Shown here piece after piece: positions 1 through 64,000 of a stretch of 64,000 nucleotides of DNA; position 1 is the first letter of the stretch, and each line of letters starts with the position of its first letter. A program made the translations under genes and the position numbers. The stretch comes from Bacteroidota bacterium. GTDB lineage: Bacteria > Bacteroidota > Bacteroidia > 2-12-FULL-35-15. Under the pieces are notes generated by a model. It did no database searches and was not told the origin of the DNA. It saw nothing but the letters and a program-made list of their open reading frames with translations. The stretch spans positions 44,305-108,304 of the forward strand of contig CANIQT010000014.1 of the NCBI GenBank assembly GCA_947469885.1. The letters are read 5' to 3'.

Positions 1-7
1 CGATAAG

Positions 8-598
8 TTGCCTGATGTTGGAAGTACTGAAAATATTATACTTTGGGGCAAACGCATCGTAAATGGAGATGCAAAAAGAGTAGCTGCTGGAGGCGCGCCA
101 ATGGCTAATCCTTCGGCTGCCGAAGTGGATGAAAAACTTCGGGCTTTTATAAATGCAAGTAATAACCAAAGTTTGAAAACCTCTGTCTGGAAAGATACTT
201 TGCAGGTGTTGGTGAGATTAAGAAAGGAAGCAAAAGTAGTGATAAAAAAAATATGGGACGAAACCGAAACATTTTATAGCGAACTGCCTCCGCCTGCAAT
301 GCGCGACAAAGGCAGGTTGTGGGGCATCGTTTATAAATCGGATACCGAAATGACAATTAATTTGCTAGTGATAAACAATGTAACCAATCTACCTATACAA
401 GGTGCTGTAATCAGTTTTGCGCAAAGCGGCACCACACACATTACCAACCAATTTGGCAATTCTCAATTTAAAACCACTGTTGCCGATGTGGCTACTTTAA
501 CAACTATTAAAGCGGGTTTCAAATCAATAACAACAGAAATAAATTTTGAAAACGATGTGGTGGATTATGATTTAGTAATAAGAATGGAGCCTGTATAA
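8..598 (+). CDS. C-terminal part of a hypothetical protein (5'-truncated at window edge)
   Basis: ORF open from the window start and followed by guaB. No motif I can recognise. Confidence 0.4.
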   Translation: MPDVGSTENIILWGKRIVNGDAKRVAAGGAPMANPSAAEVDEKLRAFINASNNQSLKTSVWKDTLQVLVRLRKEAKVVIKKIWDETETFYSELPPPAMRDKGRLWGIVYKSDTEMTINLLVINNVTNLPIQGAVISFAQSGTTHITNQFGNSQFKTTVADVATLTTIKAGFKSITTEINFENDVVDYDLVIRMEPV

Positions 599-654
599 TA
601 AATCATGACCTATTGCTTGGTATAGTTGATTAACTATTGAACCAAAACATTTCT

Positions 655-662
655 TATATTTG
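655..662 (+). promoter_or_regulatory. Bacteroidota-type -7 promoter box TAtaTTTG upstream of guaB
   Basis: TATATTTG matches the TAnnTTTG consensus, 39 nt upstream of the guaB ATG. Confidence 0.45.
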
Positions 663-700
663 CACGAATTTTATTTATAAAAATTCAAACCCCCAACCAC

Positions 701-2170
701 ATGTCATTAGATTCAAGCAAATTTGTAGGCGAAGGCTTAACCTACGATGATGTATTGTTAGTACCCGCATATTCGGAAGTACTGCCCAGAGAAGTAGATA
801 TCTCTTCTTATTTCACCAGAAAAATAAAACTAAACACCCCTGTTGTTTCGGCAGCTATGGATACGGTTACGGAGTATCGCCTTGCCATTGCTATAGCGCA
901 AGAGGGTGGGATAGGAGTGCTGCATAAAAACATGACCATAGCCGAACAAGCAGAGCAGGTGCGGAAAGTAAAGCGTTCTGAAAGCGGAATGATAGTGGAA
1001 CCCCTTACTTTGCCCGAAACAGCAACGGTAAAAGATGCGGTGGCACTAATCAAAGAGCATAAAATTGGTGGTATTCCAATAGTTACTACTAATAAAAAAC
1101 TAATGGGAATTGTTACGAACAGAGATTTGCGTTTCGAAAAAAACATGAAGCGTCCTATTTCGGAAGTGATGACAAGCAAAGATTTGATAGTGGCAAAAGA
1201 AGGAACAGATTTGAAAAAGGCCGAAGAGATACTTCAAAATCATAAGATAGAAAAACTTCCGGTGGTAGATAAAAATTTTCGGTTAGTTGGATTGATAACC
1301 TATAGAGATATTATTAATGTAAAAGTTCACCCCTTTGCAAACAAGGACCAATTGGGGCGTTTGAGAGTGGCTGCTGCTGTTGGTGTTACTGCCGACATGA
1401 TGGAAAGAATAGAAGGACTGGTGAATGCTGGCGTGGATGCGGTGATAATTGATACTGCTCATGGGCATTCGAAAGGGGTGATAGATGCACTTAAACAAAC
1501 AAAGAAAAAATATCCTAAGTTAGAAGTGGTGGTGGGTAATGTGGCTACTGCCGAAGCTGCTTTGGCATTGGTTAAAGCTGGTGCCGATGCGGTAAAGGTG
1601 GGAATTGGTCCTGGCTCTATTTGCACCACCCGTATCATTGCCGGTGTGGGAGTTCCGCAATTTACAGCTGTTGTGGAGGTGGCAAAAGCTTTAAAAAATA
1701 CAGGAGTTCCTGTTATTGCCGATGGAGGAATTCGATTTACAGGTGATATTGTGAAAGCATTGGCAGGTGGAGCAGATTCAGTAATGATGGGCTCTATGTT
1801 TGCAGGAGTGGAAGAAGCCCCTGGTGAAAATATTATTTTTGAAGGAAGAAAATTTAAGTCTTATCGTGGAATGGGCTCTATCGAAGCCATGCAGAAAGGC
1901 AGTAAAGACCGTTATTTTCAGGATGCAGAAGACGACATTAAAAAATTAGTTCCCGAAGGTATCTCTGGCAGAGTGCCTGTTAAAGGCAATTTGGCAGAAG
2001 TGGTATTCCAGTTTATTGGCGGTTTGCGTGCAGGTATGGGATATTGCGGAGCAAAGAATATTGACACATTGCAAAAAGCAAAATTCATTCGTATCACCAG
2101 TTCTGGTATCCGCGAAAGCCATCCACATGGAGTTTCGATAACCAGAGAGGCTCCTAATTATAGTAGGTAA
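701..2170 (+). CDS. guaB: IMP dehydrogenase
   Basis: 489 aa. The N-terminus [25 protein letters not shown], tandem CBS region and catalytic-loop [11 protein letters not shown] are textbook IMPDH. Confidence 0.95.
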
Positions 2171-2217
2171 TTAAGGATTAAGGGTTGAAGATTAATCGTT
2201 AATCTCCAAATCCTAAA

Positions 2218-5151
2218 TCATTTTATCGGAAACACATTGTATATCACATCTTGTATCTTCGTCCTGATGCCGGATTTAGCCAATTTGTTTTCAGTTGCAT
2301 CAGGATACACCCTATTAGAAAGAAATACATAAACTGTTCCATTCACCGGGTCAGCCCATGTTAAAGTGCCTGTAAAACCAGAGTGTCCGAAACTTTCGGG
2401 AGTACATGATGAAGCCACCGGGCTTTCTTTTCCGGCACTCATTTCGGGTTTGTCAAATCCCATTCCTCTTCTATTTTCGAAACAATACTGACATTTGGTA
2501 AACTCATGAACGGTAGAAGAATCAATGTATTGTTTACCTCCATACTTACCATTATTCAAATACATTTGCATCATCACTGCCAAATCATTTGCATTCGAAA
2601 ATAATCCTGCATGACCTCCAACACCGCCAAGCATGGCTGCTCCTTGGTCGTGCACATATCCCGAAATTTGTTGTTTCCTAAATATTTTGTCCAATTCCGT
2701 TGGCACAATTCGGTTGGTATCAAATCGTTCTCTCGGCTTATAGCCCATTGTAGTTAGTCCAAGCGGGGCATAAAAGGTTTTGTAGGTGTATTCATCTTCT
2801 GTCATAGCTGTTTTTTGTTCAATGATTTTTTTTAGAAAATAATATCCTAAATCACTGTACAAAAACTTTCCTTTATCTTTCAAAGGTGATTCTATAATTT
2901 GCTTATAAATACTGTCTTCATAATTTTTATTGATATATAAATTTTGCGCTACACATTTTGAATACACATCATCTTTTGTTTTGCTGTAAATCAATTTGTC
3001 GCATTCATTGTTTTTCATTGTTTTGGTCCAGAAGGGTATCCAGTCCTTTAATCCCGCCTGGTGTGCCATCATTTCGCGGATAACAATGTTTTCTTTATTT
3101 GTTCCTTTCAGCGAAGGCAAATAGGTAACTAATTTCTCATTCACTTTTATTTTTTTCTCATCATAGAGTTTCATAATGCTAGGTGTACTAGCAATTATTT
3201 TTGTTACAGATGCCAAATCATAAAGGTCATCGTTCTTTACTTTTTCTTTTTTAGAATAGGTATGATAACCAAATGATTTTTGATAAATCACGTTGCCATC
3301 CTTAGCAATAAAAACTTGACATCCCGGATACACCCTATCCCTTATGCCTTTCAGAGCAATGGTATCAATTTTTGAAAATGCTTTTGCATCAATACCTAAT
3401 TCTTCAGGTATGGTATATTTAAATCGTACTGCTTTTGTAGTTATACCTGTGCCTAATATAAAATATGGACTTGCAGTTACTGGTAGTTTACCAGTAGCAG
3501 CTATTCCACCAAATATTAACTGTGCAGAATAATCTTCACTCAAATCAGTATCTTCATAACTCATCACCACAGCATCAGCAAACTGAATGCTATCCATCTT
3601 TGCAAGGATATAGGGATTCGCGCTTATATTCACAATAACTTTCGATTGCTTCATTACTGCTTTTAGTAATGTCATTACTTTTAGTTCCAATCCAAAATCT
3701 TTTTCCGGTTTATTGTTCGTATTATTAAGATGAACAATTACCAAATTATAATTTTTCAATTGTGTGAGTAAGGAATCGAATTTTTCCTGCTTTGCTTCTT
3801 TATCAATTCCGAAAGGCATTACGTTTGCATAATTGGAGAGGGTATTTTGAAAAATACTTAGCTCTTTATTTCCTAAAGAGAGAGAAGCAATGCGTAATGT
3901 ATCCAGATTTTTAATCGGGACAATATTGTTTTTATTCTGCAAAAGAGTTATTGATGCTTCCGTTAATTTACGATTGATAACCTCTGCATATACAGTATTC
4001 AACTCTTTATAAAGATTCTTTGTTTTTATTTTCGAATAGTGATTTAACCCTGCCCATTGTTTTGCTTTTAAAATTTTTAAGCAACGTGCATCAATTTCTT
4101 CCTGAGCTACCAAACCGCTATCCACTGCTTCTTTTATTTTATTGATTGCTTTCGGAACATCTTCAGGAAACAGCAATACATCATTACCTGCAAGTAAAGC
4201 TTTTAAATCTGCTTCCCCGGGATTAAAAAATTTGGTAACTCCTTGCATATTCAAAGCATCAGTAAACACGAGTCCTTTGAAACCAAGGGTATCTTTCAGT
4301 AATCCAGTAACAATTCTTTTAGTAAGTGTAGAAGGCTGATTGGGGGTGGTGTCCAAAGCAGGAATAGAAAGATGTGCTACCATCATGCTTCCCAATCCTT
4401 GTGCAATCAATTCTTTGAAAGGATACAATTCCAATGTGTCCAATCTTGCTCTCGATGATTTTATGGTGGGTAATGTTTTGTGCGAATCACTGTCTGTATC
4501 GCCATGGCCAGGAAAATGTTTGGCATTGGCAAGCATTCCATTGTCCTGCATTCCTTTCATATACATCAATGCTTTAGCAGTAACATTAAATTTGTTTTCT
4601 CCAAACGAGCGAGTCCCAATTACAGGATTCAAAGGATTATTATTAATATCCACGACAGGTGCAAAGTTAATCTGCATCCCTATTCGTTTGCATTCGCGGG
4701 CTATTTCAACCCCCATCGAATAAATTAATGAATCATTCTGAATAGCACCTAACGTCATTTGTCTTGGAAAACGAATGGTACTATCCAATCTCATTGCCAA
4801 TCCCCACTCTGCATCCATAGCTACAAACAAGGGTACTTTGGAAATTGCTTGGTATTGATTGGTAAGATTAGCTTGCCGTACTGGTCCTCCCCGGAAAAAT
4901 ATCAAGCCTCCAATCTTATAATCCTTAACCAGTTTTTTTATTTCTTTGATGTGTGTTTTATCTTTGTTAGAATATGCAGCAACCATAAATAGTTGCGCAA
5001 TGCGCTCTTCGGGTGTTAATGTTTTTAAGACCGAATCTGCCCACCGGGAATCATTTTTAATAAATACAGGCTCCAAGTTTTTATCCTTCGGAATAAAACT
5101 CACGGAAAAAATAGTAAAAACAGATAGTAAAGCGAATATGATTTTTTTCAT
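2218..5151 (-). CDS. Secreted bifunctional protein: GH3 beta-N-acetylhexosaminidase (NagZ-like) domain fused to a serine beta-lactamase/penicillin-binding (AmpH-like) domain
   Basis: 977 aa with an N-terminal signal peptide. The KHFPGHGDT motif is the GH3 signature. The C-terminal half carries SVTKIIAS (SxxK), YSD and HSGFTG (HTG-like) motifs of class C-like serine hydrolases. Confidence 0.85.
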   Translation of the reverse strand: MKKIIFALLSVFTIFSVSFIPKDKNLEPVFIKNDSRWADSVLKTLTPEERIAQLFMVAAYSNKDKTHIKEIKKLVKDYKIGGLIFFRGGPVRQANLTNQYQAISKVPLFVAMDAEWGLAMRLDSTIRFPRQMTLGAIQNDSLIYSMGVEIARECKRIGMQINFAPVVDINNNPLNPVIGTRSFGENKFNVTAKALMYMKGMQDNGMLANAKHFPGHGDTDSDSHKTLPTIKSSRARLDTLELYPFKELIAQGLGSMMVAHLSIPALDTTPNQPSTLTKRIVTGLLKDTLGFKGLVFTDALNMQGVTKFFNPGEADLKALLAGNDVLLFPEDVPKAINKIKEAVDSGLVAQEEIDARCLKILKAKQWAGLNHYSKIKTKNLYKELNTVYAEVINRKLTEASITLLQNKNNIVPIKNLDTLRIASLSLGNKELSIFQNTLSNYANVMPFGIDKEAKQEKFDSLLTQLKNYNLVIVHLNNTNNKPEKDFGLELKVMTLLKAVMKQSKVIVNISANPYILAKMDSIQFADAVVMSYEDTDLSEDYSAQLIFGGIAATGKLPVTASPYFILGTGITTKAVRFKYTIPEELGIDAKAFSKIDTIALKGIRDRVYPGCQVFIAKDGNVIYQKSFGYHTYSKKEKVKNDDLYDLASVTKIIASTPSIMKLYDEKKIKVNEKLVTYLPSLKGTNKENIVIREMMAHQAGLKDWIPFWTKTMKNNECDKLIYSKTKDDVYSKCVAQNLYINKNYEDSIYKQIIESPLKDKGKFLYSDLGYYFLKKIIEQKTAMTEDEYTYKTFYAPLGLTTMGYKPRERFDTNRIVPTELDKIFRKQQISGYVHDQGAAMLGGVGGHAGLFSNANDLAVMMQMYLNNGKYGGKQYIDSSTVHEFTKCQYCFENRRGMGFDKPEMSAGKESPVASSCTPESFGHSGFTGTLTWADPVNGTVYVFLSNRVYPDATENKLAKSGIRTKIQDVIYNVFPIK

Positions 5152-5338
5152 TGAAAGAATAATCTTGATAATATTTTAATCTAAAAAATAAGTGTGATAA
5201 AAGTACTCTTAATCAGCCCCAACATTCAAACTACCTGCTTTAACTTTTCAACTTTACAGTGTTGATGGAAATGCTACTTTCACTTGTCATGGATAATACC
5301 AATTTGTAAATTCGTAAAAATTCGTAATTCGTAGTATC

Positions 5339-5698
5339 ATGTATAAAAAAGTATTTAATTTAATGGTGTTGATGATAAGTGTACTTACCGTCAATTTGCT
5401 TACCACATTTATTACTGGAAAAATTATTCATAATAAAATCGAACTAAATCCTTATAAATTTACTGCAATAGCTATGGTTGCATTGGTATTTATTTTGGTG
5501 CCTTCGTATCGTTATATGAGTTCAAAAATTGAAGTAATGGTTGCCAAACTTCTTTTGTCAGGTAGTAATTCACTCGGAAAAGCAATTGGTTTAATTTTTT
5601 CGTTTGCACTAGTTTTTGGAATTCTTTTTTTAATTTACCTCTATCATTGGTTCAATATTAATGTGTTTGATTTTGTGAATACCTCCGAAATTAAATAG
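5339..5698 (+). CDS. Small hypothetical membrane protein (3 predicted TM segments)
   Basis: 119-aa ORF with hydrophobic segments. No recognisable family. Confidence 0.35.
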   Translation: MYKKVFNLMVLMISVLTVNLLTTFITGKIIHNKIELNPYKFTAIAMVALVFILVPSYRYMSSKIEVMVAKLLLSGSNSLGKAIGLIFSFALVFGILFLIYLYHWFNINVFDFVNTSEIK

Positions 5699-5757
5699 TT
5701 TGCAATTATTAACACAATTTTAAATAATTCCTTTTGATAGAAATAGAATGGCTTTCT

Positions 5758-5765
5758 TATCTTTG
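5758..5765 (+). promoter_or_regulatory. -7 promoter box TATCTTTG upstream of mutL
   Basis: Matches TAnnTTTG, 18 nt upstream of the mutL ATG. Confidence 0.4.
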
Positions 5766-5782
5766 CAAATAAGAAAAATTCT

Positions 5783-7630
5783 ATGTCCGACATCATTCAG
5801 CTTTTACCCGATTCCGTTGCTAATCAGATTGCAGCTGGTGAAGTCGTTCAACGACCAGCCTCTGCTGTAAAGGAGTTGATGGAAAATGCGTTGGATGCAG
5901 GCAGTACTCAAATAAAGCTGATTGCCAAAGATGCGGGAAAAACACTGATTCAGATTATTGATAATGGTTGCGGCATGAGCGAAAGCGATGCCCGCATGAG
6001 TTTCGAGCGTCATGCTACATCTAAAATTCGTAAAGCAGATGATTTGTTTGCTATTCGTACCATGGGTTTCAGAGGGGAAGCCCTTGCTTCCATTGCAGCC
6101 ATTGCTCAGGTTGAATTAAAAACAAAACGCATCGGTGACGAAATTGGTGTTAAGATTGACATTGAAGGAAGCGAAGTAAAAAATCAGGAAGCAACTCATT
6201 GCCCGGAAGGGACAAGCATTTCTGTAAAGAATTTATTTTATAATGTTCCTGCCCGAAGAAATTTTTTAAAAACAGATGCTGTTGAACTTCGTCATATCAT
6301 TGAGGAATTTCAACGGGTCGCCATTCCTAATCCACAGGTAGCATTTTCATTTCATCACAATACTACAGAAGTGTTTAATTTGCCAGTTGGCAATTTAAAA
6401 CAACGCCTAATGGGAGTTTTCGGAAATTCCTACAACACTCGTTTAGTTCCTGTTGAAGAAAATACAGAAATTGTAAAAATAAAGGGATATGTGATAAAAC
6501 CTGATTTTGCTAAGAAAACAAGAGGAGAACAATTCTTCTTTTTAAATAAACGTTTTATAAAAAGTGCATATCTGCATCATGCTGTTCAGTCGGCTTTCGA
6601 GCAATTATTACCAAAAGATAGTTTTGCTTCTTATTTTCTTTTGTTGGATGTGGACCCCAAAACCATTGATATTAATATTCATCCCACCAAAACAGAAGTA
6701 AAGTTTGAAGATGAAAAAGCCATTTATGCTTTTCTTCGCTCAGCTATTAAAAAATCTTTGGGTCAATTCAACATTGCTCCCAGTCTTGATTTTAATCAGG
6801 AAGCTCATCTTTACAACATGCCACTTAAACCTGTTGATGGCATTTACAAACAACCTACCATCACAGTTGATCCGAACTATAATCCTTTTAAAATTGATTC
6901 TCCTCTTGGCATTAAATCTTCCGAAAGAGATTTATCTAACCGTGCCAATTGGGAAAAAATGTACAGTCGCCATGCGGATAATCAACTGGAGTTTGAAATA
7001 AAAAAAGAAGAGGAAACCCAGCAAACGATTAATACAGATTGGGATAACGAACTTCACGAAAGTAATTTAAAGTCCTCCTACCAGTTACACAACAAATATA
7101 TTTTAACGCATATAAAAACCGGCTTTATGGTAATCGACCAGCAAGGTGGTCATGAACGGATTTTGTATGAACGAATACTTTATGCCTTCGAAAAAAACAA
7201 ATCTGCAACCCAACAGGAATTATTTCCAAAAACAATTGAACTAAATCCAGCCGATTTTGCTTTGGTAAAAGAATTAAATTCAGAAATACAGTCTCTTGGT
7301 TTTGACATCAGCGAATTTGGTAAAAACACCTTTGTCATTCATGGTATTCCTGCTGATACAGTAAATTTTGATTCTGTTAATTTGCTGGAAGGATTGATTG
7401 AAAACTACAAACAAAATCAACTTGAACTAAAATCAGACAAACGCGAAAACCTTGCGCGCGCTATGGCACGAAATATGTCAATTAAATCGGGTAGGGCATT
7501 AACACAAGAAGAAATGAATAACTTAATTGATGAACTCTTTGCCTGCAAAATGCCTTACAGCACACCTTCAGGAAAACCAACAATAACAACATTCTCAAGC
7601 GAAGACTTGGATAAAAGATTTAAGAAGTAG
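5783..7630 (+). CDS. mutL: DNA mismatch repair protein MutL
   Basis: 615 aa. The GHKL ATPase N-terminus (IAAGEVVQRPASAVKELMENALDAG, DNGCGM) is canonical MutL. Confidence 0.95.
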   Translation: MSDIIQLLPDSVANQIAAGEVVQRPASAVKELMENALDAGSTQIKLIAKDAGKTLIQIIDNGCGMSESDARMSFERHATSKIRKADDLFAIRTMGFRGEALASIAAIAQVELKTKRIGDEIGVKIDIEGSEVKNQEATHCPEGTSISVKNLFYNVPARRNFLKTDAVELRHIIEEFQRVAIPNPQVAFSFHHNTTEVFNLPVGNLKQRLMGVFGNSYNTRLVPVEENTEIVKIKGYVIKPDFAKKTRGEQFFFLNKRFIKSAYLHHAVQSAFEQLLPKDSFASYFLLLDVDPKTIDINIHPTKTEVKFEDEKAIYAFLRSAIKKSLGQFNIAPSLDFNQEAHLYNMPLKPVDGIYKQPTITVDPNYNPFKIDSPLGIKSSERDLSNRANWEKMYSRHADNQLEFEIKKEEETQQTINTDWDNELHESNLKSSYQLHNKYILTHIKTGFMVIDQQGGHERILYERILYAFEKNKSATQQELFPKTIELNPADFALVKELNSEIQSLGFDISEFGKNTFVIHGIPADTVNFDSVNLLEGLIENYKQNQLELKSDKRENLARAMARNMSIKSGRALTQEEMNNLIDELFACKMPYSTPSGKPTITTFSSEDLDKRFKK

Positions 7631-7685
7631 TTAATAGTGAATAGGCAATAGGAAATAGATAACAACCAACAACTAACAACCAATA

Positions 7686-8438
7686 ATGAGTTACCAACAA
7701 TATCGCCCAAATAGTTTCAGTGTTTTACCACCTGTTGTAAAAAATTTATTAATCCTAAATGGTTTATTATTTCTCGGCTCTTTAGTTGCCGAAAGTCAAT
7801 TTGCAATTGATTTGTCAGAAACGCTCGGCTTGCATTTTCCTCTTTCCGAAAAATTCCATCCTTACCAATTAGTGTCGTATATGTTTATGCACGGCAGTTT
7901 TATGCACTTGTTTTTTAACATGTTTGCCCTATGGATGTTTGGCAATGTTTTAGAAAACTATTGGGGACCAAAACGTTTTTTAATTTATTATATGATAACA
8001 GGAATAGGAGCAGGGTGCATTCAAATTTTGGTTACGTATTTAAGATTAGAATCTCTTTATCCCCAAGTTTCCTCGGAAGATTTAAATTTAATTATTTCTA
8101 AAGGAGCCGAAGTAATTAGTGGAGGAAAAAACTTCATTGATAATTCGATGGGCGAAATCAATATGTTATTAAACAGTTCCACTATTGGTGCTTCCGGTGC
8201 GGTGTTTGGCATATTGTTAGCTTTCGGAATGTTGTTCCCAAATACGTTATTATACATTTATTTTGCAATTCCAATCAAGGCAAAATGGTTTGTAGTTTTA
8301 TATGGAGGAATGGAATTGTTTTCAGGCATTGCAAACAATCCCGAAGATAATGTGGCTCACTTTGCTCACTTAGGTGGCATGTTGTTTGGTTTTATTTTGA
8401 TTAAAATTTGGCAAAAAAACAAAAAGAAAATATTTTAA
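7686..8438 (+). CDS. Rhomboid family intramembrane serine protease
   Basis: 250 aa. Catalytic GASGAVFG serine motif and HLGG histidine motif in TM helices. Confidence 0.8.
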   Translation: MSYQQYRPNSFSVLPPVVKNLLILNGLLFLGSLVAESQFAIDLSETLGLHFPLSEKFHPYQLVSYMFMHGSFMHLFFNMFALWMFGNVLENYWGPKRFLIYYMITGIGAGCIQILVTYLRLESLYPQVSSEDLNLIISKGAEVISGGKNFIDNSMGEINMLLNSSTIGASGAVFGILLAFGMLFPNTLLYIYFAIPIKAKWFVVLYGGMELFSGIANNPEDNVAHFAHLGGMLFGFILIKIWQKNKKKIF

Positions 8439-8441
8439 TTT

Positions 8442-9350
8442 ATGGCAAATCAAATAATCGATGACATAAAATTAAAACTAAAAAGCGGTAATGTTATTAC
8501 CCGCTTAATTGTCATCAACGTAGTTGTTTTTGTAATCATTAGTTTACTTCGCATACTTCTTTTCCTCATAGGAGGTGTTGGTAGCTTTTCTTTCTTTGTC
8601 AAATTTTTTATCACCACCATTTCTCTTCCGCTTAATTTTTCTGAATTTATTTATCAACCCTGGACACTTTTTACTTACATGTTTGTGCACATAGATATCA
8701 TGCACATTTTCTGGAACATGGTGCTGCTTTTTTGGTTCGGACAAATTCTTTCCGGTTTTACCGATTCAAAAAAAATTATCCCCCTCTATTTGTTAGGTGG
8801 CATTGCCGGGGGCTTAGTAGCACTCTTATTGGTAAATCTCCTTCCTCCATTTTCTGTTTACATCGGCATGCCAATGGTTGGAGCCTCAGCAGGGGTCACC
8901 GCCATCATCATTGCAGCAGCCACCTTGGTGCCCAATTACAGAATGAATTTAATGTTCATTGGCGAAGTAAAATTAATTTACGTTGCCATTTTTGTTTTAT
9001 TTCTTGATGTATTAAGCCTCGCATCTTATAATAATGTTGGAGGCAACTTAGCCCACCTTGGCGGTGCACTCATGGGATTTATTTTTATTCAGCAATACAA
9101 AAAGGGAAGAGATTTATCAAAACCAATAAATAAAATTTTAAACGGATTTAGAAATTTATTTTCGTCTGCTCCCAAAAGCAAAATGAAAGTGGCGTATAAA
9201 AGAGCCCCTTCTGACGAAGACTATAATTACCAAAAAACTTTAACACAGCAGCAGATAGATGCCATACTCGACAAAATTTCAAAATCAGGATACGAAAGTT
9301 TAAGCAAAGCCGAAAAAGAAATTTTATTTAGTGCAAGTAATAAAAAATGA
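8442..9350 (+). CDS. Rhomboid family intramembrane serine protease with C-terminal soluble extension
   Basis: 302 aa. GASAGVTA serine motif and AHLGG histidine motif, in tandem with the preceding paralog. Confidence 0.75.
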   Translation: MANQIIDDIKLKLKSGNVITRLIVINVVVFVIISLLRILLFLIGGVGSFSFFVKFFITTISLPLNFSEFIYQPWTLFTYMFVHIDIMHIFWNMVLLFWFGQILSGFTDSKKIIPLYLLGGIAGGLVALLLVNLLPPFSVYIGMPMVGASAGVTAIIIAAATLVPNYRMNLMFIGEVKLIYVAIFVLFLDVLSLASYNNVGGNLAHLGGALMGFIFIQQYKKGRDLSKPINKILNGFRNLFSSAPKSKMKVAYKRAPSDEDYNYQKTLTQQQIDAILDKISKSGYESLSKAEKEILFSASNKK

Positions 9351-10516
9351 CACAACGGTGTGAAGATTTTATTTTGAAAAGCAACAACAATCCATATCAA
9401 CCCCAACAAAAAACCCCAAAAGGCAAACGCTATTTTTTCAACAAAGTAGCTACCCTTTGCAACCATGTTGCAGCGGTAAGTCTCCTCATCTCTTACCTCG
9501 CACCCCACGTCAGTCCTCAAAACTTTTACCTCATTGCGTTCTTCGGTTTGGCCTATCCAGCATTAGTTCTTGTTAATTTCATTTTTGTCATTTACTGGGC
9601 ATTTCAACTCCGAAAACGAGCATTCTATTCCCTCATCATCATACTTGCGGGATGGGTAAACATCCATCACTATGTGCAGTTCAGCATCAACAACACACCC
9701 GACAAAACAAAAAAGCAAATTAAAATAATGCAATACAATGTCAAGGTCTTCGACTTGTACAACTGGAGTCACAACATGGAAACACGCAAAAAAATGTTCG
9801 ACTTAATCAAAGACCAAAGCCCCAATGTATTATGTATGCAGGAGTTTTTTTCGCGCGACAGCAGCAAGTTCGATAATTTAGATTCGCTCATTCATCTTCA
9901 AAAAGCAAAATACGTTCATGTGGAATATACCTCCAGTGCCCGTCTCCATCAGCATTTCGGAATTGCTACTTTTTCTTCTTATCCAATTTTGTCGAGAGGA
10001 AAAATTGATTTCGGTTATAAGAGCAATAATGTTTGTATTTATACGGATGTAAAAATGGGAAATGATACCGTCCGCATCTACAATATGCACTTGCAGTCCA
10101 TCGCCTTTGCGCCTAATGATTATAAGTACATAGAAGATTTGCAAAGTGATGTGGAAAATGAAGACATTGAGCGCTCCAAAAATATTTTAAGGCGACTTAA
10201 ACTCGCCTTCATTAAACGTGCAAAACAGTCCGAATTGATTTCTGCAAGTATTTCATCCTGTCATTTCCCCATCATTGTATGTGGCGATTTCAACGACACA
10301 CCCGCATCTTACACCTACCACACCATTTCACAAAACCTCAACGATGCCTTTGTTGAAAGCGGAAACGGATTAGGCCGAAGCTATGTCGGCAAATTTCCTT
10401 CCTTCCGCATCGATTATATTTTACATTCCGACAAATTTAAAGCACATAACTTTAAAACCATTCGCGAAGAACTATCCGACCATTTTCCGGTGGTTACCTA
10501 TTTGGAAGAAAATTAG
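9347..10516 (+). CDS. Endonuclease/exonuclease/phosphatase (EEP) family membrane-anchored protein
   Basis: 389 aa. N-terminal TM helices and a C-terminal SDHFPV motif typical of EEP catalytic His. Confidence 0.75.
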   Translation: MTQRCEDFILKSNNNPYQPQQKTPKGKRYFFNKVATLCNHVAAVSLLISYLAPHVSPQNFYLIAFFGLAYPALVLVNFIFVIYWAFQLRKRAFYSLIIILAGWVNIHHYVQFSINNTPDKTKKQIKIMQYNVKVFDLYNWSHNMETRKKMFDLIKDQSPNVLCMQEFFSRDSSKFDNLDSLIHLQKAKYVHVEYTSSARLHQHFGIATFSSYPILSRGKIDFGYKSNNVCIYTDVKMGNDTVRIYNMHLQSIAFAPNDYKYIEDLQSDVENEDIERSKNILRRLKLAFIKRAKQSELISASISSCHFPIIVCGDFNDTPASYTYHTISQNLNDAFVESGNGLGRSYVGKFPSFRIDYILHSDKFKAHNFKTIREELSDHFPVVTYLEEN

Positions 10517-10755
10517 CATACCTCCGATCATACTTTTGGTAAGTTTTAATTTTATGCTTTTTAGTTTTAAAACTGGAAGTAAAACTTATAAAGTAATTTT
10601 AACTGTAATAAAACTATTAACTTAAGAAGGTAAAGTTTTATAATAACTATTGGCTTATTCTGATACTCAAAAAATATCTAAAAAAATTAAATTGTTGTTA
10701 TTTATATTTAATATATTGATATTTAATTGGTTAATTAATTTTAATTTTCTTTTTT

Positions 10756-10925
10756 ATTGTCAAAATGGCATTGTCTTTTTAGACAAATGGGTTCCGAGTG
10801 TTCGGAATGCCATTGTCTTTTTAGACAATCCGGTTCCGATTGTTCGGAATGGCATTGTCTTTTTAGACAAAGCAGTTTCGATTGTTCGGAATGGCATTGT
10901 CTTTTTAGACAAAGAATTTCCAGTA
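10756..10925. repeat. Tandem repeat, 4 units of 42-44 bp, each carrying the perfect hairpin TTGTCT-tttt-AGACAA
   Basis: Units begin at 10763, 10805, 10847 and 10891. A conserved core GGCATTGTCTTTTTAGACAA is followed by a more variable CCGAnTGTTCGGAAT part. Confidence 0.85.
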
Positions 10926-11127
10926 TTAGCAAAAGCACTTTTATATAAACAACTTTTTTTAATCAAAAAAGTCCCCCGAACCAACGGAGAACTTTTTTCT
11001 GTGTTATATCTAAGTAAATCAATATCTTTTTAATCCGCTAAATCTGTGTCATCTGCGTTCCCATCCCCTCCAATTTTTAATTCATTTTTTTTAATCTGCG
11101 TCAATCTGTGCAATCTGCGGTGTAATC

Positions 11128-12759
11128 CTATTTATTCTCTTTCTTCACTCTCTTCAACCCCAGCAAATTCATAGTATTTATAGTCAAACCACTAATATTA
11201 TTTTGCACCAACCTCACCACCTCATCATAATACAAAGGAGCCACAGGCGCATCCTCAATCAATAACTTATCCATTTCTCGGTAATAAAAATAACGAACAG
11301 AATCATTCAACTCCTCCCTCGATTTTTCGTACAACAAATCAAATGCAGCATTATCATAATGCGTATAATTAAATCCCTTTGGACTTTTATTTTTAGAATA
11401 AAACAACGATAAAAAATTTTCCTCATCAGCATAATCAGCCACCCACGATTTTCTGAAAAAATTAATTTTCGAATTAGCCGCATTCTCCGAAAGCACCGAA
11501 GGTTTCTGCACATCTATTTTTATTTTAATTCCAAACTCCGATAATTGCGATTGAATATATTCGGCCAGTTCCAAATACTGTTCGCTTGTAGCCAGCATAA
11601 TATCAGGCAATCCTTTTCCATTCGCAAAGCCAGCTTCCGCCAGCAATGCCCTCACTTTATCAGGATTATAATCATAACCTTTCACGATAGATGAATTATA
11701 CGAGGGCAATCCGGGAGGTATAAAACCTGCTGTTGCAGGTATCCCCAAATTTTTCCTCAGATATTGCACCATCTTTTTTCTGTCAAAACCATAGTTAATT
11801 GCTTTACGAATTTCTTTAATTTTTAAAGGAGAATTTTTTACAACCGCCAACTCTTCATCAATCACAAAACCCAAATAATCTGTTTTCAAAAATGGAGTGG
11901 TTTGTAACGTAAATTTATTTTTATACTCATCATTAATTATTCCTTCAGGAGTAAGCACTTCATCTGTATTTATTGCATCAATCCCCGAAACTATATCAGT
12001 AGCGCCTTTCAGAAAATTAAGAAACGATGTTTCCCTGTCTTTTATAAACGTAACCGCAACAGCATCCAAATACGGCAAACGGTTTTTTTTATCGTATTCA
12101 AAATAATTATCATTCTTCAGCAAAACTATTTTCGAACCTTCTTCCCACATTTTAAATTTGAAAGGTCCGGTACCTACGGGATTAATTCTAAAATCTTCGG
12201 CATATAAAGCAATTGCTTCTTTCGGAACAACCGAAAAATATTTCATTGTCAAAATTCCCAGAAAAGGAACAAAAGGTTTTTTAAGATGAATCAAAAAAGT
12301 AGAATCATTGAGTGCTTCAAAAGCTTTATTGTTTTCGTTATCAACAAAAGTAAGCAACGTAGAAGCACTCGAAACCTTGGCATCAAACAAACGATTAAAA
12401 CTAAAAACAAAATCAGCTGCAATTACTTTTCTACCTTTTCCATTTTTAAAACATTTGTTATCATGGAAAAAAACATCATCACGTAAATGAAAAGTATATG
12501 TCATTTCATCTTCCGAAATAGTCCATAATTTTGCAATGCACGCTTCAATTTGCAACGAATCATTCATTTGAACAAAACCATTAAACAATTGATTAACCAA
12601 TGCAATGTTTTCGAAACTAACAGCAGCAGCCGGGTCTAAAGATGTAACCGAACCCATTTCATTATATTTAAAAACAGTTCGTGTTTCTTTTTTTTCTTCG
12701 GATGAAGAGCAAGAAGAAATAATTAATAAAATAAAAAAAGAATAAACGGTTTTGTGCAT
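11128..12759 (-). CDS. ABC transporter substrate-binding lipoprotein, family 5 (peptide/nickel type)
   Basis: 543 aa. Lipoprotein signal (LLIISSCSS) and family-5 SBP-like architecture. Confidence 0.75.
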   Translation of the reverse strand: MHKTVYSFFILLIISSCSSSEEKKETRTVFKYNEMGSVTSLDPAAAVSFENIALVNQLFNGFVQMNDSLQIEACIAKLWTISEDEMTYTFHLRDDVFFHDNKCFKNGKGRKVIAADFVFSFNRLFDAKVSSASTLLTFVDNENNKAFEALNDSTFLIHLKKPFVPFLGILTMKYFSVVPKEAIALYAEDFRINPVGTGPFKFKMWEEGSKIVLLKNDNYFEYDKKNRLPYLDAVAVTFIKDRETSFLNFLKGATDIVSGIDAINTDEVLTPEGIINDEYKNKFTLQTTPFLKTDYLGFVIDEELAVVKNSPLKIKEIRKAINYGFDRKKMVQYLRKNLGIPATAGFIPPGLPSYNSSIVKGYDYNPDKVRALLAEAGFANGKGLPDIMLATSEQYLELAEYIQSQLSEFGIKIKIDVQKPSVLSENAANSKINFFRKSWVADYADEENFLSLFYSKNKSPKGFNYTHYDNAAFDLLYEKSREELNDSVRYFYYREMDKLLIEDAPVAPLYYDEVVRLVQNNISGLTINTMNLLGLKRVKKENK

Positions 12760-12783
12760 TTTGAGTAAAAAGTATTTTTAATA

Positions 12784-12820
12784 AAAACCCCTTTCAGTGA
12801 TTCAACTCTGAAAGGGGTTT
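12784..12820 (-). terminator. Rho-independent terminator for the large T9SS cargo gene
   Basis: Perfect 10-bp stem CCCCTTTCAG ... CTGAAAGGGG followed on the minus strand by a T-run. Confidence 0.7.
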
Positions 12821-12838
12821 AGCATTGTATTATTTTAT

Positions 12839-15800
12839 TTATTGTAGCACTAATTTTTTCGAGATGAACTCATCACCCGAGCGAAGTGTAACGGTGTACA
12901 TTCCTTTCGGTTGATTCGAAAGGTCGGCTTCTATACTTTCAGCGGTTAGATTTTTAAAAGCATATTCAAACACTTTTTTCCCAAGCAAATCAAATATTTC
13001 CACCAAACCATCTTTGCGACTTGCCAAATCAATATTAATATAAACATGCCCGTCAGTAGGGTTAGGGAAAACATTTAACTGCGCCTTATCAGTAAAAATA
13101 TATTCGTTAATACTATTGGTCAATCCAACAGTAAACTGCTGATAAATCTTTCCTCCAAAGTCTGCCCCAAAATTTTTCAAAAGTGCATTTGGTGTTACTT
13201 TTCTGAACTGCAAATATCCTGCACCTTGTGCAGTATTAGCCCACCATTGCAATCCATCCCCTCCGCCACCACCATTACCTGCAGCATTATCAGTAAGTTC
13301 AAAAGTATAACAACCATTAGCAAGGGTCAATGTATCTCTATAGGTAAAGTTTGCAGCCATTCCACTTCTCGACATAATTATATTTCCTGCATCATCTTTC
13401 AAGGTATAAGCATTGTCTTGCGGAAACGAATTTGTTTTCAAAACAATAACCATTTGCGATGGCATCACTTGTGGATACGTGAAATGTGAAAGTTTAGTAT
13501 TGTTATTTGCGTATTGGTCAGCGCCTCCATTCGGATTGCTTACTGTTGCAGTAAAATCAGAAGCACCTTGAGCCCAAGCAAACGTGCCCAATGTAACAGT
13601 TGCCGATTCAGTAATTTTCAAACTACCTGTCCAGTGATAAACAGATAATACACCACCAACCAAACCATAAGTAATATCCAACGATGTTAAAACTGTTGAC
13701 CCTGTATTTTTTATTTTCACAATTGGATTGGTACAAACCGGATTTAATCGTTGCCACATCTGATCTTTGCTTGGCGAAAGAACATCTTCAATTGCTGCAT
13801 CAAGCGTAAAATTCGGTGCTCCATAAGTAATCAACTGATCTTCTATTTGAAAATAATCCCAACCTCCGGTATGTGTATAAGCTTGAACATTGTGTTTCAA
13901 CGAAACAGGACTTCCGGGAACAGAGAAAGGAGTCAACTCCCAATCGTAAGTCCATACTTCTGCTCCTGGGCACCAGTTCGCTCTGCTATATACCCATGTT
14001 CCTCCCTGCGGATAAAGCGGATTCACATCACAATTATCTCTCCATACCGATTTAGAATACTGTTGAAAACCATTCACCAAAAAGTAATGCGTTTTTGCAC
14101 AAAACTCAGAGCAATTTTGTGGTGTATCCATTCCATGTCCTGTTATTCTCGATTTCCATCTAGTACTCATTGCGTTGTTTGCAATCGGAATAGTTAATGT
14201 TGCTAGGTGATTGATTGAGTCAGTTGGAGTTCCGTAATTAAATCCTCCGTTCCATAAGTTTTTTACAGCAATTGGGTCGCGTGGCGGAATTCCTTTGATT
14301 AATAAAAATTTTACATCTAATAATTCTTGCCAATTACCTGCACTTAGGTGAACACTATCCGCTAGTAATGTTCGATAATCACTTACATCAAACGTCCATG
14401 TAAAACCATTACCCAAACTTAATCCATTTCCATAAGGGGTAATGTATCTGGCTAATTCATATCGTATCACTTGTGGAAATTTTTGATACCAGTTGTAATA
14501 AAATCGGTTGATGGTACTGTCGGCAGTTACCAAGGTGGAGTCGTATGCTACTCCCTGTGGGGTGTATAAATAATTGTTGTAATATGTTTGCCATACATTC
14601 ATTGTATCAGTAGCCACTCCTGGATTGTTAATTGAATCATTATAAGTAATAATTTGAACTGGTGCATTCACTGTAGTGTCAACAACCAATACCGAATCCA
14701 AGTGTTGTGTATATACCCCTTGCTCAAAAATAATATTTGGACGGAAAGTAGTTCTCGAAAAATTGGAAACAATCTGATTTGCAGGTCTCAATGGATTATC
14801 AACAGAAGCAAGTGTTGCCGAAGCATTTCCACCCATAGCTATATCATAAAATGTTTGATAATTTCCATCATCACAGTGATAATAAACCGCCAAGTTATTG
14901 TAGTTAGGATGAGCCGCATCAATTTGTTTATTCATATATGCCTGTATAGTGGCTGGAGATAGCTCTGCATTGAACACTGAAAATTCATCAATTTTCCCTT
15001 CATATGTTTGCGAGCCCCCCCAGTTTCCTCTTCCTATTTTAAAATTTTTAATCCCTTTCATACTCTTGGTCATAGCAGTGCCTGTGTGCCAAAGCACACC
15101 GTTCAAATAAATATTCATAACTCCCGTTACTGTATTTTTAGTAAACGCCCAATGATTCCATTTTCCTTTTATTTCGCTGCTTACCGCTGGTTTATTAATT
15201 CGGTCGTATGATGTTCCTCCGTATCCTGCATCCCAATACACATTGCTATTCGACCATGGGAGATGAGAATTCAATAAACGGTTTCCCAAAGAATCAACTG
15301 CTTCAAATGCTGTCCCATCCATAGGTTGAAGGTTTGGGGAGCCGTAACACCACAAGGTAACTGTTACAAATGAATCAATAGAAACCAATTTGTTATTTAA
15401 AGGAATAGAAACATATCCGTACTGATGAAATGAAGCTACCCTATCACTACCTGAGTTATATAATTCAGCAGGAAATGATGTTACAGATGATGCCACTTCA
15501 TTATCAACTCCAGAAATCGTATTATCATAAGTTATGTCTATTAATAAATTAGAAGTCCCGTTCCAGTTGAATGGGGTCGTAAATTGCAAACTGTTCCATC
15601 CTGTTGACGAGAATTGTGTGTTTTGAGAATAAACCGTTGTCAGGACACTATCGCTGTAAGTAGCTTGTGTTAGTGAATCCAATGGAGAATGTTTTATCCG
15701 AATAGTTAAATTGTGCATTGAGCCACCAAGCGTTTGTAAATAAAATTGCAAACCCGTAATATTTCCAGTACTCATTCCTGCTGCACTTATTTCAGATGCT

Positions 15801-16291
15801 TTCCACAAATACTGAGAATGTGAAACCGGGTCAGAAGTTCCGAACGGGATATTATCATTAGCTATTCCAGTGCCTACAGTGTCGGTGGTTAAAGAAGTGG
15901 TACCTGTGTTCACCATATAATATTGCCATGTGGGGTGATAACTGTAAGAAGGTGTGTTCATATAACTATAACTCGAAGGGGCAGCTCCATTTACTGTAAA
16001 AGTAGGCTGATGTATCAATGTAGAATCCTGCAGGCCGGTATGTTTGTATAAATAAGTATAAGTCAGATAATCCCATTCACCACAGGCAGGGTTTTGTCCA
16101 GGGTTACATTTTAAAGTGTACTTCATCAACACTTTTTCGCAGCGCAACGTGTCTTTTGGAAACACAAACCAAGCATTCTGTGTGGAACCGAAAGAGAAAG
16201 CCTGCACCACAACTGTATCTCCAGGATTGGCAAATGATTTTGAATTTGAAAAGTAAAGAAATACGATACTGAATATTAATAATTTTTTCAT
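12839..16291 (-). CDS. Large secreted T9SS cargo protein with a LamG/concanavalin-like domain and a type-A Por C-terminal sorting domain
   Basis: 1150 aa with a signal peptide. The C-terminus (NVFPNPTDGHVYINI ... GMYTVTLRSGDEFISKKLVLQ) is a typical T9SS CTD. Confidence 0.8.
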   Translation of the reverse strand: MKKLLIFSIVFLYFSNSKSFANPGDTVVVQAFSFGSTQNAWFVFPKDTLRCEKVLMKYTLKCNPGQNPACGEWDYLTYTYLYKHTGLQDSTLIHQPTFTVNGAAPSSYSYMNTPSYSYHPTWQYYMVNTGTTSLTTDTVGTGIANDNIPFGTSDPVSHSQYLWKASEISAAGMSTGNITGLQFYLQTLGGSMHNLTIRIKHSPLDSLTQATYSDSVLTTVYSQNTQFSSTGWNSLQFTTPFNWNGTSNLLIDITYDNTISGVDNEVASSVTSFPAELYNSGSDRVASFHQYGYVSIPLNNKLVSIDSFVTVTLWCYGSPNLQPMDGTAFEAVDSLGNRLLNSHLPWSNSNVYWDAGYGGTSYDRINKPAVSSEIKGKWNHWAFTKNTVTGVMNIYLNGVLWHTGTAMTKSMKGIKNFKIGRGNWGGSQTYEGKIDEFSVFNAELSPATIQAYMNKQIDAAHPNYNNLAVYYHCDDGNYQTFYDIAMGGNASATLASVDNPLRPANQIVSNFSRTTFRPNIIFEQGVYTQHLDSVLVVDTTVNAPVQIITYNDSINNPGVATDTMNVWQTYYNNYLYTPQGVAYDSTLVTADSTINRFYYNWYQKFPQVIRYELARYITPYGNGLSLGNGFTWTFDVSDYRTLLADSVHLSAGNWQELLDVKFLLIKGIPPRDPIAVKNLWNGGFNYGTPTDSINHLATLTIPIANNAMSTRWKSRITGHGMDTPQNCSEFCAKTHYFLVNGFQQYSKSVWRDNCDVNPLYPQGGTWVYSRANWCPGAEVWTYDWELTPFSVPGSPVSLKHNVQAYTHTGGWDYFQIEDQLITYGAPNFTLDAAIEDVLSPSKDQMWQRLNPVCTNPIVKIKNTGSTVLTSLDITYGLVGGVLSVYHWTGSLKITESATVTLGTFAWAQGASDFTATVSNPNGGADQYANNNTKLSHFTYPQVMPSQMVIVLKTNSFPQDNAYTLKDDAGNIIMSRSGMAANFTYRDTLTLANGCYTFELTDNAAGNGGGGGDGLQWWANTAQGAGYLQFRKVTPNALLKNFGADFGGKIYQQFTVGLTNSINEYIFTDKAQLNVFPNPTDGHVYINIDLASRKDGLVEIFDLLGKKVFEYAFKNLTAESIEADLSNQPKGMYTVTLRSGDEFISKKLVLQ

Positions 16292-16477
16292 TAAAATTTT
16301 GTTTGGTTTTTTTGTCGTGTAAAACTATAAATTTATTTGACAACTAAAACCAATTGTTAATGAAGTACAGGTTTTTGTTAATAAAAATTTCGTTTTTGGG
16401 GTGAGGCATAAGCAAGATGATAATTCGAGAAAGTTTGTCCTTTATTGGTTGTAATCTTAAAAATAAATCTTACAAGT

Positions 16478-16491
16478 ATGATTTTGGTCAT
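16478..16491. promoter_or_regulatory. FNR/DNR-like palindrome aTGATtttgGTCAt upstream of the fasciclin gene
   Basis: TGAT-N4-GTCA palindrome centred about 43 nt upstream of a TAATTTTG -7 box (16514-16521). Confidence 0.4.
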
Positions 16492-16551
16492 AAAAATTTA
16501 TATAAAGAGATAGTAATTTTGGCAAATTATTAATCAAAAAAACTTACGATT

Positions 16552-17124
16552 ATGAAAAAGAAAAACTTTTATTTAATGACAGTTGGTATAGTATTATTGG
16601 CTGCATCATGCAATTCGGGCGATACTTCGCCTGCTACAACAACAGCGGAAACAACAAGTGCAAACGTTCCATTAACAGGACAATCAGGAGTGGCTGATGA
16701 TGTATCAGCAAAAAACATTGTTCAAACAGCAGTGGGAAGTAAAGACCACACCACACTGGTGGCTGCCGTAAAAGCTGCTGAATTAGTTGATGTATTGAGC
16801 AATACAGGACCATTTACTGTATTTGCTCCAACAAATGCTGCATTTGAAAAACTGCCGGCAGGAACTGTTGAAGGTTTGCTAAAACCTGAAAAGAAAGAAG
16901 ATTTGCAGGACATTTTGCAATATCACGTTTCGGTAGGAGTGTACCAGGCAGATGCTTTGCAAGATGGTCAAACACTAGGTCAGGTGAATGGTGGTAATAT
17001 TAAAATCACAAAAAAAGACGGAAAGATTATGGTGAATGGTACTGCCACTGTGCTTGCTTCAATTCAAACAAGCAATGGTGTTATTCATTTTATTGACGGT
17101 GTATTGCTTCCGCCTAAGCAATAG
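16552..17124 (+). CDS. Fasciclin (FAS1) domain lipoprotein
   Basis: 190 aa. Lipoprotein signal (LLAASCNS). HTTLVAAVKAAELVDVL and FTVFAPTNAAF are canonical FAS1 boxes. Confidence 0.85.
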   Translation: MKKKNFYLMTVGIVLLAASCNSGDTSPATTTAETTSANVPLTGQSGVADDVSAKNIVQTAVGSKDHTTLVAAVKAAELVDVLSNTGPFTVFAPTNAAFEKLPAGTVEGLLKPEKKEDLQDILQYHVSVGVYQADALQDGQTLGQVNGGNIKITKKDGKIMVNGTATVLASIQTSNGVIHFIDGVLLPPKQ

Positions 17125-17151
17125 TTTTGGTTTATAATTAGTATCTGAAAA

Positions 17152-17181
17152 AGCGTAAACATATTGTTTACGCTTTTTTTT
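17152..17181. terminator. Bidirectional rho-independent terminator between the fasciclin gene and the nos operon end
   Basis: Hairpin AGCGTAAACA-tatt-TGTTTACGCT flanked by an A-run and a T-run. Confidence 0.65.
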
Positions 17182-17217
17182 ATTAATAAATTTTATAAAA
17201 ATAAAACAGAAGAAAAG

Positions 17218-17589
17218 TCAGGGTATAAGTTTTATTTGCATCACCGTGGAGATACTTAATGCCCGCTGTTTAGCAAGTTCAGCATTAGGTCCTTCAAATA
17301 ATTCATCCACGGTTTGAATGAATAATCTTTCCCATTGCTCAAAATGTTCTTTTGTAAGTGGACTGATACGGCTGAGATGACGATGAATATTCATAGTATC
17401 ACCTGTATAACCACCTGTGTAGAATAACGCATTTCCCCAAAAACTATACATAACAGGCAAATGTTTCTCCCAGTTTACCTTTACAACATCATTAAAAATA
17501 TAACCAATTACGGAGTCTTCTTTTACTTTATCGTAAAACAAATTAATTAGCTGTTCAATATCTTCTCTGTTTAATAAATCTGTTTTCAT
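17218..17589 (-). CDS. Truncated hemoglobin (group II/III trHb-like globin), last gene of the nos operon
   Basis: 123 aa. Pattern FY...V..D..IGYIF ... GGYTG ... NIHRHL ... F..W consistent with a trHb fold. It lies 14 bp downstream of nosY. Confidence 0.55.
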   Translation of the reverse strand: MKTDLLNREDIEQLINLFYDKVKEDSVIGYIFNDVVKVNWEKHLPVMYSFWGNALFYTGGYTGDTMNIHRHLSRISPLTKEHFEQWERLFIQTVDELFEGPNAELAKQRALSISTVMQIKLIP

Positions 17590-17603
17590 TTTCTATTACT
17601 ATT

Positions 17604-18371
17604 TTACAAATCTTTTCTTTTAAATTTAGCTAGCGACAACTTAAGCGGAACGATTACCCATAATACTAAAACGGAAAGTGCGGTAACAAAACCAACATTG
17701 GTTCCGAAAAAATCCTTGAATACAGCTCCTGTATATCCCATCAATGCAGAAACATCCAACCTTAACAAAATAACAATACGGCTTAAGTCTATTGGATTGA
17801 AACCACTTATAACCATCATTGGCTTTTCGAGCGGATAGTCTGAAAATTGAAAAAGAAGAAATAAAATCAGACCGTCAAAAATTAAAGCAAAATACAACCA
17901 AAGAAGAATTGAAACACCTATCCCTTTAGCCTTGTCTCGCGAAGAAACCGCAGCAAGCAATGCAATGGCGACAAAAATAACTGAAAGTAATGAGCCAACA
18001 ATAGCCATTATCAAACCAGTTACAGTTGGTTCATATATCAGTAACGGAACACCTGCACCAATTAAAAATGCTAAGGAAAGCGATGCAGATAAACCATAAA
18101 ATAAACTCAGCCATATTTGCTTCCTCCGCAAAGGTTGACTTAGCAGTAATTCGATAAATTCAGAACTATTGTAAACATATATAGTTGAAAATATAATTGA
18201 AACTAATGGCACAATGAATAAAACTAAATTTAATAAACTTAATAATCCCTTGGCTGTATTATCCTCGAGGCTAAATACGCTGAAGGAAATAATGAATAAA
18301 ATAAAAGTATATGCTAATACAATTTTACTCCTCAGTATATCTATAACAACGTATTTAATTACCTTATTCAT
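17604..18371 (-). CDS. nosY: ABC-2 type permease NosY
   Basis: 255 aa, 6 TM helices, directly downstream of the nosF ATPase in the nos cluster. Confidence 0.75.
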   Translation of the reverse strand: MNKVIKYVVIDILRSKIVLAYTFILFIISFSVFSLEDNTAKGLLSLLNLVLFIVPLVSIIFSTIYVYNSSEFIELLLSQPLRRKQIWLSLFYGLSASLSLAFLIGAGVPLLIYEPTVTGLIMAIVGSLLSVIFVAIALLAAVSSRDKAKGIGVSILLWLYFALIFDGLILFLLFQFSDYPLEKPMMVISGFNPIDLSRIVILLRLDVSALMGYTGAVFKDFFGTNVGFVTALSVLVLWVIVPLKLSLAKFKRKDL

Positions 18372-19083
18372 TAATCAGTGTTTTGGCCATAACATTTGCA
18401 ATAGCTTTAGATAATTTTTGTTCACCTGTTTCAGTACGCAACACTTCAATATCTTTATGAAATATTAATTTCCCATCTTGAATGTATATAATTTGAGTTA
18501 CAATATCATCCAACTCGGAAAGCACATGAGAGGTAATAAGGACAAGTTTGCCTTTTTGTTTTTCTTTAATTATTTTTTCTCTTAAAATTTCAGCTGCAAG
18601 TGGATCAAGACCTGCGGTTGGCTCATCAAGTATTAGAACTTCAGCATTAAACAAAAAAGCGAATAAGGCAGAAACCTTTTGACGTGTTCCTCCTGACAAT
18701 GTTCGCATACGCTTGTCAAGCATTTTGTCTAATTGAAAACTATATAACAATTCTTCATCAATGTTATTTTTATTCTCCCTTCGAATATCTTTCATCATTT
18801 TTATGAGTTGGCCAATGGTCATATTATCAGGATAACGACCTATCTGAGGCATGTAACCAATTTGAGAACGGTACATCCAGTTTTTAGAAATAGTTTTATT
18901 GTTAAATAAAATATCTCCAGAGTCTGGCACTACCAAGCCAAGAATAGATTTAATAAATGTTGTTTTTTCGCTTCCGTTCGGACCAATCAATGCAATACAC
19001 TCACCTGCGTTGCAAGTGATATTTATTGAATCCAAAGCCACCAGCTTCCCAAAATGTTTTGAAATATTTTTTGCAATAATCAT
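18364..19083 (-). CDS. nosF: ABC transporter ATP-binding protein NosF
   Basis: 239 aa. Walker A (GPNGSEKTT), ABC signature (LSGGTRQK) and Walker B (LILDEPT). Confidence 0.85.
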   Translation of the reverse strand: MIIAKNISKHFGKLVALDSINITCNAGECIALIGPNGSEKTTFIKSILGLVVPDSGDILFNNKTISKNWMYRSQIGYMPQIGRYPDNMTIGQLIKMMKDIRRENKNNIDEELLYSFQLDKMLDKRMRTLSGGTRQKVSALFAFLFNAEVLILDEPTAGLDPLAAEILREKIIKEKQKGKLVLITSHVLSELDDIVTQIIYIQDGKLIFHKDIEVLRTETGEQKLSKAIANVMAKTLINE

Positions 19084-20324
19084 AAAGACAAAGATTTCAT
19101 TAAAGGAGTTTCATCTTTTAAATTTTCAGGGGTAAGTGTGGGGATTATTTTCTCTGTTTTATCCAGCAACGAAACCATGATACTTCTAAATAAAATCATC
19201 GCTGGCGGGTTTTGCTCAATTATTACAGAAAACATACTTATGGGACGATAGGGTACATCACCTATATTATCTTCATTGATATCGTACCCTTCATATTTAT
19301 CCCAATAATTACTGTTAAATGAATTAAGAACCAAAGTACCATTGGTGCCAACATCAAAGGTATTACCAAAAAAATTGTTTTTTGTAACAGTAACATCCAT
19401 ACAACTTGCCTGAATTTTTATAGCCCATCCGTTAGATTCAAATATATTTTTCTGCATTTCGCATCTGCTTGCACCTTCCATATATATTCCAACAGTATTT
19501 TTTCTGAACTTGTTATTTATTATGTAACTATCTGAAATTTCTTTTAACAGCAAACCAAAAGCGGCATCCCCCCAATTTTCTTCAAAGGTATTATTAAACA
19601 TTTTAACTCCTGTGGTAAACATCACTGCAACACCTGCACCGTTATTTCTGAAAAGATTTGTTATGTAGGAATCTTTATTGGAAAACATAAAATGCAAACC
19701 ATACCGAATATTATCCGTAGAAATATTTCTCCAGATAATTGAGTTTGTCACAAATTCAAAATATATACCGTCACGATGCCCCGAAACAGTGTTACCAATT
19801 ATTTGCATACTATCGCATTTCCAGCAATGAATTCCATTTCCAATTTCCTGTTCCTGTTTACCGTATGATCTAAGTTGATTGTTTTTAATTACACAGTTCT
19901 TTCCATTTTGAGTATAAATTCCAAAAAAAGTATCATCAATAATATTATCTGAAATCGTAACTTTATGTGCATCATAAATTTTTATTCCAGCCGGGTCAAT
20001 TAAAGTTCCGTAGCCTGAATGTTGAATTTTAAATCCTGAGAACGTAACAAAACTAGACTTAATGGAAACTACCTCATATTTGTGTTCTCCATCAAGCACC
20101 GGATAATTAATTCCAATCATTTTAATTGATTTATCGACAATTAGATTATGTTCAAAATAAATACCTGAATTAACTATTATTGTATCGCCATTTGAGGATT
20201 GGTGAATAGCCTTTTGTATGGAATGAATAGAAAATTGTTTGCCAACATTAATTTGTGTTGCATTAGAACCTTGATGGAAAAATAAAATTAAAAAGAATGA
20301 TATTAAGATGATGCGGAGACACAT
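19080..20324 (-). CDS. nosD: Nitrous oxide reductase maturation protein NosD (periplasmic parallel beta-helix copper-binding protein)
   Basis: 414 aa. N-terminal signal, repeated right-handed beta-helix-like NN/GI motifs, and position between nosL and nosF. Confidence 0.8.
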   Translation of the reverse strand: MCLRIILISFFLILFFHQGSNATQINVGKQFSIHSIQKAIHQSSNGDTIIVNSGIYFEHNLIVDKSIKMIGINYPVLDGEHKYEVVSIKSSFVTFSGFKIQHSGYGTLIDPAGIKIYDAHKVTISDNIIDDTFFGIYTQNGKNCVIKNNQLRSYGKQEQEIGNGIHCWKCDSMQIIGNTVSGHRDGIYFEFVTNSIIWRNISTDNIRYGLHFMFSNKDSYITNLFRNNGAGVAVMFTTGVKMFNNTFEENWGDAAFGLLLKEISDSYIINNKFRKNTVGIYMEGASRCEMQKNIFESNGWAIKIQASCMDVTVTKNNFFGNTFDVGTNGTLVLNSFNSNYWDKYEGYDINEDNIGDVPYRPISMFSVIIEQNPPAMILFRSIMVSLLDKTEKIIPTLTPENLKDETPLMKSLSL

Positions 20325-20333
20325 TTATGAATA

Positions 20334-21356
20334 TTAATTAATTAACTGATCCCATGTAACTGCTTGTCCCTTTAATTTTTCGGTGTATAATTTCAAACTA
20401 TCGTTACTAGAGTATGCTGCAATATTTCCACCCATTGGGCTTTTAAGTTCATCGCTCTTTAGCAAAAAAATGTTAGATTGAATAAATAACTGATGAGAGG
20501 AACAAAAATCTGTGAAATAAACATCTTTAATATCTGCTTTTTTCAAGTTACCTTCTTTAATATAAATCAACAAACAATTTATATCATCAAACTTAAATAC
20601 CTTTCCTTTATTAGTAATAGCTTCTGCTCCATATTTGATGTCACTTATTGTCATTTTACAAAACTGACAATTGTCAATTCCTATTTTTATTTGTTGAGGA
20701 GCAGAGGAGCAAGCTGAAATAAAAAGCAAAACAAAAAATAATACAGGAGTCATAGTCAACATATTATTTTTTTTGAATTTCCTGAATTTAAAAAAGTCAG
20801 CCAATGAACTAAATAACAAAACGGCACCTGCTTCTAAAAATATCCATCCACCAACATCCGGAACAGAGTATGCACCAAAATTAAGTAATTGTTTAAAGCC
20901 AATTAATGGTGGTTGATAAGCCATACCTGGAACAATAATGGCAGCTTCCGGATTAAGATTATGCCCATAATTATATTCCCATCTCCAAAAATCAACCATT
21001 GCAATAATACCAAAACAAACAAACAAAAAGCAAAGTATATACATTAGTTTTCTATTACCAATAATTCCAACGGCAACAAAAAACGCTGCAAAAAACATTA
21101 TGATATAGGGAAGAATTGCGAATTCAACAAAATCATCTTTTTGAAGTGTTTTCATTCCTATATAGTGATTAAGTCCATTAATTATATTCACGTTGCCCCC
21201 TAGTGTATGCGGATAGATAAGCAAACGTAAACCCTCCGGATACTGAGGTGCGTCCAAATCAATCCGCCACATGGGAACAAATAAAACCACTATAAGTAAT
21301 AAACCGGATAGAGACAAAATAATTCTAATCCAGTTTTGCATGGGATACTTTTTCAT
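20334..21356 (-). CDS. nosL: Fusion of a 5-TM membrane protein with a NosL-like copper chaperone domain
   Basis: 340 aa. The N-terminal 190 aa are polytopic membrane. An internal lipoprotein-like signal (MLTMTPVLFFVLLFISACSS) precedes a NosL-like C-terminal domain, in the same frame with no stop. Confidence 0.6.
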   Translation of the reverse strand: MKKYPMQNWIRIILSLSGLLLIVVLFVPMWRIDLDAPQYPEGLRLLIYPHTLGGNVNIINGLNHYIGMKTLQKDDFVEFAILPYIIMFFAAFFVAVGIIGNRKLMYILCFLFVCFGIIAMVDFWRWEYNYGHNLNPEAAIIVPGMAYQPPLIGFKQLLNFGAYSVPDVGGWIFLEAGAVLLFSSLADFFKFRKFKKNNMLTMTPVLFFVLLFISACSSAPQQIKIGIDNCQFCKMTISDIKYGAEAITNKGKVFKFDDINCLLIYIKEGNLKKADIKDVYFTDFCSSHQLFIQSNIFLLKSDELKSPMGGNIAAYSSNDSLKLYTEKLKGQAVTWDQLIN

Positions 21357-21424
21357 TTTACAAATTTAAGAGGAAATAAAAAAAGTGTGAGTTAAAGAAC
21401 ATTTTAACTCACACTTAGGGATAA

Positions 21425-23419
21425 TTATTTTTTATCGGAATTTTCAGCTGAAGCAATATTTTTTCCAGTACTGAACATTAAAGGAACATTGCTACCCGCA
21501 GGTGACACTCGCACATATCCTTGCATCTCCTGATGCAATGCACTGCAAAAATCCGTGCAATACATTGGTGAAATTCCAACTCTATCGGGAGTCCATTTAA
21601 GTGTTTGCGTTTCCCCTGGCATAATTAATAATTCTCCATTAGTTGCACCTTTGATTGCAAAACCATGAGGAACATCCCAATCCTGTTCAAGATTTGTAAC
21701 ATGAAAATAAACTTCATCACCAATTCTAATTCCTTCAATATTATCAGGAGTAAGGTGAGAACGAATAGCAGTCATATAAACATCTACTCTGTTTTTATCT
21801 CTAACCACCTTTGTTGTACCTTCTCCCATCGAAACATAAGGATTTTTGTTTTCATCAATTTTAAATATTTTAGTACAGTTGTTTTTAAGTAAATCCGCAG
21901 GGCAAATTTGAGCATAGTGAGGCTCTCCAATTGTTGGAAAATCTAAAATCATTTGCATTTTGTCACCACTGATATCAAACAATTGGGCACTTTGAGAAAG
22001 TTCAGGACCTGTAGGCAAATAACGGTCTTTGGTAATCTTATTATATGCAACCAAATATTTTCCGTTTGGAGTTTTTGTATCACCACCAGCAACACACAAA
22101 TGTCCAACAGAATAAAAAGTAGGAGCACGATCAACAACTTTTAAATCTTTGATATTCCATTTAACAACTTCAGATGAAACAAAAAAGGATGTATAAGCAT
22201 TTCCTTTATTATCAAATTCTGTATGAAGAGGTCCTAATCCTGGTTTTTTAACTTCACCGTATAATGCAGACTCATATTTAATTACTGGAATACCATCAAA
22301 ATCACCAGCATAATCCTTAGCAGCTATTGCTTTTTGTATTTTATCAAAGCTGAAAACTGGAATTATAGCAGCCAACTTACCACTACCAACAATATATTCT
22401 CCAGTAGGATTTACATCACAACCGTGAGGTGATTTAGGACAAGGAATAAAATAACACATGTCTTTCAACTCTTTCGAATCTAGAACAATAACTTCTGTCT
22501 TAATTTCTGATGTTGCTGAATGCGTTTTATCGCTATATGTATTATGAGCATATTTTGCGGCAACTTTTCTTCCTTTGCCTGCAGCGAGATATTCTTCTGC
22601 TTTTTTCCAATTCACAGCCATAATGAAATCTTTGTCTTTTTGCGAAGCATTTACTTCCAACAAAGTGTTAGCCTGTTCAGTATTATAACAGGAAAAGAAA
22701 AACCAACCATGAGAAACTCCCTTTCCAGCGCGACTTAAATCGAAGTTTACTCCCGGACATTGAATTTGAAAGGCAATATCCAATTTACCATCTTCTTTAC
22801 CAACACTAATAAAACTTAAATAACCTTTAAAGTTTTGTTTATAAGTATTAATTGGAACGTCACCATTTGCATCATCAGCAGGAACACTGAAACGGGTTCC
22901 AGCCACAACATATTCTGTGTTCTCTGTAATGAAAGGTGAAGAGTGATTTCCTGCACTGTTTGGCAACTCAATAATTTCTGCAGTTCGGAATGTTTTTAAA
23001 TCAATACGAGCAACACGTGGAGTATTGTTTGCATTACCAAATGCCCAACGACCATCATAATCTCCATTAGTCTTAGAAAGCTGAACGTGATGTAAATCAT
23101 CCCAAGGAACAAAACCATGAGAAGTATTTAACATTGGTTTAGTTTCTTCCGAAAAACCCCAGCCTTTTTCAGGGTCAACTGAAAACACAGGAATTACACG
23201 TAGCAAACGACCAGAAGGAAGACCGTAAGCGCTCATTTGTCCACTGAAGCCACCGCTGACAAAATTATAAAACTCATCATATTTGCCTGGTGCTACATAA
23301 GCTTTTGAAGCAGCATCACCACTTACTGCGTTACTTACACTTTTTGGTTTACAAGAATTGAACGAAAATGCCACTGCAATAGCAGTTAAACCAAGCATAC
23401 TAATTTTCAAATTTTTCAT
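21425..23419 (-). CDS. nosZ: Nitrous oxide reductase NosZ, clade II (Sec-dependent)
   Basis: 664 aa. CuA site CTDFCSALHQEM at the C-terminus and a beta-propeller N-domain. The Sec/lipoprotein-like signal (rather than Tat) is typical of clade II. Confidence 0.95.
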   Translation of the reverse strand: MKNLKISMLGLTAIAVAFSFNSCKPKSVSNAVSGDAASKAYVAPGKYDEFYNFVSGGFSGQMSAYGLPSGRLLRVIPVFSVDPEKGWGFSEETKPMLNTSHGFVPWDDLHHVQLSKTNGDYDGRWAFGNANNTPRVARIDLKTFRTAEIIELPNSAGNHSSPFITENTEYVVAGTRFSVPADDANGDVPINTYKQNFKGYLSFISVGKEDGKLDIAFQIQCPGVNFDLSRAGKGVSHGWFFFSCYNTEQANTLLEVNASQKDKDFIMAVNWKKAEEYLAAGKGRKVAAKYAHNTYSDKTHSATSEIKTEVIVLDSKELKDMCYFIPCPKSPHGCDVNPTGEYIVGSGKLAAIIPVFSFDKIQKAIAAKDYAGDFDGIPVIKYESALYGEVKKPGLGPLHTEFDNKGNAYTSFFVSSEVVKWNIKDLKVVDRAPTFYSVGHLCVAGGDTKTPNGKYLVAYNKITKDRYLPTGPELSQSAQLFDISGDKMQMILDFPTIGEPHYAQICPADLLKNNCTKIFKIDENKNPYVSMGEGTTKVVRDKNRVDVYMTAIRSHLTPDNIEGIRIGDEVYFHVTNLEQDWDVPHGFAIKGATNGELLIMPGETQTLKWTPDRVGISPMYCTDFCSALHQEMQGYVRVSPAGSNVPLMFSTGKNIASAENSDKK

Positions 23420-23455
23420 AACGTTTTTTTATTATTTAGTTTAGTTTATTATTTT

Positions 23456-23956
23456 TTATTTTACTCCATCATTTTTACGCATAAATTCTAATAATGCTCT
23501 AGCATCATCGTCAGTTAGACTCTGATTAGGCATCCTAACGAGACAAATTTCCAATTGAGCTTGAGCAGCAGGGTCTTTATTAATCATTTCATCTGTATTG
23601 GTAATAAAATTCATAATCCAAGCTGGCTGATGACGACTAGTAACACCTATCCAACCTGGACCAACTAATTTTTCTGTGGTTAATTTATGACAAGCAGAAC
23701 ATTTAACGTCAAATGTTTTACTTCCTGCATCAGCCATTGCCACATCTAATTTTTCACTCAGTGCAACGTCTTTAAACTTTCCTTCTCCTCTTTTAGGATC
23801 ATATTTTTCAACACCAACTGAGGAAGGAGATTCTGCACTTGAAGCAGATGAATTGGATGATGTTGCCGCTTGATTTCCTTCTGATGAGTCACCTCCACAG
23901 GCAACAATAAAAAGCCCAAATGAACTTAGAATACTTATTGCTAATAATTTTTTCAT
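23456..23956 (-). CDS. Lipoprotein c-type cytochrome of clade II nos clusters (electron donor to NosZ)
   Basis: 166 aa. Lipoprotein signal (LFIVACGG), a single CSACH heme c motif, first gene of the nos operon. Confidence 0.8.
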   Translation of the reverse strand: MKKLLAISILSSFGLFIVACGGDSSEGNQAATSSNSSASSAESPSSVGVEKYDPKRGEGKFKDVALSEKLDVAMADAGSKTFDVKCSACHKLTTEKLVGPGWIGVTSRHQPAWIMNFITNTDEMINKDPAAQAQLEICLVRMPNQSLTDDDARALLEFMRKNDGVK

Positions 23957-24024
23957 GGTTTATAGTTTAAGTTTATTTAATTTATTTACAGTGCAAAACT
24001 ACTCTGATTGCATAATTCAGATTT

Positions 24025-24038
24025 ATGATTACAATCAT
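24025..24038. promoter_or_regulatory. FNR/DNR-like box aTGATtacaATCAt upstream of the nos operon
   Basis: TGAT-N4-ATCA palindrome centred about 75 nt upstream of the cyt c start codon on the minus strand. Confidence 0.5.
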
Positions 24039-24157
24039 AAGAGGTTTATTTACCAAGATGATATTATTATATCAGAATTACAAAAGACCGCAAACCACAA
24101 CAAATTCAAGTATTTTGCAATATTTTTTATTCAAACAAAATAAAAAATAAATTTAAT

Positions 24158-24171
24158 ATGATATATATCAT
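24158..24171. promoter_or_regulatory. FNR/DNR-like box aTGATatatATCAt upstream of the Crp/Fnr regulator gene
   Basis: Perfect 14-bp palindrome TGAT-atat-ATCA centred 72 nt upstream of the regulator ATG. Confidence 0.5.
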
Positions 24172-24236
24172 ACTCAAAATCCGACAATTCTTTTTTTTAC
24201 ACTTTACCTTTGACCTAAATAATTTAGAACTTTATT

Positions 24237-24830
24237 ATGATAGATACAAATATATTATTAGCATGGGGTGCAACTTTTAAAAAATATTGCCAAGGAGACA
24301 TAATTTTTGAAGAAGGGGCAAGTTGCAATTTCTATTTTCAATTAATTGAAGGTAGAGTTAAATGGGTAAATTTTAATAGTGAAGGGAAAGAGTTTATTCA
24401 AACTATAATTGAACCTAATGAGAGTTTTGGAGAACTTCCCCTATTCGATGAAGGTCCTTATGCAGCTTGTGCTATCGCAGATGAAGATTGCTTGATAATG
24501 AGATTGAAAAAAGAAACTTTTACTCAATTAATATGTGAAAATTCTGATATAAATTTAAGTTTTACAAAGTTACTTGCAAAACGTCAACGATATGAATTTT
24601 TACTTTTAAAAACCATTGCGTTTGAAAATCCAGAAAAAAGGATTTCAACCTTACTCACACATTTTAAAAACAAACAAGTAAATACAAATCGCCAACTTTA
24701 CCAAGTAAATCTTACCCGACAACAAATCGCCAATATGACTGGTTTGAGAGTAGAAACAGTTATTCGAGAAATCCGAAATTTGAATTTAAAAGGTCGCCTG
24801 CAAATAATTCATGGAAAAGTTTTTGTTTAA
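24237..24830 (+). CDS. Crp/Fnr family transcriptional regulator (likely NO/denitrification regulator, NnrR/DNR-like)
   Basis: 197 aa. N-terminal cNMP-binding beta-roll (FGELPLFDEGPY) and C-terminal HTH (TRQQIANMTGLRVETVIREI). No FNR-type Cys cluster. Confidence 0.8.
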   Translation: MIDTNILLAWGATFKKYCQGDIIFEEGASCNFYFQLIEGRVKWVNFNSEGKEFIQTIIEPNESFGELPLFDEGPYAACAIADEDCLIMRLKKETFTQLICENSDINLSFTKLLAKRQRYEFLLLKTIAFENPEKRISTLLTHFKNKQVNTNRQLYQVNLTRQQIANMTGLRVETVIREIRNLNLKGRLQIIHGKVFV

Positions 24831-24832
24831 TT

Positions 24833-24846
24833 ATGACTACGGTCAT
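24833..24846. promoter_or_regulatory. FNR/DNR-like box aTGACtacgGTCAt upstream of the nnrS-norCB operon
   Basis: TGAC-N4-GTCA palindrome centred 51 nt upstream of the ATG at 24891, immediately after the regulator stop codon. Confidence 0.5.
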
Positions 24847-24890
24847 GTGTAGACATTATTTTTTTTTCGGTACTTTGCCAAAATATTTTT

Positions 24891-26126
24891 ATGGAACAAA
24901 CTTTACATAAATGGATTCGAATTGCTATTATTAATCTTAATATTATTGCGTTTATAGGAATCATTTTAAGATATAAAATTGCTTTCTCACTTCCGTTCAT
25001 TGATCAAAAACATTTATTACATGGTCATTCACATTTTGCTTTTGCAGGTTGGGTAACTCAAGCATTAATGATATTAATGGTTGCTTTCTTGTATTCTAAA
25101 GGGTTAAAAAATTCTTTCAAAAAGTACTTCTGGTTACTCCTTTTTAATTTACTAACTGCATACGGAATGTTGATTTCTTTTCCAATAGAGGGTTACGGAC
25201 TTTTCTCGATAACCTTTTCTACTCTTTCCATTTTCGTGTCTTACTTTTTTGCTGTGATTTTTTGGAAAGATTTGAATAGCCTAAAATCAACTTCTTCAAG
25301 CCATCTATGGTTCAAAGCCGCTATAATACTAAATTCAATTTCTTCTCTTGGAGCATTTGCATTGGCATTTATGATGGCTAAACATATTATACATCAAAAC
25401 TGGTATTTATCCTCTGTTTATTATTATCTGCATTTTCAATATAACGGATGGTTCTTTTTCGCTTGTATCGGCCTTCTTATTGATAAATTAGAATCTTATA
25501 AAATTTACAGTAAATTATACAAATTAATTTTCTGGCTTTTCTTTATCGCTTGTTTCCCTGCATATTTTTTGTCTACTTTATGGATGTCAATTCCAACTTG
25601 GACTTACATTATAGTTATACTTTCAGCAATAACGCAGGTTGTAGCCTGGTTTTTACTTATAAGAATAATGTATCATAATCTAGATACTTTGAATAGGGTT
25701 ACTACATTAGCATCAAAATGTTTGTTTTCTTTATCTGCGTTTGCACTATCTGTTAAGTTTCTTTTACAATTAGGTTCAACCTATCCTTCTTTAAGTACAT
25801 TAGCTTTTGGATTTCGTCCAATCGTAATTGGGTATTTGCATTTGGTCTTACTTGGTGCTATAACAATTTTTATTATTGGATATTTGGTAGCAAGAAATTT
25901 TGTTTCGATGAAGCGAAAATCCATTTTCGGTATGTGTATTTTTGTTTTTGGTATCATTTTTAATGAAATACTTTTGATGACTCAGGGTATTGCTGGTTTA
26001 AAATATGAAAGTGTTCCATTTACAAATGAATTACTTCTAATTGCGTCCATAATTATGTTTTCTGGAATATTGCTATTTGTTATAGGGCAGTACAAAAACA
26101 AATTACAATTACAAAATTCCGAATGA
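24891..26126 (+). CDS. Polytopic membrane protein, probable NnrS family (heme-copper NO-response protein)
   Basis: 411 aa, about 12 TM helices. The HGHSHFAFAG motif resembles the NnrS HxHExxFGF copper site. Translationally coupled (ATGA overlap) to norC. Confidence 0.45.
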   Translation: MEQTLHKWIRIAIINLNIIAFIGIILRYKIAFSLPFIDQKHLLHGHSHFAFAGWVTQALMILMVAFLYSKGLKNSFKKYFWLLLFNLLTAYGMLISFPIEGYGLFSITFSTLSIFVSYFFAVIFWKDLNSLKSTSSSHLWFKAAIILNSISSLGAFALAFMMAKHIIHQNWYLSSVYYYLHFQYNGWFFFACIGLLIDKLESYKIYSKLYKLIFWLFFIACFPAYFLSTLWMSIPTWTYIIVILSAITQVVAWFLLIRIMYHNLDTLNRVTTLASKCLFSLSAFALSVKFLLQLGSTYPSLSTLAFGFRPIVIGYLHLVLLGAITIFIIGYLVARNFVSMKRKSIFGMCIFVFGIIFNEILLMTQGIAGLKYESVPFTNELLLIASIIMFSGILLFVIGQYKNKLQLQNSE

Positions 26127-26536
26127 AACACTACTGGAAAATATATTTTTTTACTTTACTCCAAATTGGTTTCTTTATCTATTCATATATTTTATATTCT
26201 TCAAATTCCTTCCAATATCGAAACGACTACAAAAGTTCGTCTGCTCAACAAGGAGAGCTAGTTTGGCAAAAATACAATTGCCAGAGTTGCCATCAAATGT
26301 ACGGCCTAGGTGGGTATTTAGGACCTGACTTAACAAATGTAATTTCAGTAAAAGGGAAAAACAATAACTACATTCTAGCAATAATAAAATCAGGCTCCAT
26401 CCAAATGCCTTCGTTTAATTTAAGTGACGTTGAAAAAATAAATTTAATTGAATTCCTTAAATCAACTGATGCAAGTGGAAAGGCAGATCCAAGAAGTTTC
26501 GATTCACAATTCACAGGTATGATATCTAATAAATGA
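26123..26536 (+). CDS. norC: Nitric oxide reductase cytochrome c subunit NorC
   Basis: 137 aa. N-terminal membrane anchor and the GELVWQKYNCQSCHQMYGLGGYLGPDLTNV heme c region. The 4-bp overlap with the next ORF (heme-copper oxidase subunit I-like) indicates translational coupling. Confidence 0.75.
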   Translation: MKHYWKIYFFTLLQIGFFIYSYILYSSNSFQYRNDYKSSSAQQGELVWQKYNCQSCHQMYGLGGYLGPDLTNVISVKGKNNNYILAIIKSGSIQMPSFNLSDVEKINLIEFLKSTDASGKADPRSFDSQFTGMISNK

Positions 26537-27876
26537 AAACCACTAATGAATATAGTATTGGAGAATACTTTATAGCTGTTGCCCTTATAATGCTAATATT
26601 TGGATTAATTTTCGGTGTACTTGCTTCTGCTAATTATATCTTTCCAGCGTATTCCAAAAATTGGTTGGGTTTTGTCCAACTTCGCCCGCTACATGTTTCA
26701 AGCATTATGTTTTTTATTTTGATAGGCGCAAGTGGTTGTGTTTATAGTAGTTTTAATATCATCTCTCCATATAAAATAAATAATTCATTAGCAAAACTTC
26801 AATTAGGATGTTGGATCCTTTCGATCATTTTCATATTATTTTCTTATTTCAATTCCAAATTCGGAGGGAGAGAGTATTGGGAGTTCCCTCCTAAGTATGC
26901 TATTTTAATAGCGTTTACCTGGTTGTTATTTATTATTAATGTTATTCGAATTATTAGAGAAACAAAAGAAAAACCAGTTTATATTTGGATGTGGGCCACA
27001 GGAATTTTCTTTTTTATTCTCACATTTTCCGAAAATTATCTTTGGCAGTTTCCTTATTTCCGAGAACATTTTGTAAAAGATATGACAATTCAATGGAAGG
27101 CAAATGGCTCCCTTGTAGGTTCTTGGAATCAATTAATCTACGGTACATCCTTTTTTTTAATCGAGAAAATAAGTAAAAATAAATCATATGCTAAATCTAA
27201 TTTAGCGTTCGTTATGTATTTTCTTGGGTTGTTTAATCTGATGTTTAATTGGGGGCATCACATTTATACACTACCTACAGACAGCTACGTGCGTTATGTT
27301 AGTTATATAGTAAGTATGACAGAATGGATTTTCCTTGCACGAATAATTTATACCTTCAGAAAAAATTTAACCGAAGCACAAAAGTTATTTCATCATTTCC
27401 CTTATCGCTTTTTATTTGCTTCCGAAATATGGGTATTCTTAAATTTATCTCTTGCACTTGTTATGTCAGTACCTGCTTTTAATTTATATACACACGGAAC
27501 TCATGTTACTGTAGCACATGCTATGGGCACTACAATTGGGATAAATACGATGATATTGCTGGGAGCTTGTTTCGAGTTTTTAAAACCAGAAACCGATTTA
27601 TTATCTAATGGCTCAAAATTGCTAAAGTTCTTTTTCTGGAGCTTTCAAATAACACTTTTTGTTTTTTGGATAACTCTAATAATCATGGGAATTAAAAAAG
27701 GTTTATGGCAAATGGGAAATCAGTCTGATTCGTTCAACATGATGATGAGCACGCTACATGGAGAGTTTCAAGTATTTGTTGTTTCAGGGTTTATGCTCAT
27801 GATTTCATTAGTGGTAATAATTATTTCATTGCTTAATTCATTTTTTAGAAATCATTTTCAATTCAAAACAATATAA
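26533..27876 (+). CDS. norB: Nitric oxide reductase large subunit NorB (heme-copper oxidase family, cNOR type)
   Basis: 447 aa, 12 TM. Conserved His pairs (WGHHIYT; HGTHVTVAHAMGT) in helices expected for FeB/heme ligation. Confidence 0.75.
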   Translation: MKTTNEYSIGEYFIAVALIMLIFGLIFGVLASANYIFPAYSKNWLGFVQLRPLHVSSIMFFILIGASGCVYSSFNIISPYKINNSLAKLQLGCWILSIIFILFSYFNSKFGGREYWEFPPKYAILIAFTWLLFIINVIRIIRETKEKPVYIWMWATGIFFFILTFSENYLWQFPYFREHFVKDMTIQWKANGSLVGSWNQLIYGTSFFLIEKISKNKSYAKSNLAFVMYFLGLFNLMFNWGHHIYTLPTDSYVRYVSYIVSMTEWIFLARIIYTFRKNLTEAQKLFHHFPYRFLFASEIWVFLNLSLALVMSVPAFNLYTHGTHVTVAHAMGTTIGINTMILLGACFEFLKPETDLLSNGSKLLKFFFWSFQITLFVFWITLIIMGIKKGLWQMGNQSDSFNMMMSTLHGEFQVFVVSGFMLMISLVVIIISLLNSFFRNHFQFKTI

Positions 27877-27880
27877 TAAT

Positions 27881-29272
27881 ATGGAAAATTTTAAAACCAT
27901 TATTGAACCATTTAAAATAAAAATGGTCGAACCCATTCATCTCAGCACTGCCGAACAACGCAAAGAATATTTAAGAGAGGCGCACTACAACCCCTTTGCA
28001 TTGGATTCTGATAAAGTGATAATCGATTTTCTTACCGACAGCGGAACTTCTGCGATGAGTTCCAATCAATGGGCAGGAATGATGCAGGGTGACGAATCGT
28101 ATGCAGGAGCTAGTAGTTGGCATAAAATGAGGAACAGTATTTTTGATTTGACTGGACACGAATTCATATTGCCAACACATCAAGGCAGAGCTGCGGAGCG
28201 TATTTTGTATGGTTATCTCGGAGGGAAAGGAAAAACATTTATCAGCAATACACACTTTGATACCACACGTGCCAACATCGAATTTTCAGGTGCCGAAGCT
28301 ATTGATATACCTTGTGAAGAAATAAAGAACAATAAACATTTTTATCCATTTAAGGGAAATATGGATTTAATGAAATTGGAAAAACTAATTATAGAAAAAG
28401 GTCCCGAAAATATCGCAGCGGTAATTCTAACCGTTACTAACAATAGTGGTGGTGGGCAACCTGTAAGTATGGAAAATGCAAAATCCATTTCAATTATTTG
28501 TAAAAAATATAAGATAAATTATTTTCTCGATTGTTGCAGAGTTGCTGAAAATTCTTACTTCGTGAGGCACCGAGAAAAGGAATATGAACACAAAACCTAC
28601 CTAGAGATTGCACAGGAATTGTTTTCACTAACTGATGGTGCAATAATGAGTGCAAAAAAAGATGCCCTGGTTAACATGGGTGGATTTCTTTCTTTGAAAA
28701 ACAAAGAACTAGCTGATGCTTGTAAGAACTTACTGATTATCACAGAAGGATTTGCTACTTATGGTGGTCTTTCTGGACGTGACATGGAAGCAATAGCAAT
28801 TGGTTTGAAAGAGGTGTTCGAACCTGATTATTTACATTATCGCATAACAAGTACTACTTTTCTCGGTGATAAATTAAAAGCCATGGGAGTTCCATTAATT
28901 TATCCGATTGGCGGACATGCAGTATATATTGATGCGAAAGAGCTTTACAATCATATTCCAATTCATGAGTATCCAGGTCAGGCTTTGGTTTGTGAATTAT
29001 ATTTAACAGGAGGAATAAGAACTGTTGAAATTGGTTCGGTTATGTTTGGCAAATATGATGAAGACGGAAAATTAATCCCCGCCCCAATGGAATTAGTTCG
29101 TTTAGCAATTCCAAGAAGGGTGTATACTCAAAGCCACATAGAATATGTGATTGAAGTATTCGAAAAAATAATGCTGAATAGACATAAAGTAAGAGGACTA
29201 AAAATTACAGAAGAACCAAAGTTCTTAAGACATTTTACAGCTAAATTTGAAAATTTAACTGACATATTTTAA
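27881..29272 (+). CDS. tnaA: Tryptophanase / tyrosine phenol-lyase family beta-eliminating lyase (PLP-dependent)
   Basis: 463 aa. The N-terminus MENFKTIIEPFKIKMVEPI and the PLP-lysine region SAKKDALVNMGG are highly characteristic. It starts 5 bp after norB. Confidence 0.88.
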   Translation: MENFKTIIEPFKIKMVEPIHLSTAEQRKEYLREAHYNPFALDSDKVIIDFLTDSGTSAMSSNQWAGMMQGDESYAGASSWHKMRNSIFDLTGHEFILPTHQGRAAERILYGYLGGKGKTFISNTHFDTTRANIEFSGAEAIDIPCEEIKNNKHFYPFKGNMDLMKLEKLIIEKGPENIAAVILTVTNNSGGGQPVSMENAKSISIICKKYKINYFLDCCRVAENSYFVRHREKEYEHKTYLEIAQELFSLTDGAIMSAKKDALVNMGGFLSLKNKELADACKNLLIITEGFATYGGLSGRDMEAIAIGLKEVFEPDYLHYRITSTTFLGDKLKAMGVPLIYPIGGHAVYIDAKELYNHIPIHEYPGQALVCELYLTGGIRTVEIGSVMFGKYDEDGKLIPAPMELVRLAIPRRVYTQSHIEYVIEVFEKIMLNRHKVRGLKITEEPKFLRHFTAKFENLTDIF

Positions 29273-29295
29273 TAAATTTTGAAACCATAAATAAC

Positions 29296-30210
29296 ATGAA
29301 AAAACTACTATTTATAGCCGCAATCATTACTACAACCTCTGCCTTCAGTCAATGTGCCTGTTGCGCCGGATCTTTTACTGGAGCATCGAACGGAGATGCC
29401 AACAACGGTATTCTAACATTAAACGAAAAACAATTTGTCGTCGAAGCATATGCAGATTACAGAACTGTACAATCTGGGGAAGTAATTGAAGATGAGGAAA
29501 AGCTCTTACAAAGTATGTTTATTGGGTCCGTGGGGGCTCGATATGGAATAACCGATGAAATAACTATTTCTGGACTAATCCCTTATGTGCAGTTGCATAC
29601 CAGCAATGGAAATGATAAAGGGGTAGGCGATTTATCATTGCTCGGAACTTTTAGAATTCATAGTAAAAATAATTTCAGCATTGCTTTGCAAGAAGGCGTA
29701 GAGTTGCCCACCGGCATTCAAAAAAATTCTAATTTCGATAACACAACAGTCGTTATCGGCTCAGGTTCTTACGACCCCATCACAGGAATCATTATTTCCA
29801 AAAAGCTAAACAAATTTACTATTCGCCTAAATGTCCTTTATAAATTTACTACTCAGGGATTTCAACAAAATTATTACGGTAGTGTGGCTTCTCATAACGC
29901 TTCTGTTTTTTATAATCTCAAAACGGTGAACGCCTGCTATCCTACTGATAGTGTAGTAAACATACACTCCGATTTTGGATGCAATCTCTCACTCGGCTAT
30001 TATGGCGAATGGCTCGATAAAATTAAAGAAGATAATGTGGTGGATGAAAACTCGGGCTACTATGCAGCATTTGCAAACATAGGAACAATTCTTCTTTATA
30101 AAAAATGGAGTTTGCCTGTAACCATTTCTTTACCTATAATCTCACAAATGAACGGCTCCCAAAACAATCCGGGTTACAGATTGCGAATCGGAATAATTAA
30201 ATCTTTTTGA
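29296..30210 (+). CDS. Secreted hypothetical protein, probable outer-membrane beta-barrel (MetA/phenol-degradation-pathway-like transporter)
   Basis: 304 aa. Signal peptide, Cys-rich start (SQCACCAGS), alternating hydrophobic beta-strand pattern, C-terminal aromatic residue. Confidence 0.45.
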   Translation: MKKLLFIAAIITTTSAFSQCACCAGSFTGASNGDANNGILTLNEKQFVVEAYADYRTVQSGEVIEDEEKLLQSMFIGSVGARYGITDEITISGLIPYVQLHTSNGNDKGVGDLSLLGTFRIHSKNNFSIALQEGVELPTGIQKNSNFDNTTVVIGSGSYDPITGIIISKKLNKFTIRLNVLYKFTTQGFQQNYYGSVASHNASVFYNLKTVNACYPTDSVVNIHSDFGCNLSLGYYGEWLDKIKEDNVVDENSGYYAAFANIGTILLYKKWSLPVTISLPIISQMNGSQNNPGYRLRIGIIKSF

Positions 30211-30469
30211 GAAAAGAAAAAATACTAAAAATGTTACTTTACAGAAGCATTATTCAATGACAATTAATTTTCATTTAAACTCCTTTGAATTGGAAAAACA
30301 GAAGCACTTGAAGTTAAATAATATGATTTTAATCACATTTATTTTGTACAAAACGAATCACTGTTCATAAAACTTACTGAATGTTTACAACTGTAAATTT
30401 TTGCAGTATCTTCTCTTTATAACTTGCACTCAAAATTTATTCTTCATCTTACAATTAAAAAAAATCAGT

Positions 30470-33052
30470 ATGTCAATCCTCCACACACCTTCAAAAAAAG
30501 ACTATTCAAAGGTTACTTCTTATACCTATAATGAAGTGTTCGAAAAATGTTTGATTTATTTTCAGGGCGATGAACTGGCGGCATCCACATGGATAAATAA
30601 ATATGCAATGAAAAATAAGGAAGGAAAATATTTGGAACTCACTCCTGAAGACATGCACATTCGTATGGCAAAACAATTTGCCCGGAAAGAAAATGAGTAT
30701 AAGGAAAAAACGTATCTCAACGGGAGTTTAAAACTATTGTCTGATTACGGGCAGGAACGCACTCTGTTAAGTGAAGATAAAATACTTAACTACTTTCGAA
30801 ATTTTAAATATATCATTCCCCAAGGCAGTGTAATGTCTGCTTTGGGCAATCCTTTTATTATCGCATCTCTTTCTAATTGTATTGTATTACCTGAAATATA
30901 CGATTCCTATGGAGGAATATTTTACACCGATCAGCAAATGGCACAGTTGTTCAAAAGGCGGTGTGGAGTGGGGGTAGATATTTCTACGCTTCGTCCTGCA
31001 GGGAGTGATGTTTCCAATTCTGCCGGAACTACAACAGGTGCAGTGTCGTTCATGGAACGGTTTTCGAACACTACACGCGAAGTAGCACAAAACGGCAGAC
31101 GGGGTGCATTGATGATCACCATTGATATTGCTCACCCCGACATTGATAAGTTTATTACCATAAAACAAGATTTATCTAAAATAACAGGAGCTAATATTTC
31201 TGTGCGTTTGTCCGATGAGTTTATGAATGCGGTGAAAAACGATACAGATTATATGTTGCGTTTCCCAATTGATTCCCCTGCTCCAGAGTATTCAAAAACA
31301 TTAAAGGCACGCGATTTATGGAACACTATTATTAAGTGCGCCCACAACACTGCCGAGCCCGGATTAATTTTTTGGGACCGTCAGCATCATTATTCCACAT
31401 CCTCTGTTTACCCCGGTTTTAAAAATGTTTCCACCAATCCTTGTTCCGAAATAGCTATGCAGGGAGGGGACAGTTGTCGCTTAATTGCACTCAATCTTTT
31501 TAATTTTATTGATAAACCATTTACCAATGAAGCAACATTTGATTACAAAAAATTCTCTGAAACAACTTATGAAGCACAACGGCTGATGGATGATTTAGTA
31601 GATTTAGAACTTGAACATATAGAACGAATTATTTCGAAAATAAAATCAGATCCCGAGCCTGACTTTATTAAACAAGTAGAAAACGAAACATGGAAATTAC
31701 TTTACGATGCAGGGAAAAAAGGAAGAAGAACAGGACTAGGATTTACAGCATTGGCAGATGCCATGGCAGGTTTAGGTTTTAAGTTTGATTCGCCCGAAGC
31801 TCTTGCCGAAGTCGAAAAAATAATGAAAACAAAATGCGAAGCAGAATTCAACAGTTCGATTGATATGGCTATCGAGCGCGGAAAGTTTGAAGCATTTAAT
31901 CCTGAGATTGAAAATATCTCGGAGTTTATTCAGATGATGAAAATAGAATTCCCGGATGTATATAATAGAATGATGAAACACGGAAGAAGAAATATTTCAC
32001 TCAGCACAGTGGCACCTACAGGCACATTGAGTATGCTTGCACAGTCTTCTTCGGGAATAGAACCTGTGTTTTTACTTTCTTATAAAAGAAGAAAAAAAAT
32101 AAATCCTTTAGATAAAAATGTGCGTGTTGATTTTACCGATGCAAGTGGTGATTCGTGGCAGGAGTTTGAAGTATATCATCATAAATTAAAACGCTGGATG
32201 GAATTAACCGGAGAAAATAATAGTACTAAAAGCCCGTACAACGGCTCCACAGCAACCGAGATAGACTGGCTGAAACGAATAGAGTTACAATCCATTGTTC
32301 AGAAATATACCACACACTCCATCAGTTCTACCATCAATTTGCCAAACAATGTGAGTTTGGAGAAAGTTGGAGAAATATATTTGCAGGCTTGGGAGCAAGG
32401 ATTAAAAGGCATTACGGTGTATCGCGATGGTTCTCGTTCCGGAGTTTTAATTTCATCGAATGAGGAAAAGAAGCAAATCAAAACAAATGAAATTATTGAA
32501 TCGGTTGCTCCCAAACGCCCAGAAAAGCTTGAGGCTGAAATTATCCGCTTTATGAATCACGATGAAAAATGGATTGCATTTGTTGGAGTGCTGAACGGAA
32601 AGCCTTACGAAATATTTACAGGTAAATCAGAGGACTCCTTTGTAATTCCTTCGTGGGTGAATACAGGATGGATTATCAAAAACATTTCGAAAGATGATTT
32701 TCAAAAACGATATGATTTTCAGTACCTCGATAGAGATGGATACAAAGTTACAATAGAAGGACTTTCCCGCTCGTTTGATAAAGAGTACTGGAATTATGCA
32801 AAATTAATTTCAGGTGTGTTGCGTCATGGAATGCCTATTACTAGCGTTGTTGATTTAGTTGAAAATCTCAATCTATATAACGACAGAATAAATAATTGGA
32901 AAAATGGAGTCGGGCGATCGTTAAAAAAATTCATTCCTGATGGAACACAGGCGAAGGATAAAACATGCAGCAATTGTGGAGATGCAGATGGATTAATATA
33001 TGAAGAAGGTTGTTTGAAATGCAAGAGTTGCGGACACTCGAAATGCGGTTGA
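30470..33052 (+). CDS. nrdJ: Adenosylcobalamin-dependent ribonucleoside-diphosphate reductase (class II RNR, NrdJ)
   Basis: About 860 aa from the MSILHTP start (the ORF opens at 30401, but the Met at 30470 is more plausible). RNR barrel motifs and a C-terminal Zn-ribbon tail CSNCGDADG...CLKCKSCGH typical of class II. Confidence 0.88.
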   Translation: MSILHTPSKKDYSKVTSYTYNEVFEKCLIYFQGDELAASTWINKYAMKNKEGKYLELTPEDMHIRMAKQFARKENEYKEKTYLNGSLKLLSDYGQERTLLSEDKILNYFRNFKYIIPQGSVMSALGNPFIIASLSNCIVLPEIYDSYGGIFYTDQQMAQLFKRRCGVGVDISTLRPAGSDVSNSAGTTTGAVSFMERFSNTTREVAQNGRRGALMITIDIAHPDIDKFITIKQDLSKITGANISVRLSDEFMNAVKNDTDYMLRFPIDSPAPEYSKTLKARDLWNTIIKCAHNTAEPGLIFWDRQHHYSTSSVYPGFKNVSTNPCSEIAMQGGDSCRLIALNLFNFIDKPFTNEATFDYKKFSETTYEAQRLMDDLVDLELEHIERIISKIKSDPEPDFIKQVENETWKLLYDAGKKGRRTGLGFTALADAMAGLGFKFDSPEALAEVEKIMKTKCEAEFNSSIDMAIERGKFEAFNPEIENISEFIQMMKIEFPDVYNRMMKHGRRNISLSTVAPTGTLSMLAQSSSGIEPVFLLSYKRRKKINPLDKNVRVDFTDASGDSWQEFEVYHHKLKRWMELTGENNSTKSPYNGSTATEIDWLKRIELQSIVQKYTTHSISSTINLPNNVSLEKVGEIYLQAWEQGLKGITVYRDGSRSGVLISSNEEKKQIKTNEIIESVAPKRPEKLEAEIIRFMNHDEKWIAFVGVLNGKPYEIFTGKSEDSFVIPSWVNTGWIIKNISKDDFQKRYDFQYLDRDGYKVTIEGLSRSFDKEYWNYAKLISGVLRHGMPITSVVDLVENLNLYNDRINNWKNGVGRSLKKFIPDGTQAKDKTCSNCGDADGLIYEEGCLKCKSCGHSKCG

Positions 33053-33082
33053 TGATAATAAACAATTTAACTCGGCTTAATG

Positions 33083-34885
33083 CTATTCGAAACCGTATTT
33101 AAGTTTTATTTCAGTAATGTCATTTATAGCATTTTTTAATTCATTATTAAAGGCTTCCCAGTTAAGAATTAAGCCTTCTTTCAGATTTTGATAATAAACA
33201 ACTGCTTCTGAAATATTGTGAATAAAAGATTGATAATAGGTTTTTCCTTTACTGTCTTTTGTATCACCATTTCCCTGTATAAGTTCTTTTTTCAGATACT
33301 TAATATAAATTTTCATTTCAGCAATAAATACATGAGGACGTTGTTTGTTCGTAATTAAATCCTTTCTTCCATAAATGTGGTCCACCATTGTTTTTAAAGA
33401 AACTATCTGGGAAAAATTTGCGATGTTAGGACCGGGACAAATATTTACTGCATTCAGGTTTTTTAAAAATGGTTCATTATATCTGATGGAGGCTGCATTG
33501 CTAAGCCCTACACATAAACATTTTTTTGCAAGAACATCTTCCTTTTGTTTTTTATATTCTTCTTCCGGAAGATGAAGTGTTTTTAATTGTTCGAGTTTCA
33601 ACTTCTGGTACCTGCGAGAAGCAGTGCAAATGGGTTCAGTTGTAAATTCAGTGTTAAAACCCAAATGTTTTTCAGCACAAGGGCTGCCTGGTTTACCATC
33701 TTTTATTCGTTGAATTTTTTCTGCATCGGCTGTAGTTCCCTTTAAATAATAAAATTTAACTCCAAGAGGAGAATTATTGCTAAGTACCACATCTTTTTCG
33801 GTTGCATTTTTCAGGAGATTCAAGGTGTGCTCATCCACCGTAGTTGCTTCAGGAACTAACAAAAAAGGCGTTCCCCAACCAGTACTTGATATATCATAAT
33901 ATTCCAGAAGGAAATTTGCTTCTTCAGCTGTTCCTATTCCACCTTGCGCAGAAACTGCAATTGTAGGATAAAATGTAAAATCGAAACCAAGTTTTTTATT
34001 TATTGCCTGTTTATAAAGTTCAAAAATAGTTTCAGCTAATTCTTTTCTTTTGTTTTTAAATTCTTCAAGTATTGGTCCTAACAAATAACCATCAGTAGCA
34101 AAAGCATGTCCTCCGCAGTTCAATCCTGATTCGATTCGGAACTCAGATACCCATATTCCTTTTTTAGCTAAAAATTTTCCTTGTATCAATGCGGAGCGGT
34201 AATCGCTCACTTTTACAATTACTTTTTTATTGAATTCAAATTTTTCGTTTGGGTCAAAAGCATTAAATTTTTCGAGATACATAAACAATCTTGGATTCAA
34301 TCCTGCTGAAAAAACAATGGAGGAATTTGTTAAATCGCTTTTGAGATAACCACTCAATGCGGCAACAGCATCCGAGCCATCCACTATTGCATTTCCATTT
34401 GCATCACGATTTTCTCTATCGGTTTTCGTCATTATATTTACATCAATACTGCCGACAACAATTTGAGAGCGCAAATAAGTTTGTTTGATTGCTTTTTCAC
34501 TTTCATTGGCACAGTTCACCATTTCGTAATATAAAGTTTTTAACCGACTTTCGTCTGGGAGCATATCAAAATATTTAACAATTTCAGAACCCACTTCAAA
34601 TGATTCCGATTTTAGTTTTTCCATTTGTTGATGAACAATTGTGTTTACCAGATTCAAATAGTCTGTAATTCTTTTTGCTCTGTAATCAGGTTCCTGTCGG
34701 ATTATCGGGACGTAAGGTTTATTGATGAGAGGATAATAATGTTTGCGCATCATCTCCACTAGGCGATCTTCTATTATAGAAACTACTGATGTTATACCAA
34801 AACGTGCTACCTTGATTGGAGAGTCGATAGTATAACATAAACCCATTACAGGGATATGAAAATTGTGTACGTTGGTGTTTTTCAT
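33083..34885 (-). CDS. Hypothetical 600-aa protein with a weak FMN-dependent TIM-barrel (NMO/2-nitropropane dioxygenase-like) signature
   Basis: Long clean ORF. SAQGGIGTAEEA...GWGTPFLLVPEA resembles the GGI...GTRFL phosphate-binding tail of NMO-family enzymes. The remainder is unrecognised. Confidence 0.55.
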   Translation of the reverse strand: MKNTNVHNFHIPVMGLCYTIDSPIKVARFGITSVVSIIEDRLVEMMRKHYYPLINKPYVPIIRQEPDYRAKRITDYLNLVNTIVHQQMEKLKSESFEVGSEIVKYFDMLPDESRLKTLYYEMVNCANESEKAIKQTYLRSQIVVGSIDVNIMTKTDRENRDANGNAIVDGSDAVAALSGYLKSDLTNSSIVFSAGLNPRLFMYLEKFNAFDPNEKFEFNKKVIVKVSDYRSALIQGKFLAKKGIWVSEFRIESGLNCGGHAFATDGYLLGPILEEFKNKRKELAETIFELYKQAINKKLGFDFTFYPTIAVSAQGGIGTAEEANFLLEYYDISSTGWGTPFLLVPEATTVDEHTLNLLKNATEKDVVLSNNSPLGVKFYYLKGTTADAEKIQRIKDGKPGSPCAEKHLGFNTEFTTEPICTASRRYQKLKLEQLKTLHLPEEEYKKQKEDVLAKKCLCVGLSNAASIRYNEPFLKNLNAVNICPGPNIANFSQIVSLKTMVDHIYGRKDLITNKQRPHVFIAEMKIYIKYLKKELIQGNGDTKDSKGKTYYQSFIHNISEAVVYYQNLKEGLILNWEAFNNELKNAINDITEIKLKYGFE

Positions 34886-34937
34886 TTTTTTGATTTTGTT
34901 TAAGATACAAAGTGACTAAAAATAAAGGGAAGGAAAT

Positions 34938-34951
34938 ATGATTCTAATCAC
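34938..34951. promoter_or_regulatory. FNR/DNR-like box aTGATtctaATCAc in the divergent nadA / 600-aa gene promoter region
   Basis: TGAT-N4-ATCA palindrome, 57 nt upstream of the nadA ATG and 59 nt upstream of the 600-aa gene start. Confidence 0.4.
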
Positions 34952-35001
34952 ATAAAAATAATTTTATAAGTATCAATTTTGCATAAATTTTAAAATAAGT
35001 T

Positions 35002-35907
35002 ATGGCTGACAATAGAGATTTATTAAAACAAATTACAAAGCTGAAGAAAGAAAAAAACGCAATAATATTGGTGCATAATTATCAACGGCCTGAAATTTAT
35101 GAAGTAGCTGATTTTATAGGCGATTCGCTCGAGCTTTCTAGAAAAGCTGCCGAAACAGAGGCCCAAACCATTGTATTTTGCGGTGTTTCTTTTATGGCTG
35201 AAACAGCAAAAATATTGAGCCCAAACAAAAATGTTTTGTTGCCAAATTTAGAGGCGGGTTGTTCATTGGCAGATATGATAACTGCCGATCAGGTCAATTC
35301 TCTTAGAGCAAATTTTCCGGAAGCAGCTGTTGTGAGTTATGTGAACACGAATGCAGCTGTTAAAGCAGTTTCTGATATTTGCTGCACATCGGCAAATGCA
35401 GTGAAAATATTGAATTCATTGCCTAACGATGAAATAATTTTTTTGCCTGATAAAAATTTAGGGAGTTATGTTCAATCACATACATTGAAAAAAATTTATG
35501 TGTGGGATGGATATTGCTCTGTTCATCAGGATTTGAAAAAGCAGGATTTAATTTCATTTAAAAAAGAACATCCGCTTGCAAAAATAATTGCACACCCCGA
35601 ATGTAAAAAGGATGTGCTGGAAGTAGCAGATTTTGTTTGCGGTACAGGAGGGATGGCAAAATATGCAGAGAATAATGATAGTTCAGAGTTTATTGTTGTT
35701 ACCGAATGCGGAATGACAAACAAATTGAGGGATGATGTTCCTGAAAAACATTTTTATTCTTTCTGCAATCTTTGTTCGTTTATGAAGGCAACTACTTTGG
35801 AGATGGTTTTGAAATCATTACAGGAAAATAAACACCCCATTTATCTGCCGGAAGAAATAATGAATAAAGCACGAAATTCAATTACCCGAATGTTAGCATT
35901 AGCCTGA
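35002..35907 (+). CDS. nadA: Quinolinate synthase NadA
   Basis: 301 aa. ILVHNYQRPEI and FCGVSFMAETAKIL motifs and conserved Cys ligands. Confidence 0.93.
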   Translation: MADNRDLLKQITKLKKEKNAIILVHNYQRPEIYEVADFIGDSLELSRKAAETEAQTIVFCGVSFMAETAKILSPNKNVLLPNLEAGCSLADMITADQVNSLRANFPEAAVVSYVNTNAAVKAVSDICCTSANAVKILNSLPNDEIIFLPDKNLGSYVQSHTLKKIYVWDGYCSVHQDLKKQDLISFKKEHPLAKIIAHPECKKDVLEVADFVCGTGGMAKYAENNDSSEFIVVTECGMTNKLRDDVPEKHFYSFCNLCSFMKATTLEMVLKSLQENKHPIYLPEEIMNKARNSITRMLALA

Positions 35908-35914
35908 TTAATTT

Positions 35915-36703
35915 ATGAAAGTAGCAATAATAGGATGTGGAAATATTGGTTTCGAAATTGCAACCTTTATTAATAATTGTTCTGATTTTGAACTACATTC
36001 TTTAACCGATATTAATTTAGATAATATCGAGAAAATCACGAACAAACTCTCCCGGAAAATAAAAATAAGTAATCTGGAAACAGCTATAGTCGAATCCGAT
36101 TTGATTATAGAAGCTTCCAATAAAGAAGTGGTGAAAGAAATTCTTTTAGACAAAAATATTGATAGCAAAAATAAAAAACTGCTGGTAATGAGTACAGGCG
36201 GACTGATTGAGAATACAGGGCTATTATATAGAATAAAAAAGTGCAAAATTCATGTGCCTTCGGGTGCTATTGCCGGATTAGATGCCATCAGGGCAGTTGC
36301 AGGTCAAATTACTTTTCTCAGGTTGGTTACTACCAAGCCTCCGGAATCTTTATCCGGCTCACCTTACATTAATGCCAATTGTATAAAACTGGAATCGCTG
36401 AAAACGAAAACAACTATTTTTAAAGGAGAATTGAAGGAAGCAATTAATGGATTTCCGAAAAACATAAATATTGCAGCAAGTTTATTCCTTGCATCCAAAT
36501 TCGAAGATATCAGTATTGAAATTGTTGCCAATCCCAATACTAGGTTCAATACTCATAAAATTATTTGTAAAGGGAAATTTGGTGAATTGAATTGTAAAAT
36601 AATTAACCGTCCTAGCAGCAATCCTAAAACAAGTTACCTTGCAATATTGAGTGCTATTGGTGTGTTAAAAAATATGACGACAAACTTAAAGGTTGGATAT
36701 TGA
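35915..36703 (+). CDS. nadX: L-aspartate dehydrogenase NadX
   Basis: 262 aa. Rossmann GxGxIG start plus VPSGAIAGLD, TKPPESL, FPKNINIAAS and NPKTSYLAILSAIGVLKN blocks matching Thermotoga-type NadX. Directly follows nadA. Confidence 0.8.
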   Translation: MKVAIIGCGNIGFEIATFINNCSDFELHSLTDINLDNIEKITNKLSRKIKISNLETAIVESDLIIEASNKEVVKEILLDKNIDSKNKKLLVMSTGGLIENTGLLYRIKKCKIHVPSGAIAGLDAIRAVAGQITFLRLVTTKPPESLSGSPYINANCIKLESLKTKTTIFKGELKEAINGFPKNINIAASLFLASKFEDISIEIVANPNTRFNTHKIICKGKFGELNCKIINRPSSNPKTSYLAILSAIGVLKNMTTNLKVGY

Positions 36704-36841
36704 GATGGGTTGATTCCCTTTCACGTCAAATATACTAAACTGGAATTCAAAGAAAATACCCCAAGGATTCTCGATTAGTTTATTAGAAGGCTCCGATTAC
36801 TTTTGTTTTCCATTATATCCTCAAGTGAATTCTTTTCCTTT

Positions 36842-36855
36842 ATGATTGTTGTCAT
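36842..36855. promoter_or_regulatory. FNR/DNR-like box aTGATtgttGTCAt upstream of the desaturase gene
   Basis: TGAT-N4-GTCA palindrome centred about 44 nt upstream of a TATTTTTG -7 box (36880-36887). Confidence 0.4.
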
Positions 36856-36909
36856 ATAAACTTTATACTTGAATATTTATTTTTGCAACCAGATTTTTAA
36901 TAATTAAAT

Positions 36910-37998
36910 ATGAAAACAATAAAATTTGTATCCACAGATAAACATCAGCAGGCATTTGCTAAGGCAGTGAGAAAAAATGTAAATAACTATTTCAAAGAAA
37001 AAGGACTTTCTACCAAAGGAAATTTAGAATTAGCAATACAAACCTCAGTAATGCTCATCTTATACATTGTTCCTTTTGTTGCTTTTTTCTTTGTTCCTAT
37101 AAATGTATTAACAGGTTTTCTCCTAACAGTAATAATGGGCATAGGATTGGCTGGAATTGGTATGTGCACGATGCACGATGCCGTGCATCATTCTTTTTCC
37201 AATAAAGAATGGGTAAATAAATTATTTGGCGGTACGTTATATTTAATTGGTGCCAATGTTTTCAACTGGGAAATACAACATAATATTTTACATCACACCT
37301 ATACCAATATTGAAGGATACGACCAGGATATTGAATCGCGCGGCCCAATTCGATTATCCGAAAATGCCCCGCTTCGCAAAATACATCGTTATCAATATAT
37401 TCACGCTTTTTTCTTTTATGGTTTAATGACCCTTTCTAAATTGGTTAAGGATTTTACTCAATTAGTTTTTTATAATAAAGAAGGAATTACGCGAAGATTT
37501 AATTTCAATCCAACGTTTGAATATATTAAAATGGTTGTTCTTAAACTTATTTATCTATTTGTTATTATTGGCTTTCCTATTCTATTCACAAATTTTAGAT
37601 GGTGGCAGGTGATTTTAGGTTTTCTAATAATGCATTGGACTGCGGGGCTTATTTTGAGCATAATATTCCAGATGGCGCATGTGGTGGAAGGGGCAGAAGA
37701 GCCTATGCCGGATGTTGATGGTGTAATAAATAACGAATGGGCTGTTCACCAGCTTCATACTACATCCGACTTTGCAAGAAACAATCATTTTCTGAACTGG
37801 TATGTGGGGGGATTAAATTTTCAGATTGAACATCATTTGTTTCCAAACATTTCTCATGTTCATTATCAAAAAATAGCACCAATAGTAGAAAAGACTGCGA
37901 AGGAATTTGGTTTTAATTATAATCTGAAACCATCTTTCGTCAGCGCGCTTTCTTCTCATATTCGAAGATTAAGAATGCTTGGACAGCAACCTGTTTAG
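36910..37998 (+). CDS. Membrane fatty acid desaturase (three His-box, di-iron, O2-dependent)
   Basis: 362 aa. His boxes HDAVHH, HNILHH and QIEHHLFP with intervening TM helices. Confidence 0.85.
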   Translation: MKTIKFVSTDKHQQAFAKAVRKNVNNYFKEKGLSTKGNLELAIQTSVMLILYIVPFVAFFFVPINVLTGFLLTVIMGIGLAGIGMCTMHDAVHHSFSNKEWVNKLFGGTLYLIGANVFNWEIQHNILHHTYTNIEGYDQDIESRGPIRLSENAPLRKIHRYQYIHAFFFYGLMTLSKLVKDFTQLVFYNKEGITRRFNFNPTFEYIKMVVLKLIYLFVIIGFPILFTNFRWWQVILGFLIMHWTAGLILSIIFQMAHVVEGAEEPMPDVDGVINNEWAVHQLHTTSDFARNNHFLNWYVGGLNFQIEHHLFPNISHVHYQKIAPIVEKTAKEFGFNYNLKPSFVSALSSHIRRLRMLGQQPV

Positions 37999-38012
37999 GC
38001 AGTACGCTTTCC

Positions 38013-38189
38013 TTAAGAAAAAATTATAATTAACAATAAGGTCAATCCTAATAAAAAGGAAAACATTATTAATTTTAATCCTCTCTTAAAATCCGATTGC
38101 ATTTTTTTCGCGCGAATAATATATACCATAAAGGCACAGCCCAAGAACCATAACAATCCTAACCATCCATATTCCGAATTTCCACTCAT
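38013..38189 (-). CDS. Possible 58-aa two-TM micro-membrane protein
   Basis: Unlisted short ORF MSGNSEYGWLGLLWFLGCAFMVYIIRAKKMQSDFKRGLKLIMFSFLLGLTLLLIIIFS. I have only composition to go on. Confidence 0.2.
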   Translation of the reverse strand: MSGNSEYGWLGLLWFLGCAFMVYIIRAKKMQSDFKRGLKLIMFSFLLGLTLLLIIIFS

Positions 38190-38457
38190 TGTTTTAATTT
38201 TAAAAATTTATCATTCTCTTTTTTTCATTTTTTTTCTAAAACCTAAAGTATTGTATGTAATTTATTTTTTTGAAAGGTTACCGACCAGTAATTAGTTCAC
38301 CATTTGCTGCGACCTTGGCTTTTTACTGCATTAGCACTTATACTTGCGGCAAAGGGAGTTTATAACGTTGTGATGTTTGTAATCCAATTGGTCGGGAGTT
38401 AATAAAATGAATCAATATATAGTTATACTTCTTACTTATTTGTATTGCAGAAGTTTG

Positions 38458-38776
38458 TACCCGACCGCTTGATATTTCTACCCGACCGCTTGATACTTCT
38501 GCACGACCGCTTGATATGTGTAACCGACCGCTTGATACTTCTGCACGACCGCTTGATATGTGTACCCGACCGTTTGATACTTCTGCCTGACCGCTTGATA
38601 CTTCTACCCGACCGCTTGATACTTCTACCCGACCGCTTGATACATCTACACGACCGCTTGATACTTCTGCACGACTGCTTGATACATCTACACGACCGCT
38701 TGATACTTCTGCACGACCGCTTGATACTTCTGCACGACCGCTTGATATGTGTACCCGACCGCTTGATACTTCTGCG
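38458..38776. repeat. Tandem array of about 15 copies of a 21-bp unit (consensus CCGACCGCTTGATACTTCTGC)
   Basis: Directly visible. Units vary at 3-4 positions. All six frames stay open. The minus strand encodes a heptad (RAEVSSG)n preceded by a signal-peptide-like MLLGVFLVFCLAHA. Confidence 0.9.
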
Positions 38777-38839
38777 TGCGCCAAACAAAAAACAAGGAAT
38801 ACCCCCAAAAGCATTGCTGCTGCTGGTGTTTTTACGAAA

Positions 38840-39556
38840 CGGGTATTTGTCTGCTGTTTATTTCTTTTTGCATTTTCAGTACAACGGTTGGTTCTTTTTT
38901 GCTTGCATGGGTTTACTGGTAGATAAACTCGAGTTTCACAACACAGAGCAAGTTATACAAAGAAATATTCTGGCTCTTTTTTCTTTCCTGTTTTCCTGCC
39001 TATTTTCTTTCCACCCTTTGGATGCACATGCTGTTTGGATTTATATCCTTGTAGTTCTTTCAGCAATTGCTCAGGTGGTTGCCTAGTTCTTACTCACCAA
39101 AGCCATGTTTCATCATCTCGACTCTCTCAACAGAGCAATTTCTACTGCCGCAAAATTTTTATTTGCATTGTCAGCATTTGCTTTGTCATTAAAATTTTTG
39201 TTACAATTGGGTTCAACATATCCTCCTTTAAGTACCCTTGCTTTTGGCTTTCGCCCAATTGTAATTGCATATCTGCATTTAGTTTTGCTTGGAGTGATTA
39301 CCATTTTTATTATTGGATACATTGTCGCCAATCATTTGTGGTGATGAATATAAAATCAATAATAGGTATTTGCACTTTTGTTTTCGGAATTGTTGCAAAC
39401 GAAATACTACTAATGGCTCAGGGGGTAGCAGGTTTAAAATACGAAAGTATCCCTTATGCAAACGAGATGCTTTTAATTGCTGCATTAAGAATGTTTATTG
39501 GTATTTTGCTTTTTGTTTTGGGACAGTTACAAAGAATCCAGAAAACAACTGATTAA
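38840..39556 (+). pseudogene. Frameshifted partial duplicate (C-terminal ~240 aa) of the NnrS-like gene at 24891-26126
   Basis: Three different plus frames give YFFLHFQYNGWFFFACMGLLVDKLE, LSAFALSLKFLLQLGSTYPPLSTLAFGFRPIVIAYLHLVLLG and NEILLMAQGVAGLKYESIPYANEMLLIAA. Each is about 75-85% identical to consecutive segments of the intact gene. Confidence 0.8.
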
Positions 39557-39559
39557 CTA

Positions 39560-40582
39560 TTATTTCTGCTGCCACTTGGCACCTCTGGTGAGTTGGTATT
39601 TTAAAGAAATTTCGGCACCTCCGTTGTGGTTGCTCACCGTAGAATAAGAAGAAGTATTGACATCAAACGAAATGCCTATCGAAAAATTTGCTATTTCATA
39701 ATTCACTTGTGGAATAAACGCATCACCAAAACGATAATGCGCGCCAATCGAAATTCCTGATTCGGAAATATAACCGGTAACTTTAGTAGCATTTTTGAAG
39801 CGGTGACGAATCATTGCGCCCACATTAAATTCGTTCGATTTGCCTTGAATGAAACAAACAAACGAAGGAATGATGGAAATGCTGGAGCCAGAAAGGTCGA
39901 GATAACCATTGATATTTACAACCGCTTTGCCATACAATTTTTCTGTAGCCGAAAAATATTGTTGCTCTGGTTGATTCATGTGATAATAAGCAAAACCAAT
40001 AGCCAAGCGTTTTTGCTCATTACGCTCCATAGTGTTTTTTCCACTGTAATATTCATAATACACGCCAGCACTCAAATCAGTATAAAAAGCAGATGTAAAT
40101 GCTACTGGCTCGTTGGGGTTAATGTTGTTGTCAAATCCTTTACCATCATATTGGTCGCCCCAACGAAGGGCAGAATAATCGGCTTTGTGTTGAGCGCCAC
40201 CGGCCGAAAGTCCAACAGAAATAACCGAAAGGCGAGTTACTGGCAAAATGCCTGACACACAAACTGCCACCTCAGTTAAACCTACTTTGGCATCACCCGC
40301 TTTGTCGCTAAATAAATTTAAACCTAAACCAAGATGAGCTTTGTTTGCTTTTTTGCCAACAATAGGTGCATCTACCGAAGCAGCCACTGTGTTAAACGAA
40401 TTGCCCATTGCCATCCATTGATTTTTATAATTGATGATTCCTCTTATGGCCCCGTCATAAACCCCTGTGGCACCCGGATTAACTAACTGAGGTGTTTCGG
40501 TGAACTGAGAAAAATGAATATCCTGTGCAACAGCAACAGAAAAAACAAAAAGAGTAACTATTATGGAGTATATTTTTTTCAT
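39560..40582 (-). CDS. Type IX secretion system membrane protein, PorP/SprF family
   Basis: 340 aa. Signal peptide then the hallmark DIHFSQF...PQLVNPGATG N-terminus. Sits immediately downstream of a type-B CTD cargo gene. Confidence 0.85.
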   Translation of the reverse strand: MKKIYSIIVTLFVFSVAVAQDIHFSQFTETPQLVNPGATGVYDGAIRGIINYKNQWMAMGNSFNTVAASVDAPIVGKKANKAHLGLGLNLFSDKAGDAKVGLTEVAVCVSGILPVTRLSVISVGLSAGGAQHKADYSALRWGDQYDGKGFDNNINPNEPVAFTSAFYTDLSAGVYYEYYSGKNTMERNEQKRLAIGFAYYHMNQPEQQYFSATEKLYGKAVVNINGYLDLSGSSISIIPSFVCFIQGKSNEFNVGAMIRHRFKNATKVTGYISESGISIGAHYRFGDAFIPQVNYEIANFSIGISFDVNTSSYSTVSNHNGGAEISLKYQLTRGAKWQQK

Positions 40583-40606
40583 ACTAATGAACCAATAACT
40601 TATGAA

Positions 40607-43102
40607 CTAACGCACCAATGTAATATTACCTTTCAAATTCACAGGGTCGCCATTTGCCATGGTGCCGGTTAATTTAAAAGCAAACACACCCGAATTGAGG
40701 TTTTTCCCGTTAAAGGTACCATCCCAACCCATCGAACGGTCGGTGGTATGAAACACAGATTGTCCCCACCGGTTGAATACTTCAAAATCCATATTTTGAA
40801 TACTTCCTAAAACAAATAATACGTCATTTACATTATCACCGTTAGGCGAAAATGCTGTAGGTACTCCTGCTTCGGTACCTCCTATCGGTTCGAGGGGAGA
40901 ACGGAAAACAGCAATAAAATTATCGTTGGCAACAATGGTTACGCCCACCGAATCGGACTGAGCAGAAGGCAAAGGCACGTGGGCCGCCATTTCCCAATGG
41001 TCGAAAATATATCCGGTGTTAGCAGTAGCTTTCAAAATGGTTTCAATGTTTCCAAAATAACTGCCACTCCAAGGGTAGGAAGTTGGCGTAATTGTATTTA
41101 TTTGGGCTATGCCAGCTCCTGCAGGTTGAACATCTAAGGTGATGTTGAAAGGACCTGTTAAGCCGTAGCAGTCAATCATTCCCTGAGTAATAGCTACACA
41201 ACGGTCGTTGATAAACTGTCGCAAATCAGTTACATTTTGTAGCCATGTTGTTAGCGAACCACCCCATTTAGCAATTTGTCCGGGCATTTCGGGTGTAATA
41301 ACCGTTATCATACTATCCAACAAAGGAATCGAAAAACCACAACTAAAAGTAGAATTTAACAAATCAATAAAACGAGATTCATACATTTGCTTAAATGCTG
41401 GATTTTTAATCAACGAATCTAACATCACGGTATGCCCTTGTCCACCTGGGTCGGGCAGTGCTTCGGGTGCGCAAGGGTCAGCTGATGGCAATGTACTAGG
41501 TATTCCTGTATAATTAATATAATGTCCAAAACAGGCATCGTTGTCCCATAGTGTATATCTCCATTTATGTTCATTCGTCCCCGGACCAACTGCTAATCCT
41601 CTCCACCATGCAGTGTTCCAGTTCAACCAATCGGAAGTTACTGCCCACGAATTGATGAGGAAATAATCAATTAAACTTTTAAAATTTAATAAACTATCAA
41701 CATGGTTATAATTTGCAGGTATCGTCATGCTATTGGTAGCCATAAAATTTTTAAGATTGTCCCAATCAGTTTGGGCCTGAGGTCCTCCATAGGCACTCCA
41801 GGTAGCACCCCATGTTTGCAAAAACTGAAGACTGTCGGTATTCTGATGATAATAATAATCGGTAAAATCATTGTCGTCCACTTTTTCGCGAAGGTCATAT
41901 ATGCCCCAGTACTGCCCGTTTACATAAAGCACGGCTGGTGACCAAGTGCGTTCGTCCAAATGCAAATTCCCTCGTTGTGATAATGTATGAACATAAGCAT
42001 CTCGAATTTCTGCACCTCCGGTAGAAAAAGGATAATTATCATTTGCCGCAGCTTTCAAGATGATTCGTGTAAAATTATGGCGGGATTTGTTTACAAATAA
42101 ATTTGTTCTCACTGCGTAATTATAACCCAACTCGTCATCACATATATAATCAATTCCGCGTTGCGAATATGCCCATGAATCGTTACCGTGTTCGTTAGCA
42201 CTTCCATCTGCTTCGGCTGTTAATTGCCGAGCAACATCAAAATACTGCAAGCCTGTTTCGGGGCTGAATTGTGTACCACCCATAAGTGTGGCTATTCCGT
42301 CACCAAAAATAGAAACAACTGGAACCGTGTGAGTAACTCCAATAAAATAAGTATTGCTTCTGATAAAACTTGGTGGCACAAGAATGTTGGTACTAAAAGC
42401 ACGTGCCCTGATAACGGTAGTGGTTGATATTGAAATGGGTGTTGAATATAGAGTAGATGCTTGTGTTGGAGTAGAGCCATCGAGTGTATAGTAAATTGAC
42501 ACATTCAAATCGGGAGAAGACAATGCTACCGTTTGTGCCGAAGCGTAAAACCCAGGAGCAATACTTGTATTGGGTCTGGTAGCATATTCCAACTTAGGAT
42601 TTGAATTGGTTAGTCCCGGAGTTGGTGTTGTAAACACGGTCCACAATGCACCGCCATCGCTTGCTCTACCTCTCGAATGGTCAACAAGGTTAGGCCTTAG
42701 TGTCATCGAATCAATGATGGTTCCTGCTGCATTGGCAAACACCAGTTCATCAGGTTTGGTTTGTGTAAGTTTAAAATTGGTATGCACATTACCTGCCACC
42801 AAAGTATTTTTTCCTGAAGCCCACACTTGCAAAAAACCGTTGGCAGCTATAGTTGCACCTGCTGGAAAAGTATATTTGGTAACATTATTTTTGTTGTCAC
42901 TCAAATGATAGCCTTGAAGGTTTACAGCAGTTCCGCCTGCATTATATAACTCTAACCAGTCGGAAGTGTTTCCGAAATTATCGTTAATGGATTTGTTGGC
43001 ACACGAATATTCATTTATCATTACTTGGCTGTTTGCCTTTTTGGTAAAGGACAAAACTGATAAACAAACAATAAAAATACGAAAGTAATTTTTCAAATTC
43101 AT
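40607..43102 (-). CDS. T9SS cargo protein: lamin-tail domain + CotH-like domain + type-B (gliding-motility-associated) C-terminal domain
   Basis: 831 aa. The N-terminus VMINEYSCANKSINDNFGNTSDWLELYNAGGTAVNLQGYHLSDN is an LTD. The middle region (LYVNGQYWGIYDLREKVDD) is CotH-like. The C-terminus FSPNGDNVNDVLFV...FEVFNRWGQSVF is a type-B CTD. Confidence 0.7.
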   Translation of the reverse strand: MNLKNYFRIFIVCLSVLSFTKKANSQVMINEYSCANKSINDNFGNTSDWLELYNAGGTAVNLQGYHLSDNKNNVTKYTFPAGATIAANGFLQVWASGKNTLVAGNVHTNFKLTQTKPDELVFANAAGTIIDSMTLRPNLVDHSRGRASDGGALWTVFTTPTPGLTNSNPKLEYATRPNTSIAPGFYASAQTVALSSPDLNVSIYYTLDGSTPTQASTLYSTPISISTTTVIRARAFSTNILVPPSFIRSNTYFIGVTHTVPVVSIFGDGIATLMGGTQFSPETGLQYFDVARQLTAEADGSANEHGNDSWAYSQRGIDYICDDELGYNYAVRTNLFVNKSRHNFTRIILKAAANDNYPFSTGGAEIRDAYVHTLSQRGNLHLDERTWSPAVLYVNGQYWGIYDLREKVDDNDFTDYYYHQNTDSLQFLQTWGATWSAYGGPQAQTDWDNLKNFMATNSMTIPANYNHVDSLLNFKSLIDYFLINSWAVTSDWLNWNTAWWRGLAVGPGTNEHKWRYTLWDNDACFGHYINYTGIPSTLPSADPCAPEALPDPGGQGHTVMLDSLIKNPAFKQMYESRFIDLLNSTFSCGFSIPLLDSMITVITPEMPGQIAKWGGSLTTWLQNVTDLRQFINDRCVAITQGMIDCYGLTGPFNITLDVQPAGAGIAQINTITPTSYPWSGSYFGNIETILKATANTGYIFDHWEMAAHVPLPSAQSDSVGVTIVANDNFIAVFRSPLEPIGGTEAGVPTAFSPNGDNVNDVLFVLGSIQNMDFEVFNRWGQSVFHTTDRSMGWDGTFNGKNLNSGVFAFKLTGTMANGDPVNLKGNITLVR

Positions 43103-43211
43103 TTTGAAAAGGAGTTAAATGTTTTAATTAAGCCATAAAAGTAGTTGTAAAATTTTGATTTGCAAAATATTGTTTATTGAAGTGTGTGAAACGAAAATTC
43201 ACATTATACTA

Positions 43212-43219
43212 CTATCTTT
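43212..43219 (+). promoter_or_regulatory. -7 promoter box TATCTTTG upstream of ribBA
   Basis: Matches TAnnTTTG, 16 nt upstream of the ATG. Confidence 0.4.
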
Positions 43220-43234
43220 GCGAAAAATTATAAA

Positions 43235-44446
43235 ATGAGCACACTGTTAAATACAATTGAAGAAGCGATTACCGACCTCAAACAAGGAAAAATAATTATT
43301 GTGGTGGACGATGAAGACCGGGAAAACGAAGGAGATTTTATATGTCCTGCCGCCAACGTAACCCCCGAAGTCATTAATTTTATGGCTACTCACGGGCGTG
43401 GATTAATTTGCGCATCCATTACCGAAGAACGATGTGCAGAGCTTGGTTTGGAAATGATGGTAACCAACAACACTGCCGAACATACAACAGCATTTACTGT
43501 TTCGGTTGATTTGTTGGGCTATGGTTGCACCACAGGCATCTCTGTCAGCGACCGCTCTAAAACCATAAAGGCATTAATTAATCCCAACATTAAACCCGAA
43601 GAGTTTGGAAAACCCGGGCACATTTTTCCACTAAAAGCAAAAAAGGGAGGTGTGCTTCGCAGAGCAGGACATACCGAAGCAACGATAGATTTAGCACGCA
43701 TGGCTGGTTTCGAACCGGCAGGTGCATTGGTGGAAATAATGAACGAAGATGGCTCTATGGCTCGACTTCCTCAATTGTTAGATATTGCTAAAAAGCATAA
43801 TCTCAAAATTATTTCAATTGAAGATTTAATTGCTTACCGGATAAAAAACGAAACCATTATTACCAAAGATGTGCAAGTAAAGATGCCAACTCAATGGGGC
43901 GATTTTGATTTGGTTGCTTATCATCAAACCACCAACGACCAAGAGCATTTGGCATTGATAAAAGGAACTTGGAAAAAGGATGAGCCTGTGTTGGTGAGGG
44001 TTCACTCTTCTTGTTTAACAGGCGATATATTTGGTTCCTGCCGTTGCGACTGTGGTGCACAACTACATAAATCCATGGAAATGATTGAAAAGGAAGGCAA
44101 AGGGGTTATTGTTTATATGAACCAGGAAGGTAGAGGTATAGGATTGCTAAACAAACTAAAAGCGTATAAACTTCAGGAAGAAGGCAAAGACACTGTGGAA
44201 GCAAACGAAGAACTCGGTTTTAAAATGGACGAGCGCGATTATGGAGTAGGGGCACAAATACTGAGAGATTTAGGGATTTGCAAAATACGACTAATGAGCA
44301 ACAATCCTAAAAAACGTGCAGGGCTTATTGGTTATGGATTAGAGATAGTTGAAAACCTTGCCATTGAAATTGAGTCGAACGAACACAATAAGTTTTATCT
44401 CCAAACCAAAAGAGATAAAATGGGGCATTCGCTAAAACTGGAATAA
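43235..44446 (+). CDS. ribBA: Bifunctional 3,4-dihydroxy-2-butanone-4-phosphate synthase / GTP cyclohydrolase II
   Basis: 403 aa. DHBP synthase motifs ([19 protein letters not shown]) and the GTP cyclohydrolase II Zn site ([15 protein letters not shown]). Confidence 0.95.
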
Positions 44447-44508
44447 AGTTAACCTTGCGTTAATATAATTCTTCAACAGGAAATAATACCAAAAAAGCCA
44501 TTTTACCT

Positions 44509-44781
44509 GCCTCCCGACTTGGAGATGGGACAAAACAAACCTTTTGGTGCACTTCCTGATGTGGAGATACACCAAAACAACTCTTTTTGAGCATCTCCCG
44601 ATTGGAAGGTGGAACAAATAAATTGTAACGATGCATCTCCTGATTGGGAGATACAACCAAACAACTGTTTTGGGGTATCTCCAAGCTGGAAGATGGGACA
44701 AAACAACTCTTTTGCAGTATCTCCGTACTTGGAGGTGGCACAAATTGAATTATTTGATGTATCTCCCAGTCGGGAGATTGC
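44509..44781. repeat. Tandem array of 6.5 units of 42 bp, each carrying an ATCTCC-N4-6-GGAGAT hairpin and a CAAAACAA...TTTTG segment
   Basis: Units start at 44509, 44551, 44593, 44635, 44677, 44719 and 44761. Perfect stems are seen in ATCTCCtgattgGGAGAT and ATCTCCCagtcGGGAGAT. Confidence 0.85.
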
Positions 44782-44864
44782 TTGCCAGTTTATATATATA
44801 AAAGACTAAATCTGTATCTTTTTTCGATTTTTGCGTTATTAGTAAAACATCAACCTTAAAAGCC

Positions 44865-45548
44865 ATGAAAAAAATAATTCTTTTGGTAGTTCTTGCAAAT
44901 ACATTTTGCGCCTACTCACAAACATTGGAGCCAACAGAAACTCAGGCATTAGCAAATGTTATTGCGAGTAATAATTTAAAAGCACCTTTAGAAAATGAAA
45001 CGGTTAGTTTTGTTTCAATAAAAAACAAAAAAGTTTTTTCAGGAATTACAAAGGCGAATGGAAAGTTTCAGGTGCTGCTTCCGAAAGCCGATAAATATAC
45101 GGTAATTTACAAAGCATTTACCGAAGATAAAGAATACAGCACTGTTGAAATTCCCAATGAGGCAGGTTTGTTTAATGTGACTGTAAAATTAACCATCACT
45201 CCTTCTCAGCATTATACATTGGACAATGTGTTTTTTGATACCGGCAAATCAAATTTAAAACCAGAGTCGTTTGTGGAGTTAAATGCTTTGTGTAAATATA
45301 TGGAGATGAAAAAGACAAAGGTGATTGAAATTTCGGGACATACAGATAATGTAGGCAACAGCGAAGCCAATCAAAAATTATCGGAGGACAGAGCCAATGC
45401 GGTAAAAAACTACCTTGTTAAAAAAGGAGTAACTGCTGAGCGGGTGGTTGCTAAAGGGTATGGAGATACGCAGCCAATTGCCGATAATAATAGTGCTGAA
45501 GGGAAACAAAAAAACAGGAGAACGGAAGTGAAGACATTGAAGCAATAA
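44865..45548 (+). CDS. OmpA-family peptidoglycan-binding protein
   Basis: 227 aa. Signal peptide and a C-terminal OmpA-like domain (FDTGKS...ISGHTDNVGN...NQKLSEDRA). Confidence 0.85.
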   Translation: MKKIILLVVLANTFCAYSQTLEPTETQALANVIASNNLKAPLENETVSFVSIKNKKVFSGITKANGKFQVLLPKADKYTVIYKAFTEDKEYSTVEIPNEAGLFNVTVKLTITPSQHYTLDNVFFDTGKSNLKPESFVELNALCKYMEMKKTKVIEISGHTDNVGNSEANQKLSEDRANAVKNYLVKKGVTAERVVAKGYGDTQPIADNNSAEGKQKNRRTEVKTLKQ

Positions 45549-45583
45549 ATTATAAATAGAAAAAAATGGTTGCTGATGAATGG

Positions 45584-46231
45584 TTACTTTTTAAGCAAAT
45601 TCAACTCAATCTTTAATTTGATATTGAAATGTTGAATAATAATATTGATTGGGAAATGGTCTTTATAATCGTTTAACGAAAATAGCACTTTCTTTGTGCG
45701 CTTTTTTGAGTGTTCAATTTTTACAATTTGTTGTGTAGTTCTATCGGTGAAATAATAATTATACATTTTTTCTAATTTCTCTTTTTGAATATCCAAGCAA
45801 CGAATTCCTCCTTCATCACAATAATACAAACTCTCCATTTTTTTTCCGTTTATATTATTCATCAATAAAATTTCAATATCCTGTTGTATGGTTTGTAACA
45901 ATGCAGGCAAAGCGAACTGCGGAACGGAATAATGAACAGTAAAGGTAGAATCTTTAAATTCGAAGTCGAATAATTTCATACCTAATTCGGTGGTAAAAAT
46001 AATGCGATAATCATGAGGTCCCATTTGTTTAGCTACCAACAAACCGCTTATTTCTTTTTTATAAAGAGTAATGTTTGCTTTAAAAAGGAAGGAATTAAAA
46101 TTGTCGCCAAATATAGATTTCGGAATTGTCGATGAAGTGGGAGCTTTTTTTAATCTCCCGTAATGACCCAGCGTACAGCCCGAAGTAAAAAGCAACAAAA
46201 CAACGCTACTTAATAATAAATTTTTCATCAT
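45584..46231 (-). CDS. Hypothetical lipoprotein (terminal gene of the aryl-polyene-like cluster)
   Basis: 215 aa. Lipoprotein signal (LLFTSGCTLG). Confidence 0.45.
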   Translation of the reverse strand: MMKNLLLSSVVLLLFTSGCTLGHYGRLKKAPTSSTIPKSIFGDNFNSFLFKANITLYKKEISGLLVAKQMGPHDYRIIFTTELGMKLFDFEFKDSTFTVHYSVPQFALPALLQTIQQDIEILLMNNINGKKMESLYYCDEGGIRCLDIQKEKLEKMYNYYFTDRTTQQIVKIEHSKKRTKKVLFSLNDYKDHFPINIIIQHFNIKLKIELNLLKK

Positions 46232-46838
46232 CCACAGGCTGGTTGTTTTTCCGGTTAGTAAATTCTATACTAGTGTAATCATCGCCTGGTTCTATCATTT
46301 TTACTTTCACTACAGAGTAATCTGATTTATCAATGTATAGTTGAATAACTTTCAAAAAATCTTTTGCTCCTTTTTGCAAAGGCGAAAGTTCAAGCAAATA
46401 TTGTTTATCACTTTCAAAATACTTTGCTTTATAATCTTTGTTATTCAACAAGTTTCCCTGCACCGTATTCATCATCATTTCGTTAATGCTCTTAAACATT
46501 TTGTTTGAGTTGATATCGTATTTACTCACTTTACCATTGTCTTTAATAAACATTTTATCCTTGTTGATGGCTATGATGTATTTGTAAGGGTCGTTGTATT
46601 CCCACCGAAGCATATTTATTTTTTTAAAACAAAAATGCCCTTTGCTGATAATGTTTTCTGACATCACACTCAAATATTTTTCCTGTGTAAAATCGCTTTC
46701 TATGGAATTGACCAGTTTCGATTGTGTTTCCATTTTTTGTTTAAAAGCTGCTGTATCTTTAACTGGCGTAAAGCCTTTAGGAACTTGAGCAAATAAGGCT
46801 AAAGGAAGAAAGGATAAAACGATTATCAATTTATTCAT
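46206..46838 (-). CDS. LolA-like outer membrane lipoprotein carrier protein
   Basis: 210 aa. Signal peptide. Size and position are typical of the LolA-like gene of aryl-polyene/flexirubin clusters. Confidence 0.55.
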   Translation of the reverse strand: MNKLIIVLSFLPLALFAQVPKGFTPVKDTAAFKQKMETQSKLVNSIESDFTQEKYLSVMSENIISKGHFCFKKINMLRWEYNDPYKYIIAINKDKMFIKDNGKVSKYDINSNKMFKSINEMMMNTVQGNLLNNKDYKAKYFESDKQYLLELSPLQKGAKDFLKVIQLYIDKSDYSVVKVKMIEPGDDYTSIEFTNRKNNQPVDDEKFIIK

Positions 46839-47601
46839 AAGGTTGTATATTTAAAAGCGATTGCATGCTTACAATTTTAAAGCCATTTTGTTTTGCGAAC
46901 TCAAGTGTTTGTTTTAAAACATGAATTGTTTTTTCGGAAGTGTCGTGAAACAGTACCACCGCACCAGGTTTTAGCTGTTGCGTAACTCTTAAAATAATTT
47001 TTTCTTCATTGTCATTTCTAGTATCCATTGAACGTACATTCCATCCAATAATTTGATACTTCAACGCTTTTGCTGCTTTTGCAAGGTTGGGAGTGGTAAC
47101 TCCATAAGGAGGGCGAAACAATTTTATTCGTTTGCCAATGAGATTGAAAACTGAATCGGATGTCTTGTTCAATTCATCCTTGAAACCGCTAACATTTTTA
47201 AAATCAATAAAAAAAGAATGTGAGAACGTATGATTGCCAATGGTATGTCCGGCTGAATCTATTTGTATTACTATTGCTTCGTTGCCTTCAATCTTTCTGC
47301 CTATTAAAAAGAAAGTAGCTTTTGCATTGTATTCCTCCAAAAGAGATATTACTTTGGGAGTGTATTCTTTATTAGGTCCGTCATCAAAAGTAACTGCAAT
47401 TTGTTTTTCTTTGGTAATGGCACTACAGAATGCTTTTGTGTAAAAGTTAAATTGAATGTTGGCAGAACCATAAATTACGAAGAACATAAAAACAAGCAAT
47501 GGCAGTATAAGCCACCATAAACTTATTTCCAAAAAATAATACAAAGAAAAAATGATGCAAAGAGAGATAATAAAAGTTATGCCTGTTGATTTGAAAGTCA
47601 T
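46831..47601 (-). CDS. Polysaccharide deacetylase (NodB homology domain) membrane-anchored protein
   Basis: 256 aa. N-terminal TM helices, then the VTFDDGPN and TIGNHTFSH NodB motifs. Confidence 0.8.
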   Translation of the reverse strand: MTFKSTGITFIISLCIIFSLYYFLEISLWWLILPLLVFMFFVIYGSANIQFNFYTKAFCSAITKEKQIAVTFDDGPNKEYTPKVISLLEEYNAKATFFLIGRKIEGNEAIVIQIDSAGHTIGNHTFSHSFFIDFKNVSGFKDELNKTSDSVFNLIGKRIKLFRPPYGVTTPNLAKAAKALKYQIIGWNVRSMDTRNDNEEKIILRVTQQLKPGAVVLFHDTSEKTIHVLKQTLEFAKQNGFKIVSMQSLLNIQPYE

Positions 47602-47619
47602 TGCAAAAATATTATTGAA

Positions 47620-48684
47620 CTAACATTGCGAAAGCAACGAAACAGTGTGGTAAGTGTTCATATAAGTATTGTAAATAAGAACATTTTTAATTTGTTTCTT
47701 TTTATTTTCTCCGATTAAAATACATGGAGGAATAGTTTGTGTTTTCAAAATCATGGCTGCTTCCCATAATGCGAAACAACTTGAAGTTTGAAATTCACCA
47801 CTCAAGTGTTTAAAGTAAACAGAAGTGCTTTCGTTAAATAGAGAATTCTTTAAATTATAATAAATGTCATCAAACCTTACATCACCGCTAATACCATACA
47901 TCACACAATCTACATCGGCAGGTGTCATGTTTTTTTCTTTCAGTAATTCTATGATTTTAGTTTCTACTTCTTTTTCGCTTTCGGGATTGAAAATCATTTT
48001 CACAGAAAGAAGTTTAGCGTAATTTTTTTCACTTTCTTCATTACTCAACACAAAAAATGCTGCCCCTTCGCCCGATACACTGCCTTTTGTTTTACTATTG
48101 ATGATTTCGATGGTGGGGGTATTTTCATCCTTCCAGAATCCTGCACGTTTGGTTATATTAAAGTGACGGTCTGTCATTTCATCGTGCCCGCCAACCAATA
48201 CATTTTTCGCATCCGTATCTGCCAATGTCATCAAGCCATCGAGCACCGCACTCTCGAACGAAAAGCCTTTGTGAACGTAAGTAAAATTATAATTCATACA
48301 CTTCAGTTGCAATGCAATTTGCGAACTAACTGTGTTGTGGGTGGATTGCATAAACGAGGTAGGAGTAAGAAACTGCTCCTGATTATCTAATATCGAAAGC
48401 AAAAATTTTTCGGTATCTTCGTGGCAACCTAATGCAGTTCCTGTAATAATTGCATCGGGTATTTCCACTCCGGCATCTTTTAAACAAATGGACGAAGCAG
48501 CAATGCCCATTTTTACTGTCCTTCCCATTCTGCGTGCCAAAATCGGGTTCAGAAATTCTGTATAAACTGGCTCAATGCAACGCAATGAATTGGTGTTGTA
48601 TTCTACCACGTCCGACAAAAAATCATGAGTATTAAATGTTTTTTGTGGGGAAACTATTCCTATTCCTTTTATAAATGCTTCCAT
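47620..48684 (-). CDS. Beta-ketoacyl synthase-like protein lacking the active-site Cys (chain-length-factor-like)
   Basis: 354 aa thiolase-fold. The position equivalent to the ACSS motif reads TALGCHED. Confidence 0.65.
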   Translation of the reverse strand: MEAFIKGIGIVSPQKTFNTHDFLSDVVEYNTNSLRCIEPVYTEFLNPILARRMGRTVKMGIAASSICLKDAGVEIPDAIITGTALGCHEDTEKFLLSILDNQEQFLTPTSFMQSTHNTVSSQIALQLKCMNYNFTYVHKGFSFESAVLDGLMTLADTDAKNVLVGGHDEMTDRHFNITKRAGFWKDENTPTIEIINSKTKGSVSGEGAAFFVLSNEESEKNYAKLLSVKMIFNPESEKEVETKIIELLKEKNMTPADVDCVMYGISGDVRFDDIYYNLKNSLFNESTSVYFKHLSGEFQTSSCFALWEAAMILKTQTIPPCILIGENKKKQIKNVLIYNTYMNTYHTVSLLSQC

Positions 48685-48687
48685 AAA

Positions 48688-49890
48688 TTAATGTCGCGAA
48701 AAAATTAATGCTGCTGAATTGCCACCAAAACCAAATGAATTTGACAATACATTATTTATTGGTTTGTCTGTTGTAAGCACTTTGGTTGGAGTAAATTTTA
48801 GTTCACTCATCTGGTTGCTATGGTTCAAACTTGGATAAACCATGTTGTATTTAATGGCCAATACTGATAATACCGCTTCAATCCCTCCACAAGCCCCCAA
48901 GGTATGTCCTGTAAATGCTTTGGTAGAACTAATTCGCGGAACATTGTTTCCAAATATTCGTTCTATTGCGGTTCCTTCCGACATATCATTTACCTCCGTG
49001 CCTGTGCCGTGAGCATTGATATAATCAATATCTGCGGGTTTCAATCCGCTTACTTGAAATGCTTTTTGCATGGCTAGATACGCTCCTTCTCCAGTGGGTG
49101 ATGAAGCGGTTTGATGATAGGCATCATTCGAATTACCATACCCTGTAAGCTCACACAAAATTTCTTTTCCTCCAGCTGCTTGTTCCGATTCAAGCACCAC
49201 GTAACCTGCGCCTTCGCCTAAGTTCAAGCCTTTTCGCTCTGCATCAAATGGTTTGCATTGTTCTCTGTCTAATATCATTAAAGTCATAAAACCATTGATG
49301 GTAAACTTGGAAAGCGAATCGGTGCCACCAACAATTACTCTATCAACCAATCCATTTTTAATTAATCTTGCTCCAAGCATAATGGAATTGGCAGAAGACG
49401 AACAAGCTGTACTGATGGTAGAAATATGGTCTTTGATTCCTAAATAATTTGCAATTACTTCGGTACTATCACCACAATCGTGTGTTTCGATATATTTTAA
49501 CCAATCTCCACTTTTTTCGGGATTCAGAAAATCTTGAAAATAATTTTCGGTCATTGACATGCCGCCCACACTGGTTGCAGAAATAATTCCGGTTCTAAAT
49601 TCTTTTGTGTCTTTTATTCCTGCCCACACCATTGCTTCTTTTGCAGCCACCATGCCCAAAAGAGAAGTACGAGTAATTTTTGCATCTTCAGGAAGACCAA
49701 GTATTTTTATCAGTTCAGGGTTGGTATGTTTTACTTCACCAATCGGAATTTCGTTTCGATGACGGGTAGTTATATTATCCAACTCTCCAATGCCTGATTT
49801 ACCTTTGGCAACAGCATCCAATGTTTCAGCCACATTGTCGCCAATGGCAGAAATGATACCGATGCCTGTTATGTAAATTTTTTGGTTCAT
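48688..49890 (-). CDS. Beta-ketoacyl-ACP synthase (FabF/KAS II-like)
   Basis: 400 aa. Active-site TACSSS, the His-His-Lys triad region (NAHGTGT, GHTLGACG) and a GFGG C-terminus. Confidence 0.9.
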   Translation of the reverse strand: MNQKIYITGIGIISAIGDNVAETLDAVAKGKSGIGELDNITTRHRNEIPIGEVKHTNPELIKILGLPEDAKITRTSLLGMVAAKEAMVWAGIKDTKEFRTGIISATSVGGMSMTENYFQDFLNPEKSGDWLKYIETHDCGDSTEVIANYLGIKDHISTISTACSSSANSIMLGARLIKNGLVDRVIVGGTDSLSKFTINGFMTLMILDREQCKPFDAERKGLNLGEGAGYVVLESEQAAGGKEILCELTGYGNSNDAYHQTASSPTGEGAYLAMQKAFQVSGLKPADIDYINAHGTGTEVNDMSEGTAIERIFGNNVPRISSTKAFTGHTLGACGGIEAVLSVLAIKYNMVYPSLNHSNQMSELKFTPTKVLTTDKPINNVLSNSFGFGGNSAALIFSRH

Positions 49891-50144
49891 TACTTTTTGT
49901 TCGCCTCAATAAATTCGGCCATGGTTCGGATGGATTGAAAAATTTTTTTACCGTCAGCAGGGTTGGCTATTTTAATACCGTAGTTTTTTTCTAAAAGCAC
50001 TATCAGCTCCAATGCATCAATCGAATCCAGTCCTAATCCATCTCCAAACAAAGAAGAATCGGAATCAATATCTTCCTTTTTTACTCCTTCCAGATTCAGT
50101 TGCAAAATAATTTCGCCTTTTAATTTGTCCATTAACTCGTCCAT
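49890..50144 (-). CDS. Acyl carrier protein
   Basis: 84 aa with the phosphopantetheine attachment motif LGLDSIDALE. Confidence 0.85.
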   Translation of the reverse strand: MDELMDKLKGEIILQLNLEGVKKEDIDSDSSLFGDGLGLDSIDALELIVLLEKNYGIKIANPADGKKIFQSIRTMAEFIEANKK

Positions 50145-50155
50145 AATTTTTATTT

Positions 50156-50794
50156 TTAGTAATTGTTTGTATATAATTTATTTAATTGTTCTTCATTGTT
50201 TTCGATGCAAAGCCCTTGTTTTGTTTTTTCAATGGTGCATAAAAATGCTTCGTATTTATTTTCATAAAAATCGACCCAACCTGCAATACAACATTTTGTT
50301 TTGTTAGTATTCAAAAGCGAGTTGGTATAATTGCACATAAAATCAGCATCAAATTTATTAAAAATAAAGAACGAATTTTCTCCTTTTATTTTATTTCGTA
50401 TTGCAATCTCTCCAATCAAGATATTTGGCAAGGTATAAACAAATACCGCCGGGCTGGGAAAATAGTTTTCTTTATTTGATATCGCTTTTTGATGCTCTGT
50501 ATCAATTTCCAACGATGAGGAGCAGTTGGAGGTGATAATAGCAATGTCTTCAGCAGTATATGTATCAGTTATTTTATTTGTTTTAAGTAATAATTCCGAA
50601 GTAAGAAAAGCCAATTTACACAAACTATCCATTTTGTAAAATTTAGGATAGCTCAACTGATAATGTGTGTAAACGGATTTTAAAAAATCAACCGAAGAAG
50701 CAGCCGAAGAATTCGTGAAATCAGCTTTATTGTTGATGCCCACGTTACCGTTTTTTACAGAACAAACAGCAGTTATATAATTGGTGGTGCTCAT
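50156..50794 (-). CDS. Hypothetical protein of the aryl-polyene-like cluster
   Basis: 212-aa ORF wedged between the ACP and KS genes. No motif recognised. Confidence 0.45.
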   Translation of the reverse strand: MSTTNYITAVCSVKNGNVGINNKADFTNSSAASSVDFLKSVYTHYQLSYPKFYKMDSLCKLAFLTSELLLKTNKITDTYTAEDIAIITSNCSSSLEIDTEHQKAISNKENYFPSPAVFVYTLPNILIGEIAIRNKIKGENSFFIFNKFDADFMCNYTNSLLNTNKTKCCIAGWVDFYENKYEAFLCTIEKTKQGLCIENNEEQLNKLYTNNY

Positions 50795-50802
50795 TTAATT
50801 TT

Positions 50803-51975
50803 TTAATTCTTTAAATTTTCTGCTTTTTGAAACAATACTGCAGCATTGCACCCTCCAAAGCCGGCTGCTGTTTTCAGGCAATTGTTTATTGTTGCTTGCC
50901 TTGTTTCTTTTATAATGTTGATGGGAGCAGCAACGCCTAGTTCAGTATAATTATATGTTCCGATTAGTTGATTTTGCTGCATGGAATGAATACCAATGAT
51001 TGATTCAATCAATCCGGCTGCTCCAAGTGTGTGTCCGAAATAACTTTTCAAACTGTTCATGGGCACCGCAGCAAGGTGTGCATCAGTAATAGCCAGCGAT
51101 TCCATATCATCATTAAAAATGGTGGCAGTGCCATGACCGGAAATGTAATCTATCTCTTCGGGTTTCATGTTCGATTCGCTGAGAGTTTTTTGTATTGCCA
51201 GCAACAATCCATCGCCTGTGCGAGATGGTCCCGAAATATGATTGGCATCGTTTGAACTTGCTCCACCTGCAACAGTTATTAGTTGTTGGTTGTCAGTTGT
51301 CAGTTGTTGGTTGTTAGTTAAAATTATTGTTCCGCATCCTTCGCCAAGTGAAATACCATCTCTGGCAGCATCATACGGTTTTGCTACCTGTGGGCTGATG
51401 GCTTTAAACGATTGAAATCCGGCTACCACAAAGTGTGTCATTATATCGGCACCTACCACCACTATGGTGTCGTACTTGTCTTCTTCAAGTAATCGCTTTG
51501 CAAGTATAATGGCTACCACTCCCGATATGCAGGCGTTGGAAATTACCAATGGTTGATTGGGGTTATTGAAATAACGTGCTACTACATTTGCTGCTTCCCA
51601 CAAATGAATTCTGTTCGTATCAAATTTTTCTCCTTCAGTTTTGTCGAGCAAATCTATATTTCCTTTGGTGGTGGAAACAATGAGAAGTGTTTTTTTGTTT
51701 TCTATATCAATTTTTTTATTTCTGCTGAGGGCATCGGTCACCGAAAGCAACATCATTTTTTCTAATCGGGTGTATTCCTGTTTTACATTTAGCTTCTCAA
51801 ATTCGGTGTTCAGTTTTTGAGTATCTATTACCGATACAAATAGAGGCTCTGCCGAAAGTGCTGAGTCTGCGTGCAGCAAAACTCCTGTCTGCATTTTTTT
51901 GAGTTGCTCAAAGTTTTCGTCACTCGTAAATCCAAGTGGCGAAACAATGTTATCGGATGCTACAAATACCTTCAT
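50803..51975 (-). CDS. Beta-ketoacyl-ACP synthase family protein
   Basis: 390 aa. Active-site Cys context ISNACISGVV, the GHGTAT His region and a GFGG tail. Confidence 0.85.
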   Translation of the reverse strand: MKVFVASDNIVSPLGFTSDENFEQLKKMQTGVLLHADSALSAEPLFVSVIDTQKLNTEFEKLNVKQEYTRLEKMMLLSVTDALSRNKKIDIENKKTLLIVSTTKGNIDLLDKTEGEKFDTNRIHLWEAANVVARYFNNPNQPLVISNACISGVVAIILAKRLLEEDKYDTIVVVGADIMTHFVVAGFQSFKAISPQVAKPYDAARDGISLGEGCGTIILTNNQQLTTDNQQLITVAGGASSNDANHISGPSRTGDGLLLAIQKTLSESNMKPEEIDYISGHGTATIFNDDMESLAITDAHLAAVPMNSLKSYFGHTLGAAGLIESIIGIHSMQQNQLIGTYNYTELGVAAPINIIKETRQATINNCLKTAAGFGGCNAAVLFQKAENLKN

Positions 51976-52419
51976 TTACAAAATACCATTTTTCTTTTTC
52001 CATTCTTCAAAAAAAGGTGGAATGGTGATACATAACTGGTGTTGTTTATTCACAAAAACTTGGGTGGATTGCCCGCTGGCTGCTAGTTCATTGTCCGACT
52101 GACGAAAAATAAGATATTGAAAAATGATTTTGGCTGCCGGAGAATCGACAAAGGTGGTGTCAATAAACACACTGTCGCCATACATTACTGTTTTTTTGTA
52201 ATCGACATTGATGTTGACAATAGGGGTTAAAAAGTCTAATTTATAAACATCCAAATAACTCAGCCCGAATTGTTTTCCGAAGGCTTCTCTGCCATCTTCA
52301 AAAAATTTGATATAGTGGCCGTGCCACACAATCCCCAATGCGTCCACTTCGCTAAAGCGAACATTGGTATGCGTACGGTTGGTAATTTGCTGAATACTGT
52401 CAGATTGGTTTTTGCTCAA
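51976..52419 (-). CDS. Acyl-CoA thioesterase, hotdog fold (YbgC/4HBT family)
   Basis: 147 aa. VRFSEVDALGIVWHGHY is the 4HBT catalytic region. First gene of the minus-strand cluster. Confidence 0.8.
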   Translation of the reverse strand: MSKNQSDSIQQITNRTHTNVRFSEVDALGIVWHGHYIKFFEDGREAFGKQFGLSYLDVYKLDFLTPIVNINVDYKKTVMYGDSVFIDTTFVDSPAAKIIFQYLIFRQSDNELAASGQSTQVFVNKQHQLCITIPPFFEEWKKKNGIL

Positions 52420-53156
52420 GGTTGTCCCCTTTTTTTTGGGAGCGCAAATTTATCAAAAATAAACAAACGGAACGTATTATTTAGTCTAAAGCCTAAAGCA
52501 CCAAGTTTAAAGTTTCAAGTTCAAAGTTGTACCACCAACTTTGGACTTTGGACTTTCTGACTTTTGACTTCTATTCAGTAATAATTTCTGCCCCGGGGTA
52601 TAGTCTTTTCCATACATCTAACGATGATAAACGGTTTATTACAACCACTGTTTTGTAATCAAGTCTTACTTTTATTTTTTTCAATAAATTTACTTGTTGT
52701 GCCGGAATTAATTTTTTAGCTCTCATGTTTTTTTGTTTTAGTCCTTTTAAAAAGGAGGTTTATATTTATACCACAAAAGTAGATGAAACGAACTAGGCAG
52801 GAGTTGCAAAATTTATGATATTTGTTATATAGTTTACTGATATATATCAGGTTGTTGTTATAGAATGGGCAAAGAAATTTGTAATCTTTACTCTATCTGT
52901 TTTCTCCTGTTGAGCGTAGCCTCTGGCTACGTTCTATTTAACAAGGCTTCCAGCCTTATTTACAACAGCACTAGTTCTATTGTTTTTCAAAACAATCATT
53001 ATTATTTTCAGTAAAGATATGGATTTATTTAATTGTTTTTGGAAGGATTGCAAGATGCCTAAAGGGATTTTAAAGTCGTTAGTTAAATAAACCTGCCTCC
53101 CCGATAAAATATCAGGAAGACAGGTTTTGTTAAACTAAAATAACCGGATGACATCA

Positions 53157-53325
53157 AAATCCTGTATTTTGAAACCTTACGCCTGTATTTTCAAATCAAA
53201 ATCCTGTATTTTGAAACCATACGCCTGTATTTTCAAATCAAAATCCTGTATTTTGAAACCATACGCCTGTATTTTCAAATCAAAATCCTGTATTTTGAAA
53301 CCCTGCCACCGGATTTTCATCTTGC
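53157..53325. repeat. Tandem repeat, 4 units of 42 bp (each an internal 21-bp duplication of CCTGTATTTT[G/C]AAA)
   Basis: CCTGTA occurrences at 53161, 53203, 53245 and 53287. The units are nearly identical. Confidence 0.85.
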
Positions 53326-53540
53326 GTCCCCTTTTTGGGGTTATTTAATCCTGATGTCTATTGTACCGCTTCTGCCTTGCAACACATCCTGAATGCTTAA
53401 TTCTTCCTGGAAATACATTTTCTGCCCGCTCGGGTAAGGACCCATTTCGGTGTTAGCAGCGTTTGTCGATTTTTCCCATTTAAAAGTAATCCGATTGTCA
53501 GACCTAGTAAGATTACTCCAATAACGTAACATTACCCCAC

Positions 53541-53578
53541 AAAAAAAGGCTGACTCAATTAAATGAGTCAGCCTTTTT
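53541..53578. terminator. Bidirectional rho-independent terminator downstream of the T9SS cargo gene
   Basis: Perfect 10-bp stem GGCTGACTCA-ttaaa-TGAGTCAGCC flanked by A7 and T6. Confidence 0.75.
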
Positions 53579-53595
53579 TGTAAAGTTCGTTTAAT

Positions 53596-54666
53596 TTATT
53601 GAACGATTAACTTAGTAGTACTGCGACCATCGTTTGTTTGAACACCAACAGTGTAAAAACCTTTTGCAAGAGTAGTAGTATTAATGTTAGCAAAATGACG
53701 ACCTGCAGAAAGAGAACCTTTGTTTTCTGACGAAATTAATTTGCCTGTTACATCATATACTCCAATAGTTACCGAAGTTTCAGAAGTTAATGAGAAAGTA
53801 ACTTGCGCATCAGCTGTTGTCGGGTTAGGATATACACTTAAACCAATGGTGTTTCCGTTTTCGTTAATACCAGTTGGCGATGTTCCGCGAATCATTACAT
53901 CATCAAAAGCAATCATGTTATCGTCAGACGAGTTGTGGTGGAATCCGATAAAAACGGTTTGCCATGCATAAGCATCTAACGCTACAGAAAATGGACGCAA
54001 TTGACAACGGTGAGAAACCGGAGCGGCTGTTCCTGCTGGGTCGATATAAGTACCATCAGCACCGTGAATAAATACTGCTGCACCAATTGGAGCAAAAGTA
54101 AAGTCAGCAAAAGTAGTGTCAGGGTCAGTAGCTGGTGTGCCAACCATTTCGCCTGCTCTGAACAGTTGGTGAGTAAAATAAGCACCATCGTTGCCTTGTG
54201 TAGAAAGCATTACTTCGTATCCATCTAAGTAACGAGGAGTTTGAAGCGAAGCTGATTTCCAGAACAACGTGTCGTGTGCGCCTAAAGCAACAGAAGGAGT
54301 AACCAACCAATTGTCTTCAGCGTTTCCATCGCCTAAGTTAGTCCAAGAGTTGCAACCAAGCACTGTATTGGTATCGGGTGCTGCCATAGTTCCATAAACA
54401 GTTTCGTAACGGTCAACCGGAGAAAATGGTTGAATAGGGAAATATCCCTGAGGACGAGTTCCGCCTGTAGAGGCATCAGCATGTCCGTCCAAATCGCACG
54501 AATACCACATGGTATCGGTTAAGTTTCCGGGTAAAATTGGAACGCTATCCAACTTGTTGTAAAAAGAGTTTAATTCGAAATCCTCAGATAAAAGGACAAC
54601 TTGTGCTTTTGAAGTAAGGTTAACAAACAAAAAAGAAGCAAGTACTAGTGTGTAAAGTTTTTTCAT
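53596..54666 (-). CDS. Secreted T9SS cargo protein (type-A C-terminal sorting domain), function unknown
   Basis: 356 aa. Signal peptide and a C-terminal LSVYPNPTTADAQVTF...GFYTVGVQTNDGRSTTKLIVQ CTD. Confidence 0.75.
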   Translation of the reverse strand: MKKLYTLVLASFLFVNLTSKAQVVLLSEDFELNSFYNKLDSVPILPGNLTDTMWYSCDLDGHADASTGGTRPQGYFPIQPFSPVDRYETVYGTMAAPDTNTVLGCNSWTNLGDGNAEDNWLVTPSVALGAHDTLFWKSASLQTPRYLDGYEVMLSTQGNDGAYFTHQLFRAGEMVGTPATDPDTTFADFTFAPIGAAVFIHGADGTYIDPAGTAAPVSHRCQLRPFSVALDAYAWQTVFIGFHHNSSDDNMIAFDDVMIRGTSPTGINENGNTIGLSVYPNPTTADAQVTFSLTSETSVTIGVYDVTGKLISSENKGSLSAGRHFANINTTTLAKGFYTVGVQTNDGRSTTKLIVQ

Positions 54667-54780
54667 TTTTTTTATTGATTTTAAGATTAATTAATTTTTG
54701 ATTGGCAAATTTAGTTATTTATTTTAAATGCAAAATTATTTTTGTGATGAATGGTTAATTACAGGGGTTAAACATGGGTT

Positions 54781-55746
54781 TTAAGCTTTCAACAATTCAG
54801 AAATAATGGCATCAACCGAAATTCCTTCGGCTTCGGCTTTGTAGTTTCTCACAATTCGGTGACGGAGGATGGCAGCTGCCACTGCTTTTACATCTTCAAT
54901 ATCGGGCGAATATTTTCCTTTTATCAATGAATGACATTTGGCACCAATAATAAGGTATTGCGAAGCGCGCGGTCCAGCCCCCCACGATAGGTATTTGTTT
55001 GCTATTTCGGCAGCATGCTCGGTGTTGGGTCTTGTTTTGGATGCCAGTTTTACTGCATATTCCAGCACATTATCGGTTACCGGTATTCTGCGAACGAGTT
55101 CTTGAAAATAAATTATTTCTTCGTTCGAAATTACTTTTCGCAATTCTACTTTTCGGTTAGATGTTGTGTTTTTTACCACTGTTATTTCATCCTGCAACGA
55201 AGGATAATCTAACCAAACGTTGAACATAAAACGGTCTAATTGTGCCTCTGGCAAAGGGTAAGTACCTTCTTGTTCAATCGGGTTTTGAGTAGCGAGTACA
55301 AAAAACGGATTGCCCAATTCGTATCTTTTGCCACCTGTGGTTACACTGCGCTCTTGCATGGCTTCCAGCAGTGCTGCTTGTGTTTTGGGTGGAGTTCGGT
55401 TTATCTCATCAGCCAAAATAATGTTGGCAAACAAGGGTCCTTTAATGAATTTGAAATTACGGTCTTCGCCCAAAATTTCGGAACCAATAATGTCGGAGGG
55501 CATTAGGTCGGGAGTAAACTGAATACGGTTGTATGTTAGTCCCAACACATCGGCAATGGTGTTTACCAAAAGTGTTTTGGCTAATCCAGGAACACCGATA
55601 AGTAAACAATGACCTTTGCTGAAAATAGAAATGATGACATCTTTTACTACTTCATCTTGCCCGATAATTATTTTACCAATTTCGGCATTCAGCTCTTTGT
55701 ACTTAACTACAAAAGCATCTACGGCTTCTACATCTGATTTATACAT
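54781..55746 (-). CDS. MoxR-family AAA+ ATPase
   Basis: 321 aa. Walker A GVPGLAKT and Walker B ILADEINR. Length typical of MoxR. Confidence 0.9.
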   Translation of the reverse strand: MYKSDVEAVDAFVVKYKELNAEIGKIIIGQDEVVKDVIISIFSKGHCLLIGVPGLAKTLLVNTIADVLGLTYNRIQFTPDLMPSDIIGSEILGEDRNFKFIKGPLFANIILADEINRTPPKTQAALLEAMQERSVTTGGKRYELGNPFFVLATQNPIEQEGTYPLPEAQLDRFMFNVWLDYPSLQDEITVVKNTTSNRKVELRKVISNEEIIYFQELVRRIPVTDNVLEYAVKLASKTRPNTEHAAEIANKYLSWGAGPRASQYLIIGAKCHSLIKGKYSPDIEDVKAVAAAILRHRIVRNYKAEAEGISVDAIISELLKA

Positions 55747-55777
55747 ATCTGTTAAATTGTTTTATTACTATATTGTT

Positions 55778-57154
55778 TTATTGTTGAGTGGTGCTTACCC
55801 ATTTATTAGTGTAATCGCAGTTTTTATAATCATCGGTGATGTGAACATACGTACCAATTAATTTTTTCTTTATCCAAGATTGTATAGCTATCTCTTGTTT
55901 TTTTGCCAATGCAATGGATTGTATTTTTTGATAATCATCTGTTAGATTTGCCATGTGCGGGGCAGTTCGTGTTTTCAAATACAAAATACGATAAGCTTGT
56001 TTTCCATCTCTGGTGCTAAATGGAACGGGTTTGGTGTATTGCCCAATGGTTAATTTATCAATTGCAAATGCTACATTTTGGTCCATTTGCCCTAGTTCAT
56101 CCATCTGAAAACGACTGGCACCTGTTTGTGGATTGATAATTAGTCCTCCACTGTTTTTACTTTCTTCATCGTCCGAAAACTTTGCAGCAATATCGTTAAA
56201 GTTAGTAGTGTCAGACGCAAGTTTGGTGTAAATGGTATCGAGTGCAAGTTTTGCTTTTAATAAATCTTCGACTGCTACCTTAGGAGCAATTAGCAAACTG
56301 CGGGCATCCACTTCGTCTCCTCTGCGCTCTATGAGTTGAAGAATAAAATAACCATACATTGTTTCGAACACTTCGCTTATTTCTCCTTGTTTTATTTTAA
56401 ACGCCTGAGCATCCCATTCGGGCACAAACTGCCCACGTTGAATATGTTCGTACAACCCACCTTTGTTAGCCGAGCCAGGGTCTTCGGAATACAAAGCAGC
56501 CAAAGCTGCAAAACTAGCTTCCCCTTTCATAATCCGATCGCGAATGTTCGAAATTTTATCTTTTGCTTCTTTTTTTGCTTCTGGCGTTAAGGCCGGTTTT
56601 TTTACAATTTGACCTACTTCCACTTCAGCATTGATTAGTGGAATGGAGTCTTTAGGTATATTGTTGTAAAACGTTTTTACATCGTTTGGAGTTACATTAA
56701 TATCACCCGTAATTTTACTTTGCATTTGCTGAGCCAATAATAAATCGCGCACATTGTCTCTTAAATCTTGTTTAAAATCGTCAACAGTTTTTCCGTAAAA
56801 AGCAGTAAACCGTTCTTCCGAGCCAAACTGAAGCAAGTAATAGTGCATTCTTCGGTCGAGTTCCTGATCCACCTGACCTTCAGTAACACTTAAACTGTCG
56901 TGTTGCGCCTGTGCAAGTAGCAATTTCTGATATAGCAGTTCTTCCAGCAGTTTGCAACGGGTGCCTTCTTTTACCGCTTCTTGTTGCGCCACCATTTGCT
57001 GGTAGTTCGATTCGAGTTCCGATTGTAACAACGGATTAGACCCCACCACGGCAATCACTCGGTCAATTATTTTTCCTTTATCCTGCGCCTGCAAGCTAAC
57101 AATTGACAATAGTGCACTACAAAAGAGTAGTAAATTATTTTTTAGATTTATCAT
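55778..57154 (-). CDS. Periplasmic chaperone/peptidyl-prolyl isomerase, SurA-like (parvulin domain)
   Basis: 458 aa. Signal peptide, SurA-N-like region and the parvulin domain (ASFAALAALYSED...GGL...GYFILQL). Confidence 0.8.
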   Translation of the reverse strand: MINLKNNLLLFCSALLSIVSLQAQDKGKIIDRVIAVVGSNPLLQSELESNYQQMVAQQEAVKEGTRCKLLEELLYQKLLLAQAQHDSLSVTEGQVDQELDRRMHYYLLQFGSEERFTAFYGKTVDDFKQDLRDNVRDLLLAQQMQSKITGDINVTPNDVKTFYNNIPKDSIPLINAEVEVGQIVKKPALTPEAKKEAKDKISNIRDRIMKGEASFAALAALYSEDPGSANKGGLYEHIQRGQFVPEWDAQAFKIKQGEISEVFETMYGYFILQLIERRGDEVDARSLLIAPKVAVEDLLKAKLALDTIYTKLASDTTNFNDIAAKFSDDEESKNSGGLIINPQTGASRFQMDELGQMDQNVAFAIDKLTIGQYTKPVPFSTRDGKQAYRILYLKTRTAPHMANLTDDYQKIQSIALAKKQEIAIQSWIKKKLIGTYVHITDDYKNCDYTNKWVSTTQQ

Positions 57155-58004
57155 TTATATAGATTTCAATTTTTTCATTATTTGCAGCATCATTATACAC
57201 GTCTTCTTTCATTTTCGAAATCAACTGCAATTTACGTTTGTTCAGAATAATATTTTTTATGTTTTCTTTTTCAAAATTCAAAGGAGAAGTACTGTTGCGT
57301 ATTTTAAATCCTTTGATGTTTAAAAAATAACTACTAGATGAATCTGATACTTCCACATATCTGTTATTCTGCAAAAATAGTTCTTTATTATAGGTTTGTA
57401 TAGGAATTTCTTTCAACAAATCATCAAACAACAACCATGAATTATCGTCCAAATAAAAATTCAAAGCAAACTGATGGCAATATCCTGCCAATTGTTCCCT
57501 GTCTTTCGGGTTGTCGGATTTGTAAAGTTGTTTTAGTTTATTAATATTAGGTGCTTTTTTATTTACTTTCACATAAATTACTTTTATGATATTATCTTTC
57601 AACTGAAAGTCGGATTGATTAGCGTTGTAATATTTTTCAATATCCTCGTTTTGCACCACGGTATCCAGTTTTTGTCGTACCAACTCATTTTCGTAAGCGT
57701 AAGTAATCAACGAACTGCGATACTCCTGCAATTGTTTCTCCACATTTTTTTGTTCTTCTGTCAGGTTGTTTTCGGCTTTTTGAATCACCAATGCTTCGTG
57801 TATCCAGTTATCAATAAATTTATTGAGCAAATCCAGGCTGTCTTTGGCAGGAGTATTTATAGGCACGATGTTTTTTATTTCATCCGCATATAAATAACTG
57901 TTTCCTGCTTTTGCAATCGCTACCCGTGAGACGTCCTTCGGGGCCGAATTGTTACAGCCTGCAAACAAATAAAATAGAAATATGTAAAATAACGGTTGTT
58001 TCAA
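57135..58004 (-). CDS. Hypothetical lipoprotein, possibly SurA-N-like chaperone domain
   Basis: 289 aa. Lipoprotein signal (LFAGCNN). Lies in an operon with the two PPIases. Confidence 0.45.
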   Translation of the reverse strand: MKQPLFYIFLFYLFAGCNNSAPKDVSRVAIAKAGNSYLYADEIKNIVPINTPAKDSLDLLNKFIDNWIHEALVIQKAENNLTEEQKNVEKQLQEYRSSLITYAYENELVRQKLDTVVQNEDIEKYYNANQSDFQLKDNIIKVIYVKVNKKAPNINKLKQLYKSDNPKDREQLAGYCHQFALNFYLDDNSWLLFDDLLKEIPIQTYNKELFLQNNRYVEVSDSSSSYFLNIKGFKIRNSTSPLNFEKENIKNIILNKRKLQLISKMKEDVYNDAANNEKIEIYINDKSKK

Positions 58005-58195
58005 GTGGTTGTAAATTTCGAATTATGAATACTAAATTTCGAATTTCGAAGTATGCTGTACACTTCAATATTCGTAATTCTGTGTTCGAAATTCATCATT
58101 TTTTCTCATTAATTTCTTAGGATTCTTTTCTTTAAAACTAAAAAAGTTTATGACACTTCCTGCCATAAACTTTTTCAGTAGACATCAATGAAATG

Positions 58196-60160
58196 TTACT
58201 TAACAGTGGAAAGCACTGCTTTGTCGATGTTCACAGGATATTTTGTTTTCAACGAACCTATCCAATCTTTTTCCAAAAAGTTTTGATAATCGGCAGTTAC
58301 CATTCCTTTTGCTTCGGTGTACGATTTTGGTTCAGGTTTCATTAATTTATTAGTCACCACAATCATCAATTTTTTATCTTTCTCTGATTTAATATCTACT
58401 GAAGTTCCCGGATTCCAGTTTTTATCTACAAACTCGTTTTCGCCTTTGTTAAATATTTTAGAATCTACATTTAAATTTAGTTGAGAATCTTTATTTATTT
58501 CATCCAATATTTCTTTATCTGTTTTTTTCTTTTTCAACAATCCACGCACTTTAGCTGACACTTTTTCATCTCCGCAAGTATAAATTGTTGCATCAGCCCG
58601 CTCTTCCCACATGTATTTGGTTTTGTTTTTTTCGTAATACTCTTTAGAGCCAGTAGTATCTTTCACTGCTTTGCTCCATACTTTAGAATCGGTAAGTTCA
58701 AACAACAAAATACCATCTCTGTATTCTTGCATCAACGATTTGAATTCAGGATATTTTCCATCCAAACGGTTTTCTTCGTAAGCCACAGCACTCTCATCCA
58801 CAAACTGTTTGTAAAATTGATTCACCACCATGTTGGCATCTGACTTGGGGCGTTTGCTTTGATGAGTAGAGATGTAGTTCGCAAAATCAGTTTGAGTGTA
58901 AATCTTTTCGTTAAAGTTAAACATTGGTTTGTTCAATGCTTTTGCTTTTGCAGCATCCCATTTACCTTCGAACAAAGAAGTATCCATCACTTTATAAAAC
59001 TCATCTCTCAATTTAAGGTTGTCTTTAAATTTATATTCTGTTTTTACTTTTGCGATCAGCGATTCTCTACCTACTTGTGCACGAGAGTCTTTGGTCACCT
59101 TAGCTTTTAATTCAGCTTTCATATCGTCAAACGCAGCCAATCCACGTTTGTCAATCAATTTAATAACATGCCATCCATATTTTGTTCTTAAAATTTCGGA
59201 GTAATCCCCTTTGTTTTTTAACGCAAATGCAGCTTTTTCGAATTCGGCTGGCATTTTGTTGGTACCAAACCAAGGCAACTCTCCGCCTTTTTTTGCCGAT
59301 TGTTTATCGTCCGAAAACTGCTGTGCTAACTCGTCAAACTTACCACCTGCTTTTAGTTTGTTATAGATTTCGGTTACTTTTGCGTAAGCGTTCAACGAAT
59401 CTTCGTTATTCATATTCGGTGGTGTCTTAATCATAATGTGAGCACACAACAATTCGCCTTGTGCTGGTCTACGGTCGGTTACTTTGATAATGTGGTATCC
59501 ATAACGAGTGCGAACTGGTTGAGATATTTCACCAACTTTGGTGGTGTAAGCCACCGTTTCAAAGGTGTAAATCATTTGCATGGCGGTAAAAAATCCTAAA
59601 TCTCCACCATTGTCTTTTGCCGATGGGTCGTCCGAAATGCCTTTCTCGCTTGCCACTTTATTAAAATCTTCTCCCTTCATCACTCTCGCTCTAATTTTCA
59701 TAATCTTGTTGTATGCTTCCAAAGTATCTTTAGGCAATGCGCTTTCAGCTACTTTTACCAAAATGTGCGAAGCACGAACATCTTCTTTCATTCGGTTATA
59801 GGTTTCGTGAAGCAATTTGTCGTTCACATCTTTGTCGGTTAAATACGGTTGCGATAGTTGTTTGCGATAGCCAGCCAATTCATCACGAAACGCTTTTGCC
59901 GTGTCCATTCCAAGGCTTTCGGCTTCTTTCACTTTCAGTTTAAAGTTGACAAACAACTCTATATAATCGCTCAACGATTTGGCATCGTTTGCCCCATCTT
60001 TGGCATTGTTTTTATGATACACACTTTCAAATTCTCCCACTGTTACCTTGCTTCCGCCAATGGTCATAAGCACAGCATCTTTGTTTTGAGAGATAGCAAC
60101 TGCAGTCATCAGCATGGCTGCCGAAAGAAAAAGCACATTTTTTATTTTTACCTTATTCAT
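58196..60160 (-). CDS. Peptidyl-prolyl cis-trans isomerase, PpiC/parvulin type, two parvulin domains
   Basis: About 654 aa from MNKVKIKNVLFLSAAML (signal peptide; the ORF extends to 60244 but the internal Met is the plausible start). Parvulin motifs RASHILVK...GGDLGFF...GYHIIKV occur twice. Confidence 0.8.
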   Translation of the reverse strand: MNKVKIKNVLFLSAAMLMTAVAISQNKDAVLMTIGGSKVTVGEFESVYHKNNAKDGANDAKSLSDYIELFVNFKLKVKEAESLGMDTAKAFRDELAGYRKQLSQPYLTDKDVNDKLLHETYNRMKEDVRASHILVKVAESALPKDTLEAYNKIMKIRARVMKGEDFNKVASEKGISDDPSAKDNGGDLGFFTAMQMIYTFETVAYTTKVGEISQPVRTRYGYHIIKVTDRRPAQGELLCAHIMIKTPPNMNNEDSLNAYAKVTEIYNKLKAGGKFDELAQQFSDDKQSAKKGGELPWFGTNKMPAEFEKAAFALKNKGDYSEILRTKYGWHVIKLIDKRGLAAFDDMKAELKAKVTKDSRAQVGRESLIAKVKTEYKFKDNLKLRDEFYKVMDTSLFEGKWDAAKAKALNKPMFNFNEKIYTQTDFANYISTHQSKRPKSDANMVVNQFYKQFVDESAVAYEENRLDGKYPEFKSLMQEYRDGILLFELTDSKVWSKAVKDTTGSKEYYEKNKTKYMWEERADATIYTCGDEKVSAKVRGLLKKKKTDKEILDEINKDSQLNLNVDSKIFNKGENEFVDKNWNPGTSVDIKSEKDKKLMIVVTNKLMKPEPKSYTEAKGMVTADYQNFLEKDWIGSLKTKYPVNIDKAVLSTVK

Positions 60161-60544
60161 ATTTATTTTTTTAAATTTTGGAAGGCAAATGTACTTATTA
60201 TTATCAACCGTCAAAATAAAACTTGGGGGGTGCGCGATGAGCAAGGCTGTTAAAATTTGTTAAGGGTTTAGTAGGTAATTAGTCTTTAGGCATTGGTTTA
60301 TTGGTGGTCATTTGTAATTAATTCAAGTTGCTGGTTAATTTAATGTCAAATATGGCTTTTATTTCACATTGGAATACCTGTTTGAAAACAAAAACAATAA
60401 ACGGTTTGAATTAAATTTTAGAAAATGCCGAATACAAACTTTATATTTGCCATCTCCAACAAAAAGAGGAAAGAAAAGTAAATGTAACTTTATGAGCTTG
60501 TTGATTAAATTGCCAACCAGGACAAAACAATAAAAAAAAACAAA

Positions 60545-61075
60545 ATGAATATCTTCATCACCATTTTAATTTTAGTAGCCGGCATTGTTGCCTTGCTCTT
60601 AATCATTGGACTTTTTATGAAGAAGGAACATTATGCCAAACGTTCAATTATCATAAATGCACCTGTACAAAAAGTATTTGACTATGTAAAACTGCTCAAA
60701 AACCAAGACGAGTTTAACGAAGGTGCGATGGAAGACCCCAACAGGAAAAGAGAATTTAAAGGAACAGACGGAACAGTTGGATTTATTTATGCCTGGAGCG
60801 GAAATAAAGATGCCGGTGAAGGAGAAAAGGAAATTATGAACATTGAAGAAGGCAAAAGAATTGAAATGGAAATTCGATTTGTAAAACCAATGAGAGCAGT
60901 TGCCACTATCATTATGGATACCGAATCACTGTCAGGCACTCAAACCAAAGTATTGTGGAGCAATGCTGGTATTTTAAAATACCCTATAAACATTTTGATA
61001 CCAATGGTAGAGAAAAGTGTTGCCAAAGGTATGGATAGAAGTTTGCTAACATTAAAAAACATTCTCGAAAAATAA
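60545..61075 (+). CDS. Membrane-anchored SRPBCC (polyketide cyclase/START-like) family protein
   Basis: 176 aa. N-terminal TM, then an SRPBCC-like IINAPVQKVFDYV start. Confidence 0.45.
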   Translation: MNIFITILILVAGIVALLLIIGLFMKKEHYAKRSIIINAPVQKVFDYVKLLKNQDEFNEGAMEDPNRKREFKGTDGTVGFIYAWSGNKDAGEGEKEIMNIEEGKRIEMEIRFVKPMRAVATIIMDTESLSGTQTKVLWSNAGILKYPINILIPMVEKSVAKGMDRSLLTLKNILEK

Positions 61076-61100
61076 TCACAACAATAAAAATTCGCACAAA

Positions 61101-61628
61101 ATGAAAAAAACAACATTAATAGTATTAGCAATTCTCACATCCTTCTATTTTGGGTTTGCATTCAAAACAGTGATAACAAAACAAACTAAAGACCAAACAA
61201 AAATGAAAAGAGTGACAGGTATTGGTGGCATCTTTTTTAAATGCAAAGACACAAAAAAAATGAGAGAGTGGTATCAAACACACCTTGGATTAAATACAAA
61301 CCAGTACGGAGCCGTTTTTGAATGGCATCAAGGTGCCGATAGTACAAAAAAAGGTTTTTCGCAATGGAGTGTGTTTAATGAAAAAACAAAATATTTTGAA
61401 CCATCCACCAAAGACTTTATGATAAACTACCGTGTTGAAAATTTGGTAGCACTGGTTGGAGAGTTAAAAAAAGAAGGTGTTACCATTGCCGATACCATTG
61501 AAACGGCTGATTACGGAAAGTTTGTTCACATTATGGATATGGAAGGAAACAAAGTAGAATTGTGGGAACCAAACGACAATGAATACGAAAAATTAGGTAA
61601 ACAAATGGGGAGCAAAACAACAAAATAG
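61101..61628 (+). CDS. VOC (glyoxalase/bleomycin resistance) family protein
   Basis: 175 aa. VTGIGGIFFKCKD beta-alpha-beta start. Paralogous to the next gene. Confidence 0.7.
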   Translation: MKKTTLIVLAILTSFYFGFAFKTVITKQTKDQTKMKRVTGIGGIFFKCKDTKKMREWYQTHLGLNTNQYGAVFEWHQGADSTKKGFSQWSVFNEKTKYFEPSTKDFMINYRVENLVALVGELKKEGVTIADTIETADYGKFVHIMDMEGNKVELWEPNDNEYEKLGKQMGSKTTK

Positions 61629-61662
61629 AAATTATTATCAATGCAATTAAAAAACAAACAAA

Positions 61663-62091
61663 ATGGATGAACAAAAAAACGAATCAACAAGCGTACCTTC
61701 AACTGACGACAAAACTCCTAAGGTAATCGGCATTGGAGGAATTTTCTTTTTTTCTGACAATACAAAAGAAATAAAAGAATGGTATGTAAAAAATTTAGGA
61801 TTTGATGTCAATGAATGGGGTTCAGTGAGTTTCGAACACAGAGACGTTAACAAACCTGAAGAAATAATCCCTCTTCAATGGAATCCATTCAAAAAAGGTA
61901 GCGAATATTTTGCACCTTCCAAAAAAGAATTTATGATTAATTACCGGGTTCAGAATATCGAAGCACTCGTAAATCAATTAAAGGAAAATGGAGTAACCAT
62001 TGTTGATGAAATGGCAACTTACGATTATGGAAAATTTATACATATTATGGATGCAGAAGGAAACAAAATTGAACTTTGGGAGCCAGCCTAA
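61663..62091 (+). CDS. VOC family protein (tandem paralog)
   Basis: 142 aa. VIGIGGIFFFSDN, and a KFIHIMDAEGNKIELWEP tail matching KFVHIMDMEGNKVELWEP in the upstream gene. Confidence 0.7.
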   Translation: MDEQKNESTSVPSTDDKTPKVIGIGGIFFFSDNTKEIKEWYVKNLGFDVNEWGSVSFEHRDVNKPEEIIPLQWNPFKKGSEYFAPSKKEFMINYRVQNIEALVNQLKENGVTIVDEMATYDYGKFIHIMDAEGNKIELWEPA

Positions 62092-62139
62092 ATGAACGTT
62101 ATAGAACTATTTAACTTTTCTAAAATAAAATAGGTATGT

Positions 62140-62778
62140 ATGTTAAAAAATAAAAACCCATTGATGAGTACCGATCGGCTACTGGCTTTTTCGGATGGAG
62201 TGTTTGCAATAGCCATCACCATTTTGGTATTAGAAATAAAACTACCCAAACACGAAGATTTAATTCTTTCACATGGGCTGTACAATTACCTCTGTCATCT
62301 CTGGCCCAGCTATCTTTCATACGGTTTAAGCTTTTTTGCTATTGGTGTTTATTGGAGCAATCATCACTGGGTTTTTACTTTTATAATTAAATCCAACCAT
62401 GTATTAAATATGTTGCACATTTGGTTTTTAATGGCAATATCTTTTTTGCCTTTTACTACCGCCATTCTTGGCGATTTTATTTTGTTTGATGAATACAAAA
62501 GTGCAGCCGTTACTGCCAGTTGCGTTGGATTTTTGCTTCCCGTACCTCCTGTGTTTATAATCTATTTGTATGCTGTGCATAAAAAAAGATTAGTGGCAAA
62601 AAATCTAAATCAAAAATTCATTGACAAACAAAAAATCAAACTGCTTTCAGGAATTGTATTTTCCGCACTCGCGCTTTGTTTTTCGTTCAACTATCCCAAT
62701 GTCTCGTTAATTATTATTTGTGTTAGTTTTGCAACTTTTCTCTTGCCTCCCGATGCACCAGTGTATGACGAGAAATGA
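62140..62778 (+). CDS. DUF1211/TMEM175-like membrane protein (putative K+ channel family)
   Basis: 212 aa. Signature RLLAFSDGVFAIAITILVLE at TM1 and 6 TM helices. Confidence 0.75.
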   Translation: MLKNKNPLMSTDRLLAFSDGVFAIAITILVLEIKLPKHEDLILSHGLYNYLCHLWPSYLSYGLSFFAIGVYWSNHHWVFTFIIKSNHVLNMLHIWFLMAISFLPFTTAILGDFILFDEYKSAAVTASCVGFLLPVPPVFIIYLYAVHKKRLVAKNLNQKFIDKQKIKLLSGIVFSALALCFSFNYPNVSLIIICVSFATFLLPPDAPVYDEK

Positions 62779-63167
62779 TAAATGGAGTCGAATAAAAACG
62801 ATGAACCAATAAACGGGAATAAAAATGATTAAAATAAAAAGGTAAGAATAATATCAATTCATCTTACAACTAAACGATTAAATCTTGTGATTAAAGAATG
62901 AAAGCGGTTAATGATGATATTGAATCTCTTGTTGAAATGACGAAATAATTGTGACACAGGATTGCATCACCTGATTAAACGCTGAAAGGTGATTGTTTTT
63001 TTTATAAATCAGGTTGTAAAAGGAAACAGTTTATCGCAAGAAGATATGTATGTCCCAATAAAAAATGATTAACACATGTTGATTAAAGAAATGCTACACC
63101 GTGCTACTTTTTTTTTATTTTTGTCGTCCATAAAAATTCAAAACCATTTCAGGCGGATAAAACAACT

Positions 63168-63932
63168 ATGTATTTACACAAAGTGCCATTGGTGCGGAAA
63201 AGAGGAAGGGCAAAACAGGTACTTATGTTATTGTTTCTTTTTATAGTTAACTGTGCTTGTGCCGAAACTTTTCAATTCAACCTCACCTTTATCGTTAAAA
63301 ATGATACCACCGATAACAAAGCGGTGTCGCTAAACGATTACCTGGTTTCGTATAAAATAAAAGATAAAAAAATGGAATACTTGGCTCATATAAAAAGAGA
63401 AAAAGGGTTTAGACTTGATCTCGAATCGGGCGAAGAATATACTTTTACATTTACTAAACCTGGCTATACCATGCAGAAGGTGGTGGTGGATACTAAAATT
63501 CCAGACAAAAGAGATAAAGAAAAATTCAGAAAAATGTTGTGCATTCTTAATTTCGAAAAAGCACCAATTGAATTTATTGTTGGCAATTCAAAGCCGGTTG
63601 TCAGAATTTGCTACCGCCCCGACATCAAAGAATTTGACTACGACCCTAATTATACTTTTGCTCCCATAGATGTAGACTTAATTAAAAAAAGAGATAAACT
63701 GTTTAACAAAGCATGGTGGTTGCTGCACGATGGCAATTACAAAGGAGCACTTGCAGCTTTTGCCGATTTGATTCAAAAAAACCCACAAGATCTGGCATCT
63801 ATCTATAATCATGGCAAAGCAGCATTTAAACTTAATGATAAAAAAACAGCTTGTGCCGATTGGAGTAAGGTAAAGTCTATGAACAAAGAATTTGCTGATA
63901 ATTTATTGAAGAGTTATTGTTCTGAAAAATAA
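63168..63932 (+). CDS. Hypothetical protein with C-terminal TPR-like repeat
   Basis: 254-aa ORF. C-terminal WWLLHDGNYKGALAAFADLIQKNPQD...YNHGKAAFKLNDKKTACADW looks like a TPR. Confidence 0.45.
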   Translation: MYLHKVPLVRKRGRAKQVLMLLFLFIVNCACAETFQFNLTFIVKNDTTDNKAVSLNDYLVSYKIKDKKMEYLAHIKREKGFRLDLESGEEYTFTFTKPGYTMQKVVVDTKIPDKRDKEKFRKMLCILNFEKAPIEFIVGNSKPVVRICYRPDIKEFDYDPNYTFAPIDVDLIKKRDKLFNKAWWLLHDGNYKGALAAFADLIQKNPQDLASIYNHGKAAFKLNDKKTACADWSKVKSMNKEFADNLLKSYCSEK

Positions 63933-64000
63933 AACCTGCATCTTTGCATTACTAAATACAAATACAATGAAAAATAAAATTTTACTGCTGTCGGTTATCA

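Follow-up and report, generated by a model that had tools for sequence, protein, structure and literature searches.

The window (the whole 64-kb stretch of Bacteroidota DNA that was analysed) encodes a nos operon on the minus strand (17218-23956; Pfam), comprising cytochrome c, nosZ, nosL, nosD, nosF, nosY, and a 123-aa globin-like gene with a weak Bac_globin match (E = 0.012). A gene for a 197-aa Crp/FNR-family regulator (24237-24830, plus strand) is placed between this cluster and a nor-like cluster; the latter is a probable plus-strand operon (24891-30210) for a 411-aa 11-TM protein, cytochrome c, a COX1-family (NOR-like) subunit, a beta-eliminating lyase, and a 304-aa protein. On the other side of the nos operon is a gene for a fasciclin (FAS1) domain lipoprotein (190 aa; 16552-17124, plus strand; Pfam Fasciclin, 7.9e-36), which has a signal peptide with Cys and which we take, from its match to 2mxa, to have a CupS-like fasciclin fold. 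Beyond the nor-like genes are a class II (B12) ribonucleotide reductase (RNR) gene (30470-33052; NrdJ_Z, 473.9 bits vs. a cut-off of 399.95) and a divergon, in which a gene for a 600-aa protein without any Pfam, NCBIfam, or PDB match (33083-34885, minus strand) faces away from nadA (quinolinate synthase) and a nadX-like aspartate dehydrogenase gene (35002-36703, plus strand; NadA, 7.3e-122; Asp_DH_C, 4.5e-25). NCBIfam aspartate dehydrogenase models match the nadX-like gene, but below their cut-offs. A membrane fatty-acid desaturase gene (362 aa; 36910-37998, plus strand; FA_desaturase, 5.6e-34) follows.

The initial annotation had reported a recurrent FNR/DNR-like box at promoters in this region, and an exhaustive scan of the window for TGAY-N4-RTCA had been set beforehand as a check. 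This core occurs 12 times, and 8 of the sites are intergenic although 90.6% of the window is coding; dinucleotide shuffles gave 5.06 +/- 2.27 matches, and none of 100 shuffles reached 12. The recurrence is thus above chance, as had been proposed; the accompanying expectation of 1-2 sites in 64 kb was too low. For the longer palindrome TATGAY-N4-RTCAYR there are seven distinct sites (11 strand-matches) vs. 0.16 expected, and all seven 16-mers are intergenic and lie within 16.4-36.9 kb, around the nos and nor-like clusters and the regulator gene. A weight matrix that was trained on related loci alone and then applied to the window scored these seven sites at 15.6-21.6 bits, the next best site (13.7 bits) being inside a gene. 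The consensus is TATGATT-N2-AATCATA, in which the base before TGAT is A (84% in the weight matrix) and not T.

The boxes keep a fixed register with the promoter elements that follow them. The sigma-A -7 box occupies -12 to -5 (PMC9723704), and the Bacteroidetes -7 element here is TAnnTTTG; a spacer of 21-22 nt therefore centres the box at -41.5 or -42.5 relative to starts inferred from the -7 boxes. The spacer is 21 nt at the fasciclin promoter (TATGATTTTGGTCATA, 16477-16492, plus strand, 19.5 bits; -7 element TAATTTTG, 16514-16521; centre -41.5) and at the desaturase promoter (TATGATTGTTGTCATA, 36841-36856, plus strand, 17.0 bits; -7 element TATTTTTG, 36878-36885; centre -41.5). The divergon has a single shared box (TATGATTCTAATCACA, 34937-34952, 19.7 bits), 21 nt from a -7-like element on either side (CAATTTTG, 34974-34981, plus strand, for nadA-nadX; TCACTTTG, 34908-34915, minus strand, for the 600-aa gene), so that its centre is at -41.5 for both promoters. 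The spacer is 22 nt at the cytochrome c-nosZ operon (box TATGATTGTAATCATA, 24024-24039, minus strand, 21.6 bits; -7 element TAGTTTTG, 23994-24001; centre -42.5) and at the operon of the 411-aa and nor-like genes (box TATGACTACGGTCATG, 24832-24847, plus strand; -7 element GTACTTTG, 24870-24877), where the box begins 2 nt past the regulator stop codon. The box upstream of the regulator gene itself (TATGATATATATCATA, 24157-24172, plus strand) is centred at -52.5 with respect to TACCTTTG (24205-24212). The RNR box (TATGATTTTAATCACA, 30322-30337, plus strand, 20.4 bits) lies 140 nt upstream of its gene, in a region with no good -7 box in class II register; its centre would be -21.5 with one choice of weak -7 box and -78.5 with another. 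Several of the window's -7 boxes come close to consensus, so that activator dependence is not obvious from their sequence.

The three boxes first described (aTGATtttgGTCAt, 16478-91; aTGATtctaATCAc, 34938-51; aTGATtgttGTCAt, 36842-55) were located correctly, and the -7 boxes named with them exist, each exactly 21 nt past the 16-mer. The count of six promoters holds for those at -41.5 or -42.5, the class II position over the upstream promoter element, since nadA and the 600-aa gene share one box; the boxes themselves number seven, with the regulator box at -52.5 and the RNR box out of register.

The regulator belongs to the Crp/FNR superfamily, with matches above cut-off for an N-terminal cNMP-binding-like beta-roll (PF00027, cNMP_binding, residues 15-99, 3e-19) and a C-terminal Crp-type helix-turn-helix (PF13545, HTH_Crp_2, residues 135-189, 3.3e-7), and a full-length alignment to CRP structures (E = 2e-15). 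It matched no NCBIfam equivalog at its cut-off: the CRP model gave 64 bits vs. a cut-off of 266, and the libraries used contain no DNR/NnrR equivalog model. The PDB structure of DNR (3dkw) is a weak match (E = 6e-8, vs. 2e-15 for CRP). CRP is characterized by Arg82/Ser83, which bind the cAMP phosphate, and by the recognition-helix residue Arg180, which reads TGTGA; in an alignment to E. coli CRP, Arg82/Ser83 are absent (“ERSAW” pairs with “Y-AAC”) and the R180 position is Val. FNR/DNR-type recognition helices (E-x-x-S-R) read TTGAT-N4-ATCAA. Here the recognition helix is LRVETVIR, unchanged across 30 homologues of the regulator. Compared with E. coli FNR, VETVIR keeps the Glu and Arg of VETISR and has Ile in place of Ser (Ser212), as would suit a box whose TGAT core is conserved but whose outer base has changed; FNR also shares the box core and the -41.5 position. 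FNR sensu stricto differs in having four Cys ligands, all of which are missing here: the protein begins at about FNR residue 36-54 and so lacks the N-terminal extension that carries C20/C23/C29, and C122 pairs with Met88. A single Cys (C30) is conserved at >=90% among the 30 homologues. The box has the FNR/DNR core (TGAT-N4-ATCA), but the regulator is not an FNR orthologue and appears not to be an orthologue of DNR. Without the FNR ligands it would have no FNR-type [4Fe-4S] cluster with which to sense O2, and the cAMP-binding residues of CRP are also absent, so cAMP is not the expected signal. The likeliest signal is NO or some other cue linked to denitrification or hypoxia. The label of a low-O2/NO regulon reflects gene content and is best taken as provisional.

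The comparison set consisted of 80 loci from other species (1.15 Mb; regulator identity 53-71%). They contain 133 matches to the strict 16-mer, of which 122 are intergenic. The 16-mers are concentrated just upstream (39) and just downstream (48) of the regulator gene, and in most of these loci boxes flank that gene; the position equivalent to that of TATGACTACGGTCATG is boxed in 48 loci, and in relatives the upstream box lies about 96 nt from the gene with a 43-nt spacer (centre -63.5). In the relatives, genes for ScdA/hemerythrin (RIC/DnrN-type), hemerythrin, and Usp proteins are boxed as well; NO-responsive regulons include dnrN among their core members (PMC1274295). Most relatives have a hybrid half-site, TATGAY-N4-CGCATA, at the nos promoter, such that a second factor, or a scheme of graded affinities, could be at work.

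The class II-type spacing recurs in these species, and boxes persist at orthologous promoters where the proteins are only 55-89% identical. The fasciclin gene, counted among “non-denitrification” genes by the initial annotation, is better regarded as a syntenic, box-bearing member of the Bacteroidota clade II nos cluster, because it adjoins the distal end of that cluster in 43 of the 47 loci extending that far (proteins 55-83% identical) and is boxed at 42 of 44 orthologous promoters, mostly with a 21-nt spacer followed by TAGnTTTA/G; scores of at least 13 bits were reached at 28 of the 44, vs. 22 of 308 unrelated genes. At nadA, all three bacterial relatives are boxed in register (L096 and L100, AATGATTTTAATCATA + 21 nt + TAATTTTG; L098, ATTGACATCTGTCATG + 21 nt + TAATTTTG). 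The divergon with the 600-aa gene is also found in L096 and L100, with the CTTTGTATCTTA context of the 600-aa -7-like element kept in L096; two other homologues of the 600-aa gene, beside nos clusters (L051 and L065), have no box. Desaturase homologues (68-89% identity) are widespread in Chitinophagaceae, and four of six relatives (L106, L091, L094, and L102) have the box or its core, 21 nt, and a TA-initiated -7 box, with differing gene neighbours and unrelated spacer sequences; the remaining two (L093 and L104) have no box in register.

These statistics, the identical geometry, and the cross-species conservation support the proposal that one Crp/FNR-type box joins the fasciclin gene, the nadA-nadX/600-aa divergon, and the desaturase gene to the nos and nor-like genes. 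We propose, with a probability of roughly 0.7, that the seven palindromes are operators of a Crp/FNR-family factor, from which a regulon extending from fasciclin to desaturase would be activated in class II fashion. By far the likeliest candidate is the 197-aa product of the regulator gene in the window (24237-24830), which would bind the seven 16-bp palindromes as a homodimer. At the fasciclin, cytochrome c-nosZ, 411-aa/nor-like, nadA-nadX, 600-aa, and desaturase promoters, it would sit 41.5-42.5 bp upstream of the inferred start and contact RNA polymerase. Once switched on, the regulator would co-induce the genes for N2O and NO reduction and the nos-linked fasciclin lipoprotein, together with those for quinolinate/NAD synthesis (NadA and the NadX-like aspartate dehydrogenase), the 600-aa protein, and the fatty-acid desaturase. 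Autoregulation is probable as well, with the regulator raising its own expression through the site one helical turn farther upstream (-52.5). Replacement of an O2-using NadB by NadX, as initially suggested, is plausible; NadB can also take fumarate as electron acceptor, and thus is not strictly O2-dependent.

The boxes may alternatively be genuine Crp/FNR sites that repress at the desaturase, RNR, and perhaps nadA promoters, keeping functions that require O2 or are unneeded switched off during denitrification; we consider this unlikely. A site that spans -49 to -34 takes in part of the Bacteroidetes -33 region, and the RNR box abuts a TTATTTTG element that would place its centre at -21.5, a repressor-like position. 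The desaturase requires O2, and the -7 boxes of the desaturase (TATTTTTG) and fasciclin (TAATTTTG) promoters are full consensus, so that these promoters may not need an activator. However, the 21-nt spacing is identical to the base to that of the nos/nor-like promoters, which must be induced for N2O and NO respiration, and this common geometry favours activation of the desaturase gene over its repression. Moreover, the fasciclin -7 boxes of the relatives are weakened (TAGnTTTA), as is typical of activator-dependent promoters, and hypoxic induction of an O2-dependent desaturase has a precedent in yeast OLE1.

Somewhat more doubtful is binding of the boxes by another Crp/FNR paralogue, such as an Fe-S FNR that senses O2, with the 197-aa protein binding only some of them or the hybrid TATGAY-N4-CGCATA. 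TGAT-N4-ATCA is the FNR/DNR core (PMC1274295), the relatives have both palindromic and hybrid boxes, a second homologue of the regulator is nearby in two loci (L040 and L058), and class II RNR and NAD synthesis resemble a general anaerobiosis set of targets. Nevertheless, it is the gene for the 197-aa protein that palindromic boxes flank in most of the 80 loci, at about 96 nt ahead of it and immediately after it; its recognition helix is fixed while the remainder of the protein drifts to 55-60% identity; and the outer base A, rather than the T of FNR, matches the Ser-to-Ile change in that helix. It is scarcely credible that the boxes arose by chance in AT-rich intergenic DNA, or that they are pieces of a mobile element or dispersed repeat. 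The motif is AT-rich, as is the intergenic DNA, but a simulation confined to the latter (5.5 kb, 72% AT) predicts 0.0085 16-mers and 0.25 cores, vs. 7 and 8 observed. A repeat element is further contradicted by a comparison of eight promoter regions, which have only the box and the -7 TTTG in common, with flanks and spacers unrelated and no longer shared sequence, and both origins by the fixed register to the -7 boxes and by conservation at orthologous promoters.

The DNR/Anr (Pseudomonas) and NnrR-type regulons of denitrifiers respond to NO or O2, with haem-dependent NO sensing by DNR and NnrR. Activation by the 197-aa regulator would resemble these regulons, in which a dimeric Crp/FNR factor is likewise encoded beside denitrification genes and acts at a TGAT-N4-ATCA core near -41.5; the gene content is also similar, with nos and nor-like targets here and a DnrN/ScdA-type di-iron (RIC/ScdA) protein in relatives. 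Unlike in those systems, the regulator appears not to be an orthologue, the box flank is A-TGAT rather than T-TGAT, the -7 box of the promoters is the Bacteroidetes TAnnTTTG, and the predicted regulon extends to the fasciclin lipoprotein, nadA-nadX, and desaturase. In Epsilonproteobacteria (Wolinella succinogenes), clade II nos genes are under the control of Nss-family Crp/FNR regulators, which adapt the clade II nosZ system to nitrogen oxides, in another phylum and with another promoter type; we know of no described link of Nss regulators to fasciclin, NAD synthesis, or desaturase genes. Within the same phylum, HcpR of Bacteroides/Porphyromonas (HcpR2 branch) is a Crp/FNR nitrosative-stress regulator encoded beside its target, with a regulon of essentially hcp alone (PMC1274295). 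Its regulon content differs: no hcp was seen here, and the targets are the nos and nor-like genes and others. The regulon is of a known kind, of which this member is new; its predicted targets reach beyond the N2O-reductase genes to fasciclin, NAD synthesis, and fatty-acid desaturase genes, both in this bacterium and in related species.

The window derives from a metagenome-assembled genome of an uncultured Bacteroidota bacterium, and many of its relatives originate from activated sludge and lakes. It encodes a clade II nos operon on the reverse strand (23956-17218), comprising genes for a cytochrome c, nosZ, nosL, nosD, nosF, nosY and, last in the operon, a 123-aa protein (17218-17589, reverse strand) with a weak match to bacterial globins (E = 0.012); this operon-end position is kept in related loci. 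A gene for a 190-aa fasciclin-domain protein with a lipoprotein-type signal peptide lies at the distal end of the operon. Between the nos and nor-like clusters is the gene for a 197-aa Crp/FNR-family regulator (24237-24830, forward strand; cNMP_binding and HTH_Crp_2 domains), followed by an operon that begins at 24891 and encodes a 411-aa protein with 11 transmembrane (TM) segments, a cytochrome c, a COX1-family (NOR-like) subunit, a beta-eliminating lyase and a 304-aa protein. Within these surroundings, the palindromic box described below also accompanies a class II, B12-dependent ribonucleotide reductase gene (RNR; 30470-33052), a divergent pair consisting of nadA-nadX and a 600-aa gene, and a membrane fatty-acid desaturase gene; the remainder of the window consists of housekeeping genes and is box-free.

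The palindromic core TGAY-N4-RTCA occurs 12 times in the window, compared with 5.06 ± 2.27 expected from dinucleotide-preserving shuffles (n = 100), none of which reached 12. The initial annotation was thus correct that the core exceeds chance, and the three boxes it had named (at the fasciclin, nadA/600-aa and desaturase promoters) are all present where it placed them; its expectation of one to two sites was too low. Eight of the 12 core sites are intergenic, in a window with a coding share of 90.6%. Seven of these share two further bases on each side, forming the 16-mer TATGAY-N4-RTCAYR (starts at 16477, 24024, 24157, 24832, 30322, 34937 and 36841), for which 0.16 occurrences are expected; when only the 5.5 kb of intergenic sequence (72% AT) was simulated with a Markov model, 0.0085 16-mers and 0.25 cores were expected. 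Scored with a weight matrix built from other species' loci alone, the seven sites reach 15.6-21.6 bits, and the runner-up (13.7 bits) is within a gene. When eight promoter regions were aligned, the box and the TTTG of the Bacteroidetes -7 element (TAnnTTTG) were the only features common to all, and the box is therefore not part of a dispersed repeat. Core sites at 6787, 20665, 23088 and 49115 were rejected as regulon sites, being intragenic and without the TA/TA flanks, as were the core at 52838 and a near-match at 52814 (<8 bits), which lie in a 1.1-kb non-coding gap. This ORF-free stretch (52420-53595) also contains a near-perfect tandem array (53153-53302) of a 42-nt unit, ATCAAAATCCTGTATTTTGAAACCATACGCCTGTATTTTCAA, in 3.6 copies with 99% matches.

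The distance from the end of the 16-mer to the -7 element is exactly 21 nt at four promoters: those of the fasciclin gene (TAATTTTG), nadA (CAATTTTG), the 600-aa gene (TCACTTTG, on the opposite strand and using the same box as nadA) and the desaturase gene (TATTTTTG). The spacer is 22 nt at the cytochrome c-nosZ promoter (TAGTTTTG) and that of the 411-aa operon (GTACTTTG), and 32 nt at the regulator gene (TACCTTTG). Because the flavobacterial sigma-A -7 box occupies -12 to -5 (PMC9723704), the boxes are centred at -41.5, -42.5 and -52.5, respectively, with all transcription starts deduced from sequence. The first two would represent the canonical class II Crp/FNR activator position, and -52.5 is one helical turn upstream of it; the nadA/600-aa box, midway along a 116-bp intergenic region, is at -41.5 for both divergent promoters. 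The candidate operator consensus is TATGATT-N2-AATCATA, centred at -41.5. The exception among the seven is the RNR box (30322; 20.4 bits), for which no good -7 box is in register: it would be at -21.5, a repressor-like position, relative to TTATTTTG, which starts 1 nt after the box, and at -78.5 relative to the next -7-like element, AATTTTTG, 58 nt away. The RNR leader (30322-30470 region) is ~140 nt long; no RNA family was found anywhere in the window with Rfam, and therefore no riboswitch accounts for it.

Homologues of the regulator number in the thousands, mainly in Chitinophagaceae-like Bacteroidota. The recognition helix L-R-V-E-T-V-I-R is invariant across 30 homologues (57-71% overall identity to the window protein), and aligns with VETISR of Escherichia coli FNR and RETVGR of CRP. 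Both residues that read the TGAT core, Glu and Arg, are present, the position of CRP Arg180 is Val, as in FNR, and the position of FNR Ser212 is Ile. Ser212 of FNR reads the outer T of TTGAT; its replacement by Ile fits a box that keeps TGAT-N4-ATCA and prefers A outside it. Unlike E. coli FNR, the regulator has neither the N-terminal Cys cluster nor C122, its family having one conserved Cys only; unlike CRP, it does not have the Arg/Ser pair that binds the cAMP phosphate. None of the NCBIfam equivalogs matched it at cut-off. We therefore assign the protein to the Crp/FNR superfamily, but not as an FNR, CRP or demonstrable DNR orthologue.

As a best guess, the regulator would respond to NO or to a related cue for denitrification or hypoxia, as the boxes accompany nos, nor-like and globin-like genes in the window, and ScdA-hemerythrin, hemerythrin and Usp genes in relatives. 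NO-responsive regulons have dnrN among their core genes (PMC1274295). The additional cluster genes of relatives, some weakly boxed (L065 11928-12653, 2996-3430 and 884-1708; L013 1026-1976; L073 1765-2238), encode ScdA_N plus hemerythrin (RIC/YtfE/DnrN-type), stand-alone hemerythrin, DUF2249-ScdA-hemerythrin and Usp proteins; these are genes typical of the stress response to NO or hypoxia, and all are missing from the window.

Eighty related genomic loci (regulator identity 53-71%) were retrieved with the alignment of the 30 homologues. They share a near-universal gene order: the fasciclin gene (forward), the 123-aa gene, nosY, nosF, nosD, nosL, nosZ and the cytochrome c gene (all reverse), then the regulator and 411-aa genes (both forward). 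Across these loci (1.15 Mb) the strict 16-mer occurs at 133 sites, 122 of them intergenic, including sites directly 3' of the regulator gene and upstream of the 411-aa gene (48 loci), ~96 nt upstream of the regulator gene (39 loci) and upstream of the fasciclin gene (28 loci). Among culturable relatives, Ferruginibacter sp. SUN106 (L080) has the architecture of the window, whereas Flavihumibacter profundi KCTC 62290 (L070) and Arcticibacter svalbardensis MN12-7 (L083) have the gene order without a strict 16-mer. The 411-aa gene (24891-26126, forward strand) is the most consistently boxed target across all species and is always directly 3' of the regulator gene. Its product, with 11-12 TM segments and a His-rich motif (HLLHGHSHFAFAGW), belongs to no NCBIfam family and has no Pfam match even at E ≤ 10; it may be NnrS-like. 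The beta-eliminating lyase gene (27881-29272, forward strand; tyrosine phenol-lyase/tryptophanase family) follows the NOR-like gene after a 4-nt gap in the window, and recurs beside the regulator/411-aa pair in relatives (L025, L045, L047, L048, L065), where it is duplicated and has its own weaker box (10.9-13.7 bits).

The initial annotation had counted the fasciclin promoter as unrelated to denitrification, a view that the comparative data overturn: in 43 of the 47 loci whose sequence reaches that far, the gene adjoins the nos cluster, and 42 of 44 fasciclin promoters have a box, typically followed by an unconserved 21-nt spacer and TAGnTTTA/G. At least 13 bits are reached by 28/44 of these promoters, compared with 22/308 unrelated genes, and the proteins are 55-83% identical across loci. 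From this synteny and promoter conservation, we infer that the fasciclin gene belongs to the nos cluster of Bacteroidota, in which it is conserved and co-regulated. CupS (PDB 2mxa) matches the window protein, and the two would thus share the fasciclin fold.

The closest NadX relatives (65-69% identity) were placed on their contigs, at three loci (L096, L100 and L098). Two of these (L096 and L100) keep the divergon with a ~600-aa gene and have AATGATTTTAATCATA, 21 nt and TAATTTTG upstream of nadA, with a second, weaker box spaced 21 nt from the 600-aa gene's -7 element; the third has ATTGACATCTGTCATG, 21 nt and TAATTTTG upstream of nadA, despite other gene neighbours. No box was found in an archaeal-looking outgroup (L108) or at nos-adjacent homologues of the 600-aa gene (L051, L065). 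In the two loci with the divergon, a gene for a B12-binding radical SAM protein follows the 600-aa gene (L096 1693-3054; L100 1701-3062); it is absent from that position in the window. The 600-aa protein has no match in Pfam, NCBIfam or PDB, and its single-sequence AlphaFold model (pLDDT 37) is unusable. The NadX-like protein (35915-36703, forward strand) matches NCBIfam aspartate dehydrogenase models below their cut-offs; its named relatives below ~60% identity are mostly annotated as DPANN archaea (Woesearchaeota, Nanoarchaeota), which hints at horizontal transfer. A metagenome scan with NadX gave one match, which at 37% identity is uninformative. It is reasonable to regard NadX as an O2-independent stand-in for NadB; NadB can use fumarate as well, so that avoidance of O2 is not needed to explain a link to NAD synthesis.

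The desaturase is conserved at 68-89% identity across many Chitinophagaceae. Among promoters examined in six other species, four have an in-register box: TATGATTAGCGTCATA, 21 nt and TACTTTTG (L106, 89% identity); AGTGATGTAAATCATA, 21 nt and TACTTTTA (L094, 79%); TATGACCATTATCATA, 21 nt and TAACTTTG (L091, 74%); and TCTGACGAAGGTCATT, 21 nt and TATTTTAC (L102, 73%). No in-register box was found in the other two (L093, L104). A core in the 21-nt register has a chance of ~1e-4 per promoter. The gene neighbours differ in every relative and the spacers are unrelated, except that the first eight spacer bases of the closest relative (L106) equal those of the window; it is therefore the site, not the region, that is conserved. 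In yeast, OLE1 encodes an O2-dependent desaturase that is induced as O2 becomes scarce. A literature search found no direct statement of Anr control of desA in Pseudomonas aeruginosa, which is therefore not cited as a precedent.

We consider it probable (roughly 0.72) that the locally encoded regulator binds the 16-mer and activates six promoters and its own, coupling respiration to other targets. A regulator dimer would bind the 16-mer and activate the six promoters from -41.5 and its own gene from -52.5; the fasciclin lipoprotein, the desaturase, the 600-aa protein and quinolinate/NAD synthesis would in this way be tied to N2O/NO respiration. If the desaturase is induced when O2 is scarce, this would offset its limiting substrate. 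That the boxes instead repress the non-respiratory targets is unlikely: the RNR box is compatible with repression, but the remaining geometry is the same as at the nos and nor promoters, and the fasciclin promoters of relatives have weakened -7 boxes.

Binding by another Crp/FNR paralogue, which the two box types found in relatives would accommodate, seems to us quite improbable. In ~55/70 related loci (L010-L089; e.g., L051 at 9644, L080 and L065), a hybrid box, TATGAYnnnACGCATA, replaces the palindrome at the cytochrome c-nosZ promoter; one of its half-sites is TATGCG, and it is followed by 21 nt and a highly conserved TAATCTTG. It is also present at some fasciclin promoters (L039, L049, L057, L076, L081). 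A search of the window for the hybrid CGCATA box found none, the window boxes being palindromic only. Hybrid and palindromic boxes could reflect graded affinity or a second factor. An origin of the boxes by chance or as a repeat element is contradicted by the box statistics, the promoter geometry, the promoter alignment and the conservation tests, and can be given almost no weight.

Functionally, activation by the local regulator amounts to an FNR/DNR-type regulon. Four elements appear to be new: the predicted branch to which the regulator belongs, the variant of the box, the combination of class II geometry with Bacteroidetes -7 promoters, and the list of putative targets, which takes in the desaturase gene, the 600-aa gene, nadA-nadX and, as part of the nos cluster, the fasciclin gene. 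Full-text literature searches yielded no description of a fasciclin-nos link or, for the clade II nos clusters of Bacteroidota, of a regulator motif, and absence there is not proof. In Bacteroidota, the regulator may define an as yet uncharacterised branch of the Crp/FNR superfamily, with sensing unlike that of FNR, CRP or DNR and possibly responsive to NO or N2O. In clade II N2O reducers of the Chitinophagia type, the protein may act as the master switch of N2O respiration. Its conserved regulon may include new accessory factors of clade II NosZ, namely the fasciclin lipoprotein, the His-rich 411-aa membrane protein and the 123-aa globin-like protein, and induction may proceed in two tiers set by the palindromic and hybrid boxes. 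That all of these propositions hold jointly is doubtful.

In soils and wastewater, Bacteroidota that carry clade II nosZ are an abundant sink for N2O and, to our knowledge, next to nothing has been reported on what triggers their N2O reductase. The present analysis supplies a concrete candidate operator together with its putative regulator and a list of conserved targets, and is a clear sequence-level example of class II-type architecture on the unusual Bacteroidetes -7/-33 promoter. The predicted programme would extend past respiration to NAD synthesis, membrane lipid desaturation and a nos-linked fasciclin lipoprotein.

Follow-up and report, generated by a model that had tools for sequence, protein, structure and literature searches.

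A group III truncated hemoglobin gene at the 3' end of a clade II nos cluster in Bacteroidota

Gene content of the cluster and its 3' end

The DNA analysed is a stretch of 64,000 nucleotides (hereafter the window) from a Bacteroidota bacterium, and the features considered are listed in Table 1. The initial annotation had read the locus as a cyt c-nosZ-membrane::nosL-nosD-nosF-nosY operon followed by a globin gene. All seven open reading frames lie in this order on the minus strand and domain scans agree with their assignments; the globin gene closes a clade II nos cluster. NosZ reached 927 bits with the model for Sec-dependent nitrous-oxide reductases (TIGR04246, cut-off 625) and 365 bits with the Tat-type model TIGR04244, and no RR motif could be read in its N-terminus, MKNLKISMLGLTAIAVAFSFNSC. 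The genes nosL, nosD, nosF and nosY share one transcription direction, and consecutive genes overlap or follow one another closely. The neighbouring genes covered by the scans included neither nosR nor nosX, and a RIC-type gene was absent from the window. The convergent fasciclin gene is syntenic with nos in relatives, where it is found at this place or between nosZ and nosL.

Table 1. Features of the nos locus, numbered from the first nucleotide of the window
Feature	Position	Strand	Basis or remark
Fasciclin-domain lipoprotein, convergent with the globin gene	16552..17124	+	domain scan, synteny
Terminator-like hairpin GAAAAAGCGTAAACA-TAT-TGTTTACGCTTTTTT	17147..17181		A-run before, T-run after
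Group III (Ctb-type) truncated hemoglobin, 123 aa	17218..17589	-	PDB sequence match, AF2 model, residue conservation
nosY-globin spacer, 14 nt, hairpin-free	17590..17603	-	sequence and hairpin scan
nosY, ABC-2 type permease, 255 aa	17604..18371	-	PF12679 (ABC2_membrane_2), 35 bits; synteny
nosF, ABC ATPase, 239 aa	18364..19083	-	PF00005
nosD, 414 aa	19080..20324	-	TIGR04247, 411 bits (cut-off 300)
membrane::nosL fusion, 340 aa	20334..21356	-	N-terminal membrane domain; NosL domain (PF05573) at residues 228-338
Second hairpin with T-run, just after nosZ and before membrane::nosL	21383..21416	-	possible partial terminator within the cluster
nosZ, clade II / Sec-dependent	21425..23419	-	lipoprotein-like N-terminus, no twin-arginine motif
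Monoheme cytochrome c lipoprotein, 166 aa, first gene of the cluster	23456..23956	-	domain scan and sequence
Palindrome ATGATTACAATCAT, Crp/Fnr-box-like	24025..24038		68 nt upstream of the cyt c start
Palindrome ATGATATATATCAT, second Crp/Fnr-box-like site	24158..24171		divergent promoter region
Crp/Fnr-family regulator, 197 aa, divergent from the nos cluster	24237..24830	+	PF00027 and PF13545

Between the last base of the nosY stop codon, at 17604, and the globin ATG at 17589 lie exactly the 14 nt that had been proposed. An A/T-rich near-match to the Bacteroidota -7 element is present just upstream of this ATG. Behind the globin gene, the hairpin, whose stem-loop spans 17147-17179, has a stem of 15 pairs, four of them G-C, and a loop of 3. 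Located between two convergent genes, it could act in both directions, in agreement with the bidirectional terminator suggested previously. The short gap, the lack of a hairpin ahead of the globin gene and the terminator behind it argue for co-expression with nos. Judging from the spacing, the globin gene would be transcribed together with nosL, nosD, nosF and nosY, and probably also with cyt c and nosZ, the latter being less certain because of the hairpin and T-run between nosZ and nosL. An internal promoter directly ahead of the globin gene is conceivable.

The last gene encodes a group III truncated hemoglobin

The 123-aa product scores under the cut-off of the Pfam Bac_globin model (E=0.012, 16.2 bits, cut-off 21), so the assignment is not visible from Pfam alone and was settled by a sequence search of the PDB and by structure prediction. 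With phmmer, the best PDB match was 2ig3, the group III hemoglobin Ctb of Campylobacter jejuni (E=1.1e-14, residues 1-118). Chains of groups I and II matched far worse (best E=0.007-1.2), the sequence being nearer to group III than to either. The AlphaFold (AF2) model (pLDDT 92.5, pTM 0.87, six helices) predicts a 2-on-2 alpha-helical globin fold, and its top Foldseek match was again 2ig3 (TM 0.88, rmsd 1.7 A), other truncated hemoglobins giving TM values of 0.6-0.78.

The residues expected in the heme pocket are all present. The proximal histidine, H69, aligns with Ctb His72, and the adjacent H71 varies among the 123 homologues compared. Phe18 and Tyr19 (Phe-B9/Tyr-B10), His43 (E7), Phe50 (E14) and Trp86 (G8) also align with their Ctb counterparts and are kept in 120-123 of these homologues: His-F8, Trp-G8 and Phe-E14 in all 123, Tyr-B10 in 121 and His-E7 in 120. 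The gene thus codes for a single-domain, cytoplasmic truncated hemoglobin of group III whose heme pocket is the same as that of Ctb, and the globin fold and proximal histidine anticipated in the initial annotation are borne out. Two other globin types were rejected. A flavohemoglobin or NO dioxygenase of the Hmp type, in which the globin is fused to an FAD/NAD(P)H reductase, does not fit a lone 123-aa domain with no reductase attached, nor do the adjacent genes supply a reductase partner. A globin-coupled sensor or protoglobin does not fit either, as there is no second domain and the Pfam Protoglobin model matched only a fragment (E=0.038).

No signal peptide was found in the globin, whose alignment with the cytoplasmic Ctb runs from residue 1. 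Since NosZ is exported and periplasmic, the globin cannot shield it directly, and the buffering of O2 or NO suggested earlier cannot take place at NosZ itself. Any protection of NosZ would be indirect, through lower levels of cytoplasmic or diffusing NO or O2.

Linkage to nos in relatives and the adjoining Crp/Fnr regulator

Among 61 evaluable Bacteroidota nos clusters, counted as one genome per species, 42 carry the globin gene downstream of nosY on the same strand, so the proposal does not fall on an absence of the gene from the clusters of relatives. The gap is below 125 nt in 29 of these 42 clusters, values of 4-50 nt being typical. Conversely, nosY is directly upstream of the gene in 42 of 46 evaluable metagenomic globin relatives. 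Conservation of the post-nosY position extends over Chitinophagaceae, Saprospiraceae, Flavobacterium and Sphingobacteriales. Globin distances track NosY distances (r=0.51), a correlation no weaker than that between NosY and NosZ (r=0.37).

It could be argued that the globin gene merely happens to neighbour nosY, as it is missing from 19 of the 61 clusters, and as at least 3 of the 46 globin relatives sit in unrelated contexts. However, the same-strand adjacency persists across several families with short gaps, whereas the genes beyond the terminator differ among relatives, and with the great majority of globin relatives linked to nos we consider the absence of a functional link very unlikely. 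The 19 clusters without globin do indicate that the protein is dispensable for N2O reduction as such.

In some relatives, hemerythrin-like (PF01814), cupin (PF07883) or tryptophan-2,3-dioxygenase (TDO)-like (PF03301) genes are found between nosY and the globin gene, and in Dyadobacter a DUF2249-RIC iron-sulfur repair protein (TIGR03652, 235 bits) follows nosY in place of the globin. The slot behind nosY thus has a gas or nitrosative-stress theme. Full-text searches found no paper describing the nos-globin linkage, nor any description of hemerythrin-like, cupin, TDO-like, RIC or globin accessory genes in clade II nos clusters. The view that the globin is not a standard annotated nos component therefore holds for the literature; it does not hold for the gene product as such, as NCBI already names homologues 'group III truncated hemoglobin'.

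Upstream of the cluster, the divergent Crp/Fnr-family regulator gene is syntenic with nos in most relatives. Of 99 loci, 50 have the Crp-box core TGAT-N4-ATCA ahead of the cyt c gene, compared with an average of 1.1 in shuffled sequences; ahead of the globin gene, this core was seen in only 1 of 114 loci. The longer form ATGATN4ATCAT occurs three times in the 64-kb window, twice within the crp-cyt c spacer. As in NssR/Dnr/NnrR-like NO-responsive regulons, a Crp/Fnr-family regulator and a conserved palindromic box upstream of the operon are both present, and the control of nos may work in a similar way. These observations suggest that transcription of nos and globin is probably controlled by the adjoining regulator via the TGAT-N4-ATCA boxes.

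As read from the sequence, the regulator lacks the N-terminal cysteine cluster of the FNR type. A regulator that is encoded beside the cluster in most relatives, and whose sequence shows no obvious motif for a sensory cofactor, would leave room for the globin as a heme-based NO/O2 sensor, acting by protein-protein contact on this regulator or on another partner, and a sensor role had also been put forward in the initial annotation. Against this, the globin consists of one domain of 123 aa, with none for signal output, its gene stands at the operon end far from the regulator, and it is still found behind nosY in loci where crp is elsewhere. No signalling function is known for any group III truncated hemoglobin. 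The sensor role is unsupported by these data, and we regard it as improbable.

Proposed role and relation to known systems

With a probability of roughly one in two, we propose that the globin is a cytoplasmic NO/O2-reactive heme protein induced with nos, and that its gene belongs to the nos regulon as an accessory for stress management. Under the putative control of the Crp/Fnr regulator, it would be made exactly on the switch to N2O respiration, when O2 is low and NO is around. Its heme would bind O2 very tightly. The oxy form would react with NO, or else peroxynitrite or peroxide, and the ferrous heme would bind NO under anoxia. Freely diffusing NO or O2 would thereby be removed on the cytoplasmic side of the membrane, which would protect iron centres in the cytoplasm and, by an indirect route, the machinery of N2O respiration. 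A part in NosZ maturation or electron transfer is not envisaged.

Some features of studied homologues agree with such a role. Nitrosative stress induces both ctb and the Helicobacter pullorum truncated hemoglobin gene, ctb via the Crp/Fnr protein NssR; the H. pullorum oxy-TrHb reacts with NO at 3-9e5 M-1 s-1, and its overexpression rescues an E. coli hmp mutant (PMC5577044). In a Bradyrhizobium diazoefficiens NnrR mutant, the group III gene bll6222 is 17-fold down (PMC6710368). Against a strong NO detoxification, the ctb and H. pullorum mutants are not NO-sensitive and Ctb fails to rescue E. coli hmp (PMC5577044).

Oxygen management is another possible explanation, although we rate the odds as clearly against it: a globin of very high affinity would buffer or scavenge cytoplasmic O2, or pass it to a terminal oxidase, during N2O respiration at the oxic-anoxic boundary. 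The globin and Ctb have identical distal pockets (Tyr-B10, His-E7, Trp-G8), and the hemerythrin and TDO-like neighbours in the same slot belong to families known to bind O2. Moreover, the titles of Wainwright et al. 2005 and 2006 present Ctb as 'implicated in oxygen metabolism', and N2O-respiring methanotrophs raise the expression of group II/III truncated hemoglobin genes when conditions are suboxic or anoxic (PMC11102522). However, a micromolar stoichiometric binder that neither turns over catalytically nor is served by a reductase cannot hold down the O2 flux for long, the O2-sensitive target NosZ is in another compartment, and the RIC protein standing in for the globin in Dyadobacter speaks for nitrosative damage more than for O2.

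The globin and the hemerythrin-like, cupin or RIC genes sharing its slot might even form a dedicated accessory module that lets Bacteroidota reduce N2O despite O2 or NO; we put this forward only tentatively and consider it rather unlikely. If true, it would provide a genetic determinant of O2- and NO-tolerant N2O consumption in widespread soil, freshwater and wastewater bacteria, and a first clear physiological role for group III truncated hemoglobins. Bacteria with clade II NosZ, among them many Bacteroidota, count as a main biological sink for the greenhouse gas N2O, and what limits them near oxygen and nitric oxide is a practical question. The globin gene could mark N2O reducers that tolerate O2 or NO. 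After some twenty years of structural study, group III truncated hemoglobins have no settled function, because the Campylobacter and Helicobacter mutants show little phenotype; a clade almost invariably wired to nos gives them a concrete and testable setting, N2O respiration at low O2. Cultured carriers include Flavobacterium cucumis, F. xinjiangense, Flavihumibacter stibioxidans and Ferruginibacter lapsinanis, and related clusters without the globin gene, or with a RIC protein instead, offer natural controls.

Compared with other clade II nos clusters (Wolinella, Anaeromyxobacter, Bacteroidota), the cluster of the window has the same cyt c, Sec-type NosZ, NosL, NosD, NosF and NosY genes in one direction. 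It differs by the extra globin gene after nosY and by the fusion of NosL to a membrane domain, and its relatives differ by the hemerythrin-like, cupin, TDO-like or RIC genes of the post-nosY slot. The RIC / YtfE / ScdA / DnrN di-iron proteins of denitrification clusters occupy in Dyadobacter the very position of the globin, and the shorter hemerythrin-like genes of other relatives lie between it and nosY; the fold and cofactor of the RIC-type proteins, a di-iron four-helix bundle, are unrelated to those of a globin.

The truncated hemoglobin genes of B. diazoefficiens and Haloferax mediterranei are regulon members at separate loci, not inside a nos operon, and the Haloferax protein differs further in being a cyanoglobin, a group I truncated hemoglobin. 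They are comparable in that bll6222 expression follows the denitrification regulator NnrR (PMC6710368) and the H. mediterranei gene is induced during denitrification (PMC11218638, PMC10062603). The nearest counterpart is Ctb (Cj0465c, PDB 2ig3), a cytoplasmic single-domain protein of similar length, with which the window globin shares the fold (TM 0.88) and the pocket of proximal His, Tyr-B10, His-E7, Phe-E14 and Trp-G8, at 31% identity in the structural alignment. Ctb and the H. pullorum protein also share with it a tie to a Crp/Fnr-family regulator and nitrogen-oxide metabolism. The ctb gene stands alone, and C. jejuni is not known to have nosZ. Whereas ctb belongs to the nitrosative-stress regulon of NssR (PMC5577044), the window gene, in a different phylum, is fixed at the 3' end of the nos operon.

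Identity of the last gene of the nos cluster

The seven consecutive minus-strand ORFs that the initial annotation had described at 17218-23956 are all present exactly as listed (see the table), and the last of them, separated by 14 nt from the nosY stop, encodes the 123-aa product called here the globin. Pfam and NCBIfam scans of this protein gave no hit above threshold (Bac_globin, E=0.012, fell below the cut-off), and on family libraries alone it would stay 'hypothetical'. The PDB sequence search retrieved the group III truncated hemoglobin Ctb (Cj0465c) of Campylobacter jejuni (2ig3) over the full length with E=1.1e-14, followed by group I and II truncated hemoglobins with E values of at least 0.007. 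An AlphaFold model made with 34 homologues as input (pLDDT 92.5, pTM 0.87) had 2ig3 as its top structural match, with a TM of 0.88 and an rmsd of 1.7 Å. The globin fold proposed initially is borne out by this match, and so is the proximal histidine expected of it, as His69, which aligns with the proximal His of Ctb, is invariant across 123 homologues from related loci; the adjacent His71 varies freely. In the same alignment, Phe18/Tyr19, His43, Phe50 and Trp86 correspond to positions B9/B10, E7, E14 and G8 of Ctb, and the heme-pocket positions are kept in 120-123 of the 123 homologues. The N-terminus aligns with Ctb from residue 1 and has no hydrophobic signal, for which reason the globin is placed in the cytoplasm. 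On every sequence and structure test applied, the product is assigned to the group III truncated hemoglobins, with heme binding predicted, and 'group III truncated hemoglobin' is already the NCBI name for its close homologues.

Features of the nos cluster and its surroundings in the window
Feature	Position	Strand	Size	Basis or remark
Fasciclin-domain lipoprotein gene	16552-17124	+		
Hairpin 3' of the globin gene	17147-17179		15 pairs	A-run and T-run on its flanks
Globin gene	17218-17589	-	123 aa	Ctb-type
nosY		-		ABC-2 permease (domain scan)
nosF		-		ABC ATPase (domain scan)
nosD		-		TIGR04247, 411 bits
membrane::nosL	20334-21356	-	340 aa	Membrane N-terminus; NosL domain at residues 228-338
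Second hairpin with T-run	21383-21416	-	14 pairs	Immediately 3' of nosZ, ahead of membrane::nosL
nosZ		-	664 aa	TIGR04246, 927 bits (cut-off 625); Tat-type model just 365 bits
Cytochrome c gene		-	166 aa	Domain scans
Palindrome	24025-24038			ATGAT-N4-ATCAT
Palindrome	24158-24171			ATGAT-N4-ATCAT
Crp/Fnr-family regulator gene	24237-24830	+	197 aa	Domain scan
Multi-helix membrane protein gene	24891-26126	+	411 aa	First gene past the regulator
Membrane-anchored monoheme cytochrome c gene	26123-26536	+		Second gene past the regulator
Divergent heme-copper oxidase subunit I gene	26533-27876	+	447 aa	PF00115, 101 bits

The cluster in the window is an ordinary clade II nos operon for Bacteroidota, its NosZ being of the Sec-dependent type as judged from the domain-scan scores. 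The hairpin 3' of the globin gene faces the end of the convergent fasciclin-domain gene. Because of the hairpin and T-run behind nosZ, read-through into the accessory genes may be partial; this hairpin is a possible attenuator, which would yield more nosZ than accessory-gene transcript.

Two further observations concern the cluster in relatives (L-numbers denote related loci compared with the window). The membrane domain fused to NosL comprises about 200 aa, and in several relatives the NosL part may be split off or divergent, since tblastn matches only the N-terminal membrane part; besides the window, these observations cover L008, L013, L019, L050, L056, L057, L060 and L067. The fasciclin-domain lipoprotein gene is also syntenic with nos clusters (L025, L028, L032, L038, L047-L049, L052 and others), either convergent just past the globin gene, as in the window, or inserted between nosZ and nosL in their own orientation; no paper returned by our literature search connects fasciclin proteins with nos.

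Linkage to nosY and the variable slot

The NosZ of the window was scanned against GTDB with one genome per species, and the best 80 loci, all Bacteroidota-like, were kept. Among the 61 evaluable ones, in which nosY is complete and followed by 1.5 kb or more of sequence, a globin gene lies downstream of nosY on the same strand in 42, and the gap is <125 nt in 29 of these. Carriers include Chitinophagaceae, Ferruginibacter, Flavipsychrobacter, Flavihumibacter stibioxidans, Saprospiraceae, Sphingobacteriales and Flavobacterium (F. xinjiangense, F. cucumis); the Dyadobacter and Aquirufa nos loci examined have no globin. In the converse scan, of the globin alignment against metagenome contigs, nosY lies directly upstream of the globin relative in 42 of the 46 loci whose upstream sequence was long enough to judge; of the other four, three were inspected and show unrelated gene contexts. 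Moreover, the correlation between globin and NosY distances (r=0.51) is no weaker than that between NosY and NosZ distances (r=0.37). Taken together, these counts and correlations establish a genuine and old linkage that is specific to this globin clade. That the globin should be an accidental neighbour of nos is hardly credible. The correlation between globin and NosZ is weak (r=0.13), and we therefore do not argue for strict co-inheritance with nosZ from distances.

Five MAG loci (L034, L035, L040, L041, L075) carry Bacteroidota-type nos clusters, with NosZ 76-85% identical to that of the window, under the labels Bifidobacterium, Caulobacter, Sphingobacterium thalpophilum or Roseobacteraceae. 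Such labels probably reflect mistakes of labelling or binning in public records.

Where the nosY-globin gap of relatives measures 300-950 nt, it holds one of three genes: a hemerythrin-like gene (139-150 aa, PF01814; L020, L026, L038, L049, L081), a cupin gene of one of two subtypes (96-98 aa, PF07883 for one of them; L030, L041, L057, L058, L060, L108) or a gene for a tryptophan-2,3-dioxygenase-like heme protein (about 302 aa, PF03301; L021, L029). In Dyadobacter, with the globin absent, nosY is followed by a gene for a DUF2249-ScdA_N-hemerythrin protein (TIGR03652, 235 bits; L076, L078), that is, RIC, of iron-sulfur repair. The presence of these four gene types leads us to regard the 3' end of Bacteroidota nos clusters as a variable slot for small proteins with predicted roles in O2/NO binding or in repair of nitrosative damage. 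The hemerythrin-like gene also occurs in many metagenome loci.

The Crp/Fnr regulator and the divergent operon

The Crp/Fnr regulator gene, divergent from the cytochrome c gene, shows synteny with nos in the majority of relatives. Two of the three perfect ATGAT-N4-ATCAT palindromes of the 64-kb window (0.25 expected) lie in the 280-nt spacer between these genes, and they are likely to be the operator of the adjacent regulator. Of 99 related loci, 50 have the core TGAT-N4-ATCA no more than 300 nt upstream of the cytochrome c gene, where shuffled sequences gave 1.1 on average; ahead of the globin gene, it is present within 200 nt in just 1 of 114 loci. This difference fits a Crp/Fnr-controlled promoter at the cluster head, with no separate box for the globin. 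Strong enrichment is limited to the exact core, unlike the full FNR consensus TTGAT-N4-ATCAA, to which real and shuffled spacers match about equally (both typically 7-8 of 10 positions).

Three more genes follow the regulator in the divergent operon. Sequence searches of Pfam, NCBIfam and the PDB gave no match for the 411-aa membrane protein, which has >6000 homologues, every one named 'hypothetical'. Its AF2 model (pLDDT 86.5) shows the fold of heme-copper oxidase subunit I, with a TM of 0.72-0.74 to cbb3 CcoN and 0.71 to NorB, and His 46, 48, 181 and 317 are invariant; its gene, like that of the regulator, is syntenic with nos in most of the best 80 Bacteroidota loci. The 447-aa oxidase is about equally distant from cbb3 CcoN and NorB. 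In pairwise phmmer alignments it has Asn at the first CuB/FeB His and His-Ala-Met in place of the HxH heme-ligand pair, and it lacks the NorB Glu residues. Murali et al. 2024 describe an uncharacterised family related to cNOR, which they propose to be the membrane-bound N2O reductase of Flexibacter canadensis (PMC11214002); the 447-aa oxidase may be one of its members.

Function of the globin and comparison with known truncated hemoglobins

What is established for the globin is a Ctb-type heme pocket, a cytoplasmic location, fixed membership of the nos cluster and a Crp/Fnr box at the cluster head. The initial annotation had suggested that it could buffer O2 or NO for NosZ or act as a sensor. 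Direct shielding of NosZ is ruled out, as the globin has no signal peptide and NosZ is exported; with the two proteins in different compartments, any buffering would be indirect at most. The absence of an output domain rules out a globin-coupled sensor and makes the suggested sensor role very improbable, while the absence of a reductase domain rules out an NO dioxygenase of the flavohemoglobin type. We propose instead that the globin would be induced together with nos at low O2 and would deal with NO and/or O2 in the cytoplasm.

Known relatives bear on this proposal in both directions. Both ctb and its counterpart in Helicobacter pullorum, trHb, are induced by nitrosative stress; ctb is under the Crp/Fnr protein NssR, and similar regulation has been suggested for H. 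pullorum (PMC5577044). The oxygenated H. pullorum protein reacts with NO at 3-9e5 M-1 s-1 and, when overexpressed, rescues E. coli hmp (PMC5577044). A Bradyrhizobium group III trHb is strongly NnrR-dependent (PMC6710368), and truncated hemoglobins are up in Haloferax during denitrification (PMC11218638) and in N2O-respiring methanotrophs under suboxia or anoxia (PMC11102522). However, mutation of ctb or trHb does not make the bacteria sensitive to NO, and E. coli hmp is not rescued by Ctb, both of which speak against simple NO detoxification (PMC5577044). For these reasons we give NO/O2 scavenging by a globin co-expressed with nos a probability of about 0.5, and consider a purely O2-directed role rather unlikely.

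A full-text search covering part of the literature found no report of nos-globin operonic coupling or of a gas-stress slot past nosY, and the conserved coupling and the variable slot appear to be undescribed. With them, the long-open question of group III globin function becomes an experiment in tractable bacteria. The tie of truncated hemoglobins to denitrification regulons is already known, so that their linkage to nos is no great surprise.

What the first reader, a model, noticed from the sequence alone, without database searches (positions are those of the whole stretch)
24891..30210. Tryptophanase-family lyase and an outer-membrane beta-barrel are co-operonic with nnrS-norC-norB
Gaps between consecutive genes are -4, -4, 5 and 24 bp, so all five genes are probably one transcript driven from the FNR-like box. 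Coupling NO reduction with a tryptophan indole-lyase (or tyrosine phenol-lyase) is unusual. It suggests indole (or phenol) production is induced together with NO detoxification. The following 304-aa beta-barrel resembles aromatic-compound outer-membrane channels and might export or import the product.
Basis: partly seen in the sequence, partly recalled or inferred. Interest (0 to 1): 0.6.

Follow-up and report, generated by a model that had tools for sequence, protein, structure and literature searches.

The report
Tryptophanase inside a low-oxygen respiratory operon
A genuine tryptophanase gene sits in one operon with an unusual respiratory haem enzyme in an uncultured Bacteroidota bacterium, and this pairing, or one with tyrosine phenol-lyase, recurs in dozens of other species under one shared regulatory DNA motif, so indole and phenol production there probably switches on with low-oxygen respiration.

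Summary
Five same-strand genes (24891-30210) are packed with spacings of -4, -4, 4 and 23 nt. No terminator lies at the junctions, and one Crp/Fnr-type palindrome (24833-24846) lies upstream.

The gene labels need correcting:
- The lyase is a true tryptophanase. It has E. coli TnaA's specificity residues (Asp127, Val382/Ile384, His451-Phe452), not those of tyrosine phenol-lyase (TPL).
- "norB" is not canonical NorB. It is a divergent haem-copper oxidoreductase (HCO): the helix-VI metal His is Asn, there is no FeB Glu, and the low-spin haem is His/Met.
- "nnrS" has no NnrS signature.
- The barrel is a COG4313/PF13557-type channel.

The main result is that the linkage is conserved. In 54 of 81 loci from different Bacteroidota species, a tryptophanase and/or TPL gene lies in the same directon as the cytochrome c-HCO pair, in several gene orders. 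The same palindrome also precedes tryptophanase genes that are not next to the HCO. In the window it marks nosZ, nrdJ, nadA and a desaturase.

The lyases are therefore members of a low-oxygen/NO-type regulon, most likely giving oxygen-independent access to Trp/Tyr carbon and nitrogen. The OMP link is lineage-specific. The role of indole in NO detoxification is untested.

The parts
24833..24846 (.). Crp/Fnr-type palindrome ATGACtacgGTCAT, the likely activator site of the operon promoter
   Evidence: The pattern occurs 6 times in the window against 0.35 expected. It lies 45 nt upstream of the start at 24891. The same motif is conserved upstream of regulon genes in other genomes.
24237..24830 (+). 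Crp/Fnr-family transcription factor (197 aa), without the N-terminal Cys cluster of E. coli FNR; candidate regulator of the box
   Evidence: Pfam cNMP_binding plus HTH_Crp_2. It is below all NCBIfam equivalog cut-offs. Its pairing with the box is inferred from adjacency only.
   Evidence: No Pfam or NCBIfam hit even at E <= 5. The family has 1660 cluster representatives. None of 31 members matches NnrS, and His46 and His181 are invariant.
26123..26536 (+). Membrane-anchored monohaem cytochrome c (137 aa), the electron-entry subunit of the HCO
   Evidence: PF13442 and PF00034, with a weak match to the NorB cytochrome-c-like domain. It lies immediately upstream of the HCO in 77 of 81 loci, mostly overlapping it.
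26533..27876 (+). Non-canonical haem-copper oxidoreductase subunit I (447 aa): metal site His242/His243/Asn192, high-spin haem His329, low-spin haem His54/Met331, no cross-link Tyr, no FeB Glu
   Evidence: PF00115. It gives only weak matches to cbb3 CcoN (E 1e-9) and NorB (E 2e-5) in the PDB. The residues are conserved across 79 orthologues and contrast with the canonical NorB paralogues.
27881..29272 (+). tnaA: tryptophan indole-lyase (463 aa, cytoplasmic, PLP-dependent)
   Evidence: PF01212; NCBIfam tryptophanase subfamily model 673 bits against a cut-off of 285. It aligns without gaps to C. freundii TPL. Its 18-position active-site signature matches E. coli TnaA at 17 of 18 positions, including Asp127, Val382, Ile384, His451 and Phe452.
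29296..30210 (+). COG4313/PF13557-type 12-stranded outer-membrane barrel (304 aa) with an invariant N-terminal QCACCAG motif
   Evidence: Homologues carry PF13557 and are named 'transporter'. The AF2 model (pLDDT 70.8) matches 4RL8 at TM 0.63-0.72. The motif is invariant in 20 sequences. Adjacency to tnaA is seen only in L092.
30323..30336 (.). Box variant ATGATtttaATCAC upstream of nrdJ, which marks a separate promoter after the operon
   Evidence: One-mismatch match in the 259-nt spacer. The nrdJ start at 30470 comes from the gene call.
30470..33052 (+). nrdJ, class II (B12-dependent, O2-independent) ribonucleotide reductase; same regulon
   Evidence: TIGR02504 NrdJ_Z 473.8 bits against a cut-off of 399.95.
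33083..34885 (-). p600: very conserved uncharacterised protein, probably an FMN-type TIM-barrel oxidoreductase with conserved Cys motifs; in other genomes it is the first gene of the lyase-cytc-HCO operon
   Evidence: No Pfam hit. It has more than 8000 homologues, all 'hypothetical'. The AF2 model has pLDDT 67.5, with weak Foldseek hits to PfaD/DfnA enoyl reductases. It is present in 36 of 80 loci.
34938..34951 (.). Box variant ATGATtctaATCAC between the divergent p600 and nadA genes
35002..36703 (+). nadA (quinolinate synthase) and nadX (aspartate dehydrogenase): O2-independent quinolinate synthesis; same regulon
   Evidence: PF02445 at 7e-122; PF01958; NCBIfam aspartate dehydrogenase models matched at 208 bits, below their equivalog cut-offs. 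NadA/NadB sit between p600 and the lyases in many loci.
36842..36855 (.). Box upstream of a fatty-acid desaturase gene (36910-37998)
24025..24171 (.). Two boxes (24025-24038 and 24158-24171) in the divergent region between the cytochrome c-nosZ cluster and the Crp/Fnr gene
21425..23956 (-). nosZ (664 aa) with its upstream cytochrome c (166 aa), followed by nosL; same regulon
   Evidence: ORFs. The cytochrome c and NosL Pfam hits are. nosZ is identified from its translated sequence and from 76-84% identical nosZ matches beside the HCO in L005, L047, L057 and L070; it was not scanned against Pfam.
16478..17124 (+). Box (16478-16491) and a fasciclin-domain protein gene (16552-17124), a regular member of the regulon elsewhere
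   Evidence: The box precedes fasciclin genes in 23 of 26 cases in other loci.

Best explanation
The five genes form one transcription unit of a Crp/Fnr-type low-oxygen (possibly also NO-responsive) regulon.

Proposed mechanism (inferred): a Crp/Fnr-family factor, probably the one encoded just upstream, binds the palindrome ATGAY-N4-RTCAT about 45 nt ahead of the first gene. It then switches on a membrane protein (p411), a monohaem cytochrome c, a non-canonical haem-copper oxidoreductase, tryptophanase and a COG4313 outer-membrane channel. Through further copies of the box it also switches on nosZ, class II ribonucleotide reductase, p600, nadA-nadX, a fasciclin protein and a desaturase.

Within this programme tryptophanase (and, in most related genomes, tyrosine phenol-lyase) is an oxygen-independent way to use aromatic amino acids. 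It splits Trp or Tyr into pyruvate and ammonium, and leaves indole or phenol as by-products. The oxygenase-dependent routes cannot run without O2. Pyruvate then feeds substrate-level phosphorylation and the electron chain that ends at the cytochrome c-HCO.

Shown by sequence: the operon anatomy, the tryptophanase identity, the altered HCO active site, the conserved linkage and the conserved box.

Inferred: the signal (low O2 or NO), the catabolic role, and the HCO's substrate (NO, N2O or other).
For: Operon anatomy:
- Tight spacing and no terminators.
- A single box upstream and none before tnaA.

Lyase identity:
- Tryptophanase signature matches E. coli TnaA at 17 of 18 positions.

Conserved linkage:
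- 59 of 80 HCO loci have a lyase within 8 kb.
- 54 of 81 loci have it in the same directon, in at least five gene orders.
- Median gaps are 16 nt (TPL to cytc) and -4 nt (tryptophanase to cytc).

Catabolic partners in the same directons:
- Proline dehydrogenase in 30 loci.
- ADP-forming acyl-CoA synthetase between TPL and cytc in 11 loci.

O2-independent alternatives in the same neighbourhoods:
- NadA/NadB or NadX, NrdDG or NrdJ.
- The NO/Fe-S markers Rrf2 and RIC.

The box:
- Of 82 sites in 80 loci, 71 are intergenic, concentrated before p600, fasciclin and the cytochrome c gene that precedes nosZ.
- In lyase-centred metagenome loci without an adjacent HCO, 13 of 29 sites lie 70-160 nt upstream of the tryptophanase start.
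Against: - There are no expression data. The effector of the regulator is unknown, and it lacks FNR's cysteine cluster.
- Very tight, sometimes overlapping, lyase-cytochrome c junctions are more than co-regulation alone requires.
- Most close tryptophanase relatives in metagenome contigs are not next to the HCO. The coupling is asymmetric.
- The presence of O2-dependent Trp/Tyr pathways in these genomes, which the argument assumes, was not tested. None is in the window.
- The sigma-70 promoter scan is not valid for Bacteroidota, so an internal promoter inside the HCO gene cannot be excluded.
Confidence: 0.5

Rival explanations
1. Indole, or phenol from TPL, is itself the useful product. It would be made together with NO reduction as a signal, a protectant or a trap for nitrosating species, and the COG4313 barrel would move it across the outer membrane.
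For: - The lyase is co-operonic with a cNOR-related enzyme, and NO-stress genes (Rrf2, RIC) recur nearby.
- Both lyases keep strict substrate-recognition residues.
- The barrel belongs to a family implicated in passage of hydrophobic molecules (PMC4493636).
- The tnaA-OMP pair with the same 23-nt spacer is kept in L092.
Against: - The OMP is absent from all 80 HCO loci and lies next to a lyase in only 1 of 7 other contexts.
- The HCO lacks NorB's defining ligands, so NO reduction is unproven.
- Proline dehydrogenase and acyl-CoA synthetase in the same directons fit fuel supply better.
- From general knowledge, indole crosses membranes without a protein.
Confidence: 0.15
2. Direct biochemical dependence. 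The HCO, which has no cross-linked tyrosine and only two metal histidines, would need a lyase product or side activity. Candidates are phenol or indole as a diffusible redox or radical partner, or sulfide from the lyases' cysteine desulfhydrase side reaction for Fe-S or metal-centre assembly or repair.
For: - Lyase-cytochrome c junctions overlap or are very short in many genomes.
- Adjacency survives several rearrangements.
- The HCO has an unprecedented active site for the C-family/cNOR branch.
- Fe-S repair and Fe-S enzymes cluster nearby: RIC, Rrf2, NadA, NrdG.
Against: - 27 of 81 loci have no lyase in the directon.
- Lyases with the same box occur far from any HCO.
- There is no precedent for a free phenol or indole cofactor in this superfamily.
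- Conservation of Trp/Tyr-specific residues argues against cysteine as the main substrate.
Confidence: 0.12
3. Damage clean-up. Under nitrosative stress the lyases would remove nitrated or nitrosated free tyrosine and tryptophan, and the FabK/nitronate-monooxygenase-like p600 would deal with nitro compounds.
For: - p600 weakly resembles FMN enoyl-reductase (PfaD/FabK-type) TIM barrels. From general knowledge these belong to the same fold family as nitronate monooxygenases.
- p600 heads the lyase operons.
- NO-stress genes are nearby.
Against: - The structural match of p600 is weak (TM about 0.3, pLDDT 67.5).
- No evidence was found here that these lyases act physiologically on nitrated substrates.
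- The co-encoded catabolic enzymes are not explained.
Confidence: 0.05
4. The adjacency has no functional meaning and is a chance insertion of tnaA and an OMP gene behind a respiratory operon.
For: - The gene order seen in the window (HCO then tryptophanase) is shared only with its closest relatives L001-L004.
- The OMP position is lineage-specific.
Against: - Lyases accompany the HCO in 54 of 81 loci across families of Bacteroidota, despite rearrangements.
- The shared regulatory box precedes lyase genes even where they are unlinked.
Confidence: 0.03

Closest known systems
Tryptophanase TnaA (E. coli tnaCAB; P. vulgaris; P. gingivalis PG1401)
   Same: Same fold and length class. PLP lysines Lys259/Lys260, Tyr74, Arg103 and Arg407 are present. 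The indole-recognition residues Asp127, Val382/Ile384 and His451-Phe452 match E. coli Asp137, Val394/Ile396 and His463-Phe464.
   Different: Only 45% identical to E. coli TnaA, and below the equivalog cut-offs of TIGR02617 and NF053783. It has no E. coli-type insertions and aligns gap-free to TPL. There is no tnaC leader and no TnaB permease. The gene is embedded in a respiratory operon behind a Crp/Fnr-type box rather than under CRP-cAMP with Trp-dependent antitermination.
Tyrosine phenol-lyase (Citrobacter freundii TPL)
   Same: Gap-free alignment over 450 residues at 44% identity. In most related genomes a true TPL (55-61% identical to C. freundii TPL, with the Thr/Met/Arg/Phe-Phe signature) occupies the position immediately upstream of the cytochrome c-HCO pair.
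   Different: The window enzyme has Asp, Val, Ile and His where TPL has Thr124, Met379, Arg381 and Phe448. It is therefore not a TPL.
cNOR NorCB (P. aeruginosa, P. denitrificans)
   Same: A two-gene unit of a small membrane-anchored monohaem cytochrome c followed by a roughly 450-aa, 12-helix HCO subunit. It has no cross-link tyrosine. It keeps the HH pair, the high-spin haem His, and glutamates equivalent to the REYWE/RKFLE and MTEW/ALEPL motifs.
   Different: The helix-VI FeB His is Asn192 and the FeB Glu is absent. The low-spin haem ligand is His to Met. Identity to real NorB paralogues in the same neighbourhoods is 17-19%, and those paralogues, not this enzyme, carry NorQ/NorD.
The uncharacterised HCO family 'closely related to cNOR', proposed as a putative membrane N2O reductase (Murali et al. 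2024, PMC11214002)
   Same: It lies on the C-family/cNOR branch, lacks the tyrosine, is linked to Bacteroidota (the proposal cites Flexibacter canadensis) and is of similar abundance: 293 GTDB genomes there against 404 relatives found here.
   Different: Identity with that family could not be tested because the paper's datasets are not held. The paper does not mention the lyase linkage. The window also carries nosZ in the same regulon, so an N2O-reductase role would be redundant here.
COG4313 outer-membrane channel Pput2725 (PDB 4RL8; PMC4493636)
   Same: A 12-stranded barrel of similar size, and the best structural match (TM 0.63-0.72). Homologues score on PF13557.
   Different: 13-14% sequence identity. 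The window protein itself is below Pfam detection. It carries an invariant N-terminal QCACCAG motif not described for that family. Its substrate is unknown.
FNR/DNR/NnrR-type regulons of denitrifiers
   Same: A Crp/Fnr-family factor next to nos and nor-like genes, and a TGA-N6-TCA-core palindrome about 40-80 nt upstream of target genes.
   Different: The half-site is ATGAY (or GTGAC) rather than TTGAT. The regulator lacks FNR's Cys cluster. The regulon membership is unusual: tryptophanase, TPL, p600, NadA, fasciclin and a desaturase.

Membership tests
Tryptophanase (tryptophan indole-lyase, EC 4.1.99.1) | Beta-eliminating lyase fold with the PLP-binding Lys-Lys pair and the catalytic Tyr and Arg residues | tested here: met
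   PF01212 at 3.6e-67. Lys259/Lys260, Tyr74, Arg103, Asp217 and Arg407 align with the TPL and TnaA catalytic residues.
Tryptophanase (tryptophan indole-lyase, EC 4.1.99.1) | Indole-specific residues: Asp (E. coli 137), Val394/Ile396, His463-Phe464 | tested here: met
   Asp127, Val382, Ile384, His451 and Phe452. The signature is identical to E. coli TnaA at 17 of 18 positions.
Tryptophanase (tryptophan indole-lyase, EC 4.1.99.1) | Score above curated family cut-offs | tested here: inconclusive
   The subfamily model NF009709 is passed (673 against 285). The equivalog models TIGR02617 (519 against 826) and NF053783 (540 against 750) are not.
Tryptophanase (tryptophan indole-lyase, EC 4.1.99.1) | Cleaves L-tryptophan to indole, pyruvate and ammonium | not testable with these tools
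   This needs an enzyme assay.
Tyrosine phenol-lyase | Phenol-binding residues Thr124, Met379, Arg381 and Phe448 (C. freundii numbering) | tested here: not met
   The window has Asp, Val, Ile and His at these positions. TIGR02618 scores 496 against a cut-off of 721.
cNOR NorB | HCO subunit I fold with an adjacent monohaem cytochrome c subunit | tested here: met
   PF00115 at 1.2e-28. The cytochrome c gene overlaps the HCO gene by 4 nt.
cNOR NorB | FeB site of three His plus one Glu (WWxxHLWVEG and GHH motifs) | tested here: not met
   QWK[VA]NGSLVGSWN replaces WWVVHLWVEG: His becomes Asn and there is no Glu. Only His242/His243 remain.
cNOR NorB | Bis-His low-spin haem b (the helix-X H-x-H motif) | tested here: not met
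   AHAM replaces MHGH, so Met331 stands in place of the second His in all 79 orthologues.
cNOR NorB | NorQ/NorD maturation genes associated | tested here: not met
   None is in the window. In L031, L041, L044, L065 and L068, NorQ/NorD follow the canonical NorB paralogue, not this HCO.
cNOR NorB | Reduces NO to N2O | not testable with these tools
   This needs biochemistry.
cbb3 oxidase CcoN | Three CuB histidines and a helix-VII cross-link tyrosine | tested here: not met
   The helix-VI His is Asn, and Phe stands where CcoN has the tyrosine (alignment). TIGR00780 scores 54 bits against a cut-off of 583.
NnrS | Match to the NnrS family model (PF05940) | tested here: not met
   There is no hit at E <= 5 for the window protein, nor at E <= 0.1 for 31 family members down to 33% identity.
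COG4313 / PF13557 outer-membrane channel | Sequence match to PF13557 | tested here: inconclusive
   The window protein gives no hit at E <= 5. Most homologues at 55-62% identity carry PF13557 in the precomputed annotation.
COG4313 / PF13557 outer-membrane channel | 12-stranded barrel resembling Pput2725 | tested here: met
   The AF2 model has pLDDT 70.8 and pTM 0.72. The best PDB match is 4RL8, at E 3e-9 and TM 0.63-0.72.
COG4313 / PF13557 outer-membrane channel | N-terminal segment occluding the lumen; passage of hydrophobic substrates | not testable with these tools
   The N-terminal 38 residues are modelled below pLDDT 50. No transport data exist.
Single operon under a Crp/Fnr-type site | Same strand, short gaps, no internal terminator or box, one upstream site | tested here: met
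Single operon under a Crp/Fnr-type site | One transcript, induced by the regulator | not testable with these tools
   This needs RT-PCR or RNA-seq and binding assays.

The most novel reading that the evidence does not exclude
The non-canonical haem-copper enzyme (two His plus Asn at the metal site, His/Met low-spin haem) and the aromatic amino-acid beta-lyases form one functional machine. In this reading the enzyme's chemistry depends on a lyase product. For example, free phenol or indole might serve as the radical or proton partner that replaces the missing cross-linked tyrosine, or might trap a reactive nitrogen intermediate. That would be a new kind of respiratory or detoxifying reaction, specific to Bacteroidota.
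Probability: 0.07. Interest if true: 0.9.

Novelty: new variant of a known kind. Interest (0 to 1): 0.6.

Why it matters
Indole and phenol are potent signals and toxins, and are usually discussed for gut bacteria. Here their production appears to be wired into the low-oxygen/denitrification programme of widespread freshwater, soil and wastewater Bacteroidota. This predicts that anoxia or NO, rather than tryptophan alone, controls their release.

The result also gives the first concrete physiological context for a haem-copper enzyme family whose function is an open question; it was proposed in 2024 as a possible membrane N2O reductase. That context comprises partners, a regulator site and co-regulated genes.

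It also flags p600, a very conserved unknown enzyme, as the lead gene of the same operons.

Finally, automated 'norB'/'cnorB' calls in Bacteroidota MAGs may include this non-canonical enzyme. That would affect inferred N2O budgets.

Tried and rejected
- **p600.** The structure is only moderately confident, and its matches to enoyl reductases are weak. No function was assigned.
- **Cultured host.** The search through p600 failed. The Haliscomenobacter hydrossis protein is not on record. In a Haliscomenobacter sp. genome p600 lies away from any HCO or lyase.
- **Murali et al. 2024.** The supplements are not held, so membership of the 'N2O red' family could not be checked.
- **Literature.** Searches for tryptophanase or TPL together with nitric oxide reductase, denitrification, nosZ or anoxia found nothing relevant.
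- **Promoter and terminator scan.** The sigma-70 scan gave counts equal to chance and does not apply to Bacteroidota promoters.
- **RNA elements.** Rfam found no leader or riboswitch. No terminator hairpin follows the OMP gene.
- **Database names.** Cluster look-up returned no names for p411, the cytochrome c, the HCO or the regulator.
- **Horizontal transfer of tnaA.** Considered and rejected. The slightly higher GC (0.36-0.38 against 0.30-0.31) also applies to other soluble-protein genes nearby, and relatives keep the same arrangement.
- **Assembly chimera.** Rejected, because 14 independent contigs carry the arrangement.
- **O2-dependent pathways.** Window genes outside 16-38 kb are ordinary housekeeping and type IX secretion genes, with no oxygen-dependent Trp/Tyr pathway genes.

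Full report
**1. The observation**

ORF listing gives five consecutive + strand genes:
- 24891-26126 (411 aa)
- 26123-26536 (137 aa)
- 26533-27876 (447 aa)
- 27881-29272 (463 aa)
- 29296-30210 (304 aa)

The first two junctions are 4-nt overlaps. The third leaves 4 bases and the fourth 23 bases.

The terminator scan finds nothing at any junction, and its four hits equal the chance expectation. Rfam finds no RNA element in 16-38.5 kb.

A perfect palindrome, ATGACtacgGTCAT, lies at 24833-24846, 45 nt before the first start codon. The pattern ATGAY-N4-RTCAT occurs six times in the window against 0.35 expected. No copy, even with one mismatch, lies in the HCO gene ahead of the lyase.

The identical gene string is found on 14 contigs from separate assemblies; the longest is a 112-kb metagenome scaffold. 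The 3' end is not marked by a hairpin, but the next gene has its own box.

**2. What the five genes are**

*The lyase is a tryptophanase.* It has the beta-eliminating lyase domain and passes the NCBIfam tryptophanase subfamily model. It falls below the equivalog cut-offs for TnaA and for tyrosine phenol-lyase. It aligns to Citrobacter freundii TPL over 450 residues without a gap, with an offset of +3. Residues can therefore be read directly.
- Thr124, Met379, Arg381 and Phe448 of TPL are Asp127, Val382, Ile384 and His451 here.
- This is exactly as in E. coli TnaA (Asp137, Val394, Ile396, His463).
- All catalytic residues are kept. The 18-position signature matches E. coli TnaA at 17 positions.

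The assignment of these positions as the specificity determinants rests on established structural work on TPL and tryptophanase, recalled from general knowledge.

*'norB' is not canonical NorB.* The 447-aa protein is in the COX1 superfamily. It matches solved cbb3 CcoN and NorB only at E 1e-9 and 2e-5. Across 79 orthologues the invariant residues are Arg51, His54, Tyr105, Arg113, Glu117, Trp171, Trp188, His242, His243, Tyr245, Glu264, His321 and His329. Three features depart from cNOR:
- The helix-VI metal histidine is Asn192. It is Tyr in four sequences and Gly in one.
- The FeB glutamate is missing.
- The helix-X H-x-H motif is H-A-M, so the low-spin haem would be His/Met ligated.

In five loci a real NorB lies nearby at 17-19% identity. 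It carries WWVVHLWVEG, GHHYYY and MHGH, and is followed by RIC, NorQ and NorD. The window enzyme is therefore a distinct paralogous family, not cNOR.

Murali et al. 2024 mention an uncharacterised family 'closely related to cNOR' that might be the membrane N2O reductase of Flexibacter canadensis. This is probably the same family, but I could not test that.

*'nnrS' is not NnrS.* The 411-aa protein has no family match at E <= 5. None of 31 members of its family, which has 1660 cluster representatives, hits NnrS. The label is unsupported.

*The cytochrome c.* The 137-aa protein is a monohaem cytochrome c.

*The barrel is a COG4313-type channel.* The 304-aa protein gives no Pfam hit itself. Its homologues at 55-62% identity carry PF13557 and are named 'transporter'. 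An AF2 model (pLDDT 70.8) best matches the COG4313 channel Pput2725, PDB 4RL8, at TM 0.63-0.72. That family is implicated in passage of hydrophobic molecules (PMC4493636). All 20 aligned members share an invariant QCACCAG motif right after the signal peptide.

**3. The linkage is conserved**

A genome-collection scan with the HCO returned 404 relatives. The best 80 loci are all from Bacteroidota metagenome-assembled genomes of different species, with HCO identity of 51-72%.

| Feature | Count |
|---|---|
| Cytochrome c gene precedes the HCO | 77 of 81 loci |
| Lyase homologue within 8 kb of the HCO | 59 of 80 loci |
| Lyase in the same directon (same strand, all gaps under 200 nt) as cytc-HCO | 54 of 81 loci, window included |

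The lyases fall into two clean classes:
- Tryptophanases, 62-85% identical to the window enzyme, with the same signature.
- True tyrosine phenol-lyases, 55-61% identical to C. freundii TPL, with the Thr/Met/Arg/Phe-Phe signature.

Of the 80 loci, 25 have TPL only, 20 have both in tandem, 11 have tryptophanase only, 3 have only a lyase fragment that could not be classified, and 21 have none.

The junctions are short:
- TPL to cytochrome c: median 16 nt (n = 28).
- Tryptophanase to cytochrome c: median -4 nt (n = 6).
- The lyase follows the HCO in eight loci, which is the arrangement in the window.

The modal architecture is p600-[NadA-NadB]-[tryptophanase]-[TPL]-[ADP-forming acyl-CoA synthetase]-cytochrome c-HCO-[proline dehydrogenase | PTPS-like | Rrf2].

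Retention of adjacency through at least five gene orders argues for selection, not inertia.

The OMP is absent from all 80 loci. Among seven other OMP contexts:
- Only L092, the closest relative (lyase 95% and OMP 76% identical), has tnaA-OMP, with the same 23-nt spacer.
- One sits beside a Crp-p411-fasciclin-cytochrome c-HCO cluster.
- The rest are unrelated.

**4. The regulon**

With one mismatch allowed, the box also appears at two further sites:
- 30323, in the spacer before the class II ribonucleotide reductase gene nrdJ.
- 34938, between the divergent p600 and nadA-nadX genes.

Together with 16478 (fasciclin), 24025 and 24158 (cytochrome c-nosZ and the Crp/Fnr gene), 24833 (this operon) and 36842 (a desaturase), seven intergenic sites lie within 21 kb.

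Across the 80 loci there are 82 sites, of which 71 are intergenic. They lie upstream of fasciclin (23 of 26), p600 (22 of 38), the nosZ-linked cytochrome c (6 of 8), a thioredoxin-like gene (7 of 11), and also Rrf2, RIC, p411, Crp and lyase genes.

I also took the lyase's point of view with a metagenome scan. Most close tryptophanase relatives are not next to the HCO. They do repeatedly sit with NadA/NadB, p600, a PTPS-like gene and a small protein, f11. In 13 of these loci the same palindrome lies 70-160 nt upstream of the tryptophanase start. That is 13 of only 29 sites in 511 kb.

The lyases are therefore regulon members whether or not they are physically fused to the HCO operon.

**5. Most likely mechanism**

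The regulon joins three kinds of gene:
- Terminal reductases: nosZ and the HCO.
- Oxygen-independent substitutes for oxygen-requiring steps: class II or III ribonucleotide reductase, and NadA with NadB or NadX for quinolinate.
- NO/Fe-S stress genes (Rrf2, RIC) and an O2-requiring desaturase of the kind often raised under hypoxia.

The enzymes fused to the HCO are amino-acid catabolic: proline dehydrogenase, TPL and tryptophanase. An ATP-yielding acyl-CoA synthetase is often inserted between them.

The simplest reading is a low-oxygen programme. In it, Trp and Tyr can no longer be degraded by oxygenases, so they are split by PLP lyases to pyruvate and ammonium. Indole and phenol are released as by-products. 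Reducing power is passed to the cytochrome c-HCO.

The anatomy, identities, linkage and box are shown. The signal, the catabolic purpose and the HCO's substrate are inferred. I give this 0.5.

The rivals are:
- A direct biochemical dependence of the odd HCO on a lyase product or side activity (0.12).
- Removal of nitrated amino acids (0.05).
- Meaningless adjacency (0.03, contradicted).

**6. Comparison with what is known, and novelty**

Each part is a member or relative of a known kind: tryptophanase, TPL, the C-family/cNOR branch of haem-copper enzymes, COG4313 channels and Crp/Fnr regulons.

Four things appear to be new:
- The systematic operonic and regulatory coupling of aromatic amino-acid beta-lyases to a non-canonical haem-copper enzyme.
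- The ATGAY-N4-RTCAT regulon itself.
- The position of p600 at the head of the operons.
- The altered active site of this HCO: Asn in place of the helix-VI metal His, and His/Met ligation of the low-spin haem.

No paper in the searchable library describes the lyase-HCO link. I rate it a new variant of a known kind, with interest 0.6.

It is surprising to a specialist. It also gives a handle on an open question, namely what this HCO family does. The physiological meaning rests on inference and needs expression and enzyme data.

Noticed in passing
window 33083-34885 (-); L007, L010, L017 and others: p600 is a 600-aa protein with no Pfam or NCBIfam family and more than 8000 homologues, all called 'hypothetical'. 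The listed relatives are 63-73% identical. It has many invariant Cys, Gly and Pro motifs (GLNCGGH, CLCVGLSN, ICPGPN). It is the first gene of most lyase-cytochrome c-HCO operons, and in the window it is divergent from nadA. The model suggests an FMN-type TIM barrel distantly like PfaD/FabK enoyl reductases.
   Followed up: partly
window 16478, 24025, 24158, 24833, 30323, 34938, 36842: Seven intergenic copies of the palindrome ATGAY-N4-RTCAY lie within 21 kb. They define a local regulon: fasciclin, nosZ cluster, Crp/Fnr gene, HCO operon, nrdJ, p600/nadA-nadX and a desaturase. An eighth perfect copy at 49114 lies inside an ORF (48688-49890) and was not examined.
   Followed up: partly
window 29296-30210, residues 19-25 of the protein: An invariant QCACCAG motif directly follows the signal peptide in all 20 aligned COG4313-type barrels. 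Three clustered cysteines at the mature N-terminus suggest metal or thiol chemistry, or lipidation. One homologue lies near an HMA-domain gene (L091). In three other genomes a small (80-137 aa) unannotated gene usually precedes the OMP.
   Followed up: partly
L018, L031, L041, L044, L065, L068: Canonical cNOR genes (norC-norB-RIC-norQ-norD) lie next to, or in the same directon as, the non-canonical cytochrome c-HCO pair. Some genomes therefore carry both enzymes side by side, which argues for different functions.
   Followed up: partly
L075, L077, L078, L079 (HCO residue equivalent to Asn192); L072: In four orthologues the Asn that replaces the metal histidine is Tyr (QWKSYGSM), and in one it is Gly. 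The four Tyr variants are among the loci with no lyase in the HCO directon.
   Followed up: no
window 35002-36703: The window pairs nadA with an aspartate dehydrogenase (nadX type). Most related loci have nadA-nadB instead, and there these genes sit between p600 and the lyases. NAD synthesis genes are interleaved with Trp/Tyr lyases in lyase-centred loci too (L109 and L110: TPL-NadA-NadB-tryptophanase).
   Followed up: partly
L109-L123 (metagenome contigs): Tryptophanase-TPL tandem pairs (gaps of 2-84 nt in the HCO loci) are widespread in Bacteroidota contigs, whether or not the HCO is nearby.
   Followed up: partly
L093, L096, L114, L123 and many HCO loci (family f11, about 143 aa): A small protein without a Pfam match recurs directly upstream of tryptophanase or next to p600. 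From its sequence it looks like a pyridoxamine-phosphate-oxidase-like split barrel. This resemblance was not tested.
   Followed up: no
window 36910-37998: An oxygen-requiring fatty-acid desaturase carries the same upstream box as the anaerobic-type genes. This fits a hypoxia response rather than a strictly anoxic one.
   Followed up: no
window 12839-16291 (-): A 1150-aa protein secreted by the type IX system has PNGase F-like, LamG and Por_Secre_tail domains. It is divergent from the fasciclin gene and shares the intergenic region that holds the 16478 box.
   Followed up: no

Follow-up and report, generated by a model that had tools for sequence, protein, structure and literature searches.

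The question raised by this locus is why a row of short tandem repeats stands where the N-terminal half of a gene should be, and whether the repeats had any part in the loss of that half. The locus lies in a 64,000-nucleotide (64-kb) stretch of DNA, called the window throughout, which is part of a 112-kb metagenome scaffold. A preliminary description of this DNA had read it as a decayed partial copy of an NnrS-like gene, left from a second nor-type locus that was disrupted by repeat expansion, or else as a recombination product.

On the plus strand, the sequence at 38837..39556 is almost certainly a pseudogene, the 3′ fragment of a second copy of the 411-amino-acid gene (P0002) that lies intact at 24891..26126 (+) in a nos/nor cluster. 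A blastn comparison aligned positions 38837-39533 with 25397-26096 of the intact gene at 72% identity over 704 nt (E 8e-103), and tblastn matched the fragment to residues 169-403 of the intact protein at 62-68% identity (E 2e-79) across shifted frames. With the frames stitched together, the fragment spans codons ~169-411, which cover predicted helices 6-12 by the helix boundaries of an AlphaFold model of the intact protein. It carries three frameshifts, a net loss of 2 nt near 38934-38950, a net loss of 1 nt near 39025-39040 and a loss of 1 nt near 39330-39333, together with a TGG-to-TAG change at 39084-39086 that replaces the family-invariant W253, and it keeps the original stop, TAA, at 39554-39556. 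The 5′ truncation falls at codon ~169: no homology to the gene was detected upstream of 38837, and the N-terminal part of the second copy was found nowhere in the 64-kb window. In these respects the preliminary description, which had called the fragment a pseudogene and a truncated second copy of 24891-26126, was borne out. It had also allowed that the similarity might be confined to low-complexity transmembrane segments, which would make the fragment no true paralog; this is not so, because the similarity is continuous through loops as well as helices and has a codon-position signature. The fragment was also considered as a silent-cassette donor for gene conversion and rejected as such, given its 72% identity, its short runs of identity with the intact gene (the longest about 17 nt, by eye), its frameshifts and its stop.

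The age of the second copy and the age of its inactivation appear to be very different. Between fragment and intact copy, dN is 0.20, codon positions 1 and 2 are 81% identical and position 3 is 48% identical; the corresponding values are 0.19, 82% and 44% for the fragment against the sister-species gene, and 0.17, 82% and 48% for the intact copy against the sister-species gene, both of which are functional. The codon-position profile of the pairs that include the fragment thus matches that of the functional pair. The dS between fragment and intact copy is about 3 (saturated), with a dN/dS of about 0.07, and the distances of the fragment protein to outgroups equal those of the functional copy. 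In a neighbour-joining tree the fragment is sister to (P0001,(P0002,P0003)), in which P0002 is the intact copy. Since silent sites are saturated while positions 1 and 2 remain 81% identical, the fragment derives from a working, long-diverged copy that was disabled recently, and the same two features led us to reject a recent duplicate in slow decay. That copy was either a paralog of long standing or a xenolog acquired from a related species. The earlier term "decayed" is right in that the copy is dead and misleading as to its history, because nearly all of the divergence from the intact copy arose under purifying selection, so that the copy is old and its inactivation recent. A chimeric origin of the intact gene found no support, as its N-terminal half (75.7%) and its C-terminal half (75.0%) stand at the same distance from the sister ortholog.

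The identity of the intact gene bears on what was lost. Upstream of it lie a Crp/Fnr-family gene (24237-24830) and a palindromic box, ATGAY-N4-RTCAT, at 24833-24846, and downstream follow a cytochrome c gene and a COX1-family (NorB-like) oxidase gene, with nosZ nearby. NnrS (Pfam PF05940) is a heme-copper membrane protein of the NnrR regulon, and the intact protein resembles it in its ~400-residue length, its 12 helices, its invariant histidines (H46, H181 and H317 throughout the family) and its position beside a Crp/Fnr regulator, nor, nos and a palindromic box. By sequence, however, the 411-residue proteins form a separate, unnamed family and the label "NnrS-like" was not upheld: the protein has no Pfam or NCBIfam match at E<=0.01-1, neither it nor 29 relatives (30 diverse members in all) match PF05940, COX1 (PF00115) or any other family at E<=10, and a PDB sequence search with the 30-sequence profile found no match. 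The family has about 5000 relatives, nearly all of them unnamed Bacteroidota proteins of about 410 residues. The AlphaFold model has 12 long helices (pLDDT 86, pTM 0.89), and Foldseek against the PDB matched it to cbb3 CcoN (3mk7, TM 0.71, E 2e-6) and cNOR (4xyd, TM 0.69), from which a 12-helix fold like that of heme-copper-oxidase subunit I is predicted. An NnrS-like mode of working is plausible from context and architecture, although the PF05940 profile test failed. Because of the oxidase-like fold and the occurrence in nos/nor clusters behind a Crp/Fnr-type box, the family is a candidate NnrS analogue in denitrifying Bacteroidota and worth characterising. The locus records the recent loss, by this organism, of a divergent second copy of a membrane protein with ties to nitric-oxide/nitrous-oxide respiration.

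The array that stands in place of the N-terminal half occupies 38458..38773, with no strand assigned. Tandem Repeats Finder (TRF) gave 15.0 spacerless copies with a period of 21 bp, 84% matches, no indels and a score of 429, and an in-register listing of the units gave the same structure. The consensus is TACCCGACCGCTTGATACTTC, with one polymorphic position, at which 9 units have A and the other 6 have G; the earlier count of about 15 copies holds, and the unit then given is a rotation of this consensus in its G variant. An 18-mer of the unit has 15 matches in the 64-kb window, all within the array, where 0.02 would be expected by chance. Each unit consists of a near-invariant 13-bp core, CGACCGCTTGATA, which also has 15 matches in the window against 0.58 expected, and an 8-bp linker of about four recurring types (CTTCTGCA, TGTGTAMC, CTTCTACC and CATCTACA). 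The core is changed by only three singleton C-to-T differences in 195 bp, and the variants shared between units all lie in the linker. A split of this kind into invariant core and variable linker would arise by chance with a probability of roughly 1-5%, and selection acting on the core could explain its invariance. The longest exact repeat internal to the array is 48 bp. The units are contiguous and head-to-tail with a period within 10-100 bp, which is the structure of a minisatellite; a CRISPR array was rejected, as no unique spacers lie between the units.

Neither the array nor its surroundings appear to be made from the missing half of the gene. Derivation of the unit from that half was rejected, its best match there being 12-13 of 21 positions, as for shuffled sequence. 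Between array and fragment lies a 63-bp spacer (38774..38836, no strand) that is neither repeat nor gene-derived and has no protein or DNA alignment to the 411-residue family. Disruption by repeat expansion, as proposed earlier, is therefore unsupported as the cause of the truncation, since the unit is not gene-derived, an unrelated spacer separates array and fragment, and growth of a repeat adds DNA and would not remove 500 bp of a gene. On the other side of the array lies an AT-rich, ORF-free stretch of 268 bp (38190..38457, no strand). It contains an inverted partial copy of the core, CAATTGGTCGGG, at 38385-38396, an inverted 9-mer of the unit junction, TGCAGAAGT, at 38446-38454, and three CGACC/GGTCG pentamers where about 0.16 are expected, none of these motifs being in array register. 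Decayed array units in the flanks were considered and rejected, with in-register matches at background level, and neither the 268-bp region nor the 63-bp spacer has homology to any fetched locus. Beyond the 268-bp region lies the left neighbour, a publicly called 58-residue two-helix ORF (38013..38189, -) that is divergent from the array and has no family match. The right neighbour is a PorP/SprF type IX secretion gene (39560..40582, -; Pfam PF11751, E 4.8e-38), which is transcribed towards the pseudogene, is separated from the pseudogene's stop by 3 nt, and served as the synteny anchor. Public gene calls place spurious ORFs on both the array and the fragment.

Two reading frames through the array raise the alternative that it is protein-coding, which we consider extremely unlikely. 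One ORF of 158 residues (38338-38814, -), annotated by public gene callers, begins with a hydrophobic, signal-peptide-like N-terminus, MLLGVFLVFCLAHA, and continues as (EVSSGRV)n; the other, an open frame of 213 residues (38445-39086, +), reads (PDRLILL)n and is fused in frame to the fragment. Three of the six frames are open through the array, but a 21-bp unit without stop codons keeps frames open automatically, and the plus-strand ORF runs into the frameshifted, stop-containing fragment. The unit variants are mostly non-synonymous in the 158-residue frame, which makes coding unlikely. When the through-ORF of the array was searched against 5.8 billion proteins, the sole related protein was a 6-unit version of the same locus; a further weak match, P0122, proved to be an unrelated 21-bp array in another organism. 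Pfam matches were weak repeat noise, six of them below the cut-offs and two (DUF7077 and DUF4097) just above with 0-1 significant stretches. The Bacteroidota -7 promoter motif is absent from 38000-38900. The Bacteroidota promoter consensus differs from the sigma-70 type, and sigma-70-type matches inside the array were rejected because TTGATA recurs mechanically every 21 bp. An FNR-type half-site (TTGAT in the unit) was likewise rejected, as the box that precedes the intact gene reads ATGAY-N4-RTCAT and a second half-site is missing from the unit. At the RNA level, folding of the array gave no signal (z = +1.95 and -0.79), and Rfam returned no match to it.

The number of units raises the question of assembly quality. 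In five contigs from other samples the sequence ends about 55 bp inside the array, as small-k assembly graphs predict, and one contig, in assembly L015, has 6 units instead of 15, so that array length or frameshifts might be put down to errors of short-read metagenome assembly. We regard the chance of this as close to negligible. Three independent assemblies (L001, L003 and L005, the last being the NCBI MAG GCA_947472355.1) are 100% identical, base for base, across array and fragment over 2.7 kb; the imperfect units stand in a unique order and, with a longest exact repeat of 48 bp, the array is resolvable by short reads; and the frameshifts lie outside homopolymer runs. In L015 the flanks are 100% identical and units 6-14 (9 units) are cleanly missing between two 48-bp exact repeats, which may reflect a real variant or a collapse by the assembler. 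A sister-species array differs between two assemblies by exactly one 21-bp unit (11.3 vs 10.3 copies). Array length would change by slippage or by unequal exchange between units.

Gene order places the array and fragment at a junction that appears to be unstable. In the window, a cytochrome c gene (-), crp, the 411-residue gene, norC-like, norB-like and tnaA-like genes are followed by a 10.3-kb segment (a 304-residue ORF, ribonucleotide reductase, a 600-residue ORF, nadA, aspartate dehydrogenase, desaturase and the 58-residue ORF), and beyond this segment come the array, the fragment, PorP (-), CotH (-) and ribBA. In the sister species (L011/L012), whose neighbouring proteins are 65-85% identical to those of the window, the order is cytochrome c (-), a 409-residue gene, tnaA-like, PorP (-), CotH (-) and ribBA, with no second copy, no 10.3-kb segment and no norCB beside the single copy. 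No remnant of norC, norB, crp, cytochrome c or tnaA was found near the fragment either, and these observations lend no support to the idea of a second nor-type locus. After the fragment stop comes CTAT, which the sister species also has at its 409/tnaA junction; a tnaA copy since lost could have left this trace, though a match of four bases is no proof. At the 3′ side of the PorP orthologs that are 79%, 74% and 66% identical stands an amine oxidase, a convergent ribonucleotide reductase or a 246-residue gene, and across 12 more distant PorP loci from JGI metagenomes the CotH-PorP pair alone is conserved; among 56 desaturase loci there is no common flank, even at 89% identity. Because a different gene lies 3′ of PorP in each related species examined, the junction is probably rearrangement-prone and the 3′ side of PorP a rearrangement hot spot. 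The suggestion of a recombination product fits these data. A search of relatives for an intact second copy, which the preliminary description had recommended, found neither a second copy nor the array in the context of the closest protein, the 56 desaturase loci, the 12 PorP loci or the three nearest orthologs, and the best relative of the reconstructed fragment among 5.8 billion proteins was 74% identical.

Arrays of this kind turned out to be common in the lineage. TRF was run on the window and about 750 kb of fetched Bacteroidota loci, 817 kb in total, which contained 24 non-coding arrays. Fifteen of the 24 have a period of 21 or 42 bp, and four more have periods of 20, 22 or 43 bp. Within the 127 kb made up of the window and its closest three relatives (L011, L086 and L087), all 12 non-coding arrays have a period of 21 or 42 bp, at a density of about one per 10 kb. 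Each array has a unit of its own, many of them with an inverted repeat within the unit, and both the window and L086 have a 42-bp array immediately downstream of ribBA. The focal unit was not found in viral contigs, in plasmid or phage records, or in fetched loci other than those of the same strain. Given this habit of the lineage, the focal array is one of many minisatellites and calls for no special event tied to the gene.

The same census bears on a different reading, in which the array works in cis: it would present 15 phased sites to a DNA-binding protein, spaced by two turns of the helix, and would act as plasmid iterons, partition sites or a regulator sink do, perhaps controlling the divergent 58-residue gene or local chromosome structure. 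The near-invariant core with its variable linker would suit such a role, as would a 21-bp period equal to two helix turns, the recurrence in the lineage of 21 and 42 bp together with 20, 22 and 43 bp, which are not multiples of three, the operator-like inverted repeats within units of many sister arrays, the enrichment of CGACC pentamers in the 268 bp upstream and the shared 42-bp array downstream of ribBA. The focal unit itself, however, is not palindromic, its core has no single copies elsewhere in the 64 kb, and none of the relatives and collections searched contains the unit. Its neighbours are desaturase, the 58-residue ORF and PorP, with no adjacent rep, par or regulator gene and no DnaA box in 38000-39000, and its apparent copy number ranges from 6 to 15. 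On balance we consider a working cis-element unlikely, while giving it more weight than any other rival. For the arrays as a class, the periods of 20, 22 and 43 bp favor helical phasing over codon periodicity and suggest that structure or protein binding may constrain them. As a long shot we propose that the focal array belongs to a class of elements spread through the lineage, intergenic arrays whose sequence is arbitrary but whose period is strict, at two or four turns of the helix (21/42 bp, occasionally 20, 22 or 43), and which would be maintained for DNA-protein assemblies or local DNA structure and not by neutral slippage.

The explanation that we favor, and consider probable though far from assured, is that a pseudogene and a lineage-typical variable minisatellite, two unrelated and non-functional pieces of DNA, have become neighbours at a junction prone to rearrangement. 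The array is likely to be such a minisatellite, with no locus-specific function, which a deletion or rearrangement set beside the fragment. The homology, the lesions, the signature of selection, the uniqueness of the unit and the variability of synteny were observed; the sequence in which events took place and the neutrality of the array are inferred. The second copy would once have been functional, as a long-diverged paralog or a xenolog, while the working copy sits in the nos/nor cluster; it would have been inactivated recently when its promoter and the first ~168 codons were lost, and after truncation it would have gained three frameshifts and one stop. The array would have no sequence-specific function at this locus and would not have caused the truncation. 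The finding thus looks real and ordinary in kind, a rearrangement scar and not a working system, and the oxidase-fold family and the 21/42-bp habit of the lineage look more interesting than the scar itself.

Among described systems, the nearest analogue is BrickBuilt of Porphyromonas gingivalis, a minisatellite/MITE built from as many as about 23 copies of a spacerless 23-nt repeat (Klein et al. 2015, PMC4596501). Its imperfect units have conserved and variable parts, and the elements are always intergenic, have been mis-annotated as hypothetical genes and often lie by type IX genes (PMC4596501). A single unit family occurs 19 times per genome, with shared leader and tail flanks whose ends are inverted repeats, and promoter activity has been measured (PMC4596501). 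The focal array is similar in phylum, in its head-to-tail arrangement, in a period of about two helical turns (21 vs 23 nt), in the division of its unit into conserved and variable parts, in its intergenic position near type IX genes and in having been miscalled as a gene, whereas its unit is unique, its flanks are unshared and lack inverted ends, and the arrays of its lineage each have their own unit. This precedent within the phylum (PMC4596501), and a position separated by a single dead gene from a PorP/CotH type IX operon, suggest a further alternative, that the array is the core of a BrickBuilt-like MITE whose insertion into, or recombination within, the second copy produced the truncation. 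We hold this to be very unlikely, since terminal inverted repeats and leader/tail flanks were not found, there is no inverted repeat between the two array flanks, and these flanks have nothing in common with those of 17 other arrays. The focal unit forms a single array in the 64-kb window and in a protein-level search of public assemblies, and an insertion would leave the 5′ half of the gene upstream, but that half is absent from the whole window.

Iterons and partition sites provide a second comparison. R6K has seven 22-bp iterons and F sopC has twelve 43-bp repeats. With these the focal array has in common contiguous direct repeats, a repeat length that corresponds to two or four turns of the helix, and a conserved core, but it has no rep or par gene, no DnaA boxes and no plasmid or phage match, and it stands in a chromosomal housekeeping context. 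A third likeness is to the VNTR or minisatellite loci used in MLVA typing, which are intergenic tandem units of 10-100 bp. The focal array resembles them in its intergenic units, in the propagation of variant units in blocks and in apparent length differences between samples; it differs in the preference of its lineage for periods of 21 and 42 bp and in an array density of about one per 10 kb. To our knowledge, such a preference combined with so high a density is not a described property of ordinary VNTRs. The clade is unusually rich in 21/42-bp arrays, and this richness, if confirmed genome-wide, will need a mechanistic or functional explanation.

Tandem arrays with a period of 21 or 42 bp (sometimes 20, 22 or 43 bp) recur in related Bacteroidota. 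Besides the 15.0-copy, 21-bp array at 38458-38773, three more arrays with a period of 42 bp (or 21/42) lie in the non-coding DNA of the window, at 10764-10914, 44523-44744 and 53153-53319; the unit differs in each, and every unit contains an inverted repeat. Of the 24 arrays detected outside coding sequence across 817 kb, 15 have a period of 21 or 42 bp, as do all 12 among the closest relatives (the window, the sister-species assembly L011 and the close relatives L086 and L087). Arrays in relatives were located at 4020-4993 of L011, 15515-15771 of L086, and 83-313 and 7008-7084 of L087, as well as in the Bacteroidota loci L074, L075, L041, L063 and L020. Upstream of type IX secretion cargo genes in L011, a single intergenic region of 1.8 kb holds three different arrays. 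The two sister-species assemblies, L011 and L012, are 99.84% identical across 17.6 kb, and the array at 4192-4428 of L011 differs from that at 4213-4428 of L012 by exactly one 21-bp unit (11.3 vs 10.3 copies).

In both the window (44523-44744) and L086 (5691-6030), the ribBA stop codon is followed after about 75-100 bp by a 42-bp array; these are two species in which the type IX secretion gene PorP is 74% identical. The units of these two arrays are different or barely related, and the arrangement represents either a conserved array site or a position shared by chance.

In public annotations, a 158-aa ORF (38338-38814, minus strand) spans the focal array, and ORFs of 42 and 68 aa (39142-39270 and 39279-39485, minus strand) run antisense to the pseudogene fragment, which is itself uncalled; all three ORFs look like annotation artefacts. 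The sole other weak protein match to the array ORF, at 737-957 of L089, was rejected as a relative, being an unrelated 21-bp array with the unit TCGGGACGTGCGCAAGAGTCT. L089 is a GC-rich JGI metagenome contig, on which a hemerythrin gene adjoins that array.

The array and fragment belong to a 10.3-kb segment (29273-39559), which also carries a 304-aa ORF, ribonucleotide reductase, a 600-aa ORF, nadA, aspartate dehydrogenase, a desaturase and a 58-aa ORF; the sister species lacks this segment between tnaA and PorP. In L086, ribonucleotide reductase immediately adjoins PorP. The desaturase gene and its upstream box (36842-37998, compared with 5937-7094 of L016) behave as a single-gene module. The gene is 89% identical to that of another species (L016), with homology ending at the gene ends and no shared neighbours. 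The box, a palindrome of the form ATGAY-N4-RTCAT, lies 55 nt upstream, and in L016, L017 and L022 the desaturase is likewise preceded by this box, at a distance of 50-78 nt.

This 14-bp box occurs six times in the window (16478, 24025, 24158, 24833, 36842 and 49114) against 0.35 expected, including upstream of the 411-aa gene (24891-26126) and in the nosZ/cytochrome c-crp intergenic region, and is also present upstream of the 409-aa gene of L011. It is probably a site for the adjacent Crp/Fnr-family regulator. The 411-aa protein, termed NnrS-like in the preliminary description, has no sequence match in Pfam, NCBIfam or PDB and is one of about 5000 proteins in an unnamed Bacteroidota family, in which H46, H181 and H317 are invariant. 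Its confidently predicted fold of 12 helices resembles heme-copper oxidase subunit I, with a TM score of 0.71 to CcoN of the cbb3 oxidase.
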